A stretch of 64,000 nucleotides of DNA from Chiloscyllium plagiosum. Its lineage: Eukaryota. Position numbers and translations under genes: made by a program. A model generated the notes under the pieces. It saw only the letters and a list, made by a program, of their open reading frames with translations, made no database searches and was not told the DNA's origin. Below, in pieces: positions 1 through 64,000 of this stretch; within the stretch, counting starts at the first letter, position 1; each line of letters starts with the position of its first letter. The stretch covers positions 96,580,230 to 96,644,229 of the forward strand of contig NC_057718.1 in assembly GCF_004010195.1 (NCBI RefSeq), read 5' to 3'.

Positions 1-170
1 ACCTGCACATCTTTGGACTGTGGGAGGAAACCGAAGCACCCGGAGGAAACCCACGCAGACACAGGGAGAATGTGCAAACTCCACACAGTCAGTCGCCTGA
101 GTCAGGAATTGAACCCGGGTCTCTGGCGCTGCGAGGCAGCAGTGCTAACCACTGTGCCACCGTGCCACCC
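1..170 (-). mobile_element. HE1-type V-SINE (5' part, tRNA-derived head)
   Basis: Minus strand reads GGGTGGCACGGTGGCACAGTGGTTAGCACTGCTGCCTC..GGGTTCAATTCC (A/B boxes) followed by the V-domain GTGTGGAGTTTGCACATTCTCCC. Confidence 0.9.
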
Positions 171-190
171 ACGGTGTCATTGTTTTTACC

Positions 191-1185
191 TGGGCAATTT
201 AGCATGACCAATCCACTAGCCTGCATATCCCTGCACACTATTGGCAATTTAACATGACCAATCCACCCTAACCTGCACATCTGGACACTATGGGAAAGTT
301 AGCATGACAATCTACCCTAACCTGCACATCCCTGGACACAATGGTCAATTTAACATGACCAATCCACACTAATCTGCACATCCCTGGACACAATGGGCAA
401 TTTAGCATGACCAATCCACTAGCCTGCACATCCCTGCACACTGTTGGCAATTTAACATGACCAATCCACCTTAACCTGCACATCCCTGGACACTATGGGC
501 AAGTTAGCATGACCAATCCACCCGAGCCTGCACATCGCTGGACAGTGTGGGCAAGTTAGCATGACCAATCCACCCTAACCTGCACATCCCTGGACACAAT
601 GGGCAAATTAGCATGACCAATCACCCTAACCTGTACATCGGGACACTATGGGAAAGTTAGCATGACAACCTAGGTAAAAACAATGATTGCAGATGCTGGA
701 AACCAGATTCTGGATCAGTGGTGCTGGAAGAGCACAGCAATTCAGGCAGCATCCGAAGACAGGCAAAATCGATGTTTCAGGCAAAAGCCCTGTGAGATGA
801 AGGGCTTTTGCCCGAAACATCGATTTTGCCTGTCCTCGGATGCTGCCTGAATTGCTGTGCTCTTCCAGCACCACTGATCCAGAATCTGGTTTCCAGCATC
901 TGCAGCCATTGTTTTTACCCAATTTAACATGACCAATCCACTCTAACCTGCACATCTCTGGACACAATGGGCAAATTAGCATGACCAATCCACTAGCCTG
1001 CACATCCCTGCACACTATTGGCAATTTAATATGACCAATCCACCCGAGCATTTAATATGACCAATCCACCCGAGCCTGCACATCGCTGGACAGTATGGGC
1101 AATTTAGCATGGCCAATCCACCCTAACCTGCACATCTAGACACTATGGGAAAGTTAGCATGACAATCTACCCTAACCTGCACATC
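191..1185. repeat. Tandem satellite, ~51-52 bp unit derived from HE1 SINE internal repeat
   Basis: Unit GGGCAATTTAGCATGACCAATCCACCCTAACCTGCACATCCCTGGACACTAT recurs at ~51-52 bp spacing; interrupted at 673-919; runs into N gap. Confidence 0.9.
673..919. mobile_element. Fold-back Penelope-like terminal-repeat element with hammerhead-like core
   Basis: 119-bp inverted arms 673-791/801-919 with ~4 mismatches; centre GATGAA-GGGC-TTTT-GCCC-GAAACATC. Confidence 0.8.
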
Positions 1186-1685
1186 NNNNNNNNNNNNNNN
1201 NNNNNNNNNNNNNNNNNNNNNNNNNNNNNNNNNNNNNNNNNNNNNNNNNNNNNNNNNNNNNNNNNNNNNNNNNNNNNNNNNNNNNNNNNNNNNNNNNNNN
1301 NNNNNNNNNNNNNNNNNNNNNNNNNNNNNNNNNNNNNNNNNNNNNNNNNNNNNNNNNNNNNNNNNNNNNNNNNNNNNNNNNNNNNNNNNNNNNNNNNNNN
1401 NNNNNNNNNNNNNNNNNNNNNNNNNNNNNNNNNNNNNNNNNNNNNNNNNNNNNNNNNNNNNNNNNNNNNNNNNNNNNNNNNNNNNNNNNNNNNNNNNNNN
1501 NNNNNNNNNNNNNNNNNNNNNNNNNNNNNNNNNNNNNNNNNNNNNNNNNNNNNNNNNNNNNNNNNNNNNNNNNNNNNNNNNNNNNNNNNNNNNNNNNNNN
1601 NNNNNNNNNNNNNNNNNNNNNNNNNNNNNNNNNNNNNNNNNNNNNNNNNNNNNNNNNNNNNNNNNNNNNNNNNNNNNNNNNNNNN
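1186..1685. other. Assembly gap (500 N)
   Basis: Run of N. Confidence 1.
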
Positions 1686-1729
1686 AAATTCAAGAATGTG
1701 TTCTTACCGTTCCAAGCTTATTCAGTGAA

Positions 1730-1951
1730 TGTTGTGGACGAGCTGGTGTTGGACTGGGGTGGACAAAGTTAAAAATCACACAACACCAGGGTATAGTCCG
1801 ACAGATTTACGTGGAAACACTAGGTTTTGGAGCACTGCTCCTCCATCAGATTGAACCTGTACATCATTCTGATGAAGGAGAGATGCTCTAAAAACGATTA
1901 CTTTCAAATACACCTGTTGGTCTATAACCTGGTGGTGTGTGATTTTTAACT
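1730..1951. mobile_element. Fold-back Penelope-like terminal-repeat element (family 2)
   Basis: Inverted arms ~1765-1850/1868-1953; CTGATGAAGGAG at 1869; flanked by TTATTCAG(T/A)GAA duplication at 1718/1952. Confidence 0.75.
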
Positions 1952-1974
1952 TTATTCAGAGAAGGAATTGTAGT

Positions 1975-2400
1975 GAGCCAGGCAAGGAGATCCAAGAAAA
2001 GTGACCTAAAGCTTGGTCAAAGGGGTAAGTTTTAAGGAACATCTTAAAAGGAAAGAGAGTGGTAAGAGAGTTTAAGGAGGGAGTCCTGTGGAGGACATGA
2101 TGTTTAGATGTCTGAAGATAGAGACGCCACAGGATAGAATGAAGGACGTTGGTGATGCTCTGAAGTTAAGAAATGGAGGAATGGAAGGGTCTCGGATGGT
2201 TGTGGGACTGGAAGGTGCCAAACAGTCAACCCTCAGGAAAATGAGGGAGGGATGCCTTGGCATGGGGGACAGTAGGAGGCAGTCTAGAGCACACTCCAAG
2301 AACAGTGTGGCAGTGGGGTTGGGGATGGTGGCTGGCTGTCCAGACTAGAGGAATGGGAGATGCATGGGTGAGGGTGTGGGAGGGAGATGTGGCAATGGGG
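1975..2400 (-). mobile_element. Degenerate L2-type LINE fragment
   Basis: Resembles reverse-strand L2 3' region (AAAGCTTGGTCAAAG..GTTTTAAGG..AGAGAG..); boundaries approximate. Confidence 0.5.
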
Positions 2401-3063
2401 AATTGGTCACAACTAAGAGGGAGAGGGAGAGAGCGGTACTGCTCCGACTGTTGGTGCAAGCCAACTGGAGGTCAGGTCAATGCACGTGTGCAGACATGTA
2501 GTGGGCATGCATTAAGGAGCATTTTAACAGATTGACGAGAATCTGCATTACCTGCTGTGCTTTTCCAGGACCACTCTAATGTTGATTCCATTATCTGCAG
2601 ACTTCACTTTCACCACAGTGTACAGAGAGTCAGGGGCACTGTGAAACAGTCTGGGAGGCAGTGTACAGATAGTCAGGGCCACTGTGAAACAGTCTGGGAG
2701 GCAGTGTACATAGAGTCAGGGGCACTGTGAAACAGTCTGGGAGGCACTGTACAGCTCGTCAGGGGCACTGTGAAACAGTCTGGGAGCAGTGTACAGAGGG
2801 TCAGGGGCACTGTGAAACAGTCTGAGCTGTGCACAGAGAGTCAGGGGCACTGTGAAACAGTCTGGGAGCAGTGTAGAGAGTCAGGGGCACTGTGAAACAG
2901 TCTGGGAGCAGTGTACAGAGAGTGAGGGGCATTGTGAAACAGTCTGGGAGGCAGTGTACAGAGAGTCAGGGGCACTGTGAAACAGACTGGGAGCAGTGCC
3001 CCTGACTCTCTGTTCACTGCTCCCAGACTGTTTCATAGTGCCCCTGACTATCTCTACACTGCT

Positions 3064-3147
3064 GAAAATGTGTTGCTGGTAAAGCGCAGCAGGTCAGGCA
3101 GCATCCAGGGAACAGGAGAATCGACGTTTCGGGCATAAGCCCTTCTT
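3064..3147 (-). mobile_element. 84-bp Penelope-like terminal fragment inserted in satellite
   Basis: Minus strand GAAGAA-GGGC-TTAT-GCCC-GAAACGTC; flanked by 16-bp direct repeat CTATCTCTACACTGCT (3048-3063, 3148-3163). Confidence 0.8.
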
Positions 3148-3889
3148 CTATCTCTACACTGCTCCCAGACTGTTTCACAGTGCCCCTCACTCTCTGTACA
3201 CTGCTCCCAGACTGTTTCACAGTGCCCCTGACTCTCTGTACACTGGTCCCAGACTGTTTCACAGTGCCCCTGACTATCTGTACACTGCCTCTCAGTCTGT
3301 TTCACAGTGCCCCTGACGAGCTGTACACTCTCCGTACACAACTTCCAGACTGTTTCACTGTGTCCCTGACTCTCTGTACACTGCTCCCAGACTGTTTCAC
3401 AATGCCCCTGACTATCTGTACACTGCCTCTCAGTCTGTTTCACAGTGCCCCGACTCTCTGTACACTGCTACCAGACTGTTTCATAGTGCCCCTGACTATC
3501 TCTGCACTGCTCCCAGACTGTTTCACAGTGCCCCTCACTCTCTGTATACTGCCTCCCAAACTGTTTCACAGTGCCCCTGACTATTTCTACACTGCTCCCA
3601 GACTGTTTCACAGTGCCCCTCACTCTCTGTACACTGCTCCCAGACTGTTTCACAGTGCCCCTCACTCTCTGTATACTGCCTCCCAAACTGTTTCACAGTG
3701 CCCCTGACTATCTCTACACTGCCTCTCAGTCTGTTTCACAGTGCCCCTGACGAGCTGTACACTCTCCGTACACAACTTCCAGACTGTTTCACTGTGTCCC
3801 TGACTCTCTGTACACTGCTCCCAGACTGTTTCACAATGCCCCTGACTATCTGTACACTGCCTCTCAGTCTGTTTCACAGTGCCCCTGAC

Positions 3890-4046
3890 NNNNNNNNNNN
3901 NNNNNNNNNNNNNNNNNNNNNNNNNNNNNNNNNNNNNNNNNNNNNNNNNNNNNNNNNNNNNNNNNNNNNNNNNNNNNNNNNNNNNNNNNNNNNNNNNNNN
4001 NNNNNNNNNNNNNNNNNNNNNNNNNNNNNNNNNNNNNNNNNNNNNN
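3890..4046. other. Assembly gap (157 N)
   Basis: Run of N. Confidence 1.
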
Positions 4047-4332
4047 CTGTTTCACGGTGCCCCGACTCTCTGTACACTGCTCCCAGACTGTTTCACAGTG
4101 CCCCTCACTCTCCGTACACAACTTTCAGACTGTTTCACTGTGCCCCTGACTCTCTGTACACAGCTCCCAGACTGTTTCACAGTGTCCCTGACTATCTGTA
4201 CACTGCCTCTCAGTCTGTTTCACAGTTCCCCTGACTCTCTGTACACTGCTCCCAGACTGTTTCACAGTGCCCCTGACTCTCTGTACACTGCTCCCAGACT
4301 GTTTCACAGTGCCCCTGACTATCTGTACACTG

Positions 4333-4542
4333 ATTAGATTAGATTAGATTACTTACAGTGTGGAAACAGGCCCTTTGGCCCAACAAGTCCACACCGACCC
4401 GCCGAAGCGCAACCCACCAATACCACTACATTTACCCCTTCACCTAACACTACGAGCAATTTAGCCTGGCCAATTCACCTAACCTGCACATCTTTGGACT
4501 GTGGGAGGAAACCAGAGCACCCGGTGGAAACCCACACAGACA
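4333..4542 (-). mobile_element. 5'-truncated HE1 SINE inside satellite
   Basis: (TAGAT)n tail, ACAGTGTGGAAACAGGCCC CR1-derived 3' end, V-domain. Confidence 0.9.
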
Positions 4543-5602
4543 CTGCCTACCAGACTGTTTCACAGTGCCCCTCACTCTCTGTACACTGTTCCCGGACTGT
4601 TTCACAATTCCCCTGACTCTCTCTACACTGCAGTGTACAGAGAGTCAGGGGCACTGTGAAACAGTCTGGGAGCAGTGTACAGAGAGTCAGGGGCACGGAA
4701 ACAGTCTGGGAGCAGTGTACAGAGAGTCAGGGATACTGAAACAGTCTGCGAGCAGTGTAGAGGGAGTCAGGGGCACTGTGAAACAGTCTGGGAGCAGTGT
4801 ACAGAGAGTCGGGGCACTGTGAAACAGTCTGGGAGGCAGTGTACAGAGAGTCAGGGGCATTGTGAAACAGACTGGGAGCTGTGTACAGAGAGTGTGGGGC
4901 ACTGTGAAACAGACTGGGAGGCTGTGTACAGAGATTCGGAGCACTGTGAAACAGACTGGGAGCAGTGTATAGAGAGTCGGGGCACTGTGAAACAGACTGG
5001 GAGGCAGTGTACAGAGAGTGAGGGGCACTGTGAAACAGTCTGGGAGGCAGTGTACAGAGAGTGAGGGGTACTGTGAAACAGTCTGGGAGGCAGTGTGCTG
5101 CAGTCAGTGCCAATGTGAAGGTGACGGGGCGAGATAGAGGAGGAGCTTGTGTTTCTGATACTTGGCTTCCAACCTGGCTGGGTCTCGTGCTGTGTTCTCC
5201 ACTGACACACCCTCTCCGTAACTCCTTGTCCATGAGGATCTCTGATCCCAATCCGCAAACCAGTCTGCCACTTTACCCTTATCAACCACGGCTGGAGTAC
5301 ATGCCTCCAATCAACTAGGGCAGCTTTGGACTGCCAACACTTGACTATGTGTGCACAACGGCTTTATTAACATGGCAGTGGTTCCAGGGGCCCTGAAATA
5401 CCCCAGCAGTAACAAGAACTTCCAGTTGTGGTGAGTGGGAGAATCGGGCTTGTGTTGGACAAGTAGGGCACCAAAACGTCATGGTAGGTCATTGATGAGG
5501 CATATTTGGGAAGGCCATGTGAGAAAACCCACAAAGTGTTACGGAACAAAACCTGTCATGACACTTGACAAAATGCCGTTTTGTCGATTTCTGGTAAATT
5601 AC

Positions 5603-5770
5603 GGAGCAATTTAGCATGGCCAATACGACAGAACCAGAGCACCAAGAGGAAACCCACACAGACATTGGGAAGAATGTGCAAACTCCACACAGACAGTTGC
5701 CCGAGACTGGAATCAAACCCGGGACCCTGGCGCTGTGAGGCAGCAGTGCTCACCACTGAGCCACCATGCT
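5603..5770 (-). mobile_element. HE1 SINE fragment
   Basis: tRNA-like head and V-domain similar to 1-170. Confidence 0.85.
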
Positions 5771-5838
5771 TTCCTACACCATTCCCCCTACTTCCAAACA
5801 TAAAAATATGCAACCAGACCAGAGTTTACATTGCATTT

Positions 5839-6410
5839 TATTATGGACCAGGCCAGACCCCCTCAAAATGTTTTAAGAAGGTAGCCCAGACCCTAACTTT
5901 TTCTTATTTTAAAGGCAGATGTGACGTGGATATTTCAGGTGTGGTGCAGCTGGTCAAACCACTCAGCTTTAACCAAAGCAGAATTTATTTAAACACTGCA
6001 GTTGAAACATGAACAAAAGAAATCGGAATTTAGAAAAATTTAACGACTGGGAAACATAACTAATCCAATACAGCAACTACTACTAATTAACTGTTTGAAT
6101 CCAGTAACATCCCGTAAACACACCCCTTGGCAAAAAGGAAAATTCAAACACTGATTCTTACAGGCAGGAGGGAACAACATCCAGAGAGAGATTTCTGACA
6201 AAGTCAGAGGAATTCTTTACTGAAGCTTGCAACTCTCCTGGGCTCTCACCTCTTATGACTGCTCTAGCTAAAAGCAAACGAGAAAAAAGCTGAGCTGGGA
6301 GAACTGACCACTCCCCTTCCATTGTTATACTCAACCCTTCGGCCTTAATTACCTCTCTTCAAAAAACTCCAAGGACAAGATAACCTTTTTAAAGTGGCAG
6401 CATTGTCACA
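5839..6410 (-). mobile_element. Solo LTR (~570 bp), probably Gypsy-type
   Basis: TA(TG-like)...TGTCACA ends, 4-bp ATTT duplication at 5835-5838/6411-6414; homologous inverted copy at ~51066-52003. Confidence 0.65.
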
Positions 6411-7184
6411 ATTTTTACTTAATTTCAATTCTGGAGGTTCAGCTAAGGGAAATCTCAGACAATTCTCTAAAAGGGTACAATCATTGATTCCCATAGTCTG
6501 TAAGAAGACATTGTAATAACAATTCATGTCTCATTGCTATAGGAAACTTCAAATATTGTGAGGTGGTGTGGAATGTTCTTGATGCAGGAGGCTGAGAATG
6601 GGTAAATCCTCCACAAGTAAAAAATAAGTCAAATGTTTGCTTGCACAGGTATGTGTTGCTGCTGTAATGTTGCATTGATACTTACTCTCTGTATAGATGT
6701 GTATCTATTTCATCACTGTGGGCTAATGTTCCCAGTGTGGCAAGCTGACAATGGAACAGTGTGAAGGACATTCTTGGGGGATACTCAAAGGATTCCATTC
6801 TCCAAGCCTGAGCAAATAAAGTCATGGAGGTTCTACAGTGCAGGAAAAGGCTCTCCGGCCCATTGAGTCCATGTTGGTCATAGACAACCACTGAACTATT
6901 CTTGCCCCATTTTCCAGCAATTGACGTTGTATGCCTTGGCACAATAAAATGACTTATTTTTGAAAAATATCTCAGATATTCAAAGTCACATGAGACCCAA
7001 AAAGCAAGAGTCATGGAATCCTAGCACAGGAGGAGGCTAACAGTCCAGTCTCGTTATCCCCATGACCCTGCAAGTTCATTTCTCTCAAGTGTCTCTCCAT
7101 TTTCCTTTTGAAATCATTCATTGTCCCCATTCCCACACTCTTGCAGGAAACCAGTTTGGGGATATTTTCACTTGTTATGTTTTT

Positions 7185-8025
7185 TTTCTGATTCATTCAT
7201 CTGATGGGGGCATTGTTCTACAGGCTTAGCATTTATTACCCATGCCTAATTACCCATTACCACAGACTGGAACCACATGCAGACCAGACCGGGTAAAGAC
7301 AGTAAATTACCTTCTCTAAAGGAATAGGCTGGGGCTATTTTCCTTGGAGCGTTGGAGGCTGAGGTGTGATCTTATAGAGGTTTATAAAATCATGAGGGGC
7401 ATGGATTGGGAAAACAGACAAGGTCTTTTCCCTGCAGTGAGGGAATATAAAACTAGAGGGAATAAGTTTAAGGTTTTAGGGGAAAGATTCAGAAAGGATC
7501 TAAGGGGCAACATTTTCACACAGAGGATGTTGTGTGTATGGAATGAGCTGCCAGAGGAAGTGGTAGAGGCTGGTACAATTAAAAGGCATTTGGATGGGTA
7601 TATGAATAGGAAGGGTTTAGAGGGATATGGGTCAAATGCTGGCAAATTGGACTAGATTAGGTTGGGATATCTGGTCAGCATGGATAAGTTGGACCAAAGG
7701 GTCTGTTTCCATGCTGTACATCTCTTTGAGTCTGTGACATCAGTGTACCAGATAGAATTTTACAACAATTGACATTGTTTACATGGTCACTGTAAGGTTT
7801 TTAATTCCAGAGCATTTTTTTGTATATTGAATTCCAATTTGATAATCTGCCTTGGCAGAATTCACAACCACCTGATGATAGAGCCACACTTGAAAGCTAC
7901 TGATTCCAAATAAACCTGGTGTTGTGTGATTTTTAACTTTGTCCAGCCCAGTCCAACGCCGAGACGTCCAAATCAAAAAAGAACATGGGGTCGTGTTGAG
8001 ATCCAATTCGAATATGTCTCCAGGG
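7185..8025 (-). mobile_element. tRNA-derived SINE family 2, interrupted by CR1 (7323-7735) and Penelope-like end (7862-7975)
   Basis: Reverse-complement similarity to the full copy at 27769-28115 on both sides of the insertions. Confidence 0.6.
7323..7735 (+). mobile_element. CR1 (HER1-like) LINE 3' fragment
   Basis: ORF2 C-terminus RLRCDLIEVYKIMRG..FTQR..WNELPEEVVEAGTI and 3' UTR AAGGGTCTGTTTCCATGCTGTA. Confidence 0.9.
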
Positions 8026-8044
8026 AGAAGAGAAAAAACTTTCA

Positions 8045-8430
8045 TTCATGTAGGGCCTCTCACAACCATCCAGTGCATCGTCCAGCCAATATAGTACTTT
8101 TTTTGTAGTGCAGTTGTATGGTTGGAAACGCAGTGCCAATTGTCACAGAAAAAAGTACTCAAACCACTGTGCAATGACGATCAAGCAATCTGTTTCTCGT
8201 GATGTTGATTGAAGGATAAATTATTGATACCCAAGTTAACTGTACTAATAGTCTTCAACCTTTCCCTCCATCCAAGCTAGCAAATGGTTTTACACTTCAT
8301 CTAAAAGACAGTGCAGTCCTCCCTCAACACTGCACTGGAACATTAGTCCTCATGTTAGTGTTTAAACTGAGGGGAGAGTCTGGAACCCAGAGACGTGAGG
8401 TTCAATGGCCGTGCTATCAACTGAACCCCA
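8045..8430 (-). mobile_element. Degenerate Deu-domain SINE (SacSINE1-like)
   Basis: CAGCCAAT..AGTACTTTT..GGAAACGCAG..GTGATGTTGATTGAAGGATAAAT..GACAGTGCAG..CTCCCTCA..ACTGCACTGG matches my recollection of the reverse DeuSINE body. Confidence 0.55.
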
Positions 8431-8585
8431 ATAACCAAAATAATGAGAATAAACTTAAGAAAGAAAACATTACACATTAAAGAGAAGCAAATTTCAGAGC
8501 TTCAGCACCTATCAGTAATCAGTAGCATCAGTGATTAAATATTACACCAAATGAGGCAGAATATTCCCAGAAACTATTGAGTCCT

Positions 8586-8722
8586 AGCAAGTTTTGAGAA
8601 GATTTGTAGCTTAGGTTAAGGTTCTGAAGCTTCATCCGGAGGTTCACTGAAGATGTTACCTAGTATGGTGACAAAATGTCTGAAAATGAACCTTCCAGCT
8701 CTGCGAGCAAACTTACATCCAG
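8586..8722 (+). mobile_element. Penelope-like terminal element (family 3) with hammerhead-like core
   Basis: TTCA-CTGAAGA-T-GTTACC-TAGTAT-GGTGAC-AAAA-TGTC-TGAA; 14-bp direct repeat AACTATTGAGTCCT at 8572/8723; homologous to the end of the element at 11584-12045. Confidence 0.75.
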
Positions 8723-10119
8723 AACTATTGAGTCCTTTTGCGTCATATGTTAGATGCTGCACAGGAATAAGAGACTATCCATCGAGCCTCAGTGTGTCTG
8801 TTGTCTCAAAGAGGAGGCTAGGCTGGAGGAGCTTCTCACAAGTATAATGCTGAGGCAGCAAATATCCCACTGTTAAAGCAATAGTGGACTCTTCCCAAGT
8901 TTGACTGACAGAACCTGGTCGATGTCCCCTCCAGCAATTTGTGGATATTTTGTGGATTCGGAGTCTACAGCAAAGGCAAAATACTGTGGTTGGTGGAACT
9001 CTGAATTCAAGAAACAAAAATGCTGTAAATACCCTGGAGAGATTTCCAGTGAAGCTGGTCGGCATTCTTCAAACTGAGCGCGTCTTTCTATTTCCAAAGA
9101 TGTTTGCCAAATTGTCTGAGCATTTCTAGAAATTTCTGTTTCAGTTTTAATACTCAATTGTCGTCCATCTTTAACGATATGCAGAAAAATGGAAGCTGTC
9201 AGTCAAGACTGTTGCCTTTGCCATCCATTTAATTACTGAATTGTCAAATTTTATTCCATTCAGTGATTTAAGAACCTGCTTGATTTTAAGCTGATAGTAT
9301 CGAGAATGCCAAGACACAATGACAGCTTGTGGGGAGTAAGTGTCAGTCCAGTAATGGAGACAGGAGGACAGAGCAAGTGGGATTTTGACAGCGCCCTGGC
9401 AAAGATTCACAGGAATATGACGCATTTTGGGCCTGAACTAAACAAGATCAGAAAAGCCACTAACAACAACACGTTAAAAAGCTGTTGAAGCATCTAATTC
9501 TGGCTGGCAATTAGCAGTTGTGGTCAACCATCAATAGCTACAGGAGCCCAAGACACTAATTCCATGTCCACAAAGTTGTCAGTACTACTTCAGTCATGGC
9601 TCCATTTTAAATAAATGTCTATTCACTGATCTTGGTAACCTCTTGATTTCTGACTTGCAGATCTGCTTCACACCCATCCATCAATTTGTGGATAATTTGT
9701 GGATTGAGACGATTGTGCAGAGTCTAAAGCAAATTTTTGAACCCACATTAAATATTGGGCTTATTTTTTCAGATTTTTAAAAAATGAAATTGAACATAAA
9801 TAATTCAGGCAAGTGCCGACAAAATACATTGATTTTGGTATATACGTGGGTCTGGAGGGCAAATCAGCCTGAAATTATAGGCCTTCTGTTTTTTCTAATA
9901 GGTTTTTATTGTATCATTCTATGATTTTTCATTTCTCAAACATTTTCTGTTGTGTCATTTACAAATCCAGTGTCAACTATCTAACTAAATTCAAAATGTT
10001 TTAACTTCAAATTGATAAGTATTAGTTAGTTCCATGTATCACCAAGAAGAATAAGCATTGCATTAAATATCATTAGCAACCTTAAAGGTGCAAATTATTA
10101 CCATGGTGGGGGAAGGGGC

Positions 10120-11540
10120 TTATAAACATATTAAGAACAAAAGGGTAACTAGGGAGCAAATAGGGCCCCTCAAAGATCAGCAAGGTGACCTTTGTGTGGA
10201 ACCACAGGAGATGGGAGAGATATTAAACGAGTATTTTGAATCAGTGTTTACTGTGGAGAAGGACATGAAAGATACAGAATGTGGCGAATTAGATGGAGAC
10301 ATCTTGAAAAATGTCCACATTACAGAGGAGGAAGTGCCAGATCTCTTGAAACACATAAAGATGGATAAATCCCCAGGACCTGATCAGGTGTAGCTTCGAA
10401 CACTGTGGGAAGCTAGGAAGGTGATTGTTGGGTCTTTTGCTGAGATATTTGTATCATCGATAGTCATAGGTGAGGTGCCAGAAGACTGGAGGTTGGCTAA
10501 CGTGGTACCATTATTTAAGAAAGGTGGTAAGGACAAGTCAGGGAAAGATAGACCAGTGAGCCTGACATCAGTGATGGGCAAGTTGTTGGCGGGAATGCTG
10601 AGGGACAGGATGTACATGTATTTGGAAAGGCAAGGACTGATTAGGAATAGTCAATATGACTTTGTGCGTGGGAAATCATGTCTCACGAATTTGATTGAGT
10701 TTTTTGAAAAAGTAACAGAGGATTGATGAGGGCAGAGCAGTGGGCGTGATCTATTTCAGTTAGGCATTTGACAAGGTTCCCCATGGGAGACTGGTTAACA
10801 AGGTTAGATCTCATGGAATACAGAGAGAACTAGCAATTTGGATATAGAACTGGCTCAAAGGTAGAAGACAGAGGGTGGTGGTGGAAGGTTGTTTTTCAGA
10901 CTGGAGGCCTGTGACCAGTGGAGTGCCACAAGGATTGGTGCTGGGTCCTCTACTTTTCGTCATTTATATAAATGATTTGAATGTGAACACAGGAGGTAGA
11001 GTTAGTAAGTTTGTAGATGACACCAAAATTGGAAGTGTAGTGGACAGTGAAGAAGGTTACCTCAGAAAACAATGGGATCTTGACCAGATGGGCCATTGGG
11101 CTGAGGAATGGCAGATTGAGTTTAATTTAGATAAATGTGGGGTGCTGCATTTTGGGAAAGCAAATTTTAGCAGGACTTAGAACATAGAACATAGAAAAAT
11201 ACAGCGCAGTACAGGCCCTTTGGCCCTCAATGTTGCGCCGATCCAAGCCCACCTAACCTACACTAGTCCACTATCCTCCATATGCCTATCCAATGCCCGT
11301 TTAAATGCCCATAAAGAGGGAGAATCCACCACTGCTACTGGCAGGGCATTCCATGAACTCACGACTCGCTGAGTAAAGAATCTACCCCTAACATCTGTCC
11401 TATACCTACCACCCCTTAATTTAAAGCTATGCCCCCTCGTAATAGCTGAGTCCTAAACCTATACACTTAATGGTAATGTTCTAGGGAGTGTTGCTGAACA
11501 AAGCGACCTTGGAGTGCAGGTTCATAGCTCCTTGAAAGTA
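10120..11540 (+). mobile_element. CR1 LINE ORF2 (reverse transcriptase) fragment, disrupted
   Basis: VPEDWRLANVVPLFKKG..RPVSLTSVMGKLL, SGVPQGLVLGPLLFVIYINDL, FVDDTKIG; stops and frameshifts. Confidence 0.95.
11178..11455 (-). mobile_element. Antisense CR1 3' fragment nested in CR1
   Basis: (AACATAG)n tail and reverse CR1 3' sequence; host resumes at TATACACTTAATGG. Confidence 0.85.
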
Positions 11541-11583
11541 TTTTGTAAATGAGGTTAGTTTTGCTTGTTGTCTGTATAGGGTC

Positions 11584-12045
11584 AAAATACCTCGCAAGAG
11601 CTGTAACAAACATTACATTGGACAAACAGGCTGAAAACTAGCCACTAAGATACATGAACGTCAATTAGCCACAAAAAGTCATGACCCAGTCTCGCTCATT
11701 ACCTTACATACAGATGAGGAAGGACACAACTTCGACTGGGACAAGTCAAAAAGAGGTATGCACAAGAATTCCTAGAAGCATGGCATTTCAACCGGAACCC
11801 TATCAACAAACACATTGACTTGGATCCCATTTACCACCCTCTGAGAAAAAGAGCAGGAAATGACATCACCACAGGAAATGACATGACCACCCAAAATGCC
11901 AACACAAGGAAACCTAAACGCGTAAGTAGAAAGCAGGCCATGCTACCAGTACTTCATCCAGAGGCTCAATAATGATATTAACTAGTATGGTGACGAAATG
12001 TCAGAAAATGAAGCTTCCAGCTCAGCGAGCAAACCTATATCCAGA
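11584..12045 (+). mobile_element. Penelope-like element 3' part (GIY-YIG endonuclease remnant + terminal repeat)
   Basis: Translates KIPRKSCNKHYIGQTG*KLATKIHERQLATK..HTDEEGHNFDWD..EFLEAWH..INKHIDLDPIY; ends with decayed family-3 hammerhead. Confidence 0.85.
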
Positions 12046-12369
12046 ATTGATAAAAGCTATCTTGTGGTAAGAGTCCACTTGACATCCACTACACATCCAG
12101 AGAAAATGCATTCAAGATACTGATGCCATTGACCCCTATAAAATCATTCATGTTTTCAAGGTTATTAACTCCAGCAATATCAGTTCTCTTTTAAAAATCA
12201 AGGTTGGAGTGGGGAGGATGCAAAAGAAATGGTTCTCTTACTGGGAAAGATGGATGGAGGTGAAGCAGGTAAGAGTCCCATGCAAATCAGGAACCTAAGT
12301 GCCCAGGTGACTCCAATTGTGGACAGTCGGTGGTTTGGTGGGATGGGAAAGCAGGCCTAGTCCTAAGAA

Positions 12370-12512
12370 CTACAAGACTGCTCTCTCACCAGAGAAAGGA
12401 AGACGTCTGGTGATGAGTCTGGTGCTGAAGGTCACCACATCTCAGACGAGGGATGAGATTGAGAAAGCAGGACCTTCACGTGACCTCAGCCCATGTCAGA
12501 ATTGAACCTATG
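12370..12512 (-). mobile_element. SINE family 3 fragment
   Basis: GGTCACCACATCTCAGACGAGGG..GAATTGAACC (reverse B box); related piece at ~62170-62225. Confidence 0.45.
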
Positions 12513-12644
12513 CTCAGGTTCTCATGAAGATCCCCTTGAAATAAAGGCTAGCGTTCCATTTACTTCCCTGCTGAACTTGAATGAGGACTTTGTGATTCAT
12601 GGATGAGCACTCCCAAACCCCTTGATTCGATAGCTTTCCATTGT

Positions 12645-12845
12645 CGATTGTCATGAAAGAGTCAACCCGGTTCTTTCATATCCCCCGCAGAGGGAAATCT
12701 CTGGACCTTATCTGGGCTGGCGGACATATCGACTCCAAACCCATAGCAATGTGAGTGACTCGTAAATGCCCTCTGGGTAATTCGAAACGGACAATAAATG
12801 CTGGCCTAGCCAGGGATGCCCATATCCAAAGAATGCATATTAAGT
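12645..12845 (+). mobile_element. SINE family 2, 3' part
   Basis: GACTCCAAACCCATAGCAATGTG..CAATAAATGCTGGCCTAGCCAG tail. Confidence 0.7.
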
Positions 12846-13086
12846 GAAAGGATGCTAATTGAGACTCGGGCCCAGCCACTTCCTGTTAATAGCCAGTCCT
12901 CCAGGACAGCTGTGATGCCTTGTTCATTTCTATAGCTGTGTTCCATCACGTTGAAAGGGGGTTCGCTCTCCACACCAGTGGTCCAGCAGCTGAAATGGAC
13001 TTCTATTAATTTTTTTAAAAGTTGGAGAGAGTGAGTCTCCGGTTGTCCTCCCTCCTTCTCTCTCTCTCTTGCCTGTTGCTTCCTAA

Positions 13087-13226
13087 TAAATGCTCCCAGC
13101 CTCATTCTAGATGAAAGGCTTTTGCCCGAAACCTGCTCCTCGGATGCTGCCTGACCAGCTGTGCTTTTCCAGCACCACTCTAATCTTGACTCTGATCTCC
13201 AGCATCTGCAGGACCCACTTTTGTCT
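13087..13226 (+). mobile_element. Penelope-like terminal fragment (family 1)
   Basis: GATGAAAGGCTTTTGCCCGAAAC..GATGCTGCCTGACC..CCAGCATCTGCAG; 13-bp flanking repeat TGTTGCTTC(C/T)TAA at 13074/13227. Confidence 0.75.
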
Positions 13227-13249
13227 TGTTGCTTCTTAAAAGCTCCTTA

Positions 13250-14210
13250 AATGCCCCAGAGAGAGCCCTGTCTGGCTACTCACTGGCCAGCTCTGCTGTT
13301 TACCCCACACAGTGCGAGGCTGATCTTGGCTCAAAGATCTGCCCTTTATTTCAGCCAGAAAACTGAAGCAGAAACAGCCAGGCCATTGACCTAGTAAGCC
13401 AGATAGCGAGTAATGAAAACAGGGGCGATGTGTCCTTTGGTTACGAATGAGGTCTGGCTGGTTTTATGGGCATGCTGGTATAAAACCAGCAGCATCCAAG
13501 GACAAGCACATTGATGGAGGCTAACAAGAAGCAGAGAGAGAGAGAGAAACATGGAGAGAAAAACATACTTCTGAGCAAATAAAGGAAAATCTGGCAAGCT
13601 GAGCATAAACGTTTGGAAATTTGTTGTCCTCTGACAAAATTAATGCACCACCAATCTAATTAAGACATGATATATGGTGACATTGTAATAGAATACTACG
13701 CGCTCTCTTTTTATAACTTCAATAATTGATGGTTGATGTGTCAGCCAGCCACTGGTAACTATAACAACATAATCCTATCATTCTGGTAGGACTTGTTACT
13801 GTGAATCTTATAGCCCTCTGGAGCTTAAGCTGTTGTAAGAAGCACATGGAACTCATACAATCTGCTGGTGTTTGCTTCCTGCATTTGTTGTGTGTCTAAG
13901 GCGCATTATTTGTGTTTGCATCATCCCAAGTAAGGCAGTGACTTCAGGTTTCAGGATGGATTCACTGAACTGCACAGAGGCAGAAAGAGGGACAGCTCGA
14001 TCACTGATGTGATATCAGCCATGATTCAAAATGAGCTACCTCTGATTAGAATCATGGAGCACAGAAATATGCTGGCCGTAATGAATAGTTCGATCACATT
14101 CAACAGATAGAAACTCCTTCCTGATAGATCAAAGCCCACATCTGAACGCAAGGCAACAGGCGTATTTTTTTCAGAACCTTCATCAGCTTCCTCTGTTTTT
14201 TTCCCCAGCG
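13250..14210. promoter_or_regulatory. Candidate conserved non-coding/enhancer island
   Basis: No recognisable repeat; TAAT/TGACA motifs and retained CpGs; inference only. Confidence 0.3.
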
Positions 14211-14236
14211 GTAAGAGTGAAGCCTCTTTCAACTCA

Positions 14237-14443
14237 GTTAAAAATCCCACAACACCAGGTTATAGTCCAACAGGTTTATTTGGACGCACTAGGTGGACAC
14301 AATCCTGATCCTCCACAACCACCTGGTGAAGGAGCGATGTTCCGAAAGCTATTGCTTCCAATAAACCTGTTGGACTATAACCTGGTGTCATGCGATTTTT
14401 AACTTTGTACACCCCAGTCCAACACCTGCATCTCCAAATCATA
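14237..14443. mobile_element. Fold-back Penelope-like terminal element (family 2)
   Basis: Inverted arms; CAC-CTGGTGA-A-GGAGC-GAT-GTTCC-GAAA-GCTA at 14320-14351; TCTTT(C/T)AACTCA duplication at 14225/14444. Confidence 0.8.
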
Positions 14444-15044
14444 TCTTTTAACTCATTGAGTGCAGGTTCTGAATGGGTTAAAATCTCAACCCTGTAATGA
14501 CAATGCCCCCACGCTAGGTACAGTGCTTACCTCCTCCATCACTGTGGTCCCTGTCAATCAGCCGCAAGCTGGAATCGAGGGTGAGAAACATCTTCAGATC
14601 AGGTTACCGTGAAGAATTCTGATTGCTCGCTATTCACACAGGGTGGTTGGAAGGTTTCAGTGTCCAGGCAAGGGTGTTGATTTACTGCAAAACGTTAGCA
14701 GGAGGTAATAGCAATGGGTTCTGTCCAGATTTAAAATATCAAATTGCATGTTGACGCTGCTCACATCTAGCAATGTAAATGATTAATCCATTGATATGCC
14801 AGTGGTGTTGCTTTCATCACATTAGTCTTACACAGGATTTAAGTAGTAACATTTCAAACAGTACAGTGAGGTTTTGATTTAAATGGCCTTCATATTGAAT
14901 GGGGACCTCTGTATTTCTGAATGAATTGCTCCTGTTAAACACCATCTTGCATCCACATTCATGAACAGATCTTCAGCATCATGCCAGAGCACTCAGCTCA
15001 TTCAAACATATTCCACTGTTTCTGATACACCATTCACTCATCAA

Positions 15045-15180
15045 GCAAAGGCAAAATACCGTGGATGCTGGAGATCTGAAACAAATGCAGCAAGTGCTGG
15101 AGAAACTCAGCAGGTCTGCCAGCATCTGCAGAAAGAAACAGAGCTAATGTCTCAAGCCCAGTATGATTCTTCTTCAGAGT
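15045..15180 (-). mobile_element. Penelope-like terminal fragment (family 4)
   Basis: GATGCTGGAGATCTGAAAC..CTCAGCAGGTCTG..TCTTCTTCAG (CTGAAGA on minus). Confidence 0.65.
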
Positions 15181-15259
15181 CCACTGCTCATTATCCATTG
15201 TACACCAATCAAGGATTGATTTGCTCAACATCGATATATTCCTGTTCTCGCCATTGTGT

Positions 15260-16152
15260 GGCCTAGAAGGCTGAGGAATCATTTTCCCAATTTTGCAACT
15301 TTGACCCTGAGATGCACTCCTGAACACAATACTCCCTGTTGCCAATACCAGCCGCTCTCATCACTGTGACATCACACAAGTCTATCCCTGCTTCAGCTTA
15401 TTCAGTCCATATCTGTATCAAGGACAACGTGAGGACTGCAGATGCTGGAGATCAGAGTCAAGAGTGTAGAGCTGGAAAAGCATAGCAGGTCAGACAGTAT
15501 CCGAGGAGCAGGAGAATTGACGTTTCGGGCATAATCAATTCCTGATGAAGGGCTTATGCCCAAAACATCGATTCCCCTGCTCCTCAGATGCTGCCTGACC
15601 TGCTGTGCTTTTCCAGCACCGCACTCATATCTGTATCTTGGCTACCTTTGGTCTCGCCTGTTGTAACGATTTCCCGACAGCACTCCTACCCTCTGGAAAC
15701 TTGAGACCATTGAAACTTCGCTGCCCACATCCGAAATCGCACCCAATCCCATTCGCCCTATGCTTGCTAGCCTCCTTTGGCTGCCAGCATAGCAAAACCC
15801 AAATATTCAATTCCTCATCTTTGTTCAGGAATCCCTTTGTGGTCTAGAACTTTCCCATCTCTGTGACCCCTTCCAGCCTCCAGACCTCTGAGGTTGCTGT
15901 GTTCCTCCATTGTTGAGATTTCCATCAGTAGAGTCAAACACCTTTGGCTTTTTCAACTTTAACTTATAATTGTCTCCCTAATCCTATTTGCCTCTCTATC
16001 TCTTTCTCTCTCTGCAACTTTGGGGACTCCTTAAAATCTAACTTTTTGCCCATGTGTATGCTCACTCTTCCATACCCCTCCTTTTGTCAATCCCTGTAGC
16101 CTTGAGACATTCTGTTTCATTAGAGGTGCTGCATAAATGCAATATTTGGTTG
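15260..16152 (+). mobile_element. Highly decayed L2 LINE 3' fragment
   Basis: Remnants of FDPEL.., PITPVLADLHWLP-like coding sequence and L2-type end AGGTGCTGCATAAATGCAA..TTG. Confidence 0.55.
15420..15625. mobile_element. Fold-back Penelope-like terminal element (family 1) inside L2
   Basis: Inverted arms; CTGATGA-A-GGGC-TTAT-GCCC-AAAACATC at 15542; perfect 12-bp duplication CATATCTGTATC at 15408/15626. Confidence 0.85.
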
Positions 16153-16380
16153 TACAGACTGGCATTCAGCTCACAGCAGGTTTAAATCTTTGAAGACTGG
16201 AACAATAAGCACTGGACGAAACCTGGGTGTGAATCATTTAACGAGTTTTCCATACCACGCTAAACGAGGGCATCAGTGGCCTCATCTTGACATGTGGAGC
16301 CCTCTGAGGTACGCCAACCTCTGCACTCCACAGGAAAGGTCAACTCTGTTCTCCATGTCATGTCTCAGATCTATACAAAG

Positions 16381-16915
16381 ATAAGAACATAAGAATTAGG
16401 AGCAGGAGTAGGCCATCTGGCTCCTCGAGCCTGCTCTGCCATTCAATAAGATCATGGCTGATCTTTTTGTGGACTCAGCTCCACTCATCCGCCCACTCAC
16501 CCTAACCCTTAATTCCTTTCCTGTTCAAATACCTGTCAGTCTTTGCCTTAAAAACATTCAGTGAGGTAGCCTCAACTGCTTCCCTGGGCGGGGAATTCCA
16601 CAGATTCACAATCCTCTGGGTGAAGAAGTTTCTCCTCAGCTCAGCCCCAAACCTGCTCCCCCCTTATTTTGAGGCCATGCCCCCTCATTCTAGTTTCACC
16701 CCACAGTGGAAACAACCTTCCTGCTTCTATCTTATCTATTCCCTTCATAATTTTATATGTTTCTATAAGATCCCCCCTCATTCTTGCAAATTCCAATTAG
16801 TATAATCCCAGTCTACTCAATCTGTCCTCATAGGACAATTCTCTCAACTCTGAAATTAACCTCGTGAACCTCCTGTGCACCCCCTCCAGTGCCAGTACAT
16901 CCTTTCTCAAGTAAG
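16381..16915 (-). mobile_element. CR1 LINE 3' fragment
   Basis: (ATAAGAAC)n tail, GGAGCAGGAGTAGGCCAT 3' hairpin, reverse ORF2 C-terminus. Confidence 0.9.
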
Positions 16916-17165
16916 GATACTATACATGAATGCACGAAGCATTAGACATAAGATGGATGAGCTTGAGGCTCTTTTGGAAATTGGCAGATACGATATTGTG
17001 GGGATAACTGAGACGTGGCTTCAAGTGGACAGGGCCTGGGAAATGAATATTCAAGGCTACACGTGCTATCGTAAGGACAGACTGACGGGCAGAGGGGGTG
17101 GGGTGGCCTTGTTGGTAAGGGAGGATATTCAGTCCCTTGCGCGGAGGACCTAGAGTCAGGGGATG
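16912..17165 (+). mobile_element. CR1 ORF2 N-terminal APE endonuclease fragment
   Basis: LYMNARSIRHKMDELEALLEIGRYDIVGITETWL..YRKDR..GRGGGVALLV. Confidence 0.9.
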
Positions 17166-17978
17166 TGCTTAGGGTTGTCCTTGTCATCCAAGATTACCTG
17201 GGAGTGAAGAGGTTTTAACTATGCAAGGACTGTACCGGAATTGTTAGAGGTGAAAAAAACCATATTACGTATTTGGTAACATATGTCAAGTCTTATCAGT
17301 GGCCAAGGATTTTGAATTACATAGTTCACTTTTATACTGGGGGAATGGTGCAGTACTTTCTGGCATTTTCTGAAGACCAAGGCACTGAATAGAGGGAGGG
17401 AGATTTCAAAGTTAATACAGGTAATGAATGAGCAGATGTGGAATTGTGAGTTAAGGTTAACATTGTAAAGAAATTGGGAATTTTATACAGGAAAACTGCA
17501 CTAACTGTGAGGAAAAAGGAATCTGAAAAGCATAGTGATAATAGATTGCAAATAGCAGCATTATGCTTTCAGTTAGTTAAAGTTGAATATACAACATTTA
17601 CTTGCATTGAAAATCACTGATTTTGTAATTTTAACATCCTGCACCATCTTTTTTTCACATATCCGTAATATCTTGTTCTTTTTCCTTCCAGTATGCATGA
17701 TAACATTTCAAAAGCTGATAGGCTTCACTCTTGGAGCGTAGAATACTTTCTTATTTTGACTGTGTCAATATTAAGCTTAGGCTACATTATCATTTTCCAT
17801 GTTCCACAGCTTGGAGCCCATGGCCTCTGAGTGAAATTGCTAATTATTTCCAAATTACAAGCAGTTCTGTGCTTTGGGACATATCACTAGGAAATACATT
17901 GCTTTAACTCATTTCACGTTAAACTCTTTGCAGCCAGAGTACATTTTTGTCCTGTTGGTCTGCACTGGATTTGTACCC

Positions 17979-18186
17979 GTTCAGTAGAGACAGTGGTGCT
18001 GGAAAACCACAGCAGGTCAGGCTGCATTCGAGGAGCAGAAGAATCGACGTTTCGGGCATCAGCCCTCCATCAGGCTTTTTCCCGAAACATCAATTCTCCT
18101 GTTCCTAAGATGCTGCCTGACCTGCTGTGCTTTTCCAGCACCACACTCCAGACTCTGATATCCAGCATCTGCAGATGCATCTAATT
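17979..18186. mobile_element. Fold-back Penelope-like terminal element (family 1)
   Basis: Inverted arms; minus strand CTGATGG-A-GGGC-TGAT-GCCC-GAAACGTC; possible GATTTGT(A/T)CCC duplication at 17968/18187. Confidence 0.8.
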
Positions 18187-18599
18187 GATTTGTTCCCTTA
18201 GGGTTGAGAGGCTAGTATCATTATTGGATCACCAAATTTCTTTTATAATGCCCCAGTTTTCAAATGATGGCAAATAATCTTGGATCATTACTGTTGGTAA
18301 TTCTCAATTAAAACGATAGCATGACAAAGCTGTCCTTTTAAATTATAACCTTTGCTCATCATGCAGTGTAATATACATTCAAATTAGACATAAGATGCTT
18401 TAAATCACTCATTATTGATTTTCCTCACATTATCAGGTTGTATCTTGTGATTTAAACATATTTAATGCCAGTAGGACCCTTTCATTTAATTGTAACAGTA
18501 TGCTGAGCTTCCCACAAGCTACAAAGGTTTGCCTCATCAATATACATTCACTAATAGAAATTTTATTTTAAATAATGTATCTCTATTTATAAATGATTC

Positions 18600-18790
18600 T
18601 GTACAAACAGAGTTGGAGTGAGAAAGACGCTTCATTTGCAGAAAATTTGAACTCTCATTGTATAAGGAAGGATTTGCTTCGCATGTAAATAAGAAATGGG
18701 TTGCTAGGTAACCAAGCTGCTGGATTTTAAGGTGCAAGGTGGAGGCACCACTGACAGCAAATAAATGAGCTCCAGGACACTTCTTTTTCT
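18600..18790. promoter_or_regulatory. Candidate enhancer with RFX X-box
   Basis: GTTGCTAGGTAAC at 18700-18712, POU-like ATGTAAAT and TALE TGACAG nearby in repeat-free DNA. Confidence 0.35.
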
Positions 18791-19249
18791 CATTATTTCA
18801 AATTTCATAAATGTTTCAAGGAAGTAAAAACAGAAAAAAAAATTTTGCTTCCTTATTTTTAACATTTATGACTGATCAGCACTGTGAAAATTTCATTGAA
18901 AGGTCTAACCATTATTCTTACAATATATCATCATTCAATGTATATTTAGTTACCAATGTCTTAGTGGATGCCATCTATGGAATAACTTTGCAATTGGTAT
19001 GGGTTACACAAAGAGCATCATACAGCCTAGAGTCTGAGGATAATAGAGGAACAGTCAGTTCAAACTACTCAGATATTGCATACAGGATAACACAGAGATT
19101 GGAGTGTAAAATATTTTAAATAAATTTTGTGAAGATTACACATAAATGTTGAAAAAATTCACAAGAAATGAAGTGTTTTGCTTCGCTCAATTCCCTCTGG
19201 TCAGTTCATTTGTGATTGGATCTGTGCATGGTGTAAACCAGTAATGCAG

Positions 19250-19915
19250 ATAATGAAGGTAAGCATGCAGGTACAGCAGGTAGTGAAGAAGGTTAAATAG
19301 CACGCTGGCTTCATAACAAGAGGGATTGAGTATAGAAGCAAAGAGGTTCTTCTGCAGCTGTACAGGGCCCTGGCGAGAACACACCTGGAGTCTTGTGTGC
19401 AGTTCTGGTCTCCAAATTTGAGGAAATACATTCTGGCTATTGAGGGAGTACAGCGTAGGTTCACAAGGTCAATTCCTGGAATGGCGGGATTACTTTACAC
19501 AGAAAGACTGAAGCGACTGGGCTTGTATACCCTTGAGTTTAGAAGACTGAGAGGGGATCTGATTGAATCGTATAAGATTATGAAAGGATTGGACACTCTG
19601 GCAGCAGGAAACAGTGCCAAACCAGAGGACACAGCTTAAAAATACAGGGTAGACCATTTAGGACAGAGATGAGTAGAAACTTCTTCACCCAGAGAGTGGT
19701 GGCTGTGTGGAATGCTCTGCCCCACAGGGCAGTGGAGGCCCAGTCTCTGGATTCATTTAAGAAAGAGTTGGATAGAGCTCTCAAAGATAGTGGAATCAAG
19801 GGTTATGGAGATAAGGCAGGAACAGAATACTGATTAGGAATGATCAGCCATGATTATGTTGAATGGCGGTGCATGGCCTACTCCTGCACCTATTGTCTAT
19901 TGTCTATTGTCTATT
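19250..19915 (+). mobile_element. CR1 LINE 3' fragment (relatively well preserved)
   Basis: QFWSPNLRKYILAIEGVQRRFTR..RRLRGDLIE; (CTATTGT)n tail. Confidence 0.9.
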
Positions 19916-19916
19916 G

Positions 19917-20728
19917 AGATCACAACTGCATACAGTACTCCCAGGTATGGCCTCACCAGCACCCTGTATAGCTGCAGTACAACCTTCTTGTTTTTAAACT
20001 CTATCTCTCCCACAGATTAGGAATGATCAGCCATGATCATGTTGAATGGCGGTGCATGGCCTACTCCTGCACCTATTGTCTATTGTCTATTGAGACCACA
20101 ACTGCATACAGTACTCCCAGGTATGGCCTCACCAGCACCCTGTATAGCTGCAGTACAACCTTCTTGTTTTTAAACTCTATCTCTCCCACAATGAAGGGCA
20201 ATATTTCTTTTGTTTTCTTAATTACCTGCTGCACCTGCAAACTAACGTTTTGTATTTCATGCATAAAGATACCCAGGTCCCTCTGCACAGCAGCATGTTA
20301 CTGTGCTACCATTTAAATAACAGCCCATTTTGCTGTTATTCTTACCAAAATGGATGACCTCAAATTTACCAATATTGTACTCCATATGCTAGACCCTTGC
20401 CCACTCACTTAACCTTTCCATAACCTTCTGCAAACTTTGCTCTATCACTCATCTTAGAGTCATCTGTGGACTTTGACACACTACACGTGGTCCTCAACTC
20501 CAAATTATCAATGCAGGTCATAAACAATTGCAGTTTTAATACTGATCCCTCAGGCACACCACTAGCCATTGATCACCAACCAGAAAAATACCCATTTATC
20601 ATCACTGATTGCTTTCTGTAAATTAACCAATCCTCTATCCATGCTAAAATATTACCCATAATACTGTGCACCTTTATCTTGTGCAGCAACCTTTTGTGTG
20701 GCACCTTGTCAATTGCCTTTTTGGAAAC
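19917..20728 (-). mobile_element. CR1 RT fragment, antisense
   Basis: Minus ORF QRDLGIFMHE..VVLQLYRVLVRPYL; includes tandem duplication of the junction. Confidence 0.85.
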
Positions 20729-21357
20729 TGACCTAAGTTTTCATGTGCTCAGTTGGTAAGTTATTTACAGTGCTTTAAAATATATATTCCATACTTTCCT
20801 AACTTTTCTCTAATTTTTCTGTAGCTTGGTGTACCTTTCTGAGTCCACGACTAGGAATAGTCAATCAACTACAGTGAGCATCAATAGTAAGCAGACTCAC
20901 TTAAACAAATACAGGCAACTGAACACAGACTCCTCTTCTCACTGGTAGGCCAAGGCAGGAAATCCGTTATCATGTATCCGGGCATGCTCCGATTACCCAC
21001 CCAGCGTTGTCGTCATCAGTGGCTGGACTATATTGTGCAAAGAAAACCTCCCTTCAATCTGTCAGAAGTTGAAGTTAAGATCAGACTTTCAAAGGGGCGC
21101 GATGTGAAATGCTCGCCTGCCCAGATGCTTGGCATCCACAAAATGGATGAGTTTAAACTGTACAGATCTCTCTTGGTGAGGTTATAATCTGTAAAATCTC
21201 AATGCAGTTGCAGTGCTAAAATGGCAGATCTCACTCACCTGATTATCTTAAGTTACAACTTCAGTGAATGGTTTAAATGAGCAGACATGCATAATTTACA
21301 GGGTGTAATACCTTGTTTTGCCTTTGAAATATTAATGCATCATTTCTGTTTTCGCAG

Positions 21358-21382
21358 TCCCAAAACAAAGCTCCAGAACCAG
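21358..21382 (+). other. Candidate 25-nt exon of unknown transcript
   Basis: Polypyrimidine acceptor TTTCTGTTTTCGCAG and consensus donor CAG|GTGAGT. Confidence 0.3.
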
Positions 21383-21899
21383 GTGAGTTGTCAGTAACAT
21401 GATCAACAGAATGTGGTTGCTAACGTTTTACTAATTTAAAATCAAATATAAAACTTTGAAAACAAATCTGATAACACGGCATTGTGAGCGAAAATGCTAT
21501 TTGCCAACTGCACACAAAGTGTCCTGTCACCCACGACTGACAGTGTATTGTACACATCCTGATCCGATCTGTTAGTGTGGAACAGATATCAGCAGTGTAT
21601 CCACTTGACTCCAATGAAAATAAACTGTAGAGCTGTCAAACAGGGTGGCGATCACATTGGATGTACAGCACAGAAAGAGGCGATTTGGCCCAACCAGTCC
21701 ATGCCAGTGGCTATACTCCATTCAAGTAAATTTTTCATCTGAATCTTCCATTTTAATTAGTTATTCCCTCATCTCTCATCTGCTTGTTCAGTTTCCACTT
21801 AAATTTATCTATAGCACAGAAGCATTAAAAGCAAAGATCTGGAATAGGCAATTTGGCCCTTCAAACCGACTCCACCATTTGGTATGATCATGGCATCAA

Positions 21900-22075
21900 T
21901 AGTCATAATCCTGGAATTCCTTCCCAAATGGAATTGTGGGTCAACCCACAGTAGATGGATGGCAGCAGTTCAAGAGGGCAGTTCATCCTCACCTTCTCAA
22001 GGGACAACTAGGGACGGACAATAAATGCTAGGCCCAGCCAGTGATGCCCACATCCCACAAATGAATAATAAAGAA
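21900..22075 (+). mobile_element. 3' end of CR1-group LINE family B
   Basis: Matches 24420-24590, ends ATAAATGCT..CCCACATCCCACAAATGAATAA. Confidence 0.8.
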
Positions 22076-22084
22076 AACATCCAA

Positions 22085-22314
22085 CTCAGTAGCCTCTTCC
22101 CATTTTCTCCCCGTATTCTTTCATCCTTTTATCCCTAAGGACTACATCCAATTTCTCTTGAAAACATTCCACCACCTTCTGTGGTAAAGAATTCCACAGG
22201 CTCACCACACTCTGGGTGAAGAAATTTCTCCTCATCTCAATCCTAAATGGTTTACCCCATATCCTCACACTGTGGACACTGGTTCTGGGCTCCCCAGTCA
22301 CCAGGGATATCCTT
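22085..22314 (-). mobile_element. CR1 3' fragment
   Basis: Minus ORF FRIEMRRNFFTQSVVSLWNSLPQKVVE. Confidence 0.85.
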
Positions 22315-24590
22315 GTTGTTGAGGGAACGAACAAGAGAGAAAAAAAACACTTGACCTCATCCTTACCAATCTGCCAGCTGCAGGTGCATCTGTCCATGGC
22401 AGTATCAGTAAGAATGATCACCGCACTGTCCTTGTGGAGACTAAGTCCTATCTTCACATTGAGAATATCATCCATTGTGTTGTATGGCACTACCACCTTT
22501 CTAAGTGGAACAGATTTGGAACCGATCTAGCAGCTCAAGACTGGGCATCCATGAGGTGCTGTGGGCCATTAAAGGCAGCAGAATTGAACTCCAGCACAAT
22601 CTGCATCTCATGGCCTGGCATGTCCCCCACTCAACCATTACCATCAAGGCAGGGGATCAACCCTGGTACAATAGAGAGTATAAGAGGGTGTACCAGGAGC
22701 AGCACCAGACATGCTTGAAGATGAGGTTTCAACCTGGTGAAGCTACCAAACAGGACTATTTGTGTGCCAAACAGCATAATCAGCAAGTGATAGACAGAGC
22801 TAAGCGATCCCACAACCAATGGATCAGATCTAGGCTCTGCAGTCCATCCACATCCATTTGTGAATGTTGGTGGACAGTTAAACAACTCACTGGAGGAGCA
22901 GGCTCCACAAATATCCCCATCCTCACAAACGGAAAAGTCAAGCACATCAGTGCAATAGATAAGGTTAAAGTATTCACAGCAATCTTCAGCCAGAAGTGCT
23001 GAGTGGATGATCCATCTCATGTCCCAGTATTACAGATACCAGTCTTCAGCCAATTCCATTCACTCCACATGATAGCAAGAAATGGTTAGAGGCACTGAAT
23101 ACTGCAAAGGCTATGGGCCCAGACAACATTCCGGCAATAGTACTGAAAATGTGTGCTCTAGAACTTGCTGTTTCCTGAACCAAGCTCTTTCAGTAAAGTT
23201 AGAGCACTGGCAACTACCTCACAATGTGGAAAATTGCCCAGGTATGTCCTGTACATAAAAAGCAGGACAAAACCAACCCAACCAATTACCGCCCAATCAG
23301 TCTACTCTCGATCATCAGTGAAGTGATGGAAGGTGTCATCAACAGTGCTGTCAAGCAGCATCTGCTCAGCAATAACCTGCTCAGTGACGCCCAGTTTGGG
23401 ATCCCCCATGGCCACTCAGTTCCTGACCTCATTACAGCCTTGGTTCAAACATGGACAAAAGAGCTGAATTCCAGAGGAGAGGAAGAATAACACCTCTTGA
23501 CATTAAGGCTGCATATGACTTAGTGTGGTATCAAGGAGCCCGCGCAAACCTGGAATCAATGGGTATCAGGTGTCAAACTCTCTGCTGGTTGGAATCATAC
23601 CTGACATATAGGACGATGGTCGTAGTTGTTGGAGGTCAGTCATCTCAGCTCCAGGACATCTCTGCAAGAGTTCCTCAGGGTAGAGTCCGAGGCCCAAGCA
23701 TCTTCAACTGCTTCATCAATGACCTTCCCTCCATCACACAGTCAGACGTTGGGATGTTCACTGATGATTGCACAATGTTCAGCAATTCCTCAGATACTGA
23801 AGCAGTCCACGTCCAAATGCAACAAGATCTGGACAATAACCAGGTTTGGTCTGACAGTGACGATTGATGTTTGTGCCACACAAATGCCAGGCTATGACCA
23901 TCTCCAATAAGAAGCAATCTAGCCACCACCCCTTGACATTCAATGGTGTTACCATCACTGAACCCCCACTGTCAACATTCTGGAGGGTCACCATTGATCA
24001 GAAATCCAACTGGACTCACTACATGGACATGGTGGCTACAAGAGCAGGTCAGAGGCTGGGAATACTGTGGTGCATAACTTGCCTGTTGATTCCCCAAAGC
24101 CTGTCCACCATCTACAAGGCACAGGTCAGGAGTGTGATGGAACATTCTCCTCTTGCCTGGATAGGTATAGTGCCAACAACACTCAAGAAGTTGACAACAT
24201 TCCAGGACAAAGCAATGCACTTGATTGGCACTGCATCCACAAGTATCTGCTCCCTCCACCACCAACGTTCGGTAGCAGCTATCTATAAGATGCATAAATT
24301 TACCAAAGATCCTCAGACAGCACTTTCCAAGCACATGACCACTCCCATCTAGCAGGACAAGGGCAGCAGGTACTCAGCATCCTAACTTGGAAATAAATCA
24401 CCATTCCTTCACTGTCACTGGGTCAAAATCCTGGAATTCCCTCCCTAATGGCATTGTGGGTTAACCCTCAACAGGTGGACTACAGCGGTTCAAGAAGGCA
24501 GCTCACCCCCACCTTCTCAAAGGCAACTAGTGGTGGGTAATAAATGCTGAGCCCAGCCAGCGACACCCACATTCCACAAATGAATTAAAA
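22315..24590 (+). mobile_element. CR1-group LINE family B, 5'-truncated ORF2 (APE end + RT) and 3' UTR, disrupted
   Basis: WKIAQVCPVHKKQDKTNPTNYRPISLLSIISEVMEG, LDIKAAYD, VPQG..GPSIFNCFINDL, FTDD; multiple frameshifts. Confidence 0.92.
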
Positions 24591-25000
24591 CAAAATCCTT
24601 CCTGCATTTATACCATTTAGTTCTGTTCTATGAGATTCCCCCTCATTCTTCTAAATCCAGTTAATATAGTCCTAACCAATCCAGTCTCTCTTTATATATT
24701 ACTCCTGCTGTCCCAAGAATCAGTCTAATAAACTTTCCTTTCATTCTCTCCGTAGCCATGACATCCTTGTTTATGTAAGGAGACCAAAGGTGCACACAGT
24801 ACTCCAGCTGTAGTCTCACCAAGACCCTGCACAATTGCAGCAGGACATCCCTGCTCCAGTAATCAAATTGTCTTGCTTTGAAGGCCAATATACAACTTAT
24901 CTTCTTCACCACCTGCTTGTTCTGCATGCTTACCTTCAACAACTGGTACACAAGGACACCCAGGTCTTATTGCACCTCCCTTTCACCAAACTATCACCTT

Positions 25001-25546
25001 TGAAATAACTCCACAGAAGCCGATAGCCCAACACCAAGTCACCCCTTATTTACACATGAACAATCCTTGACTTTAGTACTGCCTTGTTCATAGTCAGCTG
25101 CAAGAGATTAGATTAGAGATTTATTCCCTACAGTGTGGAAACAGGCCCTTCAGCCCAACGAGTCCACACCAACCCTCCGAAGAGCAACCCACCCAGACAC
25201 ATTCCCCTACATTTACCCCTGACTAATCCACCTAATACTACAGGCAATGTAACAAGGCCAATTCACCTGACCTGCACATCTTTGGACTGTGGGAGGAAAC
25301 CGGAGCACCCAGAGGAAACCCACGCAAACACGGGGATGATGTGCAAACTCCACGCAGATAGTTGCCCGAGGCGGGAATTGAACCTGGGTCCCTGGCGCTG
25401 TGTGGCAGTGACAGTACTGAGTGTCAGTATCTTTGACACTCAAGCTTTTTGGGTCAGGGCTCCCTAAATGGACCAGGTTAACAGCCCCAATCAGAAAACT
25501 CATATTCTATGAGATCCACCTTGCTGACCTCGCTAGAGTTACTACA
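25001..25546. mobile_element. Probable solo LTR containing HE1 SINE
   Basis: TG...TACA-bounded non-CR1 segment splitting the CR1. Confidence 0.4.
25108..25410 (-). mobile_element. HE1 SINE, near full length
   Basis: (TTAGA)n tail, CR1-like 3' end, V-domain, B box. Confidence 0.9.
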
Positions 25547-26979
25547 AACGTCAGATTATAATCCACCTTCTTGTTTTTGCTACAAAAGTGGATAACCTCA
25601 CATTGATCCACACTATACTTTACCTTCCATGCTTTCGCACTCCATCCCCAACCCCCTTCGTTCAACTTGACTAAATCACAGACTAAAGCATCTTGGTATC
25701 TCCCCTCCCAATTCACCCTGCCACCCAGCTTTGTTTCATGAGCAAACCTGGAGATATTACATTTATTCCTTCACCTTGAATTTGCTTCAAACAATCACTG
25801 TGACATTGAGGTGAAGAATCTTAACATTATTTAACTGAAGGTTAATTTGAGTTTATTAATGGATTTCCTGCTGACTGCATAATATGAACAGCCTTGAGAT
25901 ATGCTCTTTCCACAAAGGAAAATTTCTTTCTCCTATCAATTTTACCAAACCTTACATAATGTTAAGAGCTCTATTAAGTGGCCCCTCAGCCTTCTGGTTT
26001 TGAAATCATTACCACTAGCTTTGCAACCTCTTGCAAACTCAGCATTTACCTTTTTTTAAGAATCATCTTCACCCTCCAACACTGCAGGAGGGGATAGAAC
26101 TGGAATGTAGCACTCAGGGGAAAACTTAGCTTTTGCTTCATTGGAATGGCGGAACAGACTTGGAGGACCATATGACCTATTCCTCTTATTATTTCTTGTG
26201 TTTTCATGCAAGGTAATGACCTCTTTGTCACCGAAAGCCTCAATTCCTCACCTATTCCTCACTTGCCTTGGAAAGGTTACAACCAAACTGTTGTTTTCTC
26301 TACCTCCTGATGCTGCTTGGCTTGCTGTGTTCTTCCAGCCTCCTATTTGTCTACATCCGAATGGTAAAAGGCAGAAGTTTTTGTTTCCACTAATTTGAAG
26401 GCACAATCAAAAGTGCGAGTGGGGAAATCTCGCTTGCTAAATGGTCTCATGGTGACCTTTTGGTCCATGGCCTGCCTTAGTTGATAATGTTGCTCTGTGC
26501 AACTTCAGAGAACAAGACCTTAGGTTGAAACTTACAGCGCCCCTCCATAACAAGGGATATGGAAAAAGAGGTGAGACCATTGTGTGAGAATTCAGGCAAA
26601 GCCTTTCTCAATGTCAGTAGCAACTCTATGCATTTTCAAATAGAGATCTGGGTGTAGGGGCAAGTTGCTCACTGGGGAGCGGTGAATTGTCACTTGCAAT
26701 GAAGATGCAGTTGGACTAGTCTCTGTGAAGGACTTCCTGTACAATCTGGACAGAGTGTTCTGCACCATCCTGGTGTGCTGTGTTCTATACAACTGGCACC
26801 AGTAATAAGGCAATGTACTGGATGCTGAGGAACTGGGGAAATGGGAGCAGTCTTCTGAAGAGTTACATTGGACTCAAAGTGATTTTCTGATTTTATTTCC
26901 AATTTACAACATTCACAGTATTTGTTTTAATCCACAATTTAGCCCCAGATTTTCTGATGGTTAGTTCCAGTTCCATTCA

Positions 26980-27242
26980 TTGACTCTTCCATCTATTGAC
27001 TCCGTCTATACTTACTGGTGCCTAAGTAAAGCAAGCAACACAATCAAAAACCCGTCCCGCCCCAGCTGTACTCTCGTCCACTCTCTTCAGTCAGGCAGAA
27101 GATATAAAAGTTTGAATACACATACAAACAGATTCAAGAACAGCTTCTTCCCCACTGTTTTCAGAGTTCTGAGTGGAACTCTCAAATTTCAAACCTGATG
27201 TTGATCTCACTCTCTATGCACCTCCTCTGCAGTCATAACATT
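26980..27242 (+). mobile_element. Rex1/Babar-type LINE 3' fragment
   Basis: LPSIDSVY..SLQSGRRYKSLNTHTNRFKNSFFPTVFRVL. Confidence 0.7.
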
Positions 27243-27690
27243 GTGGGACGGGCTGCCAGAGGTAGTGGTGGAAGCGAGCACAATTTCATCATTTGAGAAA
27301 CGTTTAGACAGATACACAAATGGCATGGGTACGGAGAGATGTAGACCAAGCGCAGGTAAATGGAACTAGTTTAAATTGTGTAAACTGGGCTGGCAGGGTC
27401 AAGTTGGGCTGAAGGGCCTGTTTCCACACTGTTGACTTCTATGATTCCTCTATGACGCTATGATGAATCTGTGGAACTAAGTGCCACAGAAGAGTGTGGA
27501 AGCCAAGTCATTGAGTGTCTTTAAGACAGAGAAAGATAGATTATTCATCAATAAGAGGGTCAAGGGTTATGGGGAGAAGTCAGGAAAATGGGATTGAGAA
27601 ACATATCAGCCATGGTTGAATGGCAGAGGCAATTTGATGGGCCAAACAGCCTAACTCTACTCCTATATCTGATGGCCTTCTGGTCTTATG
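27243..27690 (+). mobile_element. Two tandem CR1 3' ends
   Basis: GAAGGGCCTGTTTCCACACTG tail at ~27420 and second GGCCAAACAGCCTAACTC..TCTTATG tail at ~27690. Confidence 0.75.
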
Positions 27691-27768
27691 AGATAAATGC
27701 CCAAACACTTGTGCAAAGATGCAACTTTTAAGAAGTTTCTTAAATGGTCAGGGAGCATGGCAGCAAAG

Positions 27769-28115
27769 GGGGAGGTGATGGCCTAGTGGCATTATCACTG
27801 GCCTCTTAATCCAGAGACCAGCTAATGTCTGGGGAGCCGGGTTCGAATCCCACCACGGCAGATGGTGGAATTTGAATTCAACAGAAAAATCTGGAGTTAA
27901 GAGTCTAATGATGATCATAAATCCATTACCGATTGTTGGGAAAACCCATCTGGTTCACTATTGTCCTTCAGGGAAGGAAACTGCCAGCCTTACCTGGTCT
28001 GGCCTGCATGTGACTCCAGAATGTGGTTGACTCTTAACTACCCTCTGGATAATTAGGGACGGGCAATAAATGTTGGCCTAACCAGCAACACCCTCATCCC
28101 ATGAATGAGAAAGAA
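27769..28115 (+). mobile_element. tRNA-derived SINE family 2, near full length
   Basis: A box TGGCCTAGTGG, B box GGTTCGAATCC, 3' tail shared with LINE family B. Confidence 0.85.
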
Positions 28116-28559
28116 AGTTCATACAAGAGACCAGTTTGTAGTGCTGAAAGTGGTTATAAAGACAGGAATGAATGTGGCTATCAAGGTATTCAAAGAGAAG
28201 GTGAGAATTTCACACCCAAATGAATGAGGAACATATCAAAATCGGCAGCAGCTCCATATGGTTGGTAAATCTTAATTTGAAGACGCTTTCAACATAATGC
28301 TTTAAATGTGTCCTGTCAATATTGGCTCCATGCATAACTGTGGCTTTCTGGGAATGTGTATTAAAGAAAGCGAATGTACACCAATCAGCACGAAATAGTG
28401 AATTAAAAAGCTACAGATGCTGCCTGACCTGCTGAGTGGTCCCAGCATTCTCCTGTGCTTTCTTTTTTGCTTTTACAACCTACTGGTGGCATAGCGAGTA
28501 TGTTAATAGGAAGCATCTTTTATCAAACCACTGCTATGCATCTCTATAAAAACATTGAT

Positions 28560-29580
28560 CTTGTTGGGAAAAAATGTTTTCTTTAAGCGACCACATGAGG
28601 TCAGGTTTACCACCGACTGTTTCAGCCATTAATGTGAATGATTTGAGCTGTTTTTGGCACTCAGCACAGCCCAGGTGGCCATCTGGCCTGATTCACAGAC
28701 AATTTTGACCGAATTCCTTTGCATCTGGGAGTGGCGACCCTCCTGTATCCAACTAATTGTATTGCATTGTCTCTTTCTTGTAAGCAGCTTTCCGCTCATC
28801 AAAAAGGTTGCAACTATCCCGTGCGCTGCACTCCAGAGTCTCAATTGACCCCCTTAACCCCGATTGGATGCATGTGGTTTGGGTTAGGTCCGACACCCAA
28901 CTGTGGGCCCATTAGCACATTGTCGTAAAACGAAAACTGTTTTGACGGGCTGTAATTGGTGCTAAGTGATATCGAACAATGGCTCCCTTGTAAGTTGCAA
29001 ATCCAGGGGCTGCGGTTTAGGGCGAGCAGGGATGAACAATGGAGCTGTTCTCATAGCTCCAATCAGTCAGATTTTACTGGAGATAAATATGAGACCATTA
29101 CCATCATTCAAGGTATTAGACATGTGGGGTGACATGGGGACAAGCAACTGAACGGCAGCTTGCAAGTGGGAGTCAGGTTCAGTTATTGGAAAAATGTATG
29201 CAATTAAGGGACTTTGCTACTTCATAAATTTTGTCTGTCTAACTTTTTTTCCGAATGTGACCATCTCTTTTGTTTTTGAACCGGACTGTGAAGGATTCTC
29301 TTTCTTAAGGAACCATGCCGGAGCGTCATTCTGTGCTTCCAAATCATTGCTAAACCATAGGTGAACAATTAGCAGCGTGCAAAGTCACAAGTGCATTTGC
29401 TTGTACTGTAACTTTGGAGTTGACACATGGTGAGTGTAAAAACAGTGGAATCTGCTGCTGCAGCCCAGCACACATGTGAAGAGATTTTGGATGATAGTCA
29501 GAAGAAATAATATTCATTTTTTTAAACGAAGTAACATTTTAATAATTCATTTTCTGTTTGGCTAATTAAGCGATGCCTCT
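28560..29580. promoter_or_regulatory. Candidate conserved enhancer (CNE)
   Basis: ~1 kb repeat-free, CpG-retaining; GTCGTAAAA (28922), AACAATGG x2 (28975, 29035), TAATTG (28953). Confidence 0.5.
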
Positions 29581-29894
29581 GTTCTAAAATTCTCACCCGT
29601 GGTTTCTCTCTGTGGCCTCAATACCTTCTTTCATCCCGCATTTCCCCCAAGCTTACCCCATCTCTCCAGGCTCACGACGCCCCCGAGACACCGGCATTCC
29701 CAATTCCAGCCTCTTGTGCACAGGAAGATAGGAAATAGGAGCGGCAGTAAGCCATTCAACCCTTCAAGCCTTTTTCTCCATTCGAACAGATTAGCCTGCT
29801 TTTCATCGATGGTCATGCTTCAGTGGCCAGATCCCAAGCTCTACCCCCTGCAATACTCTGGTCCCTTAAAGACACAAGACCTCCTTAAAGGAAG

Positions 29895-30370
29895 GGTATT
29901 ATTAAACTGGAGAGGATTCTGAAAAGATTTACCAGAATGTTGCCAGGAATGGAGGGTTTGAGACCTAAGGGTAGACTGGAGCGTAGGAGGTTGAGGGGCC
30001 ACCCTATTGAGGTTTATAAAATCATGAGGGGCATAGACAAAGTAAATGACAAAGGTCCTTTCCCTCCAGTAGGGGAGTTAAAAGCTAGGGGGCTTTTTAA
30101 GGTGTGAGGAGAAAGACTTTAAAAGGACACAGGGCAACTTTTTTACACAAACAGTGGTTCATGAGTGGAATGAATTTCCAGAGGAATTGGTGGATGCAGG
30201 GGCAGTTACATTGCTAAAAAGACGTGAACTTGGATACGTTCATGAATAAGAAAGGTTTGGAGGGATATGGACCAAATGTAGGCAGATGGGACTAGTTTTG
30301 ACTCAGAACGTGGTCAGCATGAACTGGTTGGACCGAAGTGTCTGTTTCCATGTTGTATGACTTTGTGACT
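29895..30370 (+). mobile_element. CR1 3' fragment
   Basis: ORF2 C-terminal remnant and TGTTTCCATGTTGTATGACT tail. Confidence 0.85.
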
Positions 30371-30372
30371 AA

Positions 30373-31110
30373 TTGTAGACAGACAGGAGGCTGGAAGAAC
30401 ACAGCAAGCCAAGCAGCATCAGGAGGTGCGGAAGTCGACATTTTACGTGTAACCCTTCAGGACTGGGATGGGTGTAGTGGGTGCTGCAGATAAAGTTGGT
30501 GGGGGGTAGAGTGATGAAGTGGTGATAGGTGAAGACAGGTAGAGGATACGACCTGGTTGGACAATGGGAGGAATGAATCCAGTTGGTGACAGGGAAAAGT
30601 GGAAGGGATGGGGAGGGGCTAGGAAGGGAGTCTGGGGATGGAGGGGGAGGTTATTTGAAGTCGGAGAACTTAATGTTGAATCCTCCGGGCTGTAGGCTGT
30701 CCAGGTGCAAGATGAGGTGTTGTTCTTCCAATGGGCGCTGTGGTTTGTTTTGGCAATAGAAGAGGCCAAGGTTGGTCATGTCAGAAAGGGAGTGGTTGGG
30801 GGAATTGAAATGGGTGGCGACTGGGACATCTGGTTGGCCCCCTGTGGACCCAGCTGCAATGCTCACCGAACCGTTCCCTAAACTTACGTTCGGTCTCCCC
30901 GATGTAGAGAAGACCACATCGGGAGTACTTGATGCAGTAAACTAGGTTGAAGGAGAGGCAGGTGAACCTCTGTCTCAACTGGAAGGTCTGTTTGGGGCCC
31001 TGGATGGAGATGAGGGCAGCAGGTTTTGCATCTCCTCTGGTTGCAGGGAGGTACCTAGGGGTTTGGTGGGGGGCGGTGGCATGAACCAAGGATTGTTGGA
31101 GGGAGCGGTC
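30373..31110 (-). mobile_element. Penelope-like element 3' part (GIY-YIG + terminal repeat)
   Basis: FTCLSFNLVYCIKYSRCGLLYIGETERKFRERFGEH and PVATHFNS..EEQHLILHLDSLQPGGFNI; decayed hammerhead AGTC-CTGAAG..AAAATGTC-GACT downstream. Confidence 0.92.
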
Positions 31111-31139
31111 TAAGTCTAATTGGCCAGTTTTTTAGTCAC

Positions 31140-31640
31140 TTGTATAAATTATTGCTGTTGAGGCCATATCTGGAGTACTGTGAACAGTTTTGGTCTTATT
31201 TCAGAAAGGACATCATTTCTTTGGAGGCAGTTCACAGAACATCCACTCGGATAATCCCCAGTATTGAGGGATTGTCTTACGAGCAAAGGTGAAACAAGTT
31301 GGGACTCTGCTCACTGGAGTATAGAAGGATGGCCGGTGATCCAATTGAAATATATCGGATCCTTACGGGGCTTTAGTCAATGCTGAGAGGATATTTCCCC
31401 TCATGGGAGAGTCTGGGTTCAGAGGTCATAGTCTCAGAATAAAAGGATGCCAATTCAAGACTGAAATGGGGAGGAATTTCTTCGCTTGGAGAGTTGTGAG
31501 TCTTTGAAACTCTTTGCCATAGAGGCTTGTGGGGACAGAGATTTAGATAGTATATTTGAGGTCGGGTGAGCTGTGATCCTCGTGAGTAGTGGAGTGGTTT
31601 CGAGGGACTGAATGGCTTACTCCACTTCTATTTCTCATGA
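31140..31640 (+). mobile_element. CR1 3' fragment
   Basis: GAGGCCATATCTGGAGTACTGTG..AGGAATTTCTTC..GAATGGCTTACTCC. Confidence 0.8.
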
Positions 31641-31785
31641 TGTGGAGCTGCTGGTGTTAAACTGGGTTGGACAAGGTCAAAAATCACACAAAAACAGGTG
31701 CTAAGAAGGAGTGAGGTTCTGAAAGGTTGTGATTTCAAATAAACCTGTGGGATGATAACCCAGTGCCATCTGATTTTTGACCTTG
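31640..31785. mobile_element. Fold-back Penelope-like terminal element (family 2), decayed
   Basis: GACAAGGTCAAAAATCA / TGATTTTTGACCTTGTC arms; TCTATTTCT(C/T)ATG duplication at 31627/31786. Confidence 0.7.
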
Positions 31786-32516
31786 TCTATTTCTTATGGT
31801 CTTATATAATGCAGTATCTAACTTTGCTTCCTTTCTTTAATTCTTTCAAAATTGCAGAAGAGACTAGAAAGTCCAACATTTGTTGCCCATTCCTAATTGT
31901 CCTTAAACAGAATGACTTTTAAAACATAGGCCATCTGCGGGCAGTTCCATGCCAACTTTAGAATTATAGAATTCCTACAATGTGGAAAAAGGCCAGAGAG
32001 TCACAGAGTCATACAGCACGGAAACAGACCCTTTGGTCCAACAGTCCATGGCGACGATAATCCCAAACTAAACTAGTCCCACCAACTGTCTGTGCTTGTC
32101 CCATCAACTCGGGGCAAATGTAGCATACTGAGCAAATTCTTTATCACCTGACTATGTTCCCCAAATATGTTCGGAGCTGGAACCCATCTTAAAGGCTGGT
32201 GACTGGGTGGGAAAACTCCCTCTGGACCTGATGATGACATCGCTAGGGAAGCAGAGGTGTTGCAACGAGAACCAGAGGGTGAACTGAGCATGCCATCATC
32301 ATATTCAAGGGTCAGCGGGAAGTGAAGGTCCTGACAGATTAAGCCGCCCATGGTTTCTCATCTTATGAGAAGGGACAATGGGAGATACCAACCATTTCTT
32401 CACACCGATTGTTCAAAGATTCACTTGGCCACTTACAATGGACCAAAGGCCACTCATAACATCACTCACAAAGGTATTTATCTTGTGAAAATTCGATGAG
32501 TTGTTTCAACACTTTG

Positions 32517-33724
32517 ACATCCTTCCCTAAAAGAAGGAGACCAGACTGTGTCTCTCATGGATTGAAATGTAACCTCCCTGCTTTGGGATTCAATTACCCT
32601 CAAATGGATCAAATTATAAAGCCCAATCTTAATAAAATCAATCCTACACTCTTGTGAGTGAGTAGCAACAGACTTTATTGAAAATAATTATGTTCAGAGG
32701 ATGTAAGACTGGACATCTTTAGAAATCTTACACACCTAGGCTCCGATTCCACCCAAACTGACACAATTACGGTGAAAATCCTTTAGCACAAGCTCAGTAA
32801 CAATACTTAAAAGTATAATCCACACTAATGTCATAGGTGGCAGAAGCGATGGGAAACCTATTTTCTTTAAACTGCAAGGATTTCTAACTTTCATTGGAAA
32901 ATCATCACTTGAACCATGTTAGGCAGTTTCTATGACAAGGTAAGGGTTCTACAAGCCCTTCTACAACAATGGTGAACCAGTGTAGGCTGGTTCCATGGGC
33001 TGCTCATAAAAGAAATATCCGTGTCAGGAGGGAGATCCCAAATGTACTACTGCCTGGAGGCATGTGACCAACTGTAATAGTCATCTCACATCATTTGAAC
33101 ATCACATCGGACACAGTCTAATTTCAAGCCACATTTTAGGTTGCTTCTCGAGATAGTACACAACCTTTTCAGCTGTTATAACGCACGAGCAAGTCAAGTG
33201 CACAGTCTCCCAATGTTATCAATGAATTGCAGAGGGGAACAAGTGCATGTGCAGCAGATCCCCTTTGTTAACCTGATGAGAGCTGCAATGACGCACAGCA
33301 AATGGTATAACTTAGGTCCATCCGACAGTGCATTATGCAAGTAACTATGACCAGCAACATGATGGCAACTGAAGAAGACATTGCATTGACTACTTGAGCA
33401 AGGTTAATGCTTACAGATTTGAAAGAACTTGACGTGTTGAGGTGATTTTCCAGCAGAACTGACTGAGCCAGTGAGTTAGTACCAGCGAATAGCATGCTGG
33501 CTGCATAAAATATTACCATCTTCTCATGATTTTTTTCACAGGTTTCCAGCAGTGTGGTGCAATCAATCCTATGAGGAGTTTCCTTTCAGTGTCAATTGAA
33601 TAAACACCTCAATTTAATTGGCATTATTCACTCCCATTTTCCAGCGATTAAAAGGAGATGGCAGGAGGTTATGTTTCAATCCATGAGAGACACAGTCTGG
33701 TCTCCTATTTTTAGGGAAGGATGT
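32517..33724. repeat. ~65-bp near-identical inverted repeats 1.1 kb apart
   Basis: 32517-32581 is the reverse complement of 33661-33724 with few differences. Confidence 0.9.
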
Positions 33725-34270
33725 AGGATATTTATATGATGCCACAGAAAGTAAAAGGTCAGGCTGCTCTCTGCTCATCTCATTGTCTTGCCATTGGAAT
33801 TCCCAGAGGGGCACGGTTTTGATTGTCATGAGCTTGTAGTTTGCTTGTAGTATAGTCTAGCACTCTGGAGCTTAGAAGAGTGAGAGGAGATCCAATTGAT
33901 GTCTATAAGCTGCTGAAGGGGATTGACAAAGTAGAGTGTTTCCTCATGTTGGACAATATAGAATGAGGGGGCCTAGTTTTAGACTAAAGGGGTGGCAGAC
34001 TTAAAACAGAGATATGGGGAAATTATTTCCCTCAAAGGGTATTACATCTGTGGGATTCGCTACCACAGAGTGCAGTGGATGCTGGGACATTGAGTAAATT
34101 GAAGGAGGAAATAGACAGATTTTTAATGAGTAATGGGTTGAAGGGTTACGTGGAGCAGGCAGGAAAGTGCAATTGAGGCTGAGGTGAGATTAGCCATGAT
34201 TGCACTGAAGGATTCAGCAGTCTCGAGGGACTGAACGGCCTACTCCTGCTCCTGGCTCTTATCTTCTTTT
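33640..34270 (+). mobile_element. Decayed CR1 3' fragment
   Basis: TTAGAAGAGTGAGAGGAGATC..GAACGGCCTACTCCTGCTCC. Confidence 0.75.
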
Positions 34271-35651
34271 GTTGTAATATTCAATTGTTTTGCATCTGAT
34301 TATGTGATTTATCTGACTGATCTGCACTCACTGTGCTTGTTGCTTAATCCTGGGTGTGAACTCAGAATAAAGTGAACAGACAGTTTGGACCTTGGTCCAA
34401 GGTCAAACCTACATCCAGAACCTCAAACTGAGCTATAAATCTTCTCAAAACTCACTAGTTTAGACCTTACTAGAAGCCAACGTATGGGGATCAGTGAAAT
34501 CAGTACAATAGGTCTCATTAAGTTGTGGCTACTCCTCTGATGCTGAACGAGCTCGATGGTTCCCTGCCAGTTCTGCCACTACAGTGAGGACTTCAGACCC
34601 TCCTTAGAGTGGAATCCTCCAACAGAGTTTAGCCCCACATTAAACATCATCATCAGTCCATGGCAGTGGAAAAAAAAGCCTCAATAGTGTCCATCATCAA
34701 CGAGAACAATATCACCAGCCAATTTCTGATATCCACCAAGCATAAATATTACAAACGTTTTGTCACGAGTTTTCAAGACTGCTATCTCATTGGGATAATC
34801 ACACAGCAATTAGAAACTGCTCACACCTCGTAGTTTATGCCACTTTGTGAATCCCTCAGTTACTGCTCCTCTTTAATCTCACCTTTGTTGAGATCTGTGA
34901 ACTATTTCTATCTCATTTGTTCCACCTTTCTCCCAACTCACTCCCCGCCCCCACAAAAAGTACAGCGATTATTTAACATGCAGAACTCCTGAATCTCTTT
35001 GTGGTAAACGCAGCCCTCCAGTGCTGTTTGATTTGATGTCATTCATTTATGCCTCAATAATTGTGAGTTAGTTTAATGTGAAAGGAGATCAAAGCTTATC
35101 CATTGCAAAAACAAATCATTGAATTTCCTGTAACTTTTAAGGATCTTGAAACCATTTATCAGATCGTGAGGCAAATTGGATTTTTACTGGGAAGCAGAAA
35201 AGGAACAAAAAATAGCTTAACCTTTGAAATATGGTACCATTTTAACACTGCTCCATAATAGATCAGGTTACTGCCTCACAGCTTATTCAGAGAATGTTAT
35301 CAATGAAGAAATATACTTTGTGCTTTGTTCTTTATCTCGACGCTTGATGAAATGCTCAACACTAACATATTGTAAGGATTGTCTTGTTGGTATCGTCTTG
35401 TGGATCAAAGGAAACCTGGTATACTACCTGTTAACCTGTTAAGAACTGGCAACTACTTTGAGCTCTGAAAGTATGCATCTATCCTCTTGTTCTGGAAATA
35501 TCTATAAATGTGATTCTCTATATCACAGTAAGACAGACTGGCACCATGCAGATCTGGTGAAATCAACTGAATCTGAGTGTTTTCAGCCATTCTCAAAGCC
35601 CAAGTCAAATCCAGGTCGCTACATTTGGTCAAATTGCAACAGAGGGAGAGG

Positions 35652-36442
35652 GGTGGCACCGTGGCAGAGTGGCAAGCATTGCTAGCTCATAGCGCCAGAG
35701 TCCTGGGTTTGATTCCAATCTCAGACGAATGTCTGTGTGGACTTTGAATGTTCTTCCTTTGCCTGGGTGGGCTTTCTCCAGGTGCTCCAGTGTCCTCCCA
35801 CAGTCCAAAGATGTATGCTATACTTAGAGGGCTGAGAAATTGGGTTGCTTTCTCTGGAGTGGCTGAGGGAGACTTGATCGAAGTCTATATAATTACGAGA
35901 TGCATAGATAGGGTTGACAGTCATAACCTTTCTCCCAGAGTAAAAATGTCTAATACTAAAGGACGTGCACTTAAGGTGAGAGGGGGAAGCTCAAAGGAGA
36001 TGTGAGGGGTGAGTTGTTTTTCATACAGAGAGTTAAATGTGTCTAGAATGTGCTGCCAGGGGTGGTGGTGGAGGCAGACACAATAGGGGTTTTTAATAGG
36101 GCTTTTAGATAAGCACGTGAATATGTAAGGAATGGAAGGATATGGACCAAGGGCAGGCAGAAAGGGTTAGTTCAATTTGATGTCATGTTTGGAACAACAT
36201 CGTGAGCCGAAGGGCTTGTTCCAGTGCCGTACGGTTCTATGTTCTATGTGCAGGTAGGGTGGATTGCCTATGTTACGTTGTCCTGACACGTCCAGGGATG
36301 TGCAGGCTGGATGGATTAGCCATGGGAAATGTAGGGTTACGGGAGGTAGGGTCAGGAGGTGGGAATTGATGGGATGCTTTTCAGAGGGTCGGTGTGGACT
36401 TATTGGGCCGAATGGCCTGCTTCCACACTGTAATGATTCTAT
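35652..36442 (+). mobile_element. HE1 SINE split by CR1 3' fragment (35826-36245)
   Basis: SINE stops at CAGTCCAAAGATGT and resumes ATGTGCAGGTAGGGTGG after the CR1 (TTCTATG)n tail. Confidence 0.85.
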
Positions 36443-38549
36443 GATGCTATGAGAGGGAGACACAGAGCCAAAAAGTGCAAAAGGCCAATGTTCTGAAAGG
36501 TAACATACGCCCAACATCAGTCTGGCCTCTCCAACATAAAGAGTGGGAATGGGCTAATGGGTTTTTGGTCTGTAGAAACAAAATCTGGAATATTCTAAAG
36601 AGCAATTTGGTGCTGCGATAGGGCAACTGGAGAATTTTTGTTTTGAATGGACAGCCACAGTTTTAAGATGGTGACTAATAAAAGCATGAGAGAATATGCA
36701 TCGCCCAAGAAGTCTGGGATTTGCTACCAACAGGATAAATTGGCGCAAATAGCATGGGTGCTTTAATGGGTAAGTTAGGTACTGCACAAGGGATATGCAG
36801 ACAGAAAGGTAGGAGGAGGCCTTTGTGAACTATAAATACTAGCATTGAATTGTTGGGCCAAGAGGTCTATTTCTACGCTGTATGTTTAATGTAATTCATT
36901 CAATTCTAAAACAGTATCACACGAGTGTTGTAATGTAAACTGGAAAACACAATTTATGTTACCAATAAAACTTTTAAGCCAAGGTTTAATATCTTTGGCA
37001 CTGATGCTAATTGAAGTATAGCTTTGAGATGTTGTAGTTTAACTGTCAGTACCAGTAAATAGTGTTAAACTGGTAAATGAAAGACAATTCCAAATCTTAG
37101 CAGATTGCTCTATTGGTGTATATCTCTATGACTCTATGACTAGGGCTGACTTTACCAAAGAAAATACCTCCTGTTATTTAACTTGATTGCACCTTAGTAT
37201 TCTTTCTCTGTGCTGTCTTTTACTTATGGTCAGTTTTGGAGCTATCCCAACCTCTTCACCTTTATCCATCCTTCAAAAGATGCTGGCAAAATTTTTTGCT
37301 GGGTCCCTGAAGCCTCTCTATCCTCTTTGAATTGAAATGTTACTCTTAATTGGGCAGAGCAGTGAACGGCCCCTTAACAGTTGCTGACCTGCTTATGAGG
37401 GAAAAATAAATAGGTTTTAGGACTGAGGTAGTTGTACCTGAGATGACACCGTGTGAGGCAACATTAAAAACTTTTCACTGTGCTCCAGTGCTTTTGTACT
37501 TGAGGACACATGACAACGATGTCTAAGCTTAAATCTAAAATCCAAAGGCAGCACAGTCTTAATCTGAAAGTTAACTTTGGGAGACATTTACCTGAAGTAA
37601 GGTGATAAAGAAGAACAGGTGTGATTTTATTTGCATCGAAGTGCCAAAGAAAGCTACTTGTGTTATTGTAGTTAGCCATGGTTCACTGGTAATATAGTTG
37701 CCTCAGTGTCAAAAGTTCAAGCCCATCTTGACTACATTCATTCCTTTCTGGTCACCATAGCCTTAATAAGACCGTTGGCATTCTTCTCTGGTTTTCTTCA
37801 GACAATGCCTCAATATTATCCACTCACCCCATTCTTCTTCCTCTTCTGTATTTATCATCAATCCTCCTTCAATTGTTGCCAGGACAAGACTGTCAAGTCT
37901 TCAGTTCCAACACCTGTCATCAGCTATCTTTCTCTCTCCAGTGCATTTGGCAATACCGAACATCTGCTTTTCAACAGTCATTTGTCTTTCTGAGTGTCCA
38001 GCTGATTTGGAGCATCGTCCACCCAGATTTCAAAAGCTATCGCCATCCTCGTGTTTTCTTTCATCAGAGTCCAACTCTAGAGAGTGCAACACTTCACATT
38101 AGCAACTGCACTCTACGGGATTTCAGCTGCAGAATTTCTACAAGGGTTCTCCCCTTCCGTCATTGTATGTCGGAATGTCAGTAAGAGACAGATGGAAATC
38201 CTGGTGAGTTGGAAGGAATTTACTCCATGCATCTGAAGCTTCTGCCAAAGTTAAACTGGAGATTCCCAGTGAATATTCTGCTTCCTGATGTGGGCTGACA
38301 CTTCAATACTGCATGGGGAAAGGGTAAGGATTATAATCAGAAGCACCATGTTCCAAATAAACCATTAAACTGAGATCTAGTCAGCTGGGTTTATAAGATC
38401 CCACGACCCGATTTGGAAAAGATCAGTTGCCTTGGCCACGATTTCTCCTTCAACCAACATTTTAACTTAATAGAGTGGTTCCTGATCTGTTCTGTAACAC
38501 TTCAATGAAACACACAATTCCATGGCACACCCACATTTCCAGCAGAATT

Positions 38550-38850
38550 ATAGAGTCAGAGAGATGTACAGTATGGAAACAGACCCTATGATCCAGTTCA
38601 TCCATGCCGACCAGATATCCCAAATTAATCTAGTCCCATTTGCCAGCATGTGGCCCATATCTCTCCAAACCCTTCCTATTCATATACCCATCCAGATGCC
38701 TCTTAAATGTTGCAATTGTACCAGCCTCCACCACTTCCTCTAGCAGCTCATTCCATGCACGCACCACCCTCTGTGTGAAAAAGTTGCCCCATAGGTCCCT
38801 TTTAAATCTTTCCCCTCTCACCGTAAACCTATGCCCTCTAGTTCTGGACT
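38550..38850 (-). mobile_element. CR1 3' fragment
   Basis: Minus ORF RGERFKRDLWGNFFTQRVVRAWNELLEEVVEAGTI. Confidence 0.9.
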
Positions 38851-38954
38851 CAGGAATGAAGAGCCTGAAACGTCAACTTTTCTGCTCCTTGGATGCTGCC
38901 TGACTTGCTGTGCTTTTCCAGCAACACACTCTCGACACCAATTAACCTGACAGC

Positions 38955-39450
38955 CAAGAGTGCAGGAGCGGTTTGCAAGAATGGTTCCAAAGATGAGGAA
39001 CTTCATTTACAAGGATAGATTGAAGAATTGGGGACTGATCTCCTTGGAGACAAGGAGGTCAAGAGGAGGTCAGATAGAGGTTTTCAAAATTGCGAGCCGG
39101 CTGGATACAGTAGATTGGGAGTAACTATTCCCCCTCGTAAAAGTAACAGGAACAAGAGGGCGCAGATTTAAAGTCACCTGCAACAGAAGCAAAAGTGATG
39201 TGAGGAAAGAGCTTTCTCGCTCTGCGAGGAGCAGGATGTCGAATGTACTGCCTGGAAATGTGGTGGAGGCAGGTTCCACTGAGATGTTCAAGATGAGGAG
39301 TGGCTGGTTATTTGGATTGAAATAGTGTGCCAGGACATGGGAAAACAAGGAGGTTGGAACGAGGGAATGACACTCATTTGAAGAGCTAGTGCAATCGCAA
39401 TGGATGGAATGGCCTCCTTCTGGACTCTAACAATTCTACAATTCTGTGAC
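38955..39450 (+). mobile_element. CR1 3' fragment (older)
   Basis: AGTGCAGGAGCGGTTTGCAAGAATG..GAATGGCCTCCTTC. Confidence 0.7.
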
Positions 39451-39844
39451 TTGTTTATCTCATTCCTGTTGGTCGGAGCTCACTATGCACAAATTGATGA
39501 GTATGGGTACACTGCAACCAAAATTTTACATTGAATAATTCTTTATTGAGCACAGGGATGTTCTTAAACTATAAAAAGTGCTTGCAACTTCACATCTTTA
39601 GTCTTTGAACACACCGGATCTTTAAAAAGCAGAAATCTACCAGAAATGAATACTCTCTGCTTACAATTCGCAAAGGCCATTCTGTTTAAAACATGCAACA
39701 ATGCCAAAGCCAAAACTCACGGTTAGCCAGCTAAGCAGACTAAACGCAGAAACATGGAAGTGTAGAAACTAGCAGCAGGAATGGGCCATTCAGCCCTTCA
39801 AGTCTGATCCACGGTTCACAAGGATGTTTCACAGTATGATCAAA

Positions 39845-40345
39845 GGACAAAGAACAATACAGCACAGCAACAGGCCCTTTGGCCCTCCAAGCCTGCACTT
39901 TATCCTTTCATACTAAAACTTTCTTCACTTACCGGATCTGTATCCCTCTATTCCTTTCCTATCTATGTATTCATCCAGGTGCTACATGAATGCTGCTGTT
40001 GTGTCTACTTCCACCACCTCCTCTGGCAGCGGGTTCCATGCACTCACCACCCTTTGTGTGAAAAACCTTGCCTCACACACCTCTTTTAAACATGATGCAC
40101 TTTGAACCTGTGTTCCCTAGCAATTGACCCCTCCATCCTGGGAAAAAGCCTCATACTTTCCACTCTATCAACTCCATTCACAATCTTATAAACTTCCATC
40201 AGGTTGTCCCTCAACCTCCTGTGTCCCAGTGAAAACAAGTCAAGTCTATCCAACCTTCCTTCATAGCTAAAATCCCCCATACCAGGCAACATCCTGGTAA
40301 ACCTTTTCTGTACCCTCTTCAAAGCATCCACAACCTTCTGGTAGT
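39845..40345 (-). mobile_element. CR1 3' fragment
   Basis: Minus ORF DALKRVQKRFTRMLPGM..RRLRDNLMEVYKI. Confidence 0.9.
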
Positions 40346-40559
40346 CCTGTTAGAATTTTATAGGTTTCAATGCAACCTAGAGCCCCATTCTTGAAAACTG
40401 CAGTGAATATAGTCCCCATCTGAGTCAAAAGCAGCCCTGAGACTGTAAGCAATGACTTCCCAGGCGAATTGCAAATGCTGACATTATTAAATTGATGTCC
40501 AGTCAACAATTACTCGTTATTCTGAAAACAAGATACAATGAACATGTCAGGAATGGTTT

Positions 40560-41580
40560 GGAGCAGGGCATGTTGATGCTCCATGGTCTTCAAACACAGC
40601 GATGTCAGGTTTAGCAGGCTAAAGGTCTCATTTGTACATAATCTTTCACTTAAATAACAGATTGTATCGCTAATAAGTTTAATAGAGCGTGCCTCCTTTT
40701 GAAGTGCACACTGAGAGTTTTATTGATTTGTCAAAGAGCTACAAATGTCAACTCTGTCACACCGCATTCACAAATTATGACACACTGGGTCAAAACAGCA
40801 ATTAATTACGGAGCACTGGTCAATTTCATGTTGTTTCCTGGCGCTATTAACAGTCTTTCAATGAGACACCTTTCAAGGCTGGGCCGTTCAGATGTAGCTA
40901 ATTGCTGGGAGTTAGGGCTGCAATGATTCATCGTCTCGCAAATGCCACTATACAGCGTCCCTGGGAGACCAGGGGAGCCTCCTCAACTCGCCTCCCCATT
41001 CACATGATACACTGGAAAAAACAACAAGAGGGTCAGGGGTTGTGGGGGGAGGAGGGGAGACATTTGATGAATTGGGGTCTTGACACGGCAGACCCTGCAC
41101 GTTATCAGTATTCCCACACACATGGGAAAACAAGCATGAATACAGCCTTTTCTTCCTCCCCGCTCCAGGTGCGCTGTCATTCACACTTGAACTTGACAGC
41201 GCCGACCTAGCAGCTCTCTTCCCCCACATTCACTCGATCTCCTCTGCGGATATCTCTTTTCTTTCGCCAAGCTTCTCATTTGCTCGTCTATCTATGCCTG
41301 CCGAGTCGAATTGAAAATGAATGAGGTGCAAATAAAAGGCTCAAAAAGTATGATTGAGGTTACCATAATGGCAGACTCTGGGAAAATACCGAGCTTGTCT
41401 GATAACTTCATTTCTCTCGAAAGGTCAACTGTAATAGTTGCAGCCACTTTGGAACTTAATTTGTCCTAATAACGACATTCCCCATCATTGCCCTGCTGTT
41501 TGGGCTTCCACAAATCTTTATCATGTAGTCGGTTTTTATTTTTTGGATTTTGCATTTGTAAAGGAGAAAAGATTCAAATG
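40560..41580. promoter_or_regulatory. Candidate conserved non-coding island
   Basis: Repeat-free; AATTAATTA (40800), TTTTATTG, several TGTCA/TGACA motifs, retained CpGs. Confidence 0.4.
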
Positions 41581-41961
41581 AGCTGTTCAGGGTCTGCCCC
41601 TCAGCAATATTTTTAGCAAGGCGTTTAACTTTTTGAAAAGAGTGTTTCAAGGATTTCCACACAGATAGATAGATAGATAACTTTTGCAATATTAATGAGA
41701 ATTGTTAAAAGATTTTGAGGGTACAGGTTCCTTTTGCAATATTAATTGAGAAAAATTAAGGGTCGAGGTTTATTTTGCAACATTATTGAGAATTGTAAAA
41801 AAAACATTGAGGGTGCAATGAAGGGTAGGATTTTGCGAAAAAGGATCTGTTTTGCAAGTGTAAAAGTGTTTGACAGTGCCACATGAATTGTTGCAAAAAT
41901 CAATCAGATTGGCTGATAAAATGATGTCTCTTTTATATTTGTGAATGTACCGTCTTTTTAA

Positions 41962-42260
41962 GCATGTTGGCTCAGTGGTTAACACCACTGCCTCAGACCT
42001 GGGTTCGATTCCACTCTCGGGTTTGCACACTCTCCCTGTGTCTGTGTGGGTTTCCTTCCACACTTCAAAGGTGTGCAGGTTGGGTGGATTGGCCATGCTA
42101 AATTACCCCATAGTATCCAGGAATGTGCAGGCTAGGTGGGTTAGCCATGGGAAATGCAGAATTATAGGTTTGGGGAGTGAGTTTGCGTGGGATGCTCTTC
42201 AGAGGGTCAGTGTGGACACAATGGGCTGAATGGCCTGCTTCCACACAGTAGGGATTCTCT
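41962..42260 (+). mobile_element. HE1 SINE
   Basis: A/B boxes, internal GTGCAGG.TAGGTGG duplication, GCCTGCTTCCACAC tail. Confidence 0.85.
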
Positions 42261-42481
42261 GAAACTTTCAAGGCAATTTGCTATCATGCTGGTTGGTTGT
42301 TTATTATTACCCCAGTACCAAGCAGCTTAAGTACTTTAAATAAATAATTTTATAAACACTGAGAACTAGTGCATTCTTTGCTGTCTTTATAATAGATACA
42401 TTTTATGTAAATATTTGTAATTATAAATAAATAGAACAAAGAACTACTTCAAATAAAATAGAAATTTCTGGACAAACTCAT

Positions 42482-42785
42482 GGAATCCCTACAGTGTGGA
42501 AGTAGACCCTTCAGCCTATCAAGTCCACACTGACCCTCTGAAGATCCTACCCCATCCCTGGAAATCCCATGACTAACCCACATTGCCTGCATCACCCTGG
42601 ACACTATGGGCAATTTGGTATGGCCAATTCACCTAATCAGCACACCTTTGGACTGGGGCAGGAAACCCACACACACATGGGGGAGAATATGTAAACTCCA
42701 CACAGACAGCTGCCTGAGGGTACAATCAAACCCAGGTCCCTGTCGCTGCGAGCAGTGCAAACCACTGAGCTATCGTGCCATCGTG
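42482..42785 (-). mobile_element. HE1 SINE
   Basis: Reverse complement of same family. Confidence 0.85.
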
Positions 42786-43494
42786 CAGGTATGACAGCAT
42801 TGGTGAAGAGAGGAACTGCATTAACTTTTGGAGCCCAGTGACCCTTCTTCAGAAATGTTAATTCTGTTTCTCTCTCCACAAATGCTCCCAGACCCGCTGA
42901 GTTTCTTCAGAAATTTCTGTTCCTATTTCAGATCTCTAGCATTCATAGTTCTTTGCTTTAATTTTAAAGAATTTCTTAAGCCCTGTCATCAAATGGATGA
43001 AATCTTTAAGCTGGCGTACATGATACTTTCTTTTGAGAATGGTATTTTGTGGCCATTGTTTATTAAAAGTTGAACAGAAGTATCTGTCATGTTTTCAGTT
43101 TAAATATCCTTCAGTCAGATTTCTTTTTAAATTGCCCTTCCTTGTTTTCCGTCAAGTATTGCAGCACCTGTCTTTCCGAAATCTACATGAATCAGTTGCA
43201 CTGGTGATCAGTGCAATTTTTAAGACAGTGCTAGGTGTTGAACAACCGTCGAACTGCCGCAGTTCAGAACACAAGCCTAAACCGGCCCTGTTTAGTTTAG
43301 CACCACATCAACTGATGAGCTATGTTAACCCTGTTAACAATTTCATTAAGTACATCCCCGGACCAGTGAAACCTCCCCTCAACAGTACATGTTTCTATTA
43401 GCCAAAAGTACAATCTTTGTATTAAAAAGTTACACAGTAGTAGCCCCTTTCCCCTGCTCCCAGATTTCATTCACTAAATAGATCCATCAACAGC

Positions 43495-44155
43495 GAGAGT
43501 GAAGGCTGAGAGGGGACATAGATTGAGATGTATAAAATTATAAAGCACATCGATAGCGGAGACAGGAAATAACTTTTCCCCTTGGTGGAAAGATCAATGA
43601 CCTGGGCTGTAGATTTGAGCTAAGGGTTCAGAGGAGATGGGTGGCACGGTGGCTCAGTGGTTAGTACTACTGCCTCATAGCCCCAGGGTCCCAGGTTCGA
43701 TTCCAGCCTTGGGTGACTGTCTGTGTGGAGTTTGCATATTCTCCTTGTGTCTGCATGGGTTTCCTTCGTGTGCTCTGATTTCCTCCCAAAGGCCAGGTGA
43801 ATTGGCCATGCTAAACTGCCCATAGTGTTAGGTGCATTAGTCAGAGGGAAATGGGTCTAGGTGGGTTACTCTTCGAAGGGTCGGTGTGGACTTGTTGGGC
43901 CGAATGGCCTGGTTCCACACTGTAGGGAATGTAATCTAAAAAAAAAATTTGACTCAGAGGGTGGTGGGAATCCGTAAGGGTGGGCCAGGCCGACACCCAC
44001 ATTACATTTGCGAAGCATTCAGATGCGCACTTGCGATGCCAAGGCTCTAGGCCAAGTGTTGGGAAAATGGGATTAGAAAAGTCATGTGGCTGTTGTTTAC
44101 CAGCATAGATGTGATGGGTCAAAGGGCCTTTTGCTGTGCTGTAAATCTCGATGTT
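43495..44155 (+). mobile_element. CR1 3' fragment containing a full-length HE1 SINE (43638-43938)
   Basis: CR1 sequence continues (TCAGAGGGTGGTGGG) after the SINE tail. Confidence 0.85.
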
Positions 44156-44164
44156 CATTCAGCT

Positions 44165-44585
44165 CGTTCTTGGGATGAATCTCATGGAAAAGGTTGGGTA
44201 GGTTGGGCCTGCACCCATTGGACTATAGAGTATTGAAGGGTGATCTAATCGAAACAGGTAAGATGTTAAGGAGACTGGATAGGGGACCGAGGGGATGTAG
44301 GTGGAAATATGTAAGATGTCTCCCTTTTACGATAGAGATGAAGAGAAATCTTTCTCTCAGAGTGCGAAATTCTCTTTCCTGATAGATAGTGGAGGCTGGG
44401 TCTTTAAGTTTATTCAAGGCTAAGTCATATACATAATTCATAAACTGGGGGGTCAAAGGTGATGAGGTGCGAACAGGAAGTGGAGCTGAGACAGCAATCA
44501 GATTAGCCATGATCATACCAAATGGTAGAGCAGGCTCGAGTGGCAGAATGGCCCACTCTGGCTCCTGAGGGCTATGTTCTTATCT
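44165..44585 (+). mobile_element. CR1 3' fragment
   Basis: RLGLHPLDYRVLKGDLIETGKMLR and 3' UTR. Confidence 0.75.
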
Positions 44586-44739
44586 TCCCATGTCCCAATG
44601 TCTCATTTAGTAGGAAGAATACTATCTAAAAATGGAGCTCAATAATGCCCAAGAACCTACAGCAAACACTGAAAACAAGAAAGGAGTTTCAGCCAAAGTG
44701 TATGTTGCAGAGTTTGCATTTCTTTTATTTCAAAAGTAA

Positions 44740-45045
44740 TGCTTTATTCATAAACAAAAATCTCCTTGTACATACACATTATCACAAATGCAGTTCCATT
44801 CTGTTGAGTAGAATGTCAAGTAAACAAACAAACACTGGAATTTGACTGTCCAAAAATGGAAGCCCTCTCATAAACATACAATACTATATTTACATACATT
44901 CAGGCACCACAGGGGCTCCTAACTAAAAGGACCCCCATTTACCTTCAGACAGTATTCTTTCCCCACTGTGCCTTGGCAGCAGCTGCCCCAAGCTTTAGTG
45001 CATTCCTCAGCACGTAGTCCTGGACCTTGGAATGTGTCAGTCTGA
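44740..45045 (-). mobile_element. Tx1/L1-type LINE 3' end
   Basis: Homologous to 49740-49830 (CCCCACTG..CCTTGGCAGCAGCTGCCCCAAG..GTAGTCCTGGACCTT). Confidence 0.6.
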
Positions 45046-45399
45046 AGAATTAGTAGTTCCTACAAGCCATTGCGTAAGGTTTCAGTTGGAATCAGATTGA
45101 GCCTCCAACAAGGCCCAGTGGGATCTCTCAGTTCAGCTGAAACACTTCTTGCTTTTGTGACTGACTGCTTTGTGAACATTAGGATCACATGTTTCCATCC
45201 CATTGCCCATAGTATCCATCATGAATGGATTTTTGCAGATGTAGGTTTTGCAGAGATACTCTAAGGCGCATAACAACAAACAAAGGGAAGAGCAACCACG
45301 TGGATAAACGTTAGATGAATTTCCATTGCTATTCAACAGTGGATCACAAGGGAACATTCATCTATTTCCAACCCATTCAATCAACTGTAACTTCCTGGA

Positions 45400-45990
45400 G
45401 CCACCATGGAATTAGGGTTGACCCCTGAGAACTGGTAATAAAGTGACATGCTCACCTAAGGAGCACCTTGTAGCTGCTTCATTTCCTGGCAAATCAGGTC
45501 CAGCAAGAAATCCAAATTTTGGCAGCAAGCATTTGTTTATTCCTTTGTAAGCATTCAATATGACTGTATAACTCATGTCAAAATGTAATACGTCCTCATC
45601 AAAGTTTTCTCGTGAGCTCTTCTTCCCCCGCAAATTGTCAAGCATTTTAAGAAAAGGACGCTCCCTTTAAAATGAATAGAACTCGATACCTGTGACTCAG
45701 ATGAAGAATCTCAAGTTTCATCGCTCTATTCTTAGGATCTTTACAATTTGTCTCACGGCATGCTACGGTATTTTCCCAAATGACCACTGTTGGCACGTTG
45801 AGGTGTTTGCCACCTCCACACCATTCGGTATTGGGTAAGGCATGTTTGAGGTCGTTCACTCCTTCCTTTTTGTTTTGTTTGAGTCTAACTAATAAGAGAG
45901 GATACCCCATTGCAGCGACCCCACAGCAGAGACCCTGTTCTTATATAACAGGGAGCTTTATTGCGTGATAGCAATTAGTACTATAACATT
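45400..45990. promoter_or_regulatory. Candidate non-coding regulatory island
   Basis: Repeat-free with CpGs, forkhead TGTTTAT and AP-1 TGACTCA motifs; inference only. Confidence 0.3.
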
Positions 45991-46427
45991 TGGTCAGGCC
46001 TGGACTCAGGCTGGTGGTCACACAGGCAGCTAGTCACTTTAATGACCTGCTCTGAAATCCAAGAGTTGGGATGTCATTATCAGGTTGTACCGCACTTTGG
46101 TGAGGCCCCTTCTGGAATATTGTGTCCATTTCTGGTCACCCAGTTATAGAAAGATATTATCAAGCTGGAGAGAGCTCACAAGAGATTTATCAGGATGTTG
46201 CCGAGTATGGAACGTTTGAGTGAAAGAGAGGCCGGACAGGCTGAGTAAAAACTGAAAGAACTGTGGATGCTGTAAATTAGAAACAAAAACAGAAATTGCT
46301 GGAAAAGCTCAGCATGTCTGGCAGCATCTGTGCAGAGAATTCAGAGTTAACTCTTCGGGTCAGTGACTTTTCCTCAGAACCACAGTTCTAAGTGATTAAA
46401 GATTTAACAGCAATCCAGGCTTGAACT

Positions 46428-46735
46428 TAGAATCCCTACAGTGTGGAAACAGGCCCTTTGGCCCAACAAATCCACACTGACCATCCAAAGAGGAACCCAC
46501 CCCTGACTAATGCACCTAACCCACACACCCCTGAGCACTATGGACAACTTAGCACAGCCAATTCATCTAAGTTGCACATTTTTGAACTGTGGGAGGAAAC
46601 CGGAGCACCTGAAAGAAACCCATGCAGACACAGGAAGGATGTGCAAACTTCACACAGACAGTAACCTGAGGCTGGAATTAACTGCATGTCCCTAGCACTG
46701 TGAGGCAGCAGTGCTAACCACTGAGCCACCATGCC
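46428..46735 (-). mobile_element. HE1 SINE
   Basis: Tail, V-domain and head all recognisable. Confidence 0.9.
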
Positions 46736-46739
46736 GTCC

Positions 46740-46898
46740 TGTTCAATATATCACATCAGTTGTATGACACTTTTACTATAAATTCTGTGCCCTATGTTCC
46801 TGCCCCACTAGTTACCTGATGAAGGAGCAGGTCTCTGAAGGATTGTAGTTCCAAATAAACCTGTTGAACTATAACCTGATGTTATGGGATTTTTAATT
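46740..46898 (+). mobile_element. Penelope-like terminal fragment (family 2)
   Basis: CCTGATGAAGGAGCAG..CCAAATAAACCTGTTGAACTATAACCTG. Confidence 0.7.
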
Positions 46899-47954
46899 CA
46901 TTAAATGGTTACAGCACAGAAAGAGGCCATTCAGTCTATTATGTCCATGCTGACCAACTATCTCCTAATGTAAAGCGATCATTTGGAATCATCATATTGC
47001 CCTCACAGACATCCTTAATAAATGTATGCAGGTGTGCCACATTCAATGTGACATAGGATATACAGCACAGAAAGAGTCCATGTGGCCAATCAAATCTATG
47101 TGGGCATTGACCTAGTTGTACCCAACGTCTTAGCAACGAAAATCTAACTGATGTGCTTTAGTCTAATAAGTATTTTGGATCTTTACTTCAAAATTGGAAG
47201 GGTCAGTAAGTATTCCGCTTACATAATATTCATAAGCAGATCTTCAGCTGGACCGCCAAGGGTGAAAAATCATGATAAGTGCATCATCATCTTGTGCAAC
47301 AGTTCTGTATGAGTAATACTTACCAACCTTTTGAATTTTAAAGGACTGAAGCAAAGATCCAAAATACTCATTAGACTGAAGTGCATCATAACAAAGTTCG
47401 GACAGACCTGAAACACTCAGTTAGATTGCTCACGGAAAATAGCTCTGATAACAACTTTTAAAAAAAAGAGTACCCTCCCGAAAGATGGGAGGAACAGATC
47501 TTGTTGCATTCTTGTTTTGATGGTTCCCTCTTCAGCAGCTTTGCATGAATCTGCACGGATTTAAGGACACAGCCCCTGAATCTACAACACAACTTTAACA
47601 AGTCTCCTGCAGGCTCTGCATCAGTTGAAAATGCTCCTCAAATAACACAGCTAATCAAAACCTGAAGGCCTGCCAAGTCTCTGTACCTTCTACACTCTCT
47701 GTTTAGTGGTGATTTTTATCCCACTAGTCATTTACACTGTCCAGTGACGAAGCCACTAACCTTTCAATGAACCATGGTAAATTGAGGAGCTTTCCCATCA
47801 AACCAGTTCCATGTCCTCACTTTTGAGATCCTTTGCACTTTCTATCAGTCAGTGAATAAACAAAGTACAATTGACTGAACTCACATGCAATATGCACAGC
47901 TGTTTCTCAATCTTTGACCACATTTAATCATGTTTGGGGAGGTGGTGTAGTGGG

Positions 47955-49030
47955 GTGAGCACCATAGTGGTAATGTCACGGGGCTGATAACCGAGTAACT
48001 CAGGTAAATATCCTGGAGGGCCAGAGTTTGAATCCCATGTGGCAACCAGTCAGTCAACTAATTAATAAAACAAACAACTGCGGGTTCTGGAGATCTGAAA
48101 TAAAACAGAAAGTGGTGGAGAATTCACTGGGTCAGGGTTCAGAAGGCATTTACCAGGATGTTGCCAGGTATGGAGAGCTTGAGTTATAAGAAAAGGCTGA
48201 GACTTTTTCATTGGAGTGTAGGAGGTTGAGAAGTGACCTGATGGGCATTTACAAAATAATGGGAGGTATAGATAGAGTTAATGGTCTTTTCCTTAGGATG
48301 GGAGATTTCAAGACTGGGACCCACATTTTTAAGATGAGAGGAGGGAAATTTTAAAAAGACGTGAGGGGCAATGTTTAACACGGAGGATGGTTAGTGTGTG
48401 GATGGTTAGTGTGTGGAATGAAATTCCTGAGGAAGTGGTGGATGTGGGTACAATTACAAATTTTAATACACATTTGGATGGATACAGGGATAGGAAAGGT
48501 TTGGAGGGATATGGGCCAGGAGCAGGAAGGTGGGACTGGTTTAGTTTGGGATTATGGTCGGCATAGACTAGTTGGACTGAAGGGTCTGTTTCCGTGCTAT
48601 GACTCTGGAAAAACAGACGTAACACTTTGAGTCCAGTATCCATTTGTCAAAATTGAAAGTTGCTGAAAAATAGTATTTACGCTGATGATAGGAGTGGGGT
48701 TAAGATTGCTTGTGGATGCTTGTGGGTGTGGGGGAGGGACTGAGACGAATAGATGGAGGTAGTGCCCAGACTAATTATTGGTTTGAGTATGGAACTGTCA
48801 GCAATTGCTTAAAAATCCACTTGGTTTACTAATGTCCTCGAAACCTTAATTCAGAAAGTTCAGAAAAACAATCTGCCGTCATAGCCTGATCTGGCCTGTA
48901 TGTGACTCCAAACCCACAACAATGTGTTTGGCTCATAACTGTCCACTCAAAAGGCCAGGGAAGCTGCTCTCTTCAAGAGTAATTATGGCAACAAATGCAT
49001 AAGTACCCACCTTGTTAGCAACTACTACTT
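47955..49030 (+). mobile_element. SINE family 2 containing a Penelope-like end that contains a CR1 (48140-48606)
   Basis: SINE head to 48056 and body from 48780; ACTAATTA(A/T)T duplication at 48057/48770. Confidence 0.6.
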
Positions 49031-49049
49031 CCCCTGAAAGAATACCAAA

Positions 49050-49478
49050 ATTCAACTCAAGAAGGCTTGACACCATCCAAGATTAAGCAGACCACTTGAT
49101 TGGCACCACATCCACAAGCATTCACTCCCTCCACCACCAACACTCAGTAGCAGCGGTGCTTACTATCCACAAGATGCACTGCAGAAATTCACCAACGATC
49201 AATAGACCCACGACCACTTCCAACTAGAAGGACAAAGGTAGCAGATGCATACATCTACAAGTTCCGCTCCAAACCACCCTGACTGTAAATATATCGCTAT
49301 TCCTTTACTGTCAATGGGTTAAAATCATGGATCTCCCTCCCTCATGGCCTATAGCATATGGATTGTAGCATTTCAAGAAAGCAGCTCACCCCATCTTCTC
49401 AAGGACAATTAGAGACAGGCAATAAATGCTGGGCCAGCCAAGGGCACCCACATCCATGAGAGAACAGCAAAAAAATGA
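49050..49478 (+). mobile_element. LINE family B 3' fragment
   Basis: Homologous to 24180-24590. Confidence 0.85.
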
Positions 49479-49544
49479 GAACAATATGTGACAGAATCAG
49501 TCTCCTATCCTCTTTTCTTTCCCCTTATAATTCCTCATTTATTA

Positions 49545-49985
49545 ATTTTTTTAATTTCAAAAATATATATCATTCATATATATATATATATATAAGCCAG
49601 TTCAGTTCTCTACAGTAGCATAAGAAGGAAAAGAAGGAATTTCTTATTTGTGCAAGATTATACTTGCATTTACATGTTCTAAGGCACCAGGAGAGTCTGA
49701 TAACCGAACCGACTCCCATTTAACTTCAGCAGGAAGATCTCAGACTTTCCCCACTGCACCTTGGCGGCAGCTGCCCCAAGATTTACTGCATCCCTCAGCA
49801 TGTAGTCCTGGACCTTAGAGTACGCTAGCCTGCAACACTCAGTCAAGGTCAACTCCTTGCTCTGGAAGACCCACAAGTTTCAGGCAAAGCAGAAAGTGTC
49901 CTTTATCGAGTTGCTGGTCCTCCAGGTAGAGTTGATGTTTGTCTTGGTATAAGTCCCAGGGAACGGACTGTAGGGCACAGATTCC
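49545..49985 (-). mobile_element. Tx1/L1-type LINE ORF2 C-terminus and 3' UTR
   Basis: VFQSKELTLTECCRLAYSKVQDYMLRDAVNLGAAAAKVQWGK. Confidence 0.7.
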
Positions 49986-50504
49986 TCATTTATGAAATGG
50001 TTAAGGGGTGGGGGCAGTGGAGGGGGGAGGGAACCCATGATGGATGTTTAGTGAGTTCATCAGCCATGCAGTTTGATCCTTATAACTTACAGATAAAATG
50101 ATAGGCCATGCCCTGGGGATTTTCAGAGGCTTTTCAAGTGCTGGAGTTGTTGCCTGCTAAAAACTGCAGGTATAATTAAAGAAAAAAGTCAGCACTGACA
50201 ATGTTGTTGGACAAAGGACATCTTAGCTTGTCCAAGAATCTCCCATGCATTCAATTAAGCCATATGTAAAGAGATGGTTAGAAGTGTGAGTGACTACTGA
50301 AAAACATAATATGGAGAGGATGGCCGTTTCCAATATTCTGTACCAGTATTGGCATCTGACCTACACAGATACGTTCTGGGCAAGATTGGATTTGAAATGC
50401 CAGCAAGTGGTTGTTGAATGTCTCCATTGAAACATATTAGCCAAACAACACCCTTGCTGTTATTCAACTCTATGATTTGGAATGAAAGTTTCAACTCCAG
50501 ACAA

Positions 50505-50987
50505 ACTTTACAAGGATGTTGCCTGAACTCAATGGTCTGAGTTATAAGGAGAGGTTGGACAAGCTAGGACTTTTTTTCTTTAGAGTGTAGGTCCACTGAG
50601 AGAGAGCCTTATAGAAGTGTATGAGATCATGAGAGGCACGGATAAGGTGAACACACTCAGTCTTTTTCCCAGGGTTGGGGAATCGAGGACTAGAGGACAT
50701 CAGTTTAAGGCTAAACGGGAAACAATAAAAGGGAACTTGAGGGGCAACTTTTTTTACACAGAGGGTGGTACGCATAAGGAATGAGCTGCCAGTGGAAGTG
50801 GTTGAGGCGTTTACATTGACAGCATTTAAAAAGCATTTGGACAAATATTTGGATAAGAAAGGTTTAGAAGGATATGGGCAAGTGCAGGGAACTGGTGTTA
50901 GCACGAACAGGAGTTTTGGTCGGCATGGACCAGTTTGGGCCAAATGGGCTGTCTCCATGCTGTAGGACCCGATGACTCTGTGACTCC
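50505..50987 (+). mobile_element. CR1 3' fragment
   Basis: RNELPVEVVEAFTLTAFKKHLDKYL; CCATGCTGTA tail. Confidence 0.9.
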
Positions 50988-51065
50988 AGTGGAATGTCCA
51001 TCTTGATTTTGCGCAGAATGTCAGAAATATTTTCTTGCTTCGTGTCTATTCCAGATGGTCAGGAT

Positions 51066-52003
51066 TATGATGACGCTGTGGCATTATGAGGTCATTTGGT
51101 CCTGTTTTTTTTTGTTTGAAGTGAGGTTTTAAAGCAGAGGTGCTGAGTTGGCTAGTGGAGATCCATAAAGCAAACAGCCTTGTGGGTTTTTGGTTTTAAC
51201 TTTGAACAATAAATGCAGCCCAGATGGGTGTGGCCAGCTCTCAAGGACCAGGATTTCTAGTTTTTTTAAAAACGTTTTCAGCTTTATCTTTAAACAGTTG
51301 CTGTTGGAGTATCAACAGGGCAGAAGCTGCTGGATTTTTGAAGGAGTAAAAGCTATCTTCTCTCTCTCTTGGTTACAGCTAGAAGCTGGGATTTCTCTCT
51401 ACTCAGTTACCTGGGAGACAAATCTATTTTTTCTGAATTTGCCTTTTTGCCAAGCGGAGTGTGTTTATGGGATGAACTAGAGGGCATAGGTTTAGGGTGA
51501 GAGGGGAAAGATATAAAAGAGACCTAAGGGGCAGCTTTTTCACGCAGAGGGTGGTACGTGTATGGAATGAGCTGCCAGAGGAAGTGGTGGAGGCTGGTAC
51601 AATTGCAGCATTTAAGAGGCATTTGGATGAGTATATGAATAAGAAGGGTTTGGAGGCCGGGTGCTGGCAGGTGGGACTAGATTGGGTTGGGATATCTGGT
51701 CGGCATGGACAGGTTGGACCAAAGGGTCTGTTTCCATGCTGTACACCTCTATGACCCTATGACTCTATAACAGTTATTATTCAGTTAAGTTTTCCAATAG
51801 AGTTAACTTATTCTAAGTTCTTCATTCTTTAGTTATATTTTAAATATTTATTTTAAATAAATTGTGTTTTGCTGAAGGTCAAGTAATTTGATCATTCGAT
51901 TGCATCTGGAACACAGCACCTGACATTTACTTTTAATATTAGATGTTAGGGTCTAAGCTGCTTCTTAAAATGTTTTAAGGGGGTCTGGTCTGGTCTGGAA
52001 AGC
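51066..52003 (+). mobile_element. Solo LTR (same family as 5839-6410) split by CR1 3' fragment (51476-51768)
   Basis: TTGCCTTTTTGCCAAG..GTGTGTTTATGGGATG and TTAGGGTCT..GGGGTCTGGTCTGGTC are reverse complements of the first LTR; AATAAA at ~51857. Confidence 0.65.
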
Positions 52004-52004
52004 A

Positions 52005-52600
52005 GGAATATATAGATGGGAGGAAATCATTCAACCTTTTCAGTTCGTTGCACAATTCAGCTCGGCAATGCTGATCTGCGTCTTGCTTGCACGCTCTTGT
52101 TAAAGGGTTAATGATGTGAACTGGTGAAATTAAAGACTGGGAATGCTGGTAGAGAGGGAACAATTAAGATGAGCGTGTATTGCTTATGAAGTATTGACTT
52201 TTTTTTGCTGGATCTAAGCGCATTGTGCTAACTATGAGTTCTGTTACCAATTTGTATTTAGATTCCTCCGTGTCTAGATGCTTTATTGCCCATGTTCTGC
52301 TTTTCTGAACATGCCAAAAAAATTGAAGCTAATATGTTTTTGTTTAGTTTTCATGCTCTCAGAAATGTTTTCTTGGACAAGTTGAAGCTGTTCCATTTCT
52401 TTATGAAAAGCAAGGCTCAAATTTGTGAAGGTCAATGCTAATATGAGATCACAAAAACAGTAAATTGGAATCTGGGGATCCATGAGGTTGAGAGTCAACC
52501 AAGTCTAGCAAAAGGACATGACTTCAATCATGTCAATTAGCAATAACTTCAAGCATTATGCTACAGTTTATGCAACACATACATTATACATTAGGATTGT
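52005..52600. promoter_or_regulatory. Candidate conserved non-coding island
   Basis: Repeat-free; AAAGGGTTAAT, AACAATTAAG motifs, CpGs. Confidence 0.3.
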
Positions 52601-52613
52601 GCAAAGTGAGCGT

Positions 52614-52876
52614 CAGTACTTTCTAAACTTTTTCCCACTGTGACCCTATTTTGAGGCATGAAAATTGTCAAGATCCCTCAGCAGGAACTGTGAGTGGAGG
52701 TGGGGAGGGGAGCTATCAGGTCGAGAGAGTGGTAAGTGTGGAAGTGGAAACCTCTGTTGCAGTGGGAGTGCATCAGACAGAGCTCCATGGTGTCATTATT
52801 GCTAGGGCTCGCAACCCTAAAATTTCAGCTCGTGACCCCCCACTTAGGGTGCGGACCCCCATTTTTGGGAAGCCTA
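52614..52876. mobile_element. hAT-like non-autonomous DNA transposon (decayed MITE)
   Basis: CAGTACTTTCTAAACTTTT..GTGACCC left end; GACCCCCATTTTTGGGAAGC right end. Confidence 0.5.
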
Positions 52877-53327
52877 ATATAAATGCCCACATAAAATCGC
52901 CTGGAATGTACTGGAAAGTATTTCTGAAAAGCCATTAAGAGTGACCCAGAAATACTGTTCCGCAATTGTTAATCTGTATCAAATGAGATAAATAGCACAA
53001 CAAAGGCCCTTTGGCCCATTGAGTCTATGCTGAATAATCTGTACTAATCCCACTTTGATAATGATGGTAATGGTAATCACTCCTATAATCAAACAGTACG
53101 TCTCAGTCTGTCTCAGAGACATCACAGGGATCAATTTTCACAGGTCTTTCTTTATTCATCATAAACAGCTTCCGAGATATATGTAGTGCAAAGGGTTAAT
53201 ATAAAATTTGTAAATAGATAGTCTGCATTATCAACGATGTAACATTGCATGACAAAATACTCCACTGAGAGATAGTTCCATGAGAAGCCTCGTGCGATAT
53301 CTTATGTGGAACATAGAACACAATACA

Positions 53328-53610
53328 GGCTGGCACGGTGGCTCAGTGGTTAGCACTGCTGCCTCACAGTACCAGGGACCTGGGTTCAATCCCATCCTCG
53401 GGCAACTGTCTGTGTGGAGTTTGCACATTCTCTGTGTCTCTATGGGGCTTGCTCTGGTATCCTCTTAAGGTCCAACAATGTGCAGGTTAGATGTATTCAT
53501 CAGGGGAAATGTAAAGTGTTAGCAGAATGGGTCTGGGTGGGTTACTCTTCAGAGGGTTGGTGTGGACTTGCTGGGCCCAATGGCCTGATTCCACACTGTG
53601 GGGATTCTAG
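53328..53610 (+). mobile_element. HE1 SINE
   Basis: TGGCTCAGTGGTTAGC A box, GGTTCAATCC B box, V-domain, tail. Confidence 0.9.
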
Positions 53611-53611
53611 T

Positions 53612-53872
53612 ATGGCACAGGAATGGGCTCTTTGGCCCACAATGTTTGCCAAGCATGATGCCAAATTAAACAATCCCTTCTGCTTGCCCTTAGTCTGTAT
53701 CCCTCCATTCTTGGAATATTCATGTGCTTATTTAAATATCCCGATCGTATCTGCCTTTGGCAGCATGTTCCAGACTCTAACCACTCTCTGTGAATAAAAA
53801 CGGATCCCTCACATTTTCTTTGAACTTCCCCCCTCACCTTAAACGCATGCCCCCTAGTAGTAGATGTTTCAA
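53612..53872 (-). mobile_element. CR1 3' fragment
   Basis: Reverse CR1 3' UTR/ORF2 end. Confidence 0.75.
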
Positions 53873-54112
53873 TATCTTGTACTCTACATCATGAGAAGAA
53901 CATTTCATGAAAGCTAAGGTTTGCCCGCAGCCTAGTCTTCTACAGTCTCTATCAATTCGTAACCAAAGACGTAATCTAAAATAAGGGTGTCAGTAATGCT
54001 GACAGAAAAGAGCTGCATAATCCTTACTACTTAACTGAGTTTACAGCAGCCAGTTCAAGGATGTTCACATTACTTCCTGTGCAAATTCTGAACAACAATT
54101 TGGCTTCACGTT

Positions 54113-54357
54113 ATACACATACACACGCACATACACACACAGACACAGATACAGACACTTGCACACAACACACAGACAGAGAGACAGACACAGATACAGA
54201 CACTCACACACAACATACACACAAAAATACAAACACTCGCACACAACACACACACATACAGACAGATGCAGATATAGACANNNNNNNNNNNNNNNNNNNN
54301 NNNNNNNNNNNNNNNNNNNNNNNNNNNNNNCCACCCACCCACACACACACACACACA
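54113..54357. repeat. Compound (CA)/(CAGA) microsatellite with 50-N gap (54281-54330)
   Basis: Direct reading. Confidence 0.95.
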
Positions 54358-54715
54358 ACTGCACGCATAAACTGAGGCTCTTAATAGCCTCTTACTCTCA
54401 GGCTCTGTGGAAGTTTAATCTTTATCTATAAACACAAGTTTGACAAGATTTAAGATTGTCCTCAATTTTCTGTGTGTAATCAATAAAAGTAAAATAAACA
54501 AGCAACCTCAGGAATGCAGGCTATTGACTGATTCAAATGCAAATGAAATGCATGGAAAGCTAAAGGAGAAGTGAATGGGGGTAGGGTAGACTTATAATTA
54601 GAGAAGTTTCGTTCAGGAAAGCATCGATAGGCTTTGTCGGGGATTTGCAAATGCAAAGTCAAGGTGTCGGAAGAAGCACAGTACCTTCTAAACAGCCCAC
54701 CTCATCACATACAGC

Positions 54716-54920
54716 ACGAGGGAGGAGATGGCCTAGTGGTGTTACAGTTGGACAGTTAACCCAAAGACCCACATAATGTTCTGGGGACCTGGGTTCAAAT
54801 CCTACTATAGCCGGTGGTAGAATTTGAATCTAATCAAAATCTGAGTAATGATGACCACGAACCATAGCCAGGTAAAAACCCATCTGGTTCACTAATGTCC
54901 TTTAGGGAGAGAGTCTGCCA
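54716..54920 (+). mobile_element. SINE family 2, 5' part
   Basis: TGGCCTAGTGG, GGTTCAAATCC, CCCATCTGGTTCACTAATGTCC. Confidence 0.8.
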
Positions 54921-56369
54921 CGCTGTTTGGCTTTGCTGTGCATCATAAACTGGCCATCCAGCCAACTGAGCTAACCAGCCCTATGAGAAGTAGCACACAC
55001 TTTGACTGTTAATGAGCAGGATCTTTCAAATTGTACCCATGGGATATACTTTGTGATATCACATTAAGAGAGAACATGCTAATGAGCATATAACCAGGAT
55101 ATAGAGCATGTGTCCAGCAGCCATTAATTAGTTTCACAACACAATATGTAACATGAGGGAGTTATGACGGTGCTTTTTTCAACTAATCATAGTTGCTGAG
55201 CCTTTATACTGAATTTGTCCACTGAGGAAACCTGTAATATATCTGCAAAATAACATAACCTACATTTAATTTTACCAGTCCTGGTGTGAGATTGCTAAGG
55301 TTGTTTCAAACAAGCATAGAAACACAGCAGTGTACGATTTCTAAAATAATTAAATCCATTTAATTAAGCACAATCATTCTAATTTTTTATGTGAAGTAGA
55401 ACAAGGGAGTAACATAGACAACCTAAATGCCACAGCATCGAGATATTAATTGCAATAAGTCTGACAAGCTGAGTGTGAACTTTCGTCAGAAATTTTCCTT
55501 AAAATACCCTTGAGATTAATCATGCCAAAACAATGGGAGTTTTGAATTCCCTAACCATTATTTAGTAATTTCTGAGCCTGAAGCAGAAAAAGAGAGAGGA
55601 AAATAGTCTGTGGAAAAATGTAAGCTACTGGGGCTTTAGGTTGTAGCTATACTATTTAGATAACCTACTAATGGCCTGGCATTTCGATATTAAAATGTTA
55701 AGATTATAAACTGCAAGTGCTGGCTTTATTTAATTTTCTGTTATTACACATAATCCAAGAAACTCATTTACAAAATTGGCTGCTCTTTCTTAAAATAAAG
55801 CAAAGTTTCTGTGAACTGGTGAATTTTCTCCAGCCTTTAATTAATTTAAATTGACTGTGTTCGTAAAAGGTTAGCAAAACACCCAGGACACATCCTATAC
55901 ATTTCTTCAGTCTTCTCTTCATCACCAGCTTACCAAGTTCTCCAGAAGACTTTATTAAACAGCCTTGACATAAGCTTTCATTCCCATTTGCTTGTGTGCT
56001 TATAGTGGGAAAGGAAGCTGACTGACAGTCCAAAGTCTTTGAATCTTGTTCTTCTGCACTATGCTGCCAAGTACACTTTAAAATGGAATTTACTTCTACA
56101 AAGGGATTCTGTACAAGAACTCTTTAGGATTCCCATGTGTTTTGAGAACTCACGAGTTTCATAGAAAATACTCAAATGCCAAAAGATTGGCCTTGCTTGT
56201 TCAGATGGAAGAGGGTGACCTGGGTCATGGAAGGATAGTTCTCAGTGCTGTTTTAAGTTCAGAGAACTTTTGGAAGAGCAGTGCTGAAAGTACAAAGTCA
56301 ATCAAACACTTGCAGTGACCAACACCGAGTTCAGGGAATACAACTGGAAACCAAATGTCACAATAATGA

Positions 56370-56720
56370 GTCCTGAAAAGGACCACTGAACCCGAAATGT
56401 TAACTGTAATTTCTCTCCACAGATCCTGCTAGACCTGCTGAGTTTTTCCAGCAATTCTTGTGTTTGTTTCTGTTCTTGACTTCCAGCATCTGCAGTTATT
56501 GTGGTTTTTCCTATTGCAATATTCAGTATGTCAGAGAATATACACCCTTTAAAACATTCTTTGAAACCCAAATTGTTGACTAAGCTTTCGGTCATCTGAG
56601 CTGATCTAACCTTATGAAGGGCTTTCCTGATGAAGGACTTTTGCCCGAATCGTCGATTTTCCTGCTCCTTGGATGCTGCCTGACCTGCTGTGCTTTTCCA
56701 GCACCATTCTGATCTAATCT
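56370..56720 (+). mobile_element. Two Penelope-like terminal fragments (family 4 at 56370-56510, family 1 at ~56615-56720)
   Basis: CTGAAAAGGACCACTGAACCCGAAATGTTA and CTGATGAAGGACTTTTGCCCGAATCGTC cores with the GATGCTGCC/CCTGCTG tail. Confidence 0.7.
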
Positions 56721-56776
56721 TAACCTCATATCACTCAATAGTTGTTCAGGACATTGGTGAGAGCACATCTGGTCTC

Positions 56777-57110
56777 ATAGGATCCCGATAGTGTGGAAGC
56801 AGGCCATTCAGCCCATCAAGTCCACACCAACCCTCCAAACAGCATCCCAACCAGACCCATCCCATTACTGTAATCCTTGCATTTCCCATGGATAATCCAA
56901 CTAACCTACACACCCCTAGACAGTGGGTAATTTAGCATGGCCAATTCACTTAATCTGCACAATATTGAATCGTGGGAGGAAACCGGAGCACCCGAAGGAA
57001 TCCCATGCTGACGTGGAGAGAATGTGCAAGTTCCATTAAGAAACGGATAGAATCAAACCTGGGTCCCCTGGCACTGTGAGGTAACAGTGCTAACCACTGA
57101 GGTATTATGC
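56777..57110 (-). mobile_element. HE1 SINE inside a CR1 fragment
   Basis: Full reverse copy; CR1 continues 57120-57540. Confidence 0.85.
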
Positions 57111-58099
57111 CGAGAACTTCAGTGCTTATTTAAGAAAGGATATAACTGCATTTGCAGCAAATAGGGTTGAGTCAACTGCTTCAGGTCACGTAGGAGTTAC
57201 AGGGAAAGGTTGGACAGATAGCTCCTGTATCTGTTGGAGTTGAGAAGAATGAGAAACAGATAAGATCCTAGTGGGACCTGACAAGGTGGATGTTCAAAGG
57301 ATGTTTCTCCTTATGAAAGAGACTAGAACTAGGATATTTTTCTCCGTGTTACTCTTCCCTAGAGAGTCAGGGAAGCAAGATAATTGAATTTTTTTAAGGG
57401 TGAGTTTGAGCGATGTTTGACTAATAAGAGAACTTATGGGTATTAAAGGTAGATAAGAAAATAGAGTTGAGACCACCATCAAATCAACATGAGCTTACCA
57501 AATAACAGAACAGATTTGAAGGACCAGATAGCTTATTCCTATGTCTAGTGGCATATTCATAGATATGTTTCCCAGGGTCAAATTCAGATTGATAACACTC
57601 TTGTGAAGTATTTTGGAATATTTTATCATGTTAACGATGCTATGTAAATGCAAATTGTTGTTGCTATCTCCACAGACACATGAAAAGTGATTACTGAGGT
57701 ATATCTCATTATTGAAAACGCCTTGATACTTAAAGCCTCTTGAATCTATGGACGAAATGCAAAACTGAATCAGATTATTGGCTAAGACAGTCAGAGTTAA
57801 TACTGTGTCTGTGTTATATGACTCTACTAAGTTTACTGGTCCCTCAATTAACCTTTGCACTGACACGAAGAAGGCACAATATGGAAAATATCTACTTAGA
57901 CCAGCCTTGTCATGTCTGAAGAAGAGCCATAATGGACTAGAAATGTTAGCTCTATTTCCCTGTCCACAGATATGCCCAGACCTACTGAATCTCTCCAACA
58001 CTTTTTTTTTAACCCTGCCCTATCCACCTCTCCCAACTACTCCGAGTCACATGGTACAAAGATTTTACCCAAAATAAACCTTTGTTGAATTCTATGATA

Positions 58100-58430
58100 G
58101 GGCAGCATGGTGGCTCAGTGGTTAGCACTGCTGCCTCACGGGACCAGGGTTCGATTCCAACCTTGGGCGACTGTCTGTGTGGAGTTTGGACATTCTCCCT
58201 GTGTCTGCGTGGGTTTCTCTGGGTGCTCTGGTTTGCTCTCACAGTCCACAAAGATGTGCAAGTTAGGTGAATTGGCCATGTTAAATTGTCCATAGCGTTA
58301 GGTGCATTAGTCAGGGGTAAATGTAGGGTCGGGGAATGGGTCTGGGTGGGTTACTCTTCGGAGGGTCGGTGAGGACTTGTTGGCTGAAGGGCCTGTTTCC
58401 ATACTGTAGGGAATATATTCTAATCTAATC
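58100..58430 (+). mobile_element. HE1 SINE, full length
   Basis: A/B boxes, V-domain, (TCTAA)n tail. Confidence 0.92.
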
Positions 58431-58759
58431 TTAAAATAGCTGATAGCCTATTATGGCATGTAAGGAATCCATACAATTTATTTATATAAACATAATATTT
58501 TTAAATGTCTTCCTTTGGCAATTTTTCACAAAACTAACGTGGAAGGTAAGTTAAACGAAATATCAAGAGTTTTTATTTGATAAGACATTAAAATGTTAAC
58601 ACCATATACCTGTATAATGTAAGTATTTTAAGTGCTTGTAATAATTTTAAGATTTGAGGATTGCTTTGCCTCATAAATCATTCTTTGAAAGAACAGCTCC
58701 CAGAGAGATAGAGAGGAAAACTTCAAGTGCTTGCTTTTATTGCTCTGTTCTTTGCGTTT

Positions 58760-59372
58760 AGGAGTTTGGACTCATGTTGAGATTGTACAGGACATTAATG
58801 AGACCTCTTCTAGAATCCAGTTCTGGTCACTCTGTTATAGGAAGGATACTATTAAGCTGGAGAGGGTTCAGACGAGATTTACCAGAATGTTGCCGGGTAT
58901 GGAAGGTTTCAGTTGTAAATAGAGGCTGTTTAGACTGGGACTTTTTCATTGAAGCTCAGGAGGTTGGGAGGTGAGCTTATTGTAGTTTATGAAACAATGA
59001 GGAGCATAGAAAGAGTTAATGGTCGTTGTATTTTTCCTAGGATAGGGGAGCATTTTTAAGGTGAGAGGAGGGAGATTTAAAAAGGACGTGAGAGACAAAT
59101 GTTTTACACAGAGGGTGGTTTGTGTTTGGAATTAACTGCCTGAAGGAGTTGTGGATGTAGATACAATTGCGACGTTTAAAAGACATTTAGATAAGGACAT
59201 GAAAAAAGAAGATTTGGAGGGATATGGCAGGTGGGACTAGTTTAGTTTGGGATTATGTTTGATATTGGCTGGTTGGACTCCCCCTAGTCTTGAAATCCCC
59301 CATCCTAGGAAAAATACAACCACCATTAACTCTATCTACATCCCTCATTGTTTCCATGCTGTATGACTCTAT
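58760..59372 (+). mobile_element. CR1 3' fragment with internal inverted duplication
   Basis: QFWSLCYRKDTIKLERVQTRFTRMLPGM; 59278-59354 is an inverted copy of 58991-59050. Confidence 0.9.
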
Positions 59373-59374
59373 GA

Positions 59375-60022
59375 GAAAGGTCAATGCAATGATGGCATTT
59401 ATTTTGAAAGGACTTGAATATTAAAGTAGGGATGTACTTCTGAGGCTCTATAAAGAGCCTCAGAAATGTCAGACCACATTTGAGATATTGCTCAAAGTGT
59501 TGTGCACCATATCTCAGGAAGGACGTACTGGCCCTCGAGCATGTCCAGAAGAGATTCACAAGATTAGTCCCAGGAATGAAAAGGAACGTTTGAGGACTCT
59601 GGGTTTGTGTTTGATGGAGTTTAGAAGGATGATGGGGGATCTAATTGAAATATACAGAATACAGAATGGCCTGGACAGAGTGGATGTTGGGAAGATGTTT
59701 CCATTAGTAGGAGAGACTAGGACCCGAGCGCACAGCCTGACAGTAAAGGGAAGACCTTATAGAAGGGAGAGAAGGAGAAATTTCTTCAGCCAGAAAGTGG
59801 CGAATTCTATGGAATTCGCTGCCACAGAAGGCTGTGGAGGTCAGGTTATTGCGTATATTTAAGGTGGAGAGGGATAGGTTCTTGAGTATCAAGGGGATCA
59901 AGGGTTGCTGGGGGAAAGTGGGAGGATGGGGTTGAGAAGCCTATCAGCTAGGATTGAATGGTGGAGCAGACCGAATGGGCTAAATGGCCTAATTTCTGCT
60001 CCTGTCTCTTATGGTCTTTATG
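59375..60022 (+). mobile_element. CR1 3' fragment
   Basis: RLRTLGLCLMEFRRMMGDLIEIYRI..RRNFFSQKV. Confidence 0.9.
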
Positions 60023-60849
60023 ACTCTACACAGTGCAGAATGTGGGGCTATATGTGAGTGCCAGGCGTCTCTGGTAATTGGCTCACTGGTAATTGGATCA
60101 GGGTTTCAAGGTCAGGATGTGACTCAGCTTGCAAAACCCAAGTTGGTGAACTTGTGCATATGTTCCACAACCAAATAATGGGTTTCCAAATCATTCACTT
60201 CTAATGGAAGGCAAACAAAATGTGACTTTTAAATCTGATAAATCCACACATAAACCACATGGAAAACAATGCAGAAAAACAGGTCAATCTGAGAGTAAGA
60301 ACCAATAACTACAGCATGAAAGACGATGGCAACTTCCCCATTATAAAATGTGGGGAACATATTCAAACATTGCATCTTTTTTGAGCAACTCAGGAACTTG
60401 AGGAATCTACTTTCTTTCTCCATGGCAATGTCTTGATCAATCAGAGTCAACTTGCCAGTTGATCAGGACCTGACCTTCCTGTCATAGAAATTATTGTGAC
60501 CATTTGAAGAGTTGGCATTCTTGCATGTGTCCTGATGTATGCCGGATGACAGACTTCAGCAACATTTCCCTCTTACTCTGTAAGATTCCTAAATCTATTA
60601 GTGACACCTAGTGATGGAGAAAGAAGACTGCATTCAGCTTCGGCAGGAAAATGGGAGGAGAGTCTGCCAACTAATCCATAGATGCCCACACAAAATTAAG
60701 TGTGAACATTTTAAACTTGACTTAGATAAAGTTTTGTTAAGCAAATATATTAAGAGATTGCCAAAGGCAAGTATATGGAGTTAGGCACAAAATGATGGAA
60801 CAGCCTTGAGGGGCTGAGTGCTCCTTTTAAGATTCCGATTTTAAATTTC

Positions 60850-61190
60850 CTTTTATTCAGTCATGTGATGTGGGTATTGTGGGCCAACGTTTATTGCCGG
60901 CCCCCAACTGCCCCAGAGGATAGGTAAATGTTAAACACATCGCTGTGAGTCTGGAGTCATCACACCAGGTAAGGATGGCTGTTCCCTTCCTTTCACGACA
61001 TTAATGAACCAGATGGGCTATCTCTCACCACACTGAGAGAATCAAGAGTGGTCATCATTAAACTCTTAATTGCAGATACTTATTGAATTCTGTTTCTACT
61101 CTCTGCCATGGCAGGATTCAAATACGGGAGCCCAGTACATTACCTGGATCACTGGATTAATAGTCCAGCAATAATACCACTAGGCCGTTG
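60850..61190 (-). mobile_element. SINE family 2, near full length
   Basis: Reverse complement of 27769-28115, ending ATACCACTAGGCC. Confidence 0.8.
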
Positions 61191-61204
61191 TCTTTCTAAC
61201 ACCT

Positions 61205-61239
61205 ATGTGTGTGTGTGATATGACATATATGATATATGG

Positions 61240-61272
<33 letters not shown>

Positions 61273-61273
61273 T
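61205..61273. repeat. (TG)n-(TA)n-(CA)n microsatellite
   Basis: Direct reading. Confidence 0.9.
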
Positions 61274-61282
61274 CTGCTTTGA

Positions 61283-61401
61283 GATGCGTAGACATTGGCA
61301 AATAAACCATATCATAATAGAGGTATTATAAGATATATATATTGTATATATCTTATAATGCCTTTATTATGATATGCTTTAATGGCCAATGTCTACACAT
61401 C
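61283..61401. repeat. 119-bp imperfect palindrome
   Basis: GATGCGTAGACATTGGC..CATATCATAATAGAGGTATTATAAGATATATA pairs with TATATATCTTATAATGCCTTTATTATGATATG..GCCAATGTCTACACATC. Confidence 0.9.
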
Positions 61402-61879
61402 ACAAAGCAGACGCCATGCTTTGTTACAGATTAAAATGTTAGTCCTTTTTTGGTGGGTGCTTCCAAAGGCTGAAGTTTATAAAAACATTCTCTACTATAT
61501 GCTTTTAAGACTCAACTTACTTAAATGTGACAATAGCCAAGATTTTGCAGGCAATCGCACAATGGCATGGGCTACCACTGACTTTAAAGGCAGCTGCTTC
61601 GCAACGGTCGAGCATGCTCTGTGAGTTCTGGTTCCCATCCCCAAGGTAACGCAAGGAACAGTGATGTCATCGAGCAGGCTAAGCCACCAATTAAAATGAT
61701 GCATTTTCACAGGCAGCAAAACCAGGAAGTATCAAATAGCTTTCATCATTCCAATTTTAAAACACTTTTGACAGACAGCAAATAAAATACTGTGAAATAC
61801 CACGGTGTTAAGTTACAAGTTAACTATCATAAACATGCTTTTATTTCATTAAAATTTCTATTTTTCTTTAATCACAGAA

Positions 61880-62060
61880 TGGATTAATCCACCTGGTTCA
61901 TGACTGTCCTTCAGGGAAGGAAACTGCCATCCTTACCTGATCTGGGCCTACATGTGACTCCAGACCCACAGCAATGCGGTTCACTCTTAACTGCCCTCTG
62001 GGCAATTAGGAATGGGCAATAAATGCTCGCCTAGCGATCCTGTGATTGAATATAAATAAA
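61880..62060 (+). mobile_element. SINE family 2, 3' part
   Basis: GTCCTTCAGGGAAGGAAACTGCC..GGGCAATAAATGCT. Confidence 0.85.
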
Positions 62061-62239
62061 ACTTGATATTACACAAACATAAAATTAATTTTTTACAGGT
62101 TTCTTAGAACATACTTAAAAATCAAGTCACACCTCATTCAACAAAATGTAACACTTTCAAACATAGCACTAGGGTGGTGAGTTTAACCTGAGAGTCACCG
62201 CACTTCAGACAAAGGGGGGGGTTGGGTTTATGACTGATA

Positions 62240-63250
62240 GCACCAACGGTTCTGAGAAAAAATGGCACAGATAATCACGCTGTACTTCCAATGGATTTCT
62301 TTTTTGTCACTTCGGCTGTTTCCCTTCAAATGGGTGTCCCTACCATAAGCACAGAGATCACAGTCAATTTTCCACTTAATTGCATTGAGGGATAATGGCG
62401 AGCAAATGCAGAACAACACAAAACTAAAGAGAGAAAGAAAAAAAACCAGTCGCAGCCAAAGATCTGGGGAGCACAGCTCCAATCCTGACTCATAAAGCGA
62501 GGTCTGCTTTCTGCTAACTATTAACTGACTTATTGATTTTAGATGTGTATCACACAGTTATAATTTTGTCAGAGGGCAGACCACATAAGTTGTTCTTTTT
62601 CTGGTTATTTCATTTAGTCTTATTCCAAAAGTCTGTAAATTGACGACCAGGACAAAAATTATAATTGACATCATCTGTGGGAAATATTTTATAAAACAAC
62701 AGGTCCAAATGAGGATTAAAGCCATGTGGTAATAAAATACAACAGTGAAGAATACAGGTCTCAGGATTTCTTGCACAAACAGCTGGGCTATATACTCTGC
62801 TGGGTCATTTTTTAAAACACATTTTGCTTGAAATAATTAGTCCCTTTCTCTACACATTGCCACTCAGTGCCAAAAGCCAGTATTCGTGAGACCAAACTGA
62901 ACCCAACTCCATCCACACAGGAGCTAGTTACAGTGATCCACAGATTTCCCTAGGGGGGCGATTGCATCGCATCTGACTTCGACTCCAGAAGATCAAGTAG
63001 GTGCTAATGGATTACAGTGTGGTCCGTAATGTGAGGTTGCAATCAAATTTGAGGCATCAATGTAAAGGTTTTTGTTTTGCAAGTTGCCATGAATGTTGAG
63101 CCATTTCAGGGGAAACAAGAAGGTGCAAAATAACTTTTTTTTTTCTTTGCCAGTGTTGCTGATCAGGGTGAAAGTAATGGGAATGGCCACCTTTTCCACA
63201 CAGAGTAGATTTGTGTCAAAGGTTAGGTCTGTGCCCTGCAACTTTAAATA
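62240..63250. promoter_or_regulatory. Candidate conserved non-coding island
   Basis: Repeat-free; TTAATTG, TGACTCA, TGTAAAT, CTAATGGATTA motifs. Confidence 0.3.
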
Positions 63251-63264
63251 AAAAAAGTGCATTA

Positions 63265-63678
63265 AGCTGAATAGGCTGTGGTTGTTTTCCCTGAATCATC
63301 AGGGGCTGAGGGGTGCCCTTATCTAAGTTTATAAAACCATAAGGGGCATGGATAAGGTAAATAGACAAGGTCTTTTCCCTGGGAGTTCAGAACTAGAGGG
63401 CATAGGTTTAGGGTGAGAGGGAAAAGGGACCTAAGGGGCAACCTTTTCACGCAGATGGTGGTGCGTGTATGGAATGAGCTGCCAGACGAAGTGGTGGAGG
63501 CTGGTATAATTACAGCATTTAAAAAGGCATCTGGATGGGTGTATGAATAGGAAAAGTTTAGAGGGATATGGAGCAAATGCTGGCAAATTGGACTAGATTC
63601 GTTTAGGATATCTGGTGGGCATGGACGATTTGGACAAAGGGTCTGTTTCCACGCTGTACAGCTCTACAACTCTATGAG
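63265..63678 (+). mobile_element. CR1 3' fragment
   Basis: Near-identical organisation to 7323-7735. Confidence 0.9.
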
Positions 63679-64000
63679 GCCATGTGCCACTGATTCACCA
63701 GAGGTTCCTCAACACGGCAGATTCCATTTAATTAACAGGCTATTTCTTTTGAAACATGGATTTTAAGCACCTTTCCACTGAGGAGGTGTCTAGAGTAGTT
63801 TCCATTCTTGGGACCCAGCTCAAGAGCCCTCTTGCTGTGCATTCTACAATCCCAGATCCTGTGGATTTTTCATTATCTATTAATTGCGCGATGATGGCAT
63901 GGACCAAAGCAAAACAGGAGTATGTATTGCAAAGATCAGGCAGAGCAGCAAGTCACTTGAAGAGATACCAACTTTGTTTGCGCATTCTGCAGGCAAAATT

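Follow-up and report, generated by a model that had tools for sequence, protein, structure and literature searches.

Overall, several lineages of Penelope-like retrotransposons very probably gave rise to the short hammerhead-bearing repeats described here, as dead-on-arrival 3′ ends (pseudo-LTR pieces). In the 64,000-nt stretch of DNA analysed (the window), we mapped 24 insertions covering ~6% of its length and recognized 21 hammerhead cores, or one per 3.0 kb, which bears out the density of ~1 per 3 kb given in a first-pass annotation. Seventeen of the 18 coordinates in that annotation coincide with C3 or N17 (within ~3 nt) of a motif in a multi-copy repeat. Many of these sites proved to be head-to-head pairs, and four cores had been missed (1849(−), 7872, 26267 and 31701). 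The five families proposed earlier stand as five motif types (A to E), but these represent only three unrelated sequence groups (A+D+E, B and C). Position 13110, one of the sites listed earlier, belongs to a type A copy that has lost stem III through a 10-nt deletion; the decayed type placed at 60530 was not confirmed, as it matches 9 of 12 core positions, its stem II is unconvincing and the window contains no other copy of it. The features are as follows.

673..919 (both strands): type A head-to-head pair, C3 at 794(+); the two arms are long, the inverted one starting at the bulged base preceding stem II; located in a 52-bp tandem array.
1727..1951 (cores 1849(−) and 1869(+)): type B head-to-head pair, tail solely on the minus arm; target duplication of 12 bp, 1 mismatch.
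2542..2612 (+): type A body lacking its hammerhead owing to truncation 3′ of the motif.
3066..3150 (−): type A solo copy, core 3150; flanking duplication of 16 bp, which may be trivial because the copy lies within a 42-bp minisatellite.
7862..7975 (+): type B solo copy, core 7872; stem II broken; 15-nt deletion 3′ of AATAAA.
8586..8725 (+): type C, core 8647 (G12 to A); inverted 41-nt tail (8586-8627) precedes the body; perfect 14-bp target duplication.
11900..12047 (+): type C solo copy, core 11969 decayed; C at C3 in >90% of public-contig depth.
13098..13222 (+): type A solo copy, core 13108; a deletion has removed stem III and the cut site.
14236..14442: type B head-to-head pair, core 14323(+), with tail; the minus arm is short (14292-14236) and starts in stem III; target duplication of 12 bp, 1 mismatch.
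14260..14280 (−): family-B poly(A) features; AATAAA at 14280-14275, non-templated poly(T)/poly(A) position ~14261.
15044..15182 (−): type D solo copy, core 15177.
15420..15626: type A head-to-head pair, core 15542(+), tail solely on the minus arm; perfect 12-bp target duplication; one long hairpin on folding.
17995..18176: type A head-to-head pair, core 18073(−), tail solely on the plus arm.
26258..26355 (+): type E solo copy, core heavily decayed (7/12).
28382..28465 (+): D-like body, starting in the 3′ side of stem II.
30378..30650 (−): type E 3′ untranslated C/T-rich part, then hammerhead and body; core 30460, stem I of 4 bp, predicted cut after 30437.
30651..31110 (−): frameshifted 3′ end of a Penelope-like ORF with C-x4-C-x2-C linker, GIY-YIG endonuclease and stop codon.
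31637..31785: type B head-to-head pair, decayed core ~31701(+), tail solely on the minus arm; target duplication of 13 bp, 1 mismatch.
38851..38938 (+): type A solo copy, starting in stem II.
42805..42962: type D head-to-head pair, core 42852(−); minus arm cut off by another repeat.
46250..46385 (−): type D solo copy, core 46377.
46755..46896 (+): type B solo copy, core 46816; ~60 nt of upstream sequence with TATAAA 39 nt before C3; 5′ boundary judged by eye.
48067..48137 (−): type D body lacking a hammerhead.
56366..56505 (+): type D solo copy, core 56373 with a small deletion.
56613..56708 (+): type A solo copy, core 56627, preceded by an 11-nt direct fragment of the core; target duplication of 14 bp, 1 mismatch.
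57914..58000 (+): type D solo copy, core 57916 complete; stem II broken.

With respect to the motif itself, 17 sites share the layout CUGANGA-N-stem II-GAAA-palindrome-NUH, and a single unpaired base sits between A9 and position 10.1, as in the minimal hammerheads of metazoan Penelope-like elements. Stem III is loop-less and palindromic, reading A-CG-U in types A, C, D and E (with the CpG often decayed) and A-GC-U in type B, and of the cleavage triplets predicted at first, GUC and CUA were recovered while type D reads GUU rather than UUA. The G10.1-C11.1 pair is present as G-C in 5/6 A, 2/4 B (the other two being G-T), 1/2 C, 1/4 D and 1/2 E rows. Stem I, for which ~3-5 pairs are typical of that class, consists of 4 contiguous pairs in the best C, D and E copies, is variable in B and is weak in A, where 2 pairs are followed by a mismatch. 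The covariation suspected from the first reading is evident at stem II pairs 2-4, at stem III (C-G versus G-C) and at stem I pairs 1-2, where the pairs differ between families in a compensatory way. These pairs were counted from anchored coordinates, because an unconstrained MAFFT alignment of all families shifted C and B out of register.

Consistent with the earlier impression that no copy is intact, only 57916 and 7872 among the 28 rows scored retain 12/12 core positions, and in both of these the G10.1-C11.1 pair and stem II are broken. The family-wide cores of A and B are intact in a loose-end consensus of public contigs (626-786 per site, from two species) and RNA reads, and the CUGANGA and GAAA boxes of B and D are also intact in the window-majority sequence. 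For type C, C3 is restored in >90% of public-contig depth and the other positions come from two window copies; the type E consensus, drawn from two decayed copies only, is weaker.

In searches of the window, a descriptor allowing at most 1 core mismatch and demanding a perfect stem of at least 4 pairs gave 13 matches, compared with 0-2 in each of five shuffles of the window. Its sole perfect-core match, 38067(−), is a member of no family, and a match at 50037-50067 (E 0.036) to a covariance model built from five A copies was likewise judged on inspection not to be a family member. With this type A model, B cores scored no better than E 1.1 and 3.9, and C, D and E were missed, and an Rfam scan of the window returned 20 matches up to E 10 with hammerhead absent among them. 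Downstream of the motif, types A, D and E have one body in common, as seen from nhmmer cross-hits and from 17 matches versus 0.03 expected. A metagenome scan with the shared body motif yielded 50 loci, all of which we regard as chance matches because similarity is confined to the matched 21-25 bases.

The Penelope origin claimed for these repeats is directly visible for type E, where the 3′ end of an endonuclease ORF lies immediately upstream of the 30460 core. The GIY-YIG domain matches Pfam PF01541 (E 3.6e-5, above cut-off), and both endonuclease pieces are 44-61% identical to the RT-GIY-YIG protein P0002 (47% for the C-terminal piece). The C-x4-C-x2-C linker, read in a frame shifted from that of GIY-YIG, also occurs in P0002, P0005 and P0009. 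This copy is truncated at ~31110, and a search with P0002 found no remnant of a Penelope-like reverse transcriptase (RT) in the window. A Pfam scan of the long frames that lie clear of satellites and gaps (36 of 75, with another 5 scanned separately) identified retroelement RT pieces only and no host gene. An ORF is attached in just 1 of the 24 insertions. Types A and D are assigned to Penelope by homology to E, and B and C by insertion anatomy only, there being no protein link for either and no ORF adjacent to any B or C copy in the window.

In terms of this anatomy, 5′ truncation, inverted partners, one-sided tails and variable target duplications were seen in insertions of types A to D. Of the 24 insertions, 8 have an inverted partner or inverted tail, and in 5/7 two-arm pairs the tail (~40 nt) is on one arm only. 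Target duplications measure 12-16 bp; scores of at least 9 were obtained for 7/21 insertions versus 1/300 random pairs, with boundaries set by eye after several duplications had been seen. The 5′ ends of copies vary widely, and no poly(A) tails were found at insertion ends. Insertions starting at the cut site were also sought: none of 25 aligned arms does so, and 24 extend 5′ of it, a count that is biased because arms were picked largely for possessing a hammerhead. A weak profile match that appeared to start there (13512, E 0.011) has stem III-like bases preceding its start.

Judged by sequence, the repeats are a further example of a known minimal-hammerhead system and not a new kind. Minimal hammerheads were described in pseudo-LTRs of metazoan Penelope-like elements by Cervera and de la Pena (2014, PMC4209133), and share with ours CUGANGA plus an extra base, G10.1-C11.1, GAAA, a two-base palindromic stem III and NUH, as well as the presence of multiple families in one genome, copies that are for the most part single and truncated, and opposite-strand pairs. 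The turtle row of Fig. S3 in that paper combines an AGCU palindrome with a nearby AAUAAA, like type B, and the rows of its supplement file 2 include no shark; our literature search on shark Penelope hammerheads found no paper. One core per 3 kb, decayed cores included, is far above the 4,000-9,000 descriptor hits reported there for coelacanth and Xenopus, although these counts are not like for like. Elements of the Neptune/Nematis EN+ clade (Craig et al. 2021, PMC8557442) resemble type E in a C-terminal GIY-YIG after a CX2-5CxxC linker, and our insertions generally in 5′ truncation, an inverted partner and a one-sided 30-40 bp tail, but differ from the window copy in that the latter is missing RT. 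PAc, a Poseidon element from the green anole (Frangieh et al. 2024, PMC11167929), likewise has two 3′ end points about one tail apart downstream of the hammerhead, and uncut RNA serves as its insertion template, RNA ends at the cut site not being seen. The ORF of PAc begins at stem II, whereas here the frame from the core ATG is short for A and B, and type E has a cysteine linker whereas Poseidon does not.

Family B has the additional feature of TATAAA, hammerhead and AATAAA within ~100 nt. In a poly(A) RNA run, 269 reads from family-B copies carry non-templated poly(T)/poly(A), which places a used poly(A) site ~29 nt behind the B cut site. Reads with an intact B core plus poly(A) are present, and family-B RNA that reaches this site is apparently uncut. 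Our literature search on poly(A) signals in Penelope termini found no paper.

This compact arrangement and the used poly(A) site, together with the lack of adjoining ORFs, might suggest that B and C are non-autonomous elements of retrozyme or SINE type, whose short RNAs are copied by Penelope proteins, rather than truncated remains of coding elements. Non-LTR retrozymes with type I hammerheads derived from Penelope-like termini are indeed reported, including from one chondrichthyan genome (bioRxiv 10.64898/2026.07.22.740005). Those retrozymes form head-to-tail arrays with a motif per unit, however, whereas such arrays are absent here: no tandem repeat in the window contains a core, and the nearest same-strand cores, 254 nt apart, differ in type. 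The highly variable 5′ ends and the insertion ends devoid of poly(A) also argue against this explanation, and RNA polyadenylated at the B site would stop short of both insertion 3′ end points. We consider it unlikely.

The same reads bear on whether family B could be a mobile, very high-copy cassette of hammerhead and poly(A) signal, such that transcripts ending there might cut off their own tails. Host RNAs ending at a B copy would carry an intact minimal hammerhead ~29 nt before the poly(A) tail, and were such RNAs numerous, pairing in trans via the palindromic stem III (or help from an element protein) would be possible. If true, family B would reproduce the rodent Clec2 3′ UTR arrangement genome-wide and in a dose-dependent form. 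Read support exists for the opening part of this proposal, a used poly(A) site on RNA with an intact core, but as a whole we rate it a long shot.

It is also very unlikely that the host retains copies as functional ribozymes or 3′-end switches, with transcripts cut in cis or by dimerizing in trans. Apart from the polyadenylated reads with intact B cores, what favours this is one version of a decay test, which compared the core with the whole downstream part after trimming edge columns and showed a better-kept core (12/180 versus 223/1708, p 0.012). This result counts against pure neutrality, though it is confounded by subfamily differences. A fairer test within families, against the conserved body block, revealed no preference for the core (20/213 versus 78/886, p 0.79). 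Of the selected RNA structure proposed initially, the covariation between families is borne out, but the selection is placed on the source elements and not on the copies in the window, whose core decays within families as fast as neighbouring sequence. The lack of an intact copy in the window points the same way. Moreover, the inverted pairs form hairpins that hide the motif (stem II probability is 0 in 5/7 folded contexts), no RNA depth was found over the unique flanks of 11.9-15.7 kb in the single informative run, and read starts and ends did not pile up at the cut site in one fragmented poly(A) run, itself a weak test. Energy folding of majority sequences, as monomer or dimer, gave no dimer hammerhead fold, which says little because nearest-neighbour models do not score the core. 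Most likely, the copies in the window are inert.

Finally, chance likeness within ordinary SINE/LINE debris, to which the missing Rfam match and the narrow reach of the type A model might be taken to point, has a negligible claim, being refuted in substance by the covariation (three unrelated groups have the core in common but differ in their stems, which compensate) and the link to a Penelope endonuclease, and opposed by the descriptor enrichment over shuffles and agreement with the published minimal-hammerhead consensus.

Taken together, these observations favour Penelope 3′ ends as the origin of the repeats, and a plausible course of events can be proposed. In the source element, the endonuclease stop codon would be followed after ~190 nt by a minimal type I hammerhead, as seen in type E and presumably in the others. 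Lacking a stem III loop, this hammerhead would be expected from other Penelope-like elements to cut weakly, and only as a dimer or with help from an element protein. The anatomy of the insertions and the PAc work (PMC11167929) suggest that the element protein nicks the two DNA strands 12-16 bp apart, and that reverse transcription is primed on uncut RNA at two sites that lie 55-110 nt behind the cut site and are separated by ~40 nt. Synthesis would usually end early, inside or just before the hammerhead, after which two cDNAs may be joined head-to-head or one kept, resulting in the solo pieces and the inverted pairs with a one-arm tail. The copies then decay, core included; stems would covary between families because selection on the fold acted on active source elements.

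These repeats extend the motif class of 2014 to a cartilaginous-fish-type genome, in which it is very dense, and display the Penelope insertion signature cleanly, with its two end points, a one-sided tail, inverted joins at the hammerhead and uncut templates. For repeat annotation, they caution that an isolated intact ‘ribozyme’ in a genome of this sort is usually a copy of a repeat. On the role that hammerheads play in Penelope elements, still open according to PMC8557442 and PMC11167929, testable leads come from the 5′ ends and inversion joints that gather at the hammerhead and from the poly(A) site close behind it in family B.

Overall, the first-pass annotation was correct in recognizing hammerhead repeats, which are of an already known kind and fall into motif types A–E around a minimal core (CUGANGA-N-stem II-GAAA-palindromic stem III-NUH). 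When the named sites and extra sites from a self-search were all scored against hammerhead numbering, 17 of its 18 repeat sites were borne out, and the 21 cores spanning C3 (start of the conserved core) to N17 (cut-site base) amount to one per 3.0 kb, in line with its estimate of ~1 per 3 kb. Its remark that no copy is undamaged also holds, with none of 28 scored rows intact. The 24 insertions, with boundaries set by eye, total ~3.9 kb, or 6% of the window. A descriptor (at most one core mismatch, perfect stem of at least 4 pairs) returned 13 sites versus 0–2 in five shuffles, and an Rfam scan of the window gave no hammerhead family matches. The site near 60530 stays unconfirmed: it retains 9 of 12 core positions, stem II is unclear, and it is single-copy in the window. 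This CTGATG-led stretch (60532), for which a sixth type was originally proposed, may represent a degraded copy from a family with no other member in the window. Further repeat features observed were as follows.

191–1185: 52-bp tandem array next to a 500-N gap; a near-perfect 260-nt type A palindrome (661–931) is inserted into it
2616–5096: 42–43 bp minisatellite with several switches of block orientation and an assembly gap inside; a type A copy is inserted at 3066–3150
8969–9149: very decayed D-like head-to-head pair (two inverted arms of one insertion), core unreadable, outside the 24 counted
10067–11180 (+) and 22323–24352 (+): frameshifted LINE-type RT remnants (Pfam RVT_1)
13424–13677: old repeat with raised public-contig depth; faint A-like body at 13512–13473 (−)
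19832–20190: 176-bp tandem duplication, two copies, 95% identical
4, 5608, 25273, 46573: further multi-copy LINE-end families
7467, 50705, 51491, 59055, 63398: further multi-copy SINE-like families

With respect to family structure, the five or more families originally claimed stand as five motif types but form only three sequence groups (A+D+E, B and C). In profile searches A, D and E cross-match one another, while B and C are unrelated to A/D/E and also to each other; the downstream body common to A, D and E contains one degenerate 21-mer, with 17 matches versus 0.03 expected. Type A has a GGGC/GCCC stem II, and type D a longer stem II and a GUU triplet. As had been asserted, the stems vary with pairing kept: pairs counted from anchored coordinates differ compatibly between types in stems I, II and III, a pattern rather than a statistic at 2–6 copies per type. 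Specifically, at stem II pairs 3 and 4 type A has G-C and C-G, type B has A-U and G-C, and type C has U-G and A-U; stem III has C-G in A versus G-C in B, and stem I opens with C-G in type E, A-U in type C and U-A in type D. By eye, the body at 15585–15617, as in other A, D and E copies, resembles a branch point, pyrimidine tract and CAG, and this shared sequence reads like a splice acceptor; introns near termini occur in Penelope-like elements (PLEs).

The proposed Penelope origin is carried for type E by an adjoining coding remnant and for the other types by insertion anatomy. About 190 nt separate the type E copy at 30460 (−) from the stop codon upstream of it, which closes a 5′-truncated, frameshifted ORF end (31110–30651). 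That ORF end encodes a GIY-YIG domain (Pfam, E 3.6e-5), preceded in a different frame by a C-x4-C-x2-C motif. Its database relatives include P0002, an RT plus GIY-YIG protein with a matching linker, and Craig et al. (PMC8557442) describe a cysteine linker of this type as marking Neptune and Nematis PLEs. A search of 14 relatives against the window found this ORF end as the sole PLE coding remnant. Seven head-to-head pairs were observed, and in 5 of them the ~40-nt tail (an end segment) is restricted to one arm; in a further insertion only a 41-nt tail is inverted. PMC8557442 describes inverted partners, and tails confined to one side, as the PLE signature. Flanking duplications of 12–16 bp accompany 7 of 21 tested insertions versus 1 of 300 random pairs, with boundaries set after some duplications had been seen and one case inside the minisatellite.

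In terms of insertion mechanism, 24 of 25 aligned arms extend 3–95 nt 5′ of the cut site, one begins 3′ of it and none begins at it; possession of the motif was the main ground for picking these arms, and there are also a few shorter bodies. Of the 24, 19 pass the cut site by 15–37 nt, ending within or just before the motif. Such 5′ ends beyond the cut site fit copying from uncut RNA templates. Copying of this kind has been shown in vitro for the anole Poseidon element; there, reverse transcription starts internally at two positions one tail length apart, each DNA strand is nicked and then extended, hammerhead cleavage requires protein, and RNA ends at the cut site were not seen (PMC11167929). 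Reverse transcription might stall at the self-complementary motif, or two cDNAs might join through it. Several inverted joints have 2–4 nt overlaps and others 4–19 nt of filler; palindromes at inverted joints are noted for rotifer Penelopes (PMC3846280).

Four public runs were aligned to 11900–15700 at 80% likeness, of which run X22 contributed no reads. DNA contig sets under the window's species label and from a second species gave 242,425 and 203,447 aligned contigs. Their summed depth, which is no copy number, reached 1e5 to 5e6 on repeats versus ~4–35 on unique flanks, showing that the repeats are very highly abundant. The loose-end consensus is an intact type A motif at 13132 (786 and 689 contigs) and an intact type B motif at 14292 (626 contigs, 371 RNA reads). 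At a decayed type C copy, >90% of the depth has C at C3 among the differences listed.

Within the copies, differences from consensus are equally frequent in the core and the best-kept body block (20/213 versus 78/886, p 0.79). A contrary test, with edges trimmed, found the core better kept than the whole downstream part (12/180 versus 223/1708, p 0.012), which we attribute to differences between subfamilies and to copies having been picked by their cores. Head-to-head pairs are predicted to fold as a single long RNA hairpin (z −13), with a stem II probability of 0 in 5 of 7 inverted-pair contexts folded. Same-strand cores are spaced 254 nt to 15 kb apart, the closest two being of different types and both damaged.

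The motif itself is defined by Cervera and de la Pena (PMC4209133), whose PLE consensus is identical to that of the window repeats; their paper describes several families per genome, motifs that are mostly single and sometimes lie on opposite strands, and low activity confined to dimers. A 2026 preprint (bioRxiv 10.64898/2026.07.22.740005) documents hammerhead repeats together with PLEs in a single chondrichthyan, whose families may overlap those of the window, and cleavage of only 1 of 9 frog dimers tested. Among the papers searched, none addressed the present families or the use of poly(A) sites at Penelope ends.

Such use is indicated for family B by X21, a single-cell poly(A) run of which ~2% was read. 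Among 6,600 aligned reads, 29 reach at least 99% identity and 98% continue into other sequence, and the reads therefore derive from other copies; depth is absent in 14 of 30 bins, and no pile of read starts or ends was reported in this ~2%. In 269 reads, poly(T) stands directly before 14260, at the family B minus arm (14260–14292). On the B sense strand this point falls 13–15 nt after AATAAA, a signal kept in 5 of the 7 B arms covering its position, and a GT/T-rich stretch without an A-run follows. Adding the median loose lengths of 67 and 50 to the 33 fitted bases gives 150 nt, the length of one read, and an intact, uncut B core is therefore probably present on these very reads; the loose part is presumably barcode plus oligo-dT. 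The 2014 alignment shows AAUAAA behind the motif in turtle and Xenopus rows, labelled there only as AU-rich (PMC4209133), and in Clec2 the cut falls after the stop codon but ahead of the poly(A) signal (PMC6765202). Judging by the 269 reads, family B appears to supply a poly(A) site that is in use, ~29 nt downstream of the hammerhead cut site.
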